In this document: positions 1-64,000 of the stretch, in pieces
Numbering within the stretch: position 1 is the first letter of the stretch
How the letters are laid out: each line of letters begins with the position of its first letter
NCBI GenBank assembly: GCA_963924565.1
Contig: OZ004609.1
Location: 31,000,001-31,064,000, forward strand
DNA length: 64,000 nucleotides
Direction: 5' to 3'
From: Ascidiella aspersa
Taxonomy: Eukaryota
Notes under the pieces: generated by a model
Seen by the model: the letters and a program-made list of their open reading frames with translations, nothing else
Database searches by the model: none
Told to the model about the DNA's origin: nothing
Program-made: the position numbers and the translations under genes

Positions 1-30565: not shown

Positions 30566-32743
30566 TTATTTATTGACCTGCTCTTGAAAGACCGGGTGCA
30601 GTTCCATCGCTTGCTGCCAGGTCAACTTCTCAGCGACTAGGTCGGCTACTAATTGCGGCAGTTGGTCCAACTCGACGCGGATTTGGACGCAAGAATCGCG
30701 CTCACGAAGAGTGGCAGAGTGGGGTTCGATCTTGGCCGTGTCGAAGTCGACGGTTACGCCGAAGGGAATGGCGATCTCGTCCGTGCGCGAGTAACGCTTG
30801 CCGATCGAACCGGATGTGACGTCGACCTTGTGCGACACGCCCAGACGCGTGAGGTCGTTCGAGAGGCGCGCGATGAAGGGCTTGAACTCGTCTTTGTTGC
30901 TGAGCGGCAGTAGGGAGCACTTGTACGGCGCAACCGCTGGCGGTAGGGCGAAGAAACAGCGTTGTTCGTCGGCCGCACGCGAACGGAAATTGTGCTCCAG
31001 GCTTGCGTAGAGAAGGCGACCGAAGCCGAACGAAGGCTCGATCACCGATGGAACGTATTCCTCCACTTGTACGCGTTTCTTTATTCTCTTGGTGGACGCC
31101 ATCCCGGCTTGGATTGTGAAAGTGCCGCCATCGATGCCACACTCGGTCGGTGTCCCATCAGCTAGCGACGTCTCCAAAACGCGTAGCTCATCCTGATCAA
31201 GGCCTTCGAGGTGTTCCTGGACTTTCTTAGCGTCCTTTTTAAACGCTTTACCAATCGCTTGCTTGTTGAGCGACAGCTTGACCAGTTCGACTTCCTTTGG
31301 CGTGGGCAGTGGACGCTCGGCCACCAAACTGACCTTAGTGGCCTTTGCATGGCAGGTTAGATCATAGCACGAACGGTCAGCACAGCCGACACACTCCACC
31401 CAGCCGTAGGAGGTCTTGCATTCCGCGTCCCAACAGTCGCATGCGTAATGAGCCATCTCGTTATCCATGTGCTGACGGAAGCGGATTCTGGAAGGATTGA
31501 TGCCGATCTTTAGGCAGAAAAGGTAGATACGACCCATAAAGTAGCCAAGTGTTTCGTTGTTGATTAATCCATCGCCTACCGCTTCGCCAAGGGTCATGAA
31601 TTTCGGCGCCTCTCCGTTCAGTTGGGCATGGGCGGAGTAGATGGGCAGCCTCAGATCAGCAACAGTGCCAAAACGAGGGTGGCTTTTGTCAAGCGGATCA
31701 ACAAAATGCTCAATCTCCCCCATTTCAAATTCGCGAACCCTAATTAAACCTGCTCTTGGCGAGATTTCGTTACGGAAAGATGTTCCAATTTGCACTGCGG
31801 CAAAAGGAAGTTTTCCCTGATTAAACTCTAGCAAACGCTTGAAGTTTAGGAAAATACCTTGAGCTGTTTCTGGCCTCAGATAACTAGGCATGGCACCACC
31901 AGGGCCAATTGACGTTTGAAACATTAAATTAAAGTCCACAGGGTCAGAAATGTCATTGCCTGTCAGTGGAGATTTAACATTGTACTTTTTCATCAGGGCA
32001 CCCAGTTCCTCTTTTCCGTAGTTGTCAAGCTGCTGCATAACGCTTCTCATCTCAGCTTTCATCTCATCCGTTGTTCCCTTTTCTTGCATGAGCTTTTCCA
32101 GGTGGCCTTCGAGCAAGTGATCGGCACGAAAGCAGGCTCCGTTTTTGAGGTCCTTGACCATGAGGTCGGCAAACCTATCAACGTGTCCGGACGTCTTCAG
32201 GACTTGCGCTGGAGTGAGCATTGTGCAGTCCACCTCAAGCATCTGATCGTGCAAGATAAAGTGCTGTCTCCACTCCGCGATCATGTTGTTCTTCAGCATA
32301 CAGCCTACCGGGCCAAAGTCATATAAACCGCTAACTCCGCCATACAATTCAAACGCCTGGCCATATAAAAAGCGTCGCTTGATGGTTTCTTCAAACTTCT
32401 GACGAGGGAAGTCTTCTTTTCCTGCCAGTTCGTCTTCCTTGTCTTTCAATTTGCGCTTGCGTACTTTTAACTCGGCAACTGCCTGTTGCAAATCAATAGC
32501 AGGCGCTCCTGCCTCTTTCATTGATCTAACTGCATCTCCTTGTTCTTTGACAGAAATCCTTAAGGGTGCAAGCAGCTTTTCCAGTTCACCATCTGTTGCC
32601 ATGTTTGCCTTGATAAATGCGAGTTCAATGTCTTTCTGTTCCTTCAGGCGCAAGTTTTGTTCAGCTTTTTGCAAGGTCTTCTTTCCAACTCTTGCCGAAA
32701 ATTGTCGTGCAAAATGGATGTATGTCAGGCAAGATTTTAGCAT
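30566..32743 (-). CDS. GARS1: Glycyl-tRNA synthetase (eukaryotic alpha2 type) with single-exon CDS, putative mitochondrial presequence and WHEP domain; second in-frame ATG at 32602 for the cytosolic form
   Basis: 725-aa ORF with [63 protein letters not shown] and a C-terminal anticodon-binding domain; WHEP at [16 protein letters not shown]. Confidence 0.97.
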
Positions 32744-32757
32744 GACATGTTAGTCAT
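32737..32757 (-). promoter_or_regulatory. uORF (MTNMSC*) overlapping the first GARS ATG, just downstream of a splice acceptor at 32776-32775
   Basis: Minus strand ttcttttttctattggttaacag|gttaaacatcaatttta ATG ACT AAC ATG TCA TGC TAA; the GARS ATG (32743) lies out of frame inside it. Confidence 0.6.
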
Positions 32758-35700
32758 TAAAATTGATGTTTAACCTGTTAACCAATAGAAAAAAGAACAT
32801 TGAAGGATACATTTTTAAATACCATTTAACTGACATATAGTGGCATGTTTTCAAAAACATGAGGTATATGAGATTTCTGTTTCTATAAGCAATTAACACC
32901 CAGTTTACAGGGCATAAGTATGTAACCCACAATCCAACATATATACATTCAACACACTGTAATGTCTTTGCAGACTAGTTTGATGGTTAAGATGCCATGA
33001 GTTTAAAAAAACAACACAATTAAATGTTTGGAGAAAATATAAATTAATTTTAAACATCATAATGACGTAATTAAGCACGAAAAGTCAAATAATTTCATCA
33101 GAATTCCAGGATTTTTCATTTTTTCAATTGCATTTCACGAAAAAACAGAAAAAAGAACCCTAGACAACACTGAATGGTGGTTCATTCAAGCTGAAGACAT
33201 CATGTGAAAAATAGCACAATTCGCAATCTTGATAGATATCAATTCGGTTGCTTTTAAATTAAAACTAAGTGTGATTCCACTGCAACCAGACTACTCGACC
33301 AGTTTGCATTCTGTGGCAGGTGCACACATAAAACTAGTTCTAGAGCAATTTGTGTGCACACACAAATGGAACAGTCTGGATTTCATAACACTTCATGCCA
33401 AAATCTCTGGTGCCGGACCAAATTTTGAGGTGTGCAGGTGCATTGTGCAATCATGTTTTTTTGCACACCTTGTGTTGGAAATCCTACCACATTGACCTTT
33501 TTCCAGTTTAAGTGTGCAATATGCCAATTCAGGTTTGCACACGAATTGCTTGTAGAAAAAATATCAGCTGCCACAAAATGCAGCTTGGCAAATAAGTAAA
33601 TTGCATAACAATACTTTGGAAAATTTCCCCTCTGAAGTACATATCGATGGTTGAGTTGTGGTAGGATTCCTAACAGCGTTTTGGCATAAAACCTTGATTG
33701 CACACCTGAATAGTTGGCGCGGTAACATGAGATAACAAAAAAGAGTGCCTTGAAATACGCGCAACAGGCAGCCGTTTTTTGACAGGAACGCTTTTGCACA
33801 AAACCCAAATGTTGCTTGGTGCTCCAACTAGCACTCTAAACTGAAAACTTTGTACACTCATTTTATGTAAGCAGAACATATTATGCATTTTTAGATTATA
33901 TTTTTAACAATCTTCTTTATTTGTTATGTAGTTTTGCAGAAAACATACTACGGCTTAAAACTATTTAATATACAAATGTTCTTAAATCTATAAGGTATAC
34001 TGGAACTAGATCATTTTACTCCATTCTAGCTGACAATGTGAAGGAAAGAACTTCGACAAAACAGCTACGTACTTCTCAAATATAATGCTAGTAAACCATT
34101 TTCAAGTTTAGAAATACAAGTTTACCAAGAAAAGGAAATAGTACCACAACCATCAGATGTGTTTCTTTCGCATGCTATTTGTGAATACATGCTTTACCTT
34201 TGTTTTTAGTAACTAAATTTATTTTTTAGTTATATTACCTCAAATTTGTAATTTAACATAATATTAAGATGTACACATTAAACTATATTGTTGTGTTGTG
34301 TTTATTAGCTAATAACATTATGTTATGAATGATCAACTTCAAACTGTTTGACGTATTATTATTTGAGTCACGTTGCAAACCTTTGAGCATGACGCAACTT
34401 TACATTATCCGTAACACTACAAAAAAATCGAATCGCCGCTGGGATTAAGGCATACTTATAATGGTACTTTTACCAATACTATTGCCATTGGTTTACCAAG
34501 GCACGAGTACAGGCAATTGCTGTAGAAATGTGATTCTAACAATCTATGCAATACCTTGATCGTATTCCTTTTGTGTTAATTCTTTGAATTGAAAAATTTT
34601 GTGAAATGCGTTTCCTAGGATGTTTCGATCCCTCAAGCTCTCGTACTTTTGATACCCTCCCCCCTCTTCCTAGGTAAGACAAAAATCTATTTGCAATTTT
34701 AAAGTCGATATATCATAAGTTCATCTATAAAGTTTTTTAGAAATTTAGGCAATTAGCCACGCATTAAAAGCGCCAAAGAACACATGTCCCAAAAAGACAC
34801 ATGACCCAGCACACATTTTATTTTGGTGAAATGATTAGCATTTTCAAGCACACGCCCTTGCTTTGATGGGTACTTCCCGGGTATACGTTGTTACGTTGTT
34901 CCCTTCTGTATTTATGTTAAGTCAGCAGAAATTTGCTCTTGATGGTAGAGTGATTTAACCGATACAGTTCGGTTAATGGTATGCAACAAATGAGGACCTG
35001 AAAACTGCATGTAGCCTATAGGTTTGCTAATAAGAGAATCTGAAAGAGGCCTTAAAAAAGATAATTATTTCTGTACATTAAATCGACAAGCTTAAATGTT
35101 AAAATCAAGTAACATTAGTAAGTAGGCCTATAGAGTATTTATTGCTTAATGTTAATTGAACGCAAACTTTCCTTGCGAAGCGCTCGACCCGCGAAAACCC
35201 CTTAAAAATAAAACGATAAAACTGTGTGAAAAGTGTCTCGTATGTTTAGGTTTTATATTTTTTAATTTAAAGGTTTTAATTTTGTTACTTTTTTAGGTTT
35301 TGTATTTTTACTCGAAATGAATGCACAAAGTATTTCAACTCCCATAGCATGCAAATGCACCTATCAATCGTGTCAAAGCGCAAAGCATGTGAAAAACAGG
35401 TTTTCCCGTCTGTCAATCAATTTAGCCTAACAGTTGCAAACGTTGAAAACACATCCGCATTAAACATAACTACGATGACTAAACGAAACCGCACCATTCA
35501 CTATTATGACAAACGCCACCAGCCCACCAAGGAATATTTTTTTAAAGTGTATGAGTAATCGCACACCCCAATGACAAATCGTCCTAATCTAAATCAAAAC
35601 AATTTCGACAGCAAATCATAATTTACGGTTTAGGTAGGTGTGTCAAAATGCAGGAATTGCTTTGCACGAAATGGTTTGGTTGAGTTTGTAGGAATACTTG

Positions 35701-37326
35701 GATAAAAATTACAATTTGGACAATACAAATTTTGACAAAAAGAAAACTTTCATCGTCTAGTTTGATTCAGTTCAGCGTTTAGGTGTGGTCGCTCTATAGT
35801 GGGCTTTGTTTGGTGATGGGACCAGTTTTGTTGTGCGCCAGTGTGATTTGACTCTGCGATTGGACCAACTTAATTTGCCTTCTTGAACGGTGAGCTTGGC
35901 ACAATTAAGGCACTTAACATATAAATATTGATTGTATTCATGTTTATCTAAACTTACTTTAATACATTTCGCGTACAGAACAACAAAGTGTGTCTTTTTA
36001 TTTTAAGGTACTCATTGATTTAAACGAGGGCCTAAGCCACACGGCTAAAAAGGTTGCCAAAGGAAGTTAACCGCAGTGTAGCATATTGCAAGATTCGTCA
36101 GACGCGCAGGCTAAAGTTAGTTTGTAAAACGAGAGGGTTTGACAGGTAACGTAATACGCCTGGTTTCTCAAACTTACAGGGCAACGCAAAAAGCAGGTTT
36201 TCAAAGGGTAACGCAAACCGCAAGATAAACTGATGGTCAAATGATTGTTTCAGCCTAAAATTTAGTCAGGAACACTTGTCGCCCGAGGGCCTCGATTTGC
36301 ATTTTTGTCTAGCTGACTTGTATGTAAATGTTGTGTCTAAAGGCGCCCAGCGGAAGGTGTTTAACATTTACCTGTAAATTGTTTATAAGGACATGGGGCA
36401 CTGGAGGTAACCAGCTGTTCAAAAAATATGAAAATTTGTTTCGGCTTCTTGTGACAATTTATAAGGTGGTAAAATTATGGCGACGAACCTTGGGTAAATT
36501 TCGAGTTAGGCAAGATTATCTTTAATTGCCTAGGAACGTTGAGGCAGGCTTTAACACCAGCGTTCAGTTCGTACCTAACTAGTGCATGTACTCTCTGTGA
36601 TCACCTTCCTGAGGTATTTGTGGTTAATAACCTGGGTTGCGTTTTCACGATGCTGTGCAGTTGCATAAAAATTATGAGCCTATATGTAACATTGCATAGC
36701 CTTAGCCTCAACTAAGACGACACGAGGTATAATAAAACGACAGACATAATTTGTTTGTGTATATGCTTGATTTTAACTTGTCTAACGCCACACGACAATC
36801 GAACTGTCATGTGATTTTTAAGAAGTGATTTGGCGCGATTAGCCACCAGCGTATGAGCAAAACAATTATTCTGGGGGGTTAGCTAAATTCATAAAGTTCA
36901 CGTCAATTGTAAGGTTATCAGGTTTCCCATACAACTTAAAATTAGTAGTTAGTTTTTAGTCACTACCTTGTGATATTTGACAGAATTGTAAAAAGAAATT
37001 GTTCGTATGGCGAAAGAATGTAAAGTGCGCGCTTGTGGGGGAAATCCACATTCTTTCATTGCCGCACACACGTGGTGACCGCTAATTCTCGTCTAGAATG
37101 CACTGTTCCTTTTTGAGTTCTTTAACGTAGATAGAGCAGCAGAAAGTTGTTTCGATATTGAGTCTTGATCGTTCAATTCATTTCAACGCGCAAATTTAGA
37201 CTGATTTTGCTGCTGCGTGCAAGTTTGGTGTTTGTTAAAATATAAAAGTGTTTGTTGTGGCCTACTGCGTAAAAAAATGTCTGGGTGGTTTCAGGTTCTA
37301 CAGTTTTGCACAGGTATAGCGTTTAC

Positions 37327-37657
37327 CAGTGTTGTAAATAAGTTCTTTTAAAATAACCTAAGTCACAGCCAAGTCATTTTGCAAAATAAAAATAAGTCAA
37401 GTCTTGTTAAATAACAAGTCTGAAATCAAGTTTACGCAACATAATGTAGCCAAGAAAATTGTTTTATGTGCAAAAAATGAGAAAAGCTATCCAATTTTAT
37501 TAAAAAAGTTAAAAACCTTGTTTTAACCTAAGTCATTTGTCCAAACGACTTAAGTCTAGAGTCAAGTAATTTTACCCAAAATATTTGAGTCAAGTAATTT
37601 AAAAAAGTGACTTAAGTAAACTCCGGTCACGCAACGACTGAACTTATTACAACACTA
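37327..37657. mobile_element. AAGTC-rich MITE (CAGTGTTGTAA TIR)
   Basis: TIRs cagtgttgtaa / ttacaacacta; many caagtc/gacttaagt motifs. Confidence 0.75.
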
Positions 37658-38469
37658 GTTTTACAAGACGAAAATATTCATATCTTGCTGCAACGCGGAA
37701 GTATTAGAGTCAAAAAGAAGGTTAGAGCAACTTAAACGCGGACGTGCATATCAGACAATGGACGCAACAGAAAAAGCGACAATTCTGACCAGTTGCCGCC
37801 TCTTTCACACCGTAAAATGGCGGGTTTTGAGACGATAAAAAACAATCTATCCTTTCTGATAAAAGTGCCCGGTCGCAAACCACTGCGAAGAGTGGACTGC
37901 TAAAGTTGCGTTGGGGAATTTAGGTGGCAATAGCATGATTATGGAAATTAACCAGTTACTGAGTGACGTTTCAATTTTTGGTGACACCCTATAGTCTTAG
38001 GTAGATTTAGACTAGAAAAGTATCTTTAAACGGAGGTATTGTGTAATCATTGCCTGGTTCGTTTTTACATTATGACCCTTTGGATCACTTTCTTGACTTC
38101 TAAGTAAGGGGAGCTATTGTAAGGGGAACGTTTCGAAACACTTCTTATATCAAAACAGACCAGCCAATTATAACGCCGCGTGTAATATACCATAACGTAA
38201 AAACAATGTGTTGTAACTTGCCAATAACGTAAAACATATTGTAAAATAGTGCGCTGCAACTTGGATTAAACGTGATAAAACGTGCCTTGCATTGATCAGG
38301 ATATAACGTATTTTAAACAACGGTGATGTCAATTTAAACATCGCACGTTTCGTTGAGAAGCGTCGTTTTAAACAATTGTCAATTTTCTTTAACAGTTTGT
38401 AGAGAAACGGTTAGCTGATTTTATTAAGTACAGATTTGTCTTAAACTCGAGGTTGCGAAGTTTGTTAAA

Positions 38470-39899
38470 ATGAATGGCAGCCAAAGAGAAATGTTGAATT
38501 CAACAGAACCATGGCGGAGGCATGTCGAACAAGTTTCTTGGGCCATCCTGACCACTGCCTCCTTTTATCTTGTCGTGGTTCTCGTAATATTCGAGGTAAA
38601 ACGAGAAAAAAAGCCACGGAATACCAAAAGACGAAAAGGCTGGACTTGGTGCTTCAGCGAGAACCCAATGTGCATTCTGGCAGCGATCTCCTCGCTACTC
38701 AGATGCGCTTCCTTGCAGATTGAGCTGAGTTTCGGTACGCAGAGCGAAGCGGCCTGTCAAGCATTCATGTTCCTTAACACTTCGCTGAACAACGTGAACC
38801 TTCTGGCGGTGTATTGTATGTTGTGGATCCGTCAACGCGCGCTCTACAATAATGTAACGCTAAAGTATCTGTTAACACCTTGCTACCGGCTTCTGAACGC
38901 CGCCGTGCTGGCCTGCTTCTTCGTCGCCATGGTTACGCTGACGTCACTCGTGTTCGCCGGCCTCAAGCTTGTGACGTCACCCATCGGGTGTGTATACGTC
39001 ACGGTGCACGAATCTCTGCGATACGCGATCACTGGCGCGTCATTCGTGAGTTTGGTGGCAGCACAGTGCTCGCTTCTGGCTCTTATGCTCTATCCACTCT
39101 TCAAACATTACGGGATCACCAGAAACTGTTGTGGCGAAGAAAGAACCAACAAAGACCGGAGCAGCAAGATACAGGTAAAACATTATTATTTGTCTAAAAT
39201 TAAAGTAAAGATTGTGAAAAACTTACAAAAAGAAAAATGTTGCAACTTTGTTTGCCCGAAAATATTGGCGAACTTGTTGCTATATTTGTTTCAAATCGAG
39301 AAAAATTCTAATTTTTTTTAGGTTCGTGCGATAATGTTGTAGTTATATTTGGGGCTCACTACAAATTGCCGCCGTAGATTAAATTATAAACTTTACGAAC
39401 GATTTATAATACATCTGACATCAATGAGAAATAATATTGCTTTATTACGTTTCATTGAGGTTCAGCTTTTGTCAAATTTGTCGGTGATTAAATTTGCGAG
39501 ATCACGTTAAGTTAGTGACCATAAAAGTTACTTAAGTCGGCACGTCAATTAAGTCGATTTTAAAGTAAATTGCAGTTCCTTATATACGCACAGAATGTCG
39601 TCACGCGTCTTTGTATCAGCACGTCGGTGTGCGTCATATCTGACGTCATACTGGGCCTGGGCGTGTCCGTGCTCGATTCGGTGGTCAACCGGCGTTCCAT
39701 CCTAACCTGGCTCGTCTACAACCTCAACATGTTCGTCAATACGGTGGCGCTAGTGAGTTCCTTCAAGGACTGGACCGCGCGACTGTTTCCATGGAAAAGC
39801 CAGCCGGTTTCGTCCTCTGACGCCACCGACGCTGGAGGCGCTTTGTGCAGCGTCGGTGGAACGTCATCGCGTCACGTGATGTTCAGCACGACATCTTAA
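38470..39899 (+). CDS. Divergent 7TM receptor, copy A (intact, 336 aa; exons 38470-39174, 39594-39899)
   Basis: Phase-0 intron cag|gtaaaa...cacag|aat. Seven hydrophobic segments, N-glycosylation sequons NGS/NST, Cys at the top of TM3 and in ECL2 (SPIGC), LWIRQRALY at the end of TM3, and YNLNMFVN...FKDWTARLFPW at TM7/helix 8. Confidence 0.85.
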
Positions 39900-40009
39900 G
39901 AACTTTATGGAAAACACTCAAACACTGCATTTGCAACTGATGAAAATAACGTGTTCATAAATTTATATGTTCACTTGGTCAAAATATTAAACGCGTCGAC
40001 ATTGAGAAC

Positions 40010-40416
40010 CAGTGTTGTAAACAAATAACTTTATTAAGACTTAAGTCCAAGTCAAGTCTTCTGTAAATTAACTTTAGTCAAGTATTTTAGAATAAATAAC
40101 GAGTCAAGTTCCAATCAGTTCATAATTAGAGCAAATCATTGTCATAAAAATTGCATGTTTAAATCCGATTATGAGAAATACCTCAACCTAAATGTACTGA
40201 AAACGCAACATGTAACAAGCAATTTATTTTATGTGCAAAAATCTGGAAAAATAACCAAATTTTATCAAAAAAAATCTTAATGAAAACACTTTATTTCATC
40301 CCAGTCATTTGTCTAACAAAATAAAGTCCATCCATTTGCCCAAAATACTTAAGTCAAGTTAAGTGTTTTATAAATTGTGGCTTACGCGCAGTCTGACTTA
40401 AGTCATTACAACATCG
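40010..40416. mobile_element. AAGTC-rich hAT-type MITE downstream of receptor A; paralogous copies at ~46830-47080, 50532-50970, 52311-52708 and (inverted) 63732-64000
   Basis: TIRs cagtgttgtaa / ttacaacatcg; 8-bp TSD ttgagaac / ttaagaac; the same flanks in the paralogous copies. Confidence 0.8.
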
Positions 40417-41460
40417 TTAAGAACAAATCCAAATAATGCTGGTTTAACGAAATACTCGAATCGAAACAATAAACACAACAAGCGAAAGAAACATTTCAAC
40501 GTAAGATTTATTTGTATTGGGAATGGTGATTGTCGTTTTAAAGTAGGAACAGCGTTTAACGCTATGTAATTTGATTAATTGGTTGAGACGATCGCAATAT
40601 CTTATTTTGACTGATGTAAGATAACGCAGGACTAGGAGATTAAGCTTTACCTGGTATTGAGTCTGACATGGCTGCGAAACATTGGTGTAAAAGTTGTAGC
40701 GATGCTAAACGTGAGGTGATAAACACTATTGGAACGGAAGAAAGCCTGATTGACGTGCACACGCCTTCTTATAGCTTTGTGTTTCGGGTGTTTTGGGGAG
40801 CAAGAAATTATGAGTGCGTTTTCAATCGATATATACGCAATACTGGGAAGTGACTGTCATATTTTGCCCAGAGCCTTCTAATGAGTGTTTTATCACTGTT
40901 TTACATACAAACACACGTCATCGACCCTGTACATATTTTAGACGCCAACTATTTACGCAAAGCAAAGGATGATAAAATGCATTGCTATAAACTACGTTGG
41001 CAAGTACTTTCATTGTAAAAAGTTCCGTGGCATGCGTGGCGCCCGTTGGCTGAGAAGATTCACACAAACAACCCACAAAGTCAAATACGATTTGCGTAAA
41101 ACGCGAAAACTTATTTTTGGGTAGTATATATAGGCATGTAATATGTATGGAGCATTGTCTCGTTTCCAGTTTGAAAAAGAGGCTGGGGCCGCATGATTAC
41201 CTTTGGCGAGCTGTAGGTTGACCTTTCCTGGTTTAAAGTAATTCGGTTCTGAGAACAGTCTTGATGTATCAGGAATGTTAGTTTGTCACTTCGCAAAGCG
41301 GCACGTCCTTTAATCACACGTACTTTTGTGCACTATTCTTAACGGGCTGCTTCCCAGTCAACTTCTTAAACGTGTTGCTCTTGCTTTAAGAAACAGCCCA
41401 ACAGTTTATAGTATTTCAAATATACAAATTTTTGATATCACAGATTTAATTGCTTTCAAA

Positions 41461-41820
41461 ATGAATGGCAGCAAATTAGCTTTATAAAATCTTAAATTCG
41501 ACTGAATTATGGCAAAGGTATGTTGAGCAAGAATCGTGGTATATCCTAACCACTGCTTCCTTTTATCTTGTTGTAATGTTCGAGGTAAAACGCGGAACGA
41601 AGCAACAAAACAATAAAAGACGGAAAGTCTGGACTTGGCACGGAAGCCCTGGGGGCGTTATTTTTGACTCTCACAAATTGAGCTGAATTTCGGAAAGCAG
41701 AGCTACGCGGCTTGTCATACATGTTCCTTTTAATTAACCGTTCGCTGAACCTGCTGGCGGTATAGTGCATGTTGTTGCAGTATTTCAAAATAATGTAACG
41801 CTTTGTATCTTCTCACGCTG
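41461..41820 (+). pseudogene. 7TM receptor copy B: decayed 5' part of exon 1
   Basis: atgaatggcagcaaa..., atcctaaccactgcttccttttatcttgt, ttcgaggtaaaacgcgga, attgagctga and ctgaacctgctggcggtatagtgcatgttg align to A/F with many deletions and stops. Confidence 0.85.
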
Positions 41821-43836
41821 TTTTTCATACAGCCCCAGTGACCAAAATTTACCACCCGCCAACAATATTACAGGTTCACCATATTTAATTTTAAATCACA
41901 AACATCTGATTTAAGAATATCTTCTTGAAAAACGTAATTATTGTTAACATATGTTGTAAACCAAACGATGTAAATTAAAGTCGCTTTTAGGGCGGTATAT
42001 TTCACGATTGGTCTGCTTAGTTAAAACTTATGATAAAAGTTTAACATAGCAGTTAATATTAATTTTGACTAACAAAGCAAAGCGTAATAAAAAACTCACT
42101 TTTGTTCACTACAGAGTTTTTTATTCAAAAGCCAAAGTACTAAACCTAAAGGTCGTCTATATTGAAAGTTAATATTTTTAGTATCCTAAATATTTTTAAG
42201 TCTTAAAATAAGGCACTATAGTTAGAGTGCCTGGGTGTTAAGCGCATTCATGTGAAACTTAAGCGATAAATTTAGGTTCTGTAGTTCCCCTAAAATTCCA
42301 CACTATTTAAAAAAAAAGCGTTACGCTTGATACGCAGCAACTATACCCCAAGGTTTACAAAGTGTTTCACATCGTTGTATCAAGCAGAATATACTTTTGC
42401 CTGCTGCTAGTTCTTGCAGTTGTTAATTTGTTTTTACCATGTTTAGAAATTAGGTTAAGAATGGCGTAAAACTAAACCGATATGTAAAATGAATTAATTA
42501 TCTTACTAACGGTCGCATTTTTTTATGAAATAAGCTCGGGTAGTTCTGTAGTTTAAAATGATTATATTAACTGTTTTAATTAAACGATTAAACATAATCA
42601 AGTAAAGACAATTTGGGAGTGTAACGATATATTTATTAAGTTTTATGAAACTAACAGTTTTTTTTTTCAACAAAATATAGCTAAGTTTTGCCCCAGACAA
42701 ACATTACTGTTAATAAACTACAAATCTTATTTTAGAAATTATGCTGCGGACCAAAAGAGTTAAACCGGCGAAACAAATTTAGCTCACCGGTGATAATTTG
42801 TTACACCCTGGTTTAAATTAATATCTTTGTTAAATAATTTAGTCGTAAATAATAAGAAAAAATATTTTTATGTTCTTTTTTGGGACAAAAGTAACAGTCC
42901 TAATAATAAGGCTCTTGCTTGATGTCACGTGTTACTTGCTTTTGCAGGCACGCTTAACGCGATAATTTTAGTTCCAGAAATTCTCCTGCAGCGCTAATAT
43001 CGGTTTCGAAAAAACGAGAAGGTCATTATTTTAGTATTTCAAGATAAGAAGCAATGTTTTTCCCGAGGTTTACAAAATGTATCGCATCGCTACATTTAAA
43101 GTTAAAATATACTTTGGCTTGTTGTTGTATAGTTAACAGTATAGTTGTTTGATTTTACCATTCTCCGGAATACAGTATAAAAAGAGTATAGAACTATACA
43201 GATTGCAAACTAAGTTAATTGCTACTACTAGGACTTGAGTGGTTTTCACATGGTTTTGTCGCAATTCTTTTTGAACAAGGTTAGTTAACAATGGTATTTG
43301 AAAAGGCTAAACTTATTGTTAAAGTCCGATGTTGCTTGACATTTTACTACGATATTGATGCCATATTTCTGAACATAAGGTAACACGATATGATCCAACC
43401 CCATTGGCGTCTATTAACTATGCCCAAAACAAGCAAAAGAGATCTAATTAAACCGTTTAAAGGATTTTTTTGTTATTTGGCCCAATAATTAACATGCTAT
43501 CTTAAATTTCTATATTAATTAACCCTGGTATCAGAGATGTACCGATACCATTGCTTGATTGGGCTTTGGACTCCCATACGACATTATCGTTCATTCTTGC
43601 TTATTATTCTGTATCAGGATTTAGTTATCAGTTTATTTGATTTAAAGGGTTGAACTTTCGCTGGAAAACGCATAGAAACTACAATTTTGGTCGCGATTTC
43701 AGTAAGCAGCTAATAACTTATTAGTTGGAAATTATTATCCTTTCATTGATGATGATTGCACCATATTATAGAAAAACTTTGTTATTATAAGGAAAGTTAA
43801 TCTTTGGCTAAAAGTTACATTAAGCTGTTTAGAAAA

Positions 43837-45533
43837 ATGAATAACAGCCAATTAGAAACGTTGAATTCAACAGAAACATGGCGAAGGTCTGTCGAGCAAG
43901 CCTCGTGGGGCGTACTGACAGCTGCTACTCTTTACCTTGTTGTGGTTCTCGTAATGTTCGAGGTAAAATGTGGAGAGAACCTGGTCAAGCAGGTGGTAAC
44001 TAAAAGACGAAAACAGTGGACTTCGAGTTTCGGCAAAAACCCGATGTGCATTCTGGCGGCTGTATTTTCGCTGCTCAGATGTGCTTCCTTACAAATTGAG
44101 CTGAGTTTTGGGACACAGAGCGACGCTGTCTGTCAGACATTCATGTTCCTGTATTATACCCTCAACAACCTGAACTTGCTGGCCGTGTACTGCATGTTGT
44201 GGACTAGACAAAGAAACCTTTACAAAGATGCCGTTCTTCGGTATCTCCTAACGCCTTGCTACCGATTTCTCAATGTCGCCGTCTTGGTCGGACTTATCGT
44301 TGCCATGGTTGTCCTTACGTCACTCGTATTCGTGGTACTCAAACTGGTGACGTCACCGTTTGGGTGCATGTACGTCACGGCGAATGGGTCTGTGCGCGTC
44401 GGATTCATGGGGGCATGCTATTGTGGGCTGGTGGCAATACAATGCTCACTTCTGGGCCTTATGCTTTATCCACTCTTCCGTCATTACGGGATCGCTAAGA
44501 GCTGTTGTTGCAGTAAAGGAGTCATTAAAGAACGTAGCAACAAAATACAGGTAAAACTTGAGGTTTTTTATTACGGTAAATTTGTTGCTAAAATTTCGAT
44601 TTCTGTAGTGGAAAAAAACTTCAGGGTTAAAATAAGCCCTCGAAATGTTTAAACCGAACTCAAACCAATCTGCCAAAAAATATAGTGAACGTTGGTGGAT
44701 TGTCTTACACCCAGCGGTAAACAACCAGAAACTGTCCGGTTCGGAAGATACCATGTTTCTTGAATTTATTTAAACTAGGATTTAATTGGGACAATTGCTT
44801 TTATGTCAATATTTAAAAGTTTTTAGGCGGTAGGAATACTATTCTACTATCACCTGGTTACATCAAATTTAGTTTTGTATTATTGGTTATTAAAATACCG
44901 GTCCTATCATTTAAGAATTATTAACTAAGTAAGGACAAGGTTGCGTCAAAAAATTAAAAATGCTTAAAAACTACAGTGCCAAATAAGGAAACGGCGTTTT
45001 ATAATCTTAAAAAAAGCTTTTCGACACAAATTACATAAAGCTTTTCTAAATCGGAACTATAGCTTTGCAGAAATGTATCAGCCGGTTGAAGAAGCTTTTT
45101 AAAGTTTCAAAATAACATGTTGCACTTTATGGGATAGCACAACGTAAAAATTTGACGCTGCATAAAACAAATAAATAGTATATTGTTATTTGCGCAGAAC
45201 GTCGTTACTCGTCTTTGCGTCAGCACGAGCGTGTGCGTCATATCTGACGTCATACTTGGCTTTGGTTCAGCGTTGTACGATTCTTACGCCGAACAGCACC
45301 GTCCAACACTCTCCTGGCTTCTCTACAACCTTAACATGATTGTCAACACGGTGGCGCTAGTGTGCACATTTCGTGATTGGACTGAGCGACTGTTTCCATG
45401 GAAACACCAGGCAAGCTCTGGTGCCATGGCAACGAATGTTATTGAGGCGGTTAAGGCCCCGAGCCCGAAAAATAAACCTGCTGGACTCAAACTTAAAGAC
45501 AGGGTTCCGAATACGATTTTTGACCTAGATTGA
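43837..45533 (+). CDS. Divergent 7TM receptor, copy C (intact, 349 aa; exons 43837-44550, 45198-45533)
   Basis: Same intron position (KIQ|NVV) and motifs LWTRQRNLY, SPFGC, LMLYPLFRHY, FRDWTERLFPW. Confidence 0.85.
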
Positions 45534-48500
45534 TCGCTTGATTATATTGAATTCATTAAAATTAAGGCAAGAAATGATAATTCAGTTTGAAACAAGTTCG
45601 CTGTAATATTAGTAGTTTGTTGCAATTGCAAGTTGTTGTTGTAAATTTGCGTTTTTAACACCCCTCCTGCAAAGTTCAGTTATGAATATTGTTGTACAGA
45701 ATATTTTATCGCTCGTTGTGTGTTGTTTTCGCTTTATTTTCACTATTGCGTTCTCACTTCCTTAACTTTTCTTGCCTCTTCATTTCTGCACCTTACGGTT
45801 CACCTGTTTATACCTTATCTTATTACGTTTGCTGTTGACACCTTTTCATGAAGTATTTTAGTCCTCACACTTTTTTCTTCCCGACCGCAGTTTGGTGAGT
45901 CATGTAAAATGAAGGTAGTCAGGTTGGAGTAGACTGGAATTGTTACAAAATTATCCAATGTTCACGTTCACATCCGTTTTTTAGTCGCTGGCCGCTTTTA
46001 TTGTTTTGTTTTAATGCCCCCTGTATCGAATACATCTATAAAATGAATCGTGTAGCGTTCAGGCATTTGACAGGCCGTTACGTATAGGGCTCCAAAACTA
46101 GTGTAACAATGTTAATATCGTTTATATCGACGTTCAAACCCTTTTCCCATCTTGAATTTATAGTAACTTTGACATCCCCGGAAGGGTTTTTCTTTTGCAA
46201 TTTGTTAGTTATAATGTTGGTTTATGTTTTTATTTCAATTTGTAAAATATAGAGTAGATTTAGAGTAGACCCCTCTTAGTATGAAATATTAAAAATTAAA
46301 GGTAAATTGTTGTTTTTCGAAAAATTTAACATAAATACATTCATATTGCCGTTATATTTTGTGCTAAACTTGTGTGCTGGCTTACTACAGTTTTTCTGGC
46401 ATTGTGAATTCAACCGGACTTGTACCGTGTCAATCTCAACTAATTAAAGAAGCCTTACTTAATGCTACTCCAACTGCAAAAATTATGTTTTCTTATTGCG
46501 TCATTTACAAATAACGAAAATCTGCATTCAGCTTAAGCGATAAATTTAGGCTCTGTAGTTCCCCTGCACTTCAACACTATTTTTATAAAAGCGTTACGCT
46601 TGACATTAGAGGATTTCAAGGTAAGCTGCCATTTTTAGCACAAGGTTTACAAAGTGATTCACATCATTGATTTAAGAAATATATTTTGTTATGCTGCTAT
46701 AGTTTCTACAGTTGTTGCTTGTTTTCATGAATTTAGAAATTCCGGTTAATAATAACATAAAACTAAACTGAGATGTAAAATGAATTAATTATTATCTTAC
46801 TCACGGCTGCAATGTTTGTTATGCAGCTCAACTCAAAAATATCAAACACGCACATAAACCAAGCAAATTATTTTATGTCCAAAAATTGCGATAAATAACC
46901 AAATCATATAAAAATAAACTAATAAAAACACTTCATTTCACGAAGTCATTTGTCCAACAGATTTACGAAAAGTCAGCTAATTTGTCCAAAAGACTTAAGT
47001 CAAGTCAAGTCATTTTGCACAATAGACTTAAGTCGAGTCAAGTCATTTAAGAAGCTTGACTTAAAGCCATTTAAACACCGTTAATAACTAATCGAAATAA
47101 TGCTGGTTTAACGAGATGCTCGAATCAAAACAATAAACACAGCAAGCGAAAGAAACCTTTCAACGTAAACTTTCTTATTTTGTACTGTTTTTGGTATTAT
47201 CGTTTGAAAGTTAAAACAGCGTTTAATCTGTGCGATTTGATGAATTGATTGCAACGATAGCGCTACCTCGTTTTGACTGATGTAATATAACGTAGGACTA
47301 CACGATATTGAGCGTGAGCTAGTATTAAGTCTGACTTGGCTGCGAAACTTTGTTGTAAAAGTTGCAACGATGCTAAACGTGAGACAATAAACACAACTGG
47401 AACTGAAGAAAGCCCAATTTAGGTGCATACGTCTGCTAAGCATTCTTTTCGCTTTGTGTTTCGGACGTTTTGGGGCGCAAGAAATTACGAGTGTGTTTTC
47501 AAATGATGCATAAACGATACGTGGAAGTGACTGTAATATTGTGTTAAGAGATAACTAATGGGTGTCATATCACTGTTTTGCACATATCCACATACATTAT
47601 CGACCCTGTATAAAATTTAGACACAAACTATTTACGCAAAAGATCATAAAATGCATTGCTATAAACTACGTTGGCAAGTACTTTTATTTTTGAGAATTCC
47701 ATAGTAAGCGTGGCGCCCTTTTGGTTGAGAAGATTTTCACAAACAACCCAGAAGGTCAAATACGATTTGCGTAAAGAGCCAAAACTTATTTTTGGGTAGT
47801 ATGGCCATATATGGGGCATTGCCTAGTGCCCAGTTTTAAAAAGGGGCTGCGGGCGGGATGATTTACGTTGCTAGTTTAAAGTAATTCGGTTCTGAGAGCA
47901 GTCGTATCCGGAAAGTTAATTTTTCACTTCGCAAAGCGGCAGTTCCCTTTTAATCACACGTACTTTTGTTCACTTTTTTAACGTGCTGCTGCCCAGTCAA
48001 ACATTTAAACGTGTTGCTTTGCCTAAACTTAAAGAAACAATCCAACAGTTTTTCGTATATAAAATATACAATTTTTGGACGATAAATTTAGGTTTCTGTA
48101 GTTCCCCTGTAATTCAACACTATTTTTAAAAAAGCGTTACGGTTGACATTATAGGATTTCAAGATACGCAGCAACTATATACCCCAAGGTTTACAAAGTG
48201 TTCCACATCATTGTTTTAACCAGGATATACTTTTGCCTGCTGCTAGTTCTTACAGTTCTTAATTTTCATGATTTTAGAAATTCAAGTTAAGTATAACATA
48301 AAACTAAGCGGTTTTATAAAATGAATTAATTTCCTTACTAACAGCCGGTGTATTTTATGCGATGAGCTGGCGTAGCAATGTAGTTTAATAAGATTATATT
48401 AACTTATACCTTATCTTATTACGTTTGCTGTTGACGTTTTCATGAAGTATTTTAGTCCTCACACTTTTTTCTCCTCGACTGCAGTTTGGTAAAACAAGTA

Positions 48501-50112
48501 AAAATGAAGGTTGTCAGGCTGGAGTACACTAGCATCGTAACTTCTATACGTTCACATCCGTTTTTTAGTCGCTGGCCGCTTGCATTATTCTACGCTTTTA
48601 TTGTTTTGTTTTAAAGCTATCTTTTTTATAATTTTTTTAATTGTAAAATATAGAATAGACCATCCGTATTAGTATTGTGGTAAATATTTTTTTAAATAAT
48701 TTAACATGTATATAATTTTGCCGCTATAATTTTATACTTACCTTATGTGCTGGCTTACTCCAGTTTTTCGGGCATTGTAAATTCAAGCGGACTGTAGCGT
48801 GTCGTGCTAAGAGGCGCGAATATTTCTGCCAATTGGTTCGCAAAATAAAATCAGAGATCTGGTAAACTTAAGCTGCATGGATATGATTTTCTAGCGCCAT
48901 TGCTAGGTCAGACGAATCTCAAAAAATATTAGCTTATTAAAGAAGCCCTGCTTAATGCTACTCCAACTTTAAAATTATGTTTTTCCTTGGTGCGACATTT
49001 GCATATATCGAAATTCAGAAAAAATAACAATTTTTATAGATGTAGACCCAAAGTTTCGAACTTACCCCTTAAGCAGTTGTTCATTTGAACGGTCGCATTG
49101 GGGACTTACGAAATTTTGCCCCAGTGCTTACTTGAAACTGTGGTGGCCTTTGTTATGGGTCGCCTTTGGCAAAATTGCAACATGAGAAACAAAAACCCAA
49201 CCTGCCAAAACCAGTCACACCGAAAACAAATTCAAACGTTTAAACTTATTGACGACATGTATCGTTAACCATAATTAAACGACAAAACGACAAATTAAAA
49301 AAAGTGTGAAAAATGGAAATTCGCAGTAGCTGACCTATTCCAGGTTCTTATGCAGACGCCTAAAACGATCAACAACACATAATGTAATACAAAGATTTCT
49401 AGCTGAAAATTTATCCAAGTTCTTGCGCTTAAAACGATTAAAACAAATCGAACCAAAGCATTGGCGTTGTCGAACCCGATTTGCTCTTGATTCGAAACAT
49501 GACCAAAATATTTATTTCATCATGCAGAAAAATAACTAGTTTTATGGGTTTTGTTTTCCACTCAGTTCTAGTGACTTTACAAAATTTTCCACCTGCCAAC
49601 AATATCACAGGTTTCGTAATTTATAATTTTTTAAACCCTTTTTTTACTAATTTAAGAATACGTATATCGTACTCGAAAAACGTAAATAACAAGCACTATA
49701 CTGTAAACCCAAATGGTGTAAAATTTCCCAATTGATGATTTAAGGCGGTGTATTTTACAATTGATCTGCTCTGTAAACTTTTAAGGATAAAAAATATTTA
49801 ATATAGCAGTTTTTATCAATTTTGACTAAATCAAAACGTAAAAAACATAAATTCATTTTTGTTCACTAGTGTTTTTTCATTCATAAGGCTCTGCAGTTCC
49901 CCTGTAATTCAACACTATTTTAAAAAAGCGTTACGCATGATATTATAGGATTTGAAGATACGTAGCTTAAATGAGCCATACAAACGATTTATAAAATATC
50001 TGACCTCAAAAAGAAATAATATTGTTTTATTATACAAGATTTGCATTCAGGTTCAGCTTTTGTAAAATTTGTCGGTGATTTAGTTTGCGCGATCATGTTA
50101 AGTTACGCATAG

Positions 50113-50412
50113 AACGTCGTCACTCGTGTCTGTATCAGCACGTCGGTGTGCGTCATATCTGGCGTCATTCTGGGTCTGGGCGTGTCCGTTTTCGATTCCG
50201 TGGTCAATCGGCGTTCAATCCTAACCTGGCTCGTCTACAACCTCAACATAATCGTCATAGGCGGCGCTAGTGAGCTCCTTCAAGGACTCCCATGGAAACG
50301 CCAGACGGCTTTGTCCTCTGACGTCACCGGCAACGTCACCGACGCTGGAGGCGCCTTGAGCAGCGCCGGTGCAACGTCATCGCGTCACGTGATGTTCAGC
50401 ACGACGTCTTAA
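50113..50412 (+). pseudogene. 7TM receptor copy D: orphan exon 2 (A-like), no exon 1
   Basis: tag|aacgtcgtcactcgt... closely matches 39594-39899. Two deletions scramble the end of TM7/helix 8, but the frame is restored at PWKRQ. Confidence 0.8.
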
Positions 50413-51873
50413 GAACTAAAAATAAACAAAAAAATAAAAATAACGTGCTGGTCAATCCCCGCAAGTTTGCTCTGTTGTTGCTGCTTATATTTTAACCTGA
50501 TTAAAACGTTGAAAGTTTCGGCATTGAGATCCAGTGTCGTAAGCAAGTTTTTTTCAAATAACTTAAGTCTCAGTGAAGTCATTTGTAAATTAACTTTAGT
50601 CAATTATTTTAGAATAAATAACGAGTCAAGTCCCAATCAAGTCATAATTAGAGCAAGTCCTTGTCATAAAAATTGCATGTTTAAGTCCGACTATGAGAAA
50701 TACCTCAACCTAAAAGTACTGAAAACGCAACATGTAACAAGCAATTTATTTTATGTGCAAAAATCTGGAAAAATAACCAAATTTTATCAAAAAAATCTTA
50801 ATGAAAACACTTAATTTCATCCCAGTCATTTGTCAAACAAAATAAAGTCAAGTCATTTGTCGAAAAGACTTAAGTCAAGTCGAGTTATTTTGCCCAAAAA
50901 ACTCAAGTCAAGTTAAGTGCTTTATAAATTGTGGCTTACGCGCAGTCTGACTTAAGTCATTACAACATCGTTAAGAACTAATCCAAATAATGCCGGTTTA
51001 ACGAAATACTCGAATCGAAACAATAAACACAACAAGCGAAAGAAACATTTCAACGTAAACTTTATTTGTATTGGAAATGGTGATTGTCGTTTTAAAGTAG
51101 GAACAGCGTTTAACTCTTTGTAATTGATTAATTGGTTGAGACGATCGTAATAACTGATTTTGACTGATGTAAGATAACGTAGGACTATAGGAGATTAAGC
51201 TTTACCTGAGAACTACTTCGTCTATTTATTTCAGAGATATAACAGTGGAAGAAGCTTCATGGGTTTATAAAAAACATTTTGCACTATTTTGACGTTACGT
51301 GTGTTTTTACATTCACATTTTTAATCGTTTCAGTGATTTAAATATAGATTGTATTCATGTTTAACTAAACTTACCTTAATACATTTCTTGTACAGAACAA
51401 CAAAGTGTGGTGTCGTTCTATTTTGAGCTACTAATTTATTGTGAACGAGGCCCGTAAGCCACACGGCTAAAAAGTTTGCCAAAGAAAGTATACCGGAGTG
51501 TAACCTATTGCGAGATTCGTCAAACGCGCAGGCTCAAGTTAGTTTGTAAAACGAGAGGGTTTGGCAGGTGACGTAATACGCATGGTTTCCGTAAACTTGA
51601 AAGGCAACGCAAACAAACGGTTTTAAAGGGAAACATAGATTAAATAACAAAACTTTACAAACGATTTATATTACGTTACTTCTGACCCCAATGAGAAATA
51701 GTTTTACTTTATTATACAAGACTATGCATTCAGGTTGAGCTTTTGCAAATTTGTCGGTGATTTAATTTGCAAGATCACGTTAAGTTAGTAATCCCCAAAA
51801 TTATTTGAGACGACTCGTCAAAAATGAGGTCGAATTTGAAGAAAGTAAATCGCATTTCCTTATTTACGCATAG

Positions 51874-52168
51874 AATGTCGTCACGCGTCTTTGTATCAGC
51901 ACGTCTGTCGTCGGTGTGCGTCATATCTGACGTCATACTGGGCCTGAGCGTGTCCGTTTTCGATTCCGTGGTCAAACGACGTTCAATCCTAACCTGTCTC
52001 GTCAACACGGTGGCGCTAATGAGCTCCTTCGAGGACTGGACCGCGGGAATGTTCCCATGGAGACGCCAGACGGCCTTGTCCTCTGACGTCACCAATGCTG
52101 GAGGCGCCTCGAGCAATAGTGTTGGTGGAGCGTCATCACGTCATGTGATATTTAGCACGACATCTTGA
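51874..52168 (+). pseudogene. 7TM receptor copy E: orphan exon 2 (A-like), frameshifted
   Basis: 5-nt insertion near 51905 (acgtctgtcgtcggtg) and a 21-nt deletion removing the YNLNMFV segment; no exon 1 upstream. Confidence 0.8.
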
Positions 52169-54196
52169 GAACTCTATAAAAAACATTTGAAACACTGCTT
52201 CTACAATTGATGAAAATAACGTGTTCGTCTGTTCCTCGCATGTCAGCTCAGCTTTTGATGTTTTTACATTTTCAATTTGTCAAAACATTAAAAGATTCGG
52301 CATTAAGAACAAGTGTTGTAAGCAAATCACTTTGAAATGTCCAAGTCAAGCCTTCTTCACTAAATAATAAGACAAGTCATATTTAGAGCAAGTCAACCCC
52401 TTGTCATAAAATTACATGTTCCCGTTCGATTATGAGCAATACCTCAACTTAAAAATACTAAAAACGCAACCCTAATTATTTGATGCTAATTATTTTTTTA
52501 TGTGTAAAACAAAAGAAAATACCGCTAACCAAATTTTATAAAAGAAAAGCTTAATAAAAACACTTCATTTCATCCAAGTCATTTGTCTAACAAACTTAAA
52601 TCAAGTCAAGTCATTTTGCCCAAAAGACTTAAGTCAAGTTAGGTGATTTATAAATAATGGCTTACGCGCAGTTAAGTCAAGTCATTACCTGAAGTCATTA
52701 CAACACCGTTGAGAACTAATCCAAATAATGCTAGATGCAACGAAATGCTCGAATCGAAACAAAAAACACAGCAAGCGAAAAAAATTGTTTTTAGGTTGTA
52801 ACAGCGTTTAATGCTGTGCAGCTTGATAAATTGATTGCGACTACCGCGGTACCTCATTTTGACTGATGTAAGATAACGTAGGACTAACGACTACAGGTGA
52901 TTGAACGTTAGCTGGTATTGAGCCTGACCTGGCTGCGAGACATTGGTGTAAAAGTTCTAGTGCTAAACGTGAGGTGATACACACTAAGGGAACGGAAGAG
53001 AGTCTGATTTATGTGCATACACCTGCTTAGCATTCTTTTTTTTTACACACACACACACAAACACACACTCACACACACACGTTATCGACCCCTGCACAAA
53101 AGTGTACATGTTTTGGACGCTGTTAAGTTAATCTTGCCATACAGCAGAACAGGCTACGATAATTACCTGCCCGTAGTGTGGAGCGTAATTTTAGAATAAG
53201 CAGCGATTTTGGGGCCAATGGCCACTGGTTTGTTTAATGCAGGGGTGAACAAACTTTCCCAGTTCCGTGCTTAAATAAAATAAAAAATTTGGACCGCACT
53301 AAACTTCCAGAAATAATTTTTGATAAGAGTTATTAAAACATAAGGTGTGCAGTATGATATAATACGTCTAAATCAGAGACAATTCAGGATTATTATCCAG
53401 TTAGAAAAGTCTAATTATGTAAACGAAGGCAAGGTCTTGGCGTGAAGTTAAAATGCGTTTGGAGTTGAAAAATGCGTTTGGAAAAAAAAAGTGTGAGGTC
53501 GATTAGCCAACAGATTTATTGCTGTACAGATGTCTGGTAAAAAGTTTAGAACATGCATAAAAACAGTGCTTTTATTTTGTTAAAATCGTTGGTTTAACAT
53601 GGAGTGGTCATTATAATGGTCATCGTGTAAATACGACATTATGTACATAATTTCATAAACGATATTATCCGCATAAATTGCATGTTTAAACAGTTTGAGT
53701 GCACGAGGACCCATAATCACAATGAGAAGACTGTAACATAATTACTTTAATTTAAATATTTATTCGTTTTTTGTTGTAATTTAAAAAGGGCCAATATATA
53801 ATCTATATGTTATGTCTCAGTTCTCGATGGTATGTCAACCCATAAAGTATTCACGCAAAGCACGATAAAATGCATCGCTATAAACAACGTTGGTAAATAA
53901 TTTTATTGTTGATAGTTCCATAGTAGGCGTGGCGCCCTTTGGCTGAGACGATTCACACAAACAACCCAGAAAGCCAATAAGATTTGCGTAAAGCGAAAAA
54001 CATTTTTTTGGTAGTATAGCCAAAATATATGGGGCATTGCCTCGTGCAAAGTTTGAAAAGGAGGCGGCTGATTGGATGATTAACGTTGGTCAGCCGTAGC
54101 TTGCCCTTTTCGGGTTTAAATTAAGTCGGTTAAGGGCAGTCTAGATGTATCAGGAAAATTCATTTGTCACTTCATAAAGCGGCTGGTCCATTAAAC

Positions 54197-54509
54197 CAGT
54201 GGTTCCTAACCTTTTTCCTTGCTGCACCCCTTTCAAATAACCAACCGGTTCTCGCTTCCCTTTCAGATTACCAACTAATTCTCGCACCTTCTTCTAGAAT
54301 TGCTTAAAGAACAAAACCTTTGTAATTTTTATTCCAAAAACGGATAACACAATAACACACTACCAAAATGTGATTTATTTTACATTTACTTGAGCAAAGA
54401 AATAAATTACAGTAATTAATTTTCTGTGTCTGATGTGGCATCCCCACACCCCCTTGGGACAGTTTTTGCACCCATTGGGTTTGCGGGCACCCCTGGCTGA
54501 CAAACCCTG
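54197..54509. mobile_element. hAT/Charlie-like MITE inserted in the upstream region of receptor F
   Basis: Left end cagtggttcctaacc; flanks cattaaac / atttaaac. Paralogous upstream blocks at ~41310 and ~47950 lack the insertion. Confidence 0.7.
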
Positions 54510-54683
54510 ATTTAAACCACGCGTACTATTGTGCACTTTTTCAACTTGCGTTGCCCGCAGTCAAACACTAAAACCTGCCGTGAAAGAAATTAGGATTAAT
54601 GTTGTATTTCTTAAATATAAACAGATCAACAGTTGTTAATATATTGCAAATACTAGTTTTGAAAAGTCCAGGTTTGTTTCGAA

Positions 54684-56593
54684 ATGAACGGCAGCAAAAT
54701 TGCGTTGAATTCGACTGCATCATGGCTAAGGTCTGTCGAGCAAGCTACGTGGGCCATCCTGACAACTGCCTCCCTTTATCTTGTCGTGGTTCTCGTAATG
54801 TTTGAGGTAAAACGCGGAAAGAAGCAACAAAATAATAAAAAACGGAACGGCTGGACTTCGTGTTTCGGCAAAAACCCTATGTGCATTCTGGCGGCGTTAT
54901 TTTCGTTGCTCAAAAACGCCTCCTTACAAATTGAGCTGAGTCTTGGGACACAGAGCGACGTCGTCTGTCAGACATTCAAGTGCCTGTTTTATACCCTGAA
55001 CAACCTGAACTTGCTTGCGGTGTACTGCATGTTGTGGACTCGACAAAGAAACATTTACAAACATGCCGTATTTCGGAACCTTCTGACGCCTAACTATCGA
55101 AGTTTCAATGTCGGCGTCTTGGTTGGGCTTATCGTTGGCACGGCTGTCTCGACGTTACTCGTAATCGTGGTACTCAAGATGGCGACGTCACCGTTTGGGT
55201 GCATATTCGTCACGATGCAAGGGGTTGAGATCAACCCGAACAACTGGCTTTATTTTGTCGGTTCATTCTGGATTCAATGCTTACTTTTGGGCCTCATGCT
55301 TTATCCACTCTTCCGTCATTACGGGATTGCTAAGAGCTGTTGTTGCAGTAAAGGAATCATTAAAGACCGTAGCAACAAAATACAGGTACGAAAAGGTATT
55401 TTTAGTAAAGGTAAATTTGTTTCTAGAATTTCGATTTCTGTAGTGGGATAAACCTTATGGTAGAAATAGGCCCAAGGAATTTTTAAAGCATATTCCATCC
55501 AATCTGGCAAAAAATATACTAAAAGTTGCAGGATTGCATTACATCCAGTGATAAAAGTAAGTCAAAAAAGGATTTGTAATGGATGTTCTGTAATACATTA
55601 GGTACGGCGTACCGGTAAAATACATCTTTAAATAATTTCTAAAAAAATCTTTTAAAAAAATTTTTTTTACCTAGCCACCGTTTTTTTTTGAATTTATTTA
55701 AATTGAGATTTAATTTCGAGATTTGTTGCCTGCATCAAACAACAATCTTAACTTTCCTAAAAATTTATTCTCCTTTATGGCATGGTATGGTGTAACCTTT
55801 TGACGTCGTTTTTTAAAGATTTCATTGCGTTCCGACAGGAAAATTATTCTACTCTAACCGCTGATTACATAAAATTTCATTTGTATTTTATGTTATTAAA
55901 ATACCCGTCCTTTCATTTGTGGATTAGTTACTGAGTAAGGACAAGGTTCCGTCAAAAATTTATTAAAAATACCAAAAATAAATATAAGTGACAAATAAGA
56001 AAACGGCTGATGAAAATCGTATTTTGACATAAATTACTTGAGCATTTTTAAAGGAGAACTACAGCGTCTATTTCTTTTCAGAAACCTTGGGTTTATAGAA
56101 ACATTTTGCACTATTTTGACATTACGCGTGATTTTACATTCACAATTTTAATCGTTTCAATGATTGCCAGTTTCAATGACAGCAACTGCCTATAGGTTTC
56201 CCGCTTTTGGTACAGTATACCGTTAAAAATTGACCACGGCTGAAACAAACAATCTGGATATTTTTCTTAATGCAGAACCTCGTTACGCGCCTCTGCGTCT
56301 GCGCATGCGTGTGCGTCATATCTGACTTCATACTGGGCTTTGAATCTTCGTTTCCCACAAGGCCATCACTCTTTTGGCTTGCCCACAACCTCAACATGAT
56401 CGTCAACACAGTAGCGACAGTGTGCACATTTCGTGATTGGACTGAGCGATTGTTTCCATGGAAACACCAGACAAGCTCTGGTGCCATGGCAACGAATGTT
56501 ACCAAGACGGCTAAGAACACAAACCTAAAAAATAAACATGCTGGACATACACTAAAAGACACGGTTGCGAATACAACGAATTTTAACCTATAG
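54684..56593 (+). CDS. Divergent 7TM receptor, copy F (intact, 339 aa; exons 54684-55385, 56276-56593)
   Basis: Same phase-0 intron (KIQ|NLV); motifs LWTRQRNIY, SPFGC, HNLNMIVN, FRDWTERLFPW. Confidence 0.85.
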
Positions 56594-58125
56594 ACTGGTC
56601 GCTTTCTTATATTAAATTTATCAAAATCAGAGCAGGAAAAGGGAAACAAACAAGTTCGTTGTAATTTTACTTTGTTGCATATAAGTCTGGTCCTAAAATT
56701 TTTAAAACCCCTACAAAGTTTAGTTACAAAAATTATTGCACACAATATTTTATTGTTTGTTGTGTATGTTTTTGCCTTATTTTTCACTATTGCGTTGTCA
56801 ATCACTTTCTGCTCTTCACCTGTTTATACCTTATCTCATTACGTTTGCTGTTGACACCTTCTTTTAAAGTATTTTAGTCCTCACACTTTTTTCTCCTCGA
56901 CCGTAGTTTGGTGAAACATGTAAGATGAAGGTGGTCAGGTTGGAGTAGACTGGAATCGTGATCAAATTATACAACTTCTATACGTTCACATCCGTTTTTA
57001 GTCGCTGGCCGCTTTTATATTATTTCACGCTTTTATTGTTTTGTTTCAATGCTATCTTTTCATTACTTTTTTTTAATTTGTAAAGTATAGATCTATCGTA
57101 TTAGTATTGCGGTAAATATTTTTCTCTAAATAGTTTAACATGTATATTATTTTGCCGAAATAATTTTGTGCTTACCTTGTGTGTTGTATTACTACAGTTT
57201 TGCGGGCATTGTAAATTCAAGCGGACTGTACCGTGTCGTTTGGTTCGCAAAATAAAATCAGAGATCAGATAAACTTAAGCTGGGTGTGATTTTCTGGTCG
57301 CATTGCTAGGTCAGACGAGTCTCAATAAATCTTAGCAAATTAAAGAAGTCCTGCTTTATGCTACTCCAACTGTGAAATTATGTTTTTGATTAGTGCGACA
57401 TTTGCATATCCAAATTTAGTTCAAAATACAAGTTTTAAAGATGTAGCCCCCAAAATGTCGAACCTCCCCCTTAAGCAGTTGTTCTTTTGAACGGTCACAT
57501 TAGGGACTTACGAACTTTTTCCCCAGTGCTTACTGGTAACTGTAGTGGCCTTTGCTATGGATCGCCTTTGTCATGCAGACAATATGAGAAACAAAAACTC
57601 AACCAGCCACACGGAAAACAAATAGAAACGTTAAACTTCTTAACTACATGCATCGTTGACCATAGCTAAAGGACGAATTGAAAATAAACTGTAAATTTAT
57701 CAAAGACAATAAAAAATGCAAATTCGCACTAGCTGACCTGTTCCAGGTTCTTACGCAAACCCTAAAACGATCAAGAACAAATAATGTTAAACAAAAACTT
57801 TTAGCTGAAAAGTATCTTAGTTCTTGCGCTTAGCGTTAACAAATCGAATAAAGCAATAAAGTTGTCGCCCTACCCCATTTGCTTTCGCATTCGAAGCATG
57901 TTTTACGCAGAAAAACAACAATAGTTTTATTGAATTTATTTTCCACTCAGTTTCTGTGACTTTACAAAATTTGCCCACCGTCAACAATATTCCAGGTTCG
58001 ACATTTAACATTTTTTAAACATATTAAACTAATTTAAGAATATGTATGGCCCACTTAAAAAACGTCAACACAACCACTATACTGTAAACACAAATTGTGT
58101 GAAATTTTTAAATTCATGATATAAG

Positions 58126-59610
58126 CAGGGCCGGATTAAGGTTTTCATGGGCCTGGGGCTGTATGGTAGTCAGAGGCCTATCGGTCAATTTCCATTTTGT
58201 TCATTGCTTCAACCACAATTCATAGGCGTAGCCAGGGGGGCGCAGGGGCCATGTCCCCCCTAAATCTATAAATATTTTATTCCTAATAATTTGTTTTTTC
58301 TATATATTAATGCAGTTTTACTACTTTTAGTCAGTTTTTGCTCTTTGAATGGTTTGTGAGTATTGCGTTAACACTAAGTCCGCTACTGCTCGAAACGGTT
58401 TGCTAGAATTGTTATTTGTGTTCGTTACGGCAGTTAATACACTGGTAAAAGCTAAACAAATAAGTTCAAACTTTTTGGCGCCCCGAAAAAATTTTTCGGC
58501 TGGCTACGCCACTACCACAATTACCTTAAAATAACATTGCTTTATTCACTTATCAAACAGATCCAATTAACGCGTTTTTCCAGCTGTTTATAAAGTAATC
58601 GCTGTATATTTCTCCCAAATCTCGTTTTTTATACAAAAGTAGAGCTAAGGAATGCAACCTACTTAGACTAACGCATTTAATTCTTTGCTGTTTTAAGGAC
58701 TGAAAATAGGCGTTTGCCTGAACAGTTAGTAATCATCAGACACAGATACATTCTTAAAACAACAGATAGCTCATTTTCATTAATAAATCTAAACGTTTTA
58801 GCTTCTTTGCTACTTTTGACGTTAAAATGGTGGTATTTTAGCGCTGCAAAAAATGAATCATCTCTTCAGGTTTTGATTTTCCAGTTCATCTGGGTGATAC
58901 TAAAGCAAGGTTTCAACGCTTTCTCTAATGGTTTAGACGTGGTATCTAAAATCAGTCAACTTTAATACTACATCACATTCTTAAATGTTTTTTGTAATTT
59001 CTTTGAACGTATAGGCTACCAATGATTGCTATACCTTTTGCTGGCACAGCATCGCAATTATTATTCGAAACATTCACGAAATTTAGATATTGTGACAATC
59101 TGGCTGAGCAAATGTACTATCTTTAAACAAGTTAATGTAGCTCGTTGTGATTTGTTTGAGCATATAGTCTTCTCATAGTAGCTTCATTTTGTAAAGTAAC
59201 AAACACGCACTGACGTCAAAAGCTAGTCGTCTTATGAAAGCCTCAAAATAAATATGATGGATATTTCTTTAAACCAGGGGTCGGCAACCTAGGGCCCGCG
59301 GACCGCATCTTGCCCGACCATGAAAATCATCCGGTCCGCGACCTGCTTTTACAAGCTGGACACAAGGTCATCCAAATTTGAACTAACTATGTTTAACATA
59401 ATTAAAAGCCACACGCTTTATAAAATTGTTTTATTACGGCCTTACTGAGTTTGCTGCCTGGCACCAGTGGCGATATCACTAGATTTTAGCTTTACAGTTA
59501 TTTTACAAAGATAACGTCGGTTGGTCCTATTAAATTGTTAGTGATGGGCCTATTTTTTGTGGTGGGCCTGGGGCTGCAGCCCCCTCAGCCCCCGCCTTAA
59601 TCCGCCCCTG
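58126..59610 (-). mobile_element. Decayed hAT transposon with a transposase C-terminal remnant and nested MITEs
   Basis: TIRs cagggccggattaagg / ccttaatccgcccctg; TSD gatataag / aatataag; empty paralogous site at ~49737. Minus strand ~58775-58630 reads ELSVVLRMYLCLMITNCSGKRLFSVLKTAKN*...RLHSLALL, resembling the hAT dimerisation domain. Confidence 0.8.
58221..58514. mobile_element. hAT MITE (CATAGGCGTAGCCAG family) nested in the larger hAT
   Basis: TIRs cataggcgtagccag / ctggctacgccacta with a perfect TSD ccacaatt. Confidence 0.88.
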
Positions 59611-60642
59611 AATATAAGGCGTTATATTTTACGATTGATCTGCTCAGTAAACACTAGATGATAAAATAAATATTTAATATAGCTGTTTTTATCAGTTTAA
59701 ACTAAATCAAAACGTTAAAAACATAAATTCATTTTTGTTCACTATATAGTGTTTTTTATTCATAAGCCAAAGTACGAAACCTAAAAGTCGTCTATAAAGA
59801 AAGTAATTTCTTTGGTCAATAACAACAGGGTCAATAATAAATAATTTTATATATTATATATATTCTATTTCAGGTCATAGTTTTCATAATTTTAGTAATC
59901 TAGGTAAATCATAGCATACAACTAAACTGAGATGTAAAATGAATTATTTATTACCTTACTAACAGCTGTAATGTTTTTATGCAGCTCAACTTAAAAATAC
60001 CAAACACGCAACATAAACCAAGCAAATTATTTTATGTGCAAAAATTACCATGAATACCCAAATCATATAAAAAATCTAATAAAACACGTTTCACCAAGTC
60101 ATTTGTCCAAAATACTTAAGTCGAGTCAAGTCATTTGAAAATCTTGACTTAAAGTCATGATAGAATTAAAACAGAACAATAAAAGCGTAAAATAATAAAA
60201 GAGGCCAGCGACTAAAAACAGATGTAAACGTAGATGTTGTATAATTTGGTCACGGAGCTAGTCTTCTCCAACCTGACTACCTACATCTTACTTGTTTGAA
60301 CAAACTGCAGTCGAGGAGAAAAAAATGTGAGGACTAAAATAATTGAAAAGGTGTCAACAGCAAACGTAATAAGACAAGTATAAACAGGTGAAACGTGAAG
60401 TGCAGAAATGAAGAAGCAAGAAAAGTTAAATGATTGACAACGCAATAGTTAAAATAAGGCGAAAATAACAAACAGCAAACGATAGAAATATTCTGTGCAA
60501 GAGCTTTTATAACTGAACTTTGCAGGGGTTTGAAAAATTTAAGGACCAGAAGTATATGCAACAAAGTAATATTACAACGAACTTGTTTGTTTATCATTTC
60601 CTGATCTGGTTTTAACAAATTTAATATCAGAAAGTGGCCAGT

Positions 60643-62101
60643 CTATAGGTTAAAACTCGTTGTATTCGCAACCGTGTCTTTTAGTTGATGTCCAGCATGT
60701 TTATTTTTCGTGTTTGGGACCTCAACCGTCTTGATAACATTCGTTGCCATGGCACCAAAGGTTGTCTGGTGTTTCCATGGAAACAATCGCTCAGTCCAAT
60801 CACGAAATGTGCATACTATTGCTATTGTGTTGACGATCATGTCCAAATTAAGGAGAAGCCAGAAGAGACGGAGCTGTTGAACGGAAGAACCGTACAGCGC
60901 TGAACCAAGGCTCAGTATGACGTCAGATATGAGTCACACGCTCGTGCAGACGCAGAGACGCGTAACAACGTTCTGCGCAAATAAAAATATACTAATTATT
61001 TGTTTCATGCAGGATCAAATTTTTACGGTATGCTTGCCAAAATGTAGAACCTATAGGCAGTTGGTTTCATTGAAACTGGAAATCACTGAAACGATTAAAA
61101 TTGTGAATGTAAAACCACATATAATATCAAAATAGTGCAAAATGTTTTATAAACCCATAAAGCTTCTTCCACTGTTACATTTCTGAAAGAAATGAACGCT
61201 GTAGTTCTCCTTTGGAAAAGGTTCAAGTCAAGTCACCACTGGATGTAACACAATACGCCACAGTTCAAAACATTATTCGCCGGATAAGATCGAATTCAGT
61301 TTAAACATTCCAAAGGGCTTAATTTAAACCCTGAATTGATTTACACTACCGAAATAGAAATTTTTCGTAAGATATCATTTTTTACCTGTATTTTGCTGCT
61401 ACGGTCTTTAATGGTTCCTTTACTGCAACAACAGCTCTTAGCGATCCCGTAATGACGGAAGAGTGGATAAAGCATAAGGCCCAGAAGAGAGCATTGAGGA
61501 GCCACCACTAAACCGACAAAAGAAGACACGCTGATCGCGTAGAGTTGAACTCTGTGCGTCGTGTCGTACATGCACCCAAACGGTGACGTCATAAGTTTGA
61601 TTATCACAAACAAGAGTGACGTAAGGGCAACCATGGCAACGATAAGCCCAACCAAGACGGCGACATTGAGAAATCGGTAACAAGGCGTTAGGAGGTACCG
61701 AAGAACAGCAGTTTTGTAAAGGTTTCTTTGTCTAGTCCACAACATGCAGTACACCGCAAGCAAGTTCAGGTTGTTTAGGGTAAAATACAGGCACTTGAAT
61801 GTTTGACAGACAGCGTCGCTCTGTGTCCCAAGACTCAGCTCAATTTTTAAGGAAGCACATCTCAGCAGCGAAAACAACGCCACCAGAATGCACATAGGGT
61901 TTTTGCCGAAACACGAAGTCCATTGTTTCCATTTTTTAGTGCCACCTGCTTACCCAGGTTCTTTCCGCGTTTTACCTCAAACATTCCTAGAACCACAACG
62001 AGATAAAATGATGCAGCGGTCAGTACGGCCCAGGCCGCTTGCTCGAGAGACTTTCGCCATGGTTCTGTTGAATTCAACGTTTCTAACTGGCTGTTGTTCA
62101 T
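60643..62101 (-). pseudogene. 7TM receptor copy G: full length and inverted, with a frameshift and a nonsense codon (exons 62101-61386, 60972-60643)
   Basis: 1-nt deletion at ~61940 relative to C (gtggc-actaaa vs gtggtaactaaa) and TGC>TGA at 60936-60934; splice sites intact. Confidence 0.85.
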
Positions 62102-63025
62102 TTTTTACACAGATTTTAACTTTTAGGCAAAGATGCAACATTCCTAAATATACTAGATTTAATCGAGCGAGGCGATGTATTTTGTAAACCCTGGGTAAAG
62201 CATTGCTTCTTATCTTAAAATCCTAGATTATTGACCTTCTCGCATTTTCGAAACCGATAGCCTATATGCGTTGAAGGGAAATTTCTGAAACTAAAATTAT
62301 CGCGTTAAGCGTGCCTGTAAAAGCAAGTAACAAGTGACCTTAAGAGAAGAACTGTATTATTAGGGCTGTTACTTTTGTTCTAAAAAAGAACCATAAAAAT
62401 ATTTTTCCTTAGTATTTAGGACTTAATTATTTAACAAATATATTAATTTAAACCAGGATGTGACCAATTACCGCCGATGAGCTAAATTCGTTCCGTCGGT
62501 TTAACTCTTTCAGGTGCGCAGCATAATTCCTAAAATAAGATTTATAGTTTGTTAACAGGAATGTTTATCTGGGGCAAAACTTAGCTATATTTTGTTAAAA
62601 AAACATTACTACCAAAAATGCTTTTGCGCTTTACGCAAATCTTATCGGCTTTCTGGGTTGTTTGTGCGAATCGTGTAAGCTAACGGGCGCCACACATACC
62701 ATACCATGGAACTCTCAACAATAAAATTATTTACCAACGTTATTTATAGCGATGCATTTTATCGTGCTTTGCGTGAATACTTTATGGGTTGACGTACTAT
62801 CGAGAACTGCGACATAACATCGAGATTATATATCGCCCCTTTTTAAATTATAAAAAATTAACATTTAAATTTAAGGAACTAAGTTACAGTCTTTTATTGT
62901 GACCATGGATCCTCGTGCACACAAACTGTTTTAAACATGCAATTTATGCGGATAATATCGTTTATGCAATTATTTACTTAAAGGCCATTAAATTACCTCT
63001 CCAAAGTAAACCCAGGATTTTAACA

Positions 63026-63292
63026 NNNNNNNNNNNNNNNNNNNNNNNNNNNNNNNNNNNNNNNNNNNNNNNNNNNNNNNNNNNNNNNNNNNNNNNNNNN
63101 NNNNNNNNNNNNNNNNNNNNNNNNNNNNNNNNNNNNNNNNNNNNNNNNNNNNNNNNNNNNNNNNNNNNNNNNNNNNNNNNNNNNNNNNNNNNNNNNNNNN
63201 NNNNNNNNNNNNNNNNNNNNNNNNNNNNNNNNNNNNNNNNNNNNNNNNNNNNNNNNNNNNNNNNNNNNNNNNNNNNNNNNNNNNNNNNNNNN
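63026..63292. other. Assembly gap (N run) within the duplicated region
   Basis: Run of n characters. Confidence 0.99.
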
Positions 63293-64000
63293 TAGTTAGC
63301 TCTGAACACAATATTACAGTCACTTCCCCGTATTGTGTATGTATCTTTTGAAAACGCACTCATAATTTCTTGCGCCCCTAAACACCTGCAACACAAAGCG
63401 AAAAATATGCTAAGCAGGCGTATGCACATAAATCAGGCTCTCTTGCGTTTCCTTAGTATGTATCACCTCACGTTTAGCACTAGAACTTTTACACCAATGT
63501 CTCGCAGCTAGGTCAGACTCAATACCAGGGAAAGCTGAATCACCTATAGTCGTTAATCCTGCGTTATCTTACATCAGTCAAAATGTGGTATTGCGGTAGT
63601 CGCAATCAATTTATCAAACTGCACAGCATTAAACGCTGTTGCAACCTAAAAACAATTTTTTTCGCTTGCTGTGGTTTTTGTTTCGATTCGAGCATTTCGT
63701 TGCATCTAGCATTATTTGGATTAGTTCTCAACGGTGTTGTAATAACTTCAGTTAATGACTTGACTTAACTGCGCGTAAGCCATTATTTATAAATCCCTTA
63801 ACTTGACTTAAGTCTTTTGGGCAAAATGACTTGACTTGATTTAAGTTTGTTAGACAAATGACTTGGATGAAATGAAGTGTTTTTATTAAGCTTTTCTTTT
63901 ATAAAATTTGGTTAGCGGTATTTATCCCAATTTTTTCACATAAAAAAAGAATTAGCATCAAATAATTAGGGTTGCGTTTTTAGTATTTTTAAGTTGAGGT

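Follow-up and report, generated by a model that had tools for sequence, protein, structure and literature searches.

A tandem array of orphan seven-helix genes in the ascidian Ascidiella aspersa: putative receptors for chemical cues

Introduction

Ascidians respond to chemical signals when they settle, feed and spawn, and they do so without odorant, vomeronasal, TAAR-type or bitter receptor genes. A cluster of related seven-helix genes in the ascidian Ascidiella aspersa raises the question of which family these genes belong to and what their products might sense. The cluster lies in a window of 64,000 nucleotides (contig OZ004609.1, positions 31,000,001-31,064,000, forward strand; coordinates below are relative to the window unless given in Mb). 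A preliminary description had presented it as a family of non-canonical seven-helix receptors and a candidate chemosensory repertoire. Searches, trees and dN/dS estimates were all made exon by exon, with the exons unjoined.

Organization of the array and selection on its genes

Exactly seven paralogous loci, A to G, were recovered between positions 38470 and 62101 when the exon translations were searched against the window by tblastn, the same number that the preliminary description had counted in these 24 kb. Three of them are intact two-exon genes, with products of 336 (A), 349 (C) and 339 amino acids (F), in agreement with the 336-349 residues reported earlier. The other four (B, D, E and G) are decayed copies.

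38470..39174, + strand: gene A exon 1, intact; 235 aa covering the N-terminus, TM1-TM5 and the first part of ICL3
39594..39899, + strand: gene A exon 2; 101 aa plus stop covering TM6, TM7, helix 8 and tail; product 336 aa
41486..41774, + strand: locus B, pseudogene; exon-1 relic, its TM1-TM3 fragments spread over three frames and interrupted by stops
43837..44550, + strand: gene C exon 1, intact; 238 aa; family profile E 3.4e-37
45198..45533, + strand: gene C exon 2; 111 aa plus stop; product 349 aa
50113..50412, + strand: locus D, relic; exon 2 only, gene A-like; acceptor and partial intron kept
51874..52168, + strand: locus E, relic; exon 2 only; frameshift after NVVTRLCISTSV
54684..55385, + strand: gene F exon 1, intact; 234 aa; family profile E 2.6e-34
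56276..56593, + strand: gene F exon 2; 105 aa plus stop; product 339 aa
61386..62101, - strand: locus G exon 1, pseudogene; frameshift within the ICL1-coding part
60643..60972, - strand: locus G exon 2; in-frame stop inside TM6, directly after NVVTRLCVCTSV

The splice sites are common to all copies (donor ATACAG/GTA, acceptor YAG/AAYGT, phase 0); in gene A they read ATACAG/GTAAAA and CACAG/AATGTC. Locus D has a scrambled TM7/helix-8 stretch (NLNIIVIGGASELLQGLPWK), and tblastn of the window found no exon 1 upstream of it, while locus E is missing the YNLNMxV stretch of TM7. Among the intact genes, F is distinguished by an ECL3 shorter than that of the other copies. The tandem, pseudogene-rich look of a chemoreceptor array, with four of seven loci broken, is thus as first described. 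The array itself measures about 64 kb in the genome, 24 kb within the window and 40 kb beyond its edge, and three further intact genes are located just outside, at 31.07, 31.09 and 31.10 Mb, which brings the intact genes to six.

These six genes are under purifying selection. Their pairwise dN/dS values range from 0.17 to 0.51 for exon 1 and from 0.15 to 0.77 for exon 2, clearly less than 1 for dS values reaching about 1, and therefore they are real constrained genes and not chance open reading frames. Gene F is the fastest-evolving copy, with an exon 1 dN/dS of about 0.5 against gene C and the 31.07 and 31.09 Mb copies and of 0.27-0.31 against gene A and the 31.10 Mb copy. The four broken loci, together with the raised dN/dS of gene F (about 0.5-0.77 against its closest relatives), could be taken as signs that the cluster is a decaying, non-functional remnant. 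However, open frames and conserved splice sites are kept in six complete two-exon genes, whose dN/dS values stay well below 1, and an orthologue is retained in Clavelina, which makes such a reading almost inconceivable.

The window genes as a branch of a large ascidian family

The preliminary description had treated the 24-kb cluster as the family, but the cluster is only a small branch of it. In the 308-Mb A. aspersa genome the family profile detects at least 123 loci and gene A exon 1 has at least 78 matches, whereas Pfam 7tm_1 finds 57 matches in the same genome. Most of the genomic members are single intronless reading frames of 300-400 amino acids, arranged in arrays. The G-alpha genes of this genome, for their part, are spliced. 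The exon 1 sequences of the window match the family profile with E values from 1e-29 to 1e-38 (1.2e-38 for gene A). Among public proteins, the relatives amount to 364 cluster representatives at E<=1e-30 and 1263 at E<=1e-3, the weak tail of the latter being counted by E-value alone. Thirty were looked up, and all 14 named clusters found in this way are ascidian (Ciona, Clavelina, Styela), the remaining representatives carrying no names; the closest public proteins to the window genes come from the same three genera. A word-index protein search gave no match for gene A exon 1, the index failing on such hydrophobic sequences, and the same search with family alignment A3 returned P0119 and P0080, both family proteins of the representative set. 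The orphan, lineage-specific character claimed at first sight is in line with these results, as no Pfam model matches and the named relatives are all ascidian. By sequence the family looks tunicate-specific, having so far been seen only in sea squirts.

In the family tree, which displays species-specific expansions and sparse orthology between ascidian species, the six intact genes group with Clavelina P0157 in a clade with a long stem and a support of 100/100. P0157, a contiguous protein about 50% identical to the window proteins, is the orthologue of the window subfamily. Judged from sequence and gene structure, the window genes are a distinct subfamily carrying a phase-0 intron in ICL3.

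Relationship to Ciona KH.C3.516

The family has one member with published expression, KH.C3.516 of Ciona. This gene is specific to the axial columnar cells of the papilla (Johnson et al. 2020, PMC7397655), which are contractile and non-neuronal, and a KH.C3.516-GFP fusion is located at their exposed apical tips (PMC7397655). The KH.C3.516 family was proposed there as tunicate chemoreceptors (Johnson et al. 2020, EvoDevo 11:15), with an endogenous transmitter from neighbouring neurons among the ligand options (PMC7397655). Two public proteins, P0007 and P0163, contain three 11-residue peptides of the published KH.C3.516 sequence; P0007, which is KH.C3.516-like, matches the family profile with E 1e-67, and gene A exon 1 matches P0163 in BLASTP with E 8e-13. 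The homology of the window proteins to KH.C3.516 is shown by these sequence comparisons. Both have equal length, a short N-terminus and a tandem arrangement, the named matches among those looked up all being from tunicates, and they share the TM3 Cys, LWxRQxxFY, the GC of ECL2, QxxLLGLxLYP, RLxxCxxxCVxxD, NxxxN and SFxDWxxRLxPF. However, the window proteins are about 25% identical to KH.C3.516 and belong to another, well-separated clade, and unlike the intronless KH.C3.516-type genes of this genome they have the phase-0 intron in ICL3. Both the family and the chemoreceptor idea had been taken as new in the preliminary description. The idea is not new, because Johnson et al. (2020, PMC7397655) put forward both family and proposal in print. 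What is added here to that central idea is a description of sequence and predicted structure.

Topology and conserved motifs

Seven hydrophobic segments had been claimed for the intact proteins. For genes C and F, hydropathy places five of them in the first exon and two in the second; for gene A the numbers are four and two, since its TM3 falls under the threshold. The Lys plus Arg counts agree with the positive-inside rule and an N-out topology. Only 23-24 residues precede the first helix and they contain two N-x-S/T sequons, in accordance with the very short N-terminus with predicted glycosylation described before. The unusual motifs reported at first are all read directly in the translations: LW(I/T)RQRxxY instead of DRY, NLNMxVN instead of NPxxY, and F(K/R)DWTxRLFPW in helix 8, besides a GC in ECL2. 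The TM7 signature is (W)L(V/L)YNLNM(F/I)VNTVA(L/T)V. The TM3/ECL2 Cys pair (Cys112 and Cys190 in P0157 numbering) is likewise conserved, being kept in at least 90% of family members, and the TM5 proline and the W-x-R-Q at the end of TM3 are invariant across family alignments A1-A3.

Variation between paralogues is concentrated in ECL2, the top of TM5, ECL3 and the termini. Variation focused in the extracellular loops, in a tandem, fast-turning and pseudogene-rich array, would also suit recognition receptors for self and non-self, gametes or microbes, that is, an immune-type or allorecognition use of the seven-helix scaffold. Ascidians possess elaborate self-recognition systems. To our knowledge, however, the known ascidian self-recognition genes belong to other protein types. 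The family's only expression datum moreover comes from larval papilla cells (PMC7397655), and a recognition role is very improbable.

Predicted fold and receptor class

AlphaFold models were obtained for paralogue L013 and Clavelina P0157, relatives standing in for the window proteins. With pLDDT values of 80.7 and 86.2 (pTM 0.84), both models contain seven helices, an ECL2 hairpin and helix 8. P0157, and by homology the window proteins, is predicted to form an N-out, C-in seven-helix bundle with a TM3-ECL2 Cys pair, an ECL2 beta-hairpin, the invariant TM5 proline and a short amphipathic helix 8. The top Foldseek matches in the PDB are nearly all class A GPCRs (E about 1e-4, TM 0.4-0.6), the best including opioid, neurotensin, formyl-peptide and ghrelin receptors, although the predicted fold scores equally well against other seven-helix proteins. 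Structure prediction followed by Foldseek, the check that had been proposed, hence points to a GPCR-like bundle with class A receptors foremost.

Seven helices may also belong to proteins without G-protein coupling, such as ligand-gated channels, transport or trafficking proteins of the TMEM87/GOST type, or enzymes. Against this stand the N-out, C-in topology, a TM7 without Lys, and the absence of a GOLD or other large luminal domain. Furthermore, the predicted structure carries hallmarks of GPCRs (the TM3-ECL2 Cys pair, the ECL2 hairpin, the TM5 proline, the Arg at the end of TM3 and the amphipathic helix 8) and GPCRs come first in Foldseek, nearly all of class A, so that an uncoupled protein is distinctly unlikely. 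Three individual candidates were considered and rejected: microbial (type I) rhodopsins, as the retinal-binding Lys is missing from TM7; the GOST or TMEM87-GPR107 type, as no large luminal GOLD domain can be accommodated because only 23-24 residues precede TM1; and inverted channels like those of insect odorant receptors, whose topology is opposite to the N-out, C-in topology of the window proteins.

Assignment to class A is another matter. In common with class A GPCRs (7tm_1, PF00001), the family would have the TM3-ECL2 disulfide pair, the TM5 proline, an Arg near the cytoplasmic end of TM3 and, in the models, the N-out seven-helix bundle, the ECL2 beta-hairpin and helix 8. However, DRY, NPxxY, CWxP, N1.50 and D2.50 are absent; where class A has DRY, NPxxY and CWxP the window proteins have LWxRQR, NLNMxVN and CVISD, and the family consensus lacks the class A motifs. 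In Pfam the window exons have no match, and 138 family members yielded no consistent family and not one match to 7tm_1. None of 18 paralogues from the same genome exceeded the gathering score of 7tm_1, a single match at E 0.012 lying below the cut-off. The family profile found only a chance match among PDB sequences (E 0.21), and when the family was compared by hhalign with 11 class A receptors from the same genome, the probability was 2.9%. In the sole alignment obtained, local to TM7 and helix 8, N7.49 is paired with the second Asn of NxxxN and F8.50 with the Trp of FxDW, a suggestive but not significant correspondence. The automatic PROSITE labels of UniRef waver between 'family 1' and 'family 3' for this family. 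The earlier term 'non-canonical GPCR' rests on the predicted fold because class A membership is unsupported by sequence.

Other divergent chemoreceptor GPCR families, among them the vertebrate TAS2R bitter receptors (class T), were compared as well. Nematode serpentine chemoreceptors also form large, lineage-specific tandem families that general GPCR models miss; the ascidian family gives no consistent match to a nematode Pfam family, with a single Srd match among 138 members (E 0.003). A search of the ESM Atlas led back to chordate clusters of the family itself, without named relatives. The Atlas label 'Serpentine receptor class gamma' is automatic, and the Atlas cluster that bears it is chordate. 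The 7tm_4 (odorant receptor) and TAS2R models had no match in the scanned members and are missing from the 25 families recorded in the scan of the 138 members, and genome-wide they found none in A. aspersa in a search run without a positive control. Ciona likewise has neither kind of receptor gene (PMC2396169), in line with the earlier statement that ascidians lack vertebrate-type odorant receptor genes.

Putative function

An alternative to chemosensation is that these are GPCRs for endogenous ligands (peptides, transmitters or lipids), produced by a tunicate-specific expansion of internal signalling receptors. The best Foldseek matches, being peptide and lipid class A receptors, would fit, as would the fairly strong purifying selection on most gene pairs and the transmitter from neighbouring neurons listed for KH.C3.516 (PMC7397655). 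However, more than 120 tandem loci with many pseudogenes and species-specific expansions would be unusual for hormone or transmitter receptors. Receptors whose ligands are external or change fast typically show such a pattern, and few orthologues link one ascidian species to another. The position of KH.C3.516-GFP at cell tips facing outside (PMC7397655) also speaks against internal ligands, and we regard them as rather unlikely.

The genomic pattern is chemoreceptor-like, a large lineage-specific tandem expansion with frequent pseudogenes. Our preferred explanation is that the region is a tandem array gaining and losing copies, an intron-bearing branch of a tunicate orphan family whose members are probably receptors for chemical cues. 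The products would be placed at the cell surface, bind a ligand with the extracellular half of the bundle and relay the signal towards the cytoplasm. On the cytoplasmic side, the invariant W-x-R-Q that closes TM3, a conserved Arg and a conserved Asp in TM6, N-x-x-x-N in TM7 and F-x-D-W-x-x-R-L in helix 8 would replace DRY, CWxP and NPxxY, and the transducer would most likely be a heterotrimeric G protein. Their most likely job would be the sensing of external or contact chemical cues, with paralogues tuned differently.

This work describes the motifs and fold of the family, sets a lower limit to the number of its loci in a second ascidian lineage, gives evidence that its genes are under selection, and sets apart a distinct subfamily that bears an intron and has a Clavelina orthologue. 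It may be, though we offer it tentatively and with some doubt, that this is the largest ascidian seven-helix family, a separate class-level GPCR lineage and the tunicate chemoreceptor repertoire, with the window branch separately tuned; as to the separate lineage, no sequence model links the family to the GRAFS classes. Genes A, C and F offer definite targets for in situ hybridisation, single-cell studies and de-orphanisation. Mentioned before only briefly, in one paper on papilla cells (PMC7397655), this family of more than 100 seven-helix genes unnamed in databases is an obvious candidate to fill the chemoreceptor gap of ascidians.

Gene organization of the putative receptor array

Seven paralogous loci between positions 38470 and 62101, as proposed in the preliminary description, were borne out by the listing of open reading frames and by a tblastn search of the window with the translated exons (source assembly of 308.6 Mb in 75 contigs).

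Putative receptor loci of the window
Gene A, 38470-39174 + 39594-39899: two exons, complete; product of 336 aa
Locus B, 41486-41774: relic; fragments of exon 1 in three frames, with stop codons
Gene C, 43837-44550 + 45198-45533: two exons, complete; product of 349 aa
Locus D, 50113-50412: relic; exon 2 alone, gene A-like, TM7/helix-8 stretch scrambled
Locus E, 51874-52168: relic; exon 2 alone, gene A-like, frameshift, YNLNMxV lost
Gene F, 54684-55385 + 56276-56593: two exons, complete; product of 339 aa
Locus G, 62101-61386 + 60972-60643, minus strand: relic; exon-1 frameshift and a stop within TM6

The splice sites are common to all copies (donor ATACAG/GTA, acceptor YAG/AAYGT, phase 0), with exon 1 ending in KIQ and exon 2 starting with N(V/L)VTRLC. 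Analyses of the window genes were run exon by exon, with the exons unjoined, or on contiguous relatives. Runs of N occupy 6578-6677 (100 bases) and 63026-63292 (267 bases) and, since the latter lies just beyond locus G, the continuity of the array past this locus is only partly visible. The window also contains an uninterrupted ORF of 725 aa (30566-32743, minus strand), glycyl-tRNA synthetase-like by sequence; an animal GARS gene without introns, next to the receptor array, is unusual. Upstream of the receptor cluster, an ORF piece (17927-18304, minus strand) whose translation includes DGDFLLRSS resembles an SH2-domain exon, apparently from a multi-exon gene.

The subfamily array extends past the window to about 31.102 Mb, and outside it holds three intact two-exon copies (L004, L003 and L002), a broken gene in two copies about 20.4 kb apart and one fragment. 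Just past the window lies a segmental duplication of about 20.4 kb (G000:C3:31065049-31071762 and 31085459-31092185, on the same contig), with the duplicates L010/L012/L016/L004 and L009/L011/L015/L003 each comprising one intact and one broken gene (two TAA); the intact genes of the two segments are 0.03-0.06 apart in dS. A dispersed copy of the window subfamily on another contig (G000:C8:22312084-22314052, L007/L027) has its exon 1 divided between two frames. It retains the intron and was therefore copied at the DNA level, not by retroposition. The gene cluster gains and loses copies. The window genes are real and constrained: among the six intact genes dN/dS (Nei-Gojobori) is 0.17-0.51 for exon 1 and 0.15-0.77 for exon 2, dS reaches about 1 or more, and F is the fastest-evolving.

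Topology and predicted fold

By hydropathy, exon 1 of C and F encodes five hydrophobic segments and exon 2 encodes two; for A the numbers are four and two, TM3 falling below threshold. All the motifs put forward in the preliminary description, such as LW(I/T)RQRxxY in place of DRY, were found in the window translations. The Lys plus Arg counts are low on the outer side (N-terminus 2-3, ECL1 0-1, ECL2 1-2, ECL3 1-2) and high on the inner side (ICL1 7-9, ICL2 5, ICL3 6-7, tail 4-9), a clear positive-inside pattern that marks an N-out, C-in topology. Ahead of TM1 there are 23-24 residues with two N-x-S/T sequons. Variable columns of the six paralogues are concentrated in the N-terminus, ICL1, ECL2 plus the upper end of TM5, ECL3 and the tail. 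Hardly anything varies in TM2, TM3, the cytoplasmic half of TM5, TM6, TM7 or helix 8. A Cys cluster at the end of exon 1, K(S/W)CCCSKG in ICL3, is conserved in C, F and L002-L004; gene A is the sole copy without it and has NCCGEE instead. The cluster could represent an unusually placed palmitoylation site.

No Pfam family gave a consistent match, whether to the exons of the window, to the 18 paralogues scanned or to 138 members of the family, and a profile search of PDB sequences returned nothing. Comparison by hhalign with 11 class A receptors encoded in this genome gave a probability of 2.9%, the sole alignment being local and covering TM7 and helix 8. AlphaFold2 models were obtained for relatives, namely L013, the nearest intronless paralogue (pLDDT 80.7), and the public protein P0157, with a 138-row alignment (pLDDT 86.2, pTM 0.84). 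Both models present seven long helices, a short helix 8 and, in ECL2, a beta-hairpin bearing the conserved Cys, and hence the fold is predicted to be a seven-helix bundle, GPCR-like in character. The disulfide pair, hairpin and TM5 Pro, together with the Arg that ends TM3 and helix 8, are indicative of a GPCR, whatever its class. Other seven-helix identities were discarded: a retinal protein by a TM7 without Lys, a GOST-type protein by the absence of the luminal domain, and an inverted channel like the insect odorant receptors by the N-out topology.

The family in this genome and in other tunicates

Exon 1 of gene A has at least 78 matches across the genome; the more distant of these, at 24-38% identity, are single ORFs of 310-400 aa arrayed in tandem on contigs 1-9. 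A profile built from 21 such intronless paralogues (A2) has at least 123 genome matches at E<=1e-5, a lower bound since all scored candidates matched, and it recovers the first exons in the window with E values between 1e-29 and 1e-38. Pfam 7tm_1 has 57 genome matches at E<=1e-10, none within the arrays of the family. The family consensus comprises a Tyr in TM1, a Cys atop TM3, LWxRQxxFY at the bottom of TM3, GC in ECL2, QxxLLGLxLYP in TM5 with an invariant Pro, RLxxCxxxCVxxD in TM6, and NxxxN in TM7 followed by SFxDWxxRLxPF. The largest intronless arrays are at G000:C5:21.87-22.04 Mb (about 20 loci) and at C6:24.33-24.37 and 25.11-25.16 Mb (10-plus), with single stops in some loci; within this genome, the C6 arrays are the nearest to Ciona KH.C3.516.

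Searched against 1.84 billion cluster representatives, the A2 profile retrieved 1263 at E<=1e-3 and 364 at E<=1e-30. The species-named clusters (14 among the 30 looked up) were all from Ciona intestinalis, Clavelina lepadiformis or Styela clava, which marks the genome as that of an ascidian; the named clusters are annotated as 'uncharacterized'. The automatic labels of UniRef assign several to 'GPCR family 1 profile domain-containing' proteins and one to 'family 3'; because the two names alternate among members (P0013, P0005, P0157, P0180), these PROSITE-derived labels are unreliable for the family. The nearest public protein is Clavelina CAK8674458.1 (P0157, 359 aa; P0080 is a shorter model), about 50% identical to the window genes over both exons and contiguous through the junction. 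In a maximum-likelihood tree it forms a 100/100 clade on a long stem with the six intact genes, which are closer to one another than to it and therefore represent a species-specific expansion. The intron was seen only in this subfamily and was likely gained in ICL3, since the nearest neighbours (L013, L014 and Ciona P0002) are single ORFs. The KH.C3.516-like P0163 falls in a separate clade with the intronless contig 6 arrays.

KH.C3.516 is an orphan 7TM protein with tandem paralogues and no BLAST hits outside tunicates; its expression is specific to axial columnar cells in the larval papillae, where a GFP fusion of the protein concentrates at the exposed apical ends of these cells (Johnson et al. 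2020, PMC7397655). P0007 and P0163 share three 11-residue peptides with the published sequence, P0007 matches the family profile at E 1e-67, and gene A exon 1 aligns with P0163 at E 8e-13 (25% identity); by these sequence matches the window genes are members of the KH.C3.516 family. Literature mentions of KH.C3.516 were limited to Johnson et al. 2020, its 2024 successor and the preprint of the latter, and no systematic description of the family was found in the literature.

Proposed role

The products would be surface receptors binding ligands through the extracellular loops and the upper helices, with the cytoplasmic WxRQ, the TM6 Arg and Asp, NxxxN and FxDWxxRL replacing the class A switches, and most likely signalling via G proteins. 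No olfactory or TAS2 receptors were listed for Ciona by Kamesh et al. 2008 (PMC2396169), and genome-wide searches, run without a positive control, gave no match to 7tm_4 or TAS2R in this genome. By analogy at the family level and with one distant Ciona member, the role is most likely chemosensory, the sensing of external chemical or contact cues. The earlier interpretation of the cluster as a candidate chemosensory repertoire is accordingly a reasonable one, already published in outline; what is new is the divergent intron-bearing subfamily, the description of the motifs and predicted fold of the family, and the estimate of the family size.

Follow-up and report, generated by a model that had tools for sequence, protein, structure and literature searches.

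The window analysed here, a 64,000-nucleotide stretch of the Ascidiella aspersa genome (contig positions 31000001-31064000, on C3, of a 308.6 Mb assembly), contains a tandem cluster of two-exon 7TM genes, comprising four near-complete copies (A, C, F and G) and three fragments (Table 1). The cluster goes on beyond the window with copies H, I, J, K and L, and a further copy, M, lies on C8. The intact copies are A, C, F, I, K and L; frameshifts are present in H, J and M. An ICL3 intron bounded by GT and AG lies at the identical position in 10 of 10 modelled copies, its splicing being predicted from the sequence; a search of ~6% of RNA run X8 yielded no reads supporting the exons of F or G, a result that we weigh neither way. 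Copy G is broken in the present assembly by a 1-base deletion in ICL1 near 61939 and by a TGA in TM6 at ~60934-60936. The deleted base is found in runs X7 (5/5 reads), X1 and X2, indicating that the deletion is either haplotype-private or an assembly error, and copy G may be intact in other haplotypes.

Table 1. Gene copies, fragments and copy F features of the 7TM cluster, in window coordinates
Feature	Position	Strand	Basis or remark
Copy A, intact	38470..39899; exons 38470-39174, 39594-39899	+	ECL2/TM5 segment at 38992-39063, ancestral type
Copy B, decayed exon-1 fragment	41462..41830	+	
Copy C, intact	43837..45533; exons 43837-44550, 45198-45533	+	C-type segment, derived, at 44368-44439
Exon-2-only fragment, A type	50104..50409	+	
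Exon-2-only fragment, A type	51864..52165	+	
Copy F, whole	54684..56593	+	
Copy F, exon 1 CDS (N-terminus, TM1-TM5, start of ICL3)	54684..55385	+	ORF, GT donor
Copy F, upper TM3 (positions 3.28-3.37, counted from the conserved Cys)	54975..55004	+	
Copy F, ECL2 after Cys plus upper TM5 (24 codons; alignment codons 178-201)	55203..55274	+	
Copy F, putative phase-0 intron in ICL3	55386..56275	+	GT..AG, frame continuity, collinearity with intronless paralogues
Copy F, exon 2 CDS (TM6, ECL3, TM7, helix 8, tail)	56276..56593	+	
Copy F, upper TM6-ECL3-upper TM7	56324..56389	+	in-frame 18-base deletion vs. copy M (longest)
Copy G	60643..62101; exons 62101-61386, 60972-60643	-	ECL2/TM5 segment at 61497-61571

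The phase-0 ICL3 intron is a feature of the cluster's subfamily, the nearest paralogues, on C9, and most retrieved members being single ORFs, and it possibly represents an intron gain. A recent tandem segmental duplication (C3:31063293-31071804 vs. 31083714-31092231, ~98.5-98.8% identical, offset ~20.4 kb) generated J and K from H and I, and copied the two frameshifts of H as well; the 5' part of I is like G and the 5' part of K is like C, marking one more recombination. The window also holds a glycyl-tRNA-synthetase-like gene (30566-32743, minus strand), a single intronless 725-codon ORF with WHEP, class II core and anticodon-binding domains, and a large inverted repeat at 6678-7456 (arms of up to 166 bases, 99% identity), possibly a foldback or MITE element.

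According to the accessible part of Johnson, Razy-Krajka and Stolfi (2020; PMC7397655), Ciona KH.C3.516, one of a large 7TM family specific to tunicates, is expressed in the axial columnar cells of the larval papillae, where it is enriched at the exposed (apical) tips; it is put forward as a chemoreceptor, with a neurotransmitter ligand given as an alternative. A full HMMER scan returned 483 relatives at E<=0.001; 25 distinct relatives were looked up, of which 14 are unnamed and 11 are named, all 11 of them being from Ciona, Clavelina or Styela. KH.C3.516 is among the relatives: P0135 and P0159 agree with its sequence in the accessible part of the published supplement, as judged by motif match and by-eye comparison. 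Copy F exon 1 matches P0135 at 28% over 202 columns (E=5e-16), and the six intact cluster copies match P0159 with E values of 5e-25 to 6e-16. We conclude, on the basis of these sequence comparisons, that the copies are members of the orphan 7TM family of KH.C3.516, reported to be tunicate-specific. The genome-wide count for the family, which forms tandem arrays, is 110 matches, and the Clavelina orthologue of the cluster is P0008 (support 1.0). Two cysteines, in TM3 and in ECL2, are each kept in 98-99% of 144 members, and an arginine exactly 25 residues past the TM3 cysteine, in a W-x-R-Q motif, is 92% conserved. The DRY, CWxP and NPxxY motifs are absent, the conserved TM6/TM7 residues being R, C, D, Y, N, F, D, W, R and P. 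No Pfam match was found for A, C, F exon 1, P0001 and its C9 neighbour, P0159 or P0008; Pfam 7tm_1 is absent among the 25 families listed, out of 63, for the 144 members; and no PDB sequence match was found. A word-indexed protein search with F exon 1 gave none in 347 candidates, and a profile search gave 3 matches. In some relatives (P0014, P0017, P0019, P0030, P0031 and similar sequences; 390-510 aa) the match is interrupted after TM5 and falls into two stretches, which would imply a long ICL3 insertion. A literature search covering sources other than subscription journals turned up no study of selection, conversion or structure in the KH.C3.516 family, and the accessible part of Johnson et al. 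contains no such analysis.

Structure prediction points to a receptor fold. The AlphaFold model of the intronless paralogue P0001 has seven long helices, an ECL2 hairpin and helix 8 (pLDDT 87.7), and the model of F exon 1 has five long helices, TM1-5, and the ECL2 hairpin (pLDDT 85.7). In Foldseek searches the best E value was 3.2e-4, and class A-type GPCRs made up 48 of the best 50 rows, including all of the top 17, a weak preference for class A. VIA-align gave a tie, at Z 14.4-16.7, of TAS2R, class A, class C and microbial rhodopsins, the top natural rows being TAS2R14/TAS2R structures (Z 16.2, rmsd 4.2, 264 aligned), themselves tied. In UniRef, three family members are labelled 'GPCR family 1 profile domain-containing protein'. 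The predicted fold is GPCR-like and class A membership is not established; the cluster genes are likely ligand-sensing receptors.

To locate the differences between copies, regions were taken from the P0001 AlphaFold model, independently of variability. The region thus defined as ECL2 after its cysteine plus the extracellular half of TM5, codons 178-201, coincides with the ECL2/TM5 segment singled out by a sequence-only reading of the window, and in the copy F model it comprises the end of a strand, a loop of 8 residues and the opening 13 residues of TM5. In pairwise comparisons of A, C, F and G, 13-20 of the 24 amino acids of this segment differ, vs. 11-37% in the other TM core. The results confirm the sharp difference after SP(I/F)GC described in the sequence-only reading, all of whose quoted peptides are present, and also the variation that it saw in upper TM3 (at 3.29, 3.30, 3.32 and 3.33) and the indels in TM6-ECL3-TM7, exemplified by the F deletion. 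Its description of the scaffold as nearly identical is overstated: in addition to the TM-core differences, F differs from A, C and G at 32-64% of residues in TM4 windows, and ICL1 and ICL3 are variable too. Positions 3.29, 3.30 and 3.32 are polar family-wide and likely inward-facing, as judged from helix register and family polarity, and family-wide entropy peaks after the ECL2 cysteine. Over three regions (A, C, F and G; 62 of 247 labelled columns), pocket-side residue difference is 0.56, vs. 0.22 elsewhere, a concentration with a circular-shift rank p of 0.004 (p=0.008 with the five intact copies). The sequence-only reading, which drew on class A GPCRs, is supported in that divergence is concentrated on the predicted extracellular pocket side.

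That reading had attributed the divergence to diversifying selection on ligand specificity. We used self-written codon models (GY94/F3x4; M0 branch lengths with free scales; NEB site posteriors) on nine copies and 279 codons, with 28 indel-flanking columns of 307 dropped and copy J, a 98.8% duplicate region of H, omitted. With one tree, 2dL was 0, 0.15 and 0.0 for M1a/M2a, M7/M8 and M8a/M8, with no omega>1 site class; with five recombination-partitioned segment trees, 2dL was 0, 0.19 and 0.01, again null. Since selection simulated on 10% of sites at omega 3 (12/12 runs) or 5% of sites at omega 4 (12/12 runs) was detected in 24/24 runs, the null result is informative. Regional omega is 0.47 for ECL2/TM5, 0.46 for TM6-ECL3-TM7 (17 alignable codons), 0.26 for upper TM3 and 0.23 for the intracellular core, and is significantly <1 in all four. 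The M7 vs. M8 comparison that the sequence-only reading had proposed thus yields, on one tree and on partitioned trees and with high power, no positively selected sites, and its claim of general diversifying selection across paralogues is not supported, given the null site models and the low regional dN/dS. Tree dS is doubled in the ECL2/TM5 segment (2.95 vs. 1.51). The same reading had held that raised synonymous divergence would point away from selection; such a rise is seen for C vs. F/G, but for A vs. C dS in the segment is at background (0.94 vs. 0.84; dN/dS 0.54).

The pattern of synonymous divergence is part of a wider signature of segment exchange. PHI gives p=0.0005 (2000 permutations), both on all informative sites and on third-position sites, and in AU tests none of the trees obtained from three neighbouring segments is accepted for the ECL2/TM5 segment (p=0.003, 0.034 and 0.002). 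In the segment tree, L, F and G group together, apart from C, I, K and M. From codon 68 on, nearly all diagnostic sites of F and G are of the C type, codons 178-201 being the exception; copy L is A-type except at about codons 202-250. In the segment vs. the scaffold, dS is 0.90 vs. 0.28 for C-F, 1.33 vs. 0.25 for C-G, 0.15 vs. 0.73 for F-L, and 1.24 vs. 0.50 for A-L; the 3-5-fold excess for C vs. F/G points to segment exchange. Despite their dS of 1.24, A and L differ at 3 of 24 residues, and in A, H and L segment omega is 0.04-0.11, indicating strong purifying selection. The Clavelina orthologue P0008 shares the A-I-x-G-A-S-F motif of the A/L type, showing the A/L-type segment to be ancestral. 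We conclude that the divergence of the copies in this segment is likely to come largely from exchange of ECL2/upper TM5 between copies, and we infer that gene conversion gave the 24 codons their own genealogy. Two histories fit: the segment passed to F/G from an L-like donor, or L took codons 178-250 from an F/G-like copy and the C/I/K/M segment came from an old paralogue outside the sample. The second history, with L as recipient, gains slight weight from the high A-L dS. Under shared time, C vs. F/G comparisons return omega values of 10-29, which we reject as an artefact of discordant genealogy; the case is a caution that tests assuming a shared genealogy can produce spurious omega of this size and that standard site models can overlook a burst of change confined to one copy, as in F.

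Relative to G and L, the F-private changes in codons 178-201 number 15 nonsynonymous and 0 synonymous, vs. 23:11 in codons 68-177 and 5:5 in codons 202-259. In the segment (18 two-ratio fits), F alone gives a two-ratio LRT of 11.4 against omega=1, rising to 15.5 when the F/G stem is included. In a scan of 36 pairs in five structure-defined regions (180 tests), the top values were 11.6 for F-L and 6.6 for F-G, and an LRT of 11.6 was reached in 0/221 and 0/247 null simulations that scanned all pairs and regions and were run without multi-nucleotide mutation, the second set (247) having F, G and their stem fully neutral. The LRT is 6.25 (F-L) and 7.61 (F-G) for single-base-difference codons only, and 8.35 (F-L) and 1.59 (F-G), with a shared-time test of 3.4, upon removal of six codons possibly affected by tiny compensated frameshifts. 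In a raw window scan, p is 0.0004 for a neutral F-G distance of 0.20 but 0.13 for one of 0.35; measured F-G distances are 0.14-0.28, and non-coding distances are 0.14-0.23. The codon 178 change is not fixed, 18/18 X7 reads (paralogue reads included) showing another base, and leaving that codon out does not change the test. The expectation of dN/dS>1 on the pocket side holds for ECL2/upper TM5 of copy F, after scan correction, but not for the paralogues in general.

Other origins of the F segment were considered. A long compensated frameshift or inversion is rejected, cheap-gap alignment gaining little, as is import from a sampled locus, no match of >14 bases being found elsewhere in the regions compared. 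The low dS of the segment rules out a distant donor. An assembly artefact is rejected too, since an X1 contig matches 55090-55325 with 0 differences in 236 bases. F has an intact frame and both disulfide cysteines. Its omega is 1.07 in codons 68-177 (TM2-TM4) and 0.30-0.38 in codons 202-307, and the relaxation outside the segment suggests that F may be drifting. The whole-gene branch-site test is null for F (LRT 0.74) and also for the foregrounds G, F+G+stem and C. The TM5 changes fall on both helix faces, since they are spread over seven consecutive residues. We conclude that F, a generally relaxed copy, likely went through an episode of positive selection that gave rise to the burst and that, judged from the predicted structure, likely retuned what the copy senses.

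An F-related sequence over window positions 55105-55350 is present in runs X1, X2, X3 and X7, with 0 pattern matches in the assembly. It differs from F by ~13% in TM4 and has 3 additional bases in the ECL2/TM5 stretch; X1 carries it together with F, and X2 carries it with no contig across the F segment. It may be a divergent F allele or a missing paralogue.

To extend the comparison, we analysed 12 paralogue clusters, made up of the present cluster and 58 full-length ORFs retrieved out of the 110 matches. In only 7 of the 12, dN is higher in the ECL2/upper-TM5 segment than in the intracellular core. An independent 10-copy cluster on C6, which is closest to KH.C3.516 (37-42%), has the same ECL2/TM5 segment as its most divergent part (dN 0.51 vs. 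0.07) and is mosaic (PHI p=0.001), with the segment of five copies unalignable with that of their siblings; from its sequence, the C6 segment looks like the same replaceable module. Selection on the C6 segment, for which pairwise LRTs reached 10.2, is not accepted, the segment being unalignable between subclades and differing at all three codon positions; its omega of 1.09 is not significantly >1. Site models (M7/M8) are null both for the C6 cluster (p=0.27) and for a dispersed 4-copy group (L087, L088, L096 and L101, on C5, C1 and C8; p=0.16), in which upper TM6-ECL3-TM7 has an omega of 2.31 that is not significant (LRT 3.05). In one C6 copy, L073 (C6:25112000-25114500), an arginine replaces the 99% conserved ECL2 cysteine, likely disabling the disulfide.

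Taken together, we consider it on balance probable that the locus is a tunicate-specific orphan 7TM cluster in which a predicted pocket lid has been swapped by gene conversion and F alone has been retuned by positive selection. Duplication, inversion and decay, all evident at the locus, have produced the ~10 near-full copies, on two old scaffold types (A/H/J/L and C/F/G/I/K/M), and conversion would account for the separate genealogy of the segment. The Clavelina-like, strongly purified A/L-type segment may have kept the ancestral ligand, and the 15:0 changes in F would record selection for a new ligand specificity on an otherwise relaxed copy; the ligands themselves, to go by the literature, may be external chemical cues. 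Most of the divergence between copies, according to the tests above, goes back to old lineages and to exchange of the segment, against a background of purifying selection. The view taken by the sequence-only reading, pervasive diversifying selection on pocket-lining sites in all paralogues, is largely refuted, and we regard it as very improbable: the pocket-side concentration, the TM3 variation at likely inward-facing positions and the omega values above 1 in the C6 segment and the 4-copy group, neither significantly so, speak for it, but it meets null site models at high power, regional omega significantly <1 in every pocket region, and conservation of the segment in A, H and L. A stronger competitor, which we nevertheless judge unlikely, dispenses with positive selection: extracellular segments would be relaxed, gene conversion would do the rest, F would be degenerating, and its 15:0 ratio would be due to chance or to clustered multi-base mutation. 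Relaxed constraint is usual for extracellular 7TM loops, and the null site and branch-site tests, the omega of ~1 in TM2-TM4 of F, the entropy peak after the ECL2 cysteine and the breakage of several sibling copies all suit such an account. However, full neutrality of F, G and their stem gave the observed statistic in none of the 247 simulations, the F signal stays once multi-base codons are removed, and F retains its frame, its disulfide pair and constraint in codons 202-307.

Exchange of the segment with selection on F can be carried further, to a reading in which the chemoreceptors so far missing from tunicates would be those of this family, with the ~24-residue ECL2/upper-TM5 stretch as a portable specificity cassette, swapped here and in the C6 cluster, retuned by bursts of selection as in F, and segregating in populations as divergent F-like variants; we put this forward as a speculation that we ourselves find doubtful. 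Another possibility is that the family is not chemosensory, the segment being under host-pathogen or self/non-self pressure or the ligands being endogenous peptides. Rapid turnover, conversion and divergent alleles are typical of immune and recognition loci as well, and fast turnover, likely conversion and possibly divergent alleles are found here. The accessible part of PMC7397655 bears on the question in both directions, offering a neurotransmitter ligand as an alternative but locating the sole characterised member to larval papilla cells, at their exposed apical tip. We think a non-chemosensory role rather improbable; it would change only the class of ligand and would leave the proposed mechanism of evolution untouched. 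The ties of the pattern to ligand specificity and to chemosensation are ones that we infer; the pattern itself is real, in a known but barely studied family.

According to the accessible part of PMC7776563, tunicates sense chemicals and choose settlement sites, and orthologues of vertebrate, insect and nematode chemoreceptors, OR, V1R and V2R included, are reported missing from them, which makes the identity of tunicate chemoreceptors an open question. To the KH.C3.516 candidate family, the cluster adds a predicted GPCR fold, chemoreceptor-cluster-like evolution and natural chimeras. It resembles that family in homologous sequence, in its motifs (TM3 Cys, L-W-x-R-Q, G-C in ECL2, Q..LL.L.YP, R..C...D and F.DW), in tandem arrays and expansion, and in having no Pfam family; it differs in being a separate subfamily with its own Clavelina orthologue, KH.C3.516 being nearest the C6 cluster, and in having an ICL3 intron where the C9 paralogues and most retrieved members are single ORFs. 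With class A (rhodopsin-like) GPCRs it shares, as modelled, the 7TM fold, the ECL2 hairpin, helix 8 and a TM3 Cys 3.25-ECL2 Cys pair; it has a conserved arginine exactly 25 residues past the TM3 cysteine, as at 3.50 of class A, but set in W-x-R-Q instead of D/E-R-Y; unlike them, its family lacks a 7tm_1 match, DRY, CWxP and NPxxY, and ties across 7TM classes in VIA-align. Vertebrate TAS2R, V1R and OR clusters and nematode chemoreceptor clusters evolve by birth-and-death, conversion and episodic selection. No sequence homology to these was found for the present family, whose sensory role is putative; the likeness covers tandem expansion, pseudogenes, mosaic copies and divergence centred on ECL2/TM5 and TM6-TM7. 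Receptor clusters are well known to evolve by conversion together with episodic selection, and the present one comes with natural chimeras, namely the ancestral A/L type with its Clavelina orthologue, the imported C-type segment and the remodelled F, that make the 24-residue specificity hypothesis directly testable.
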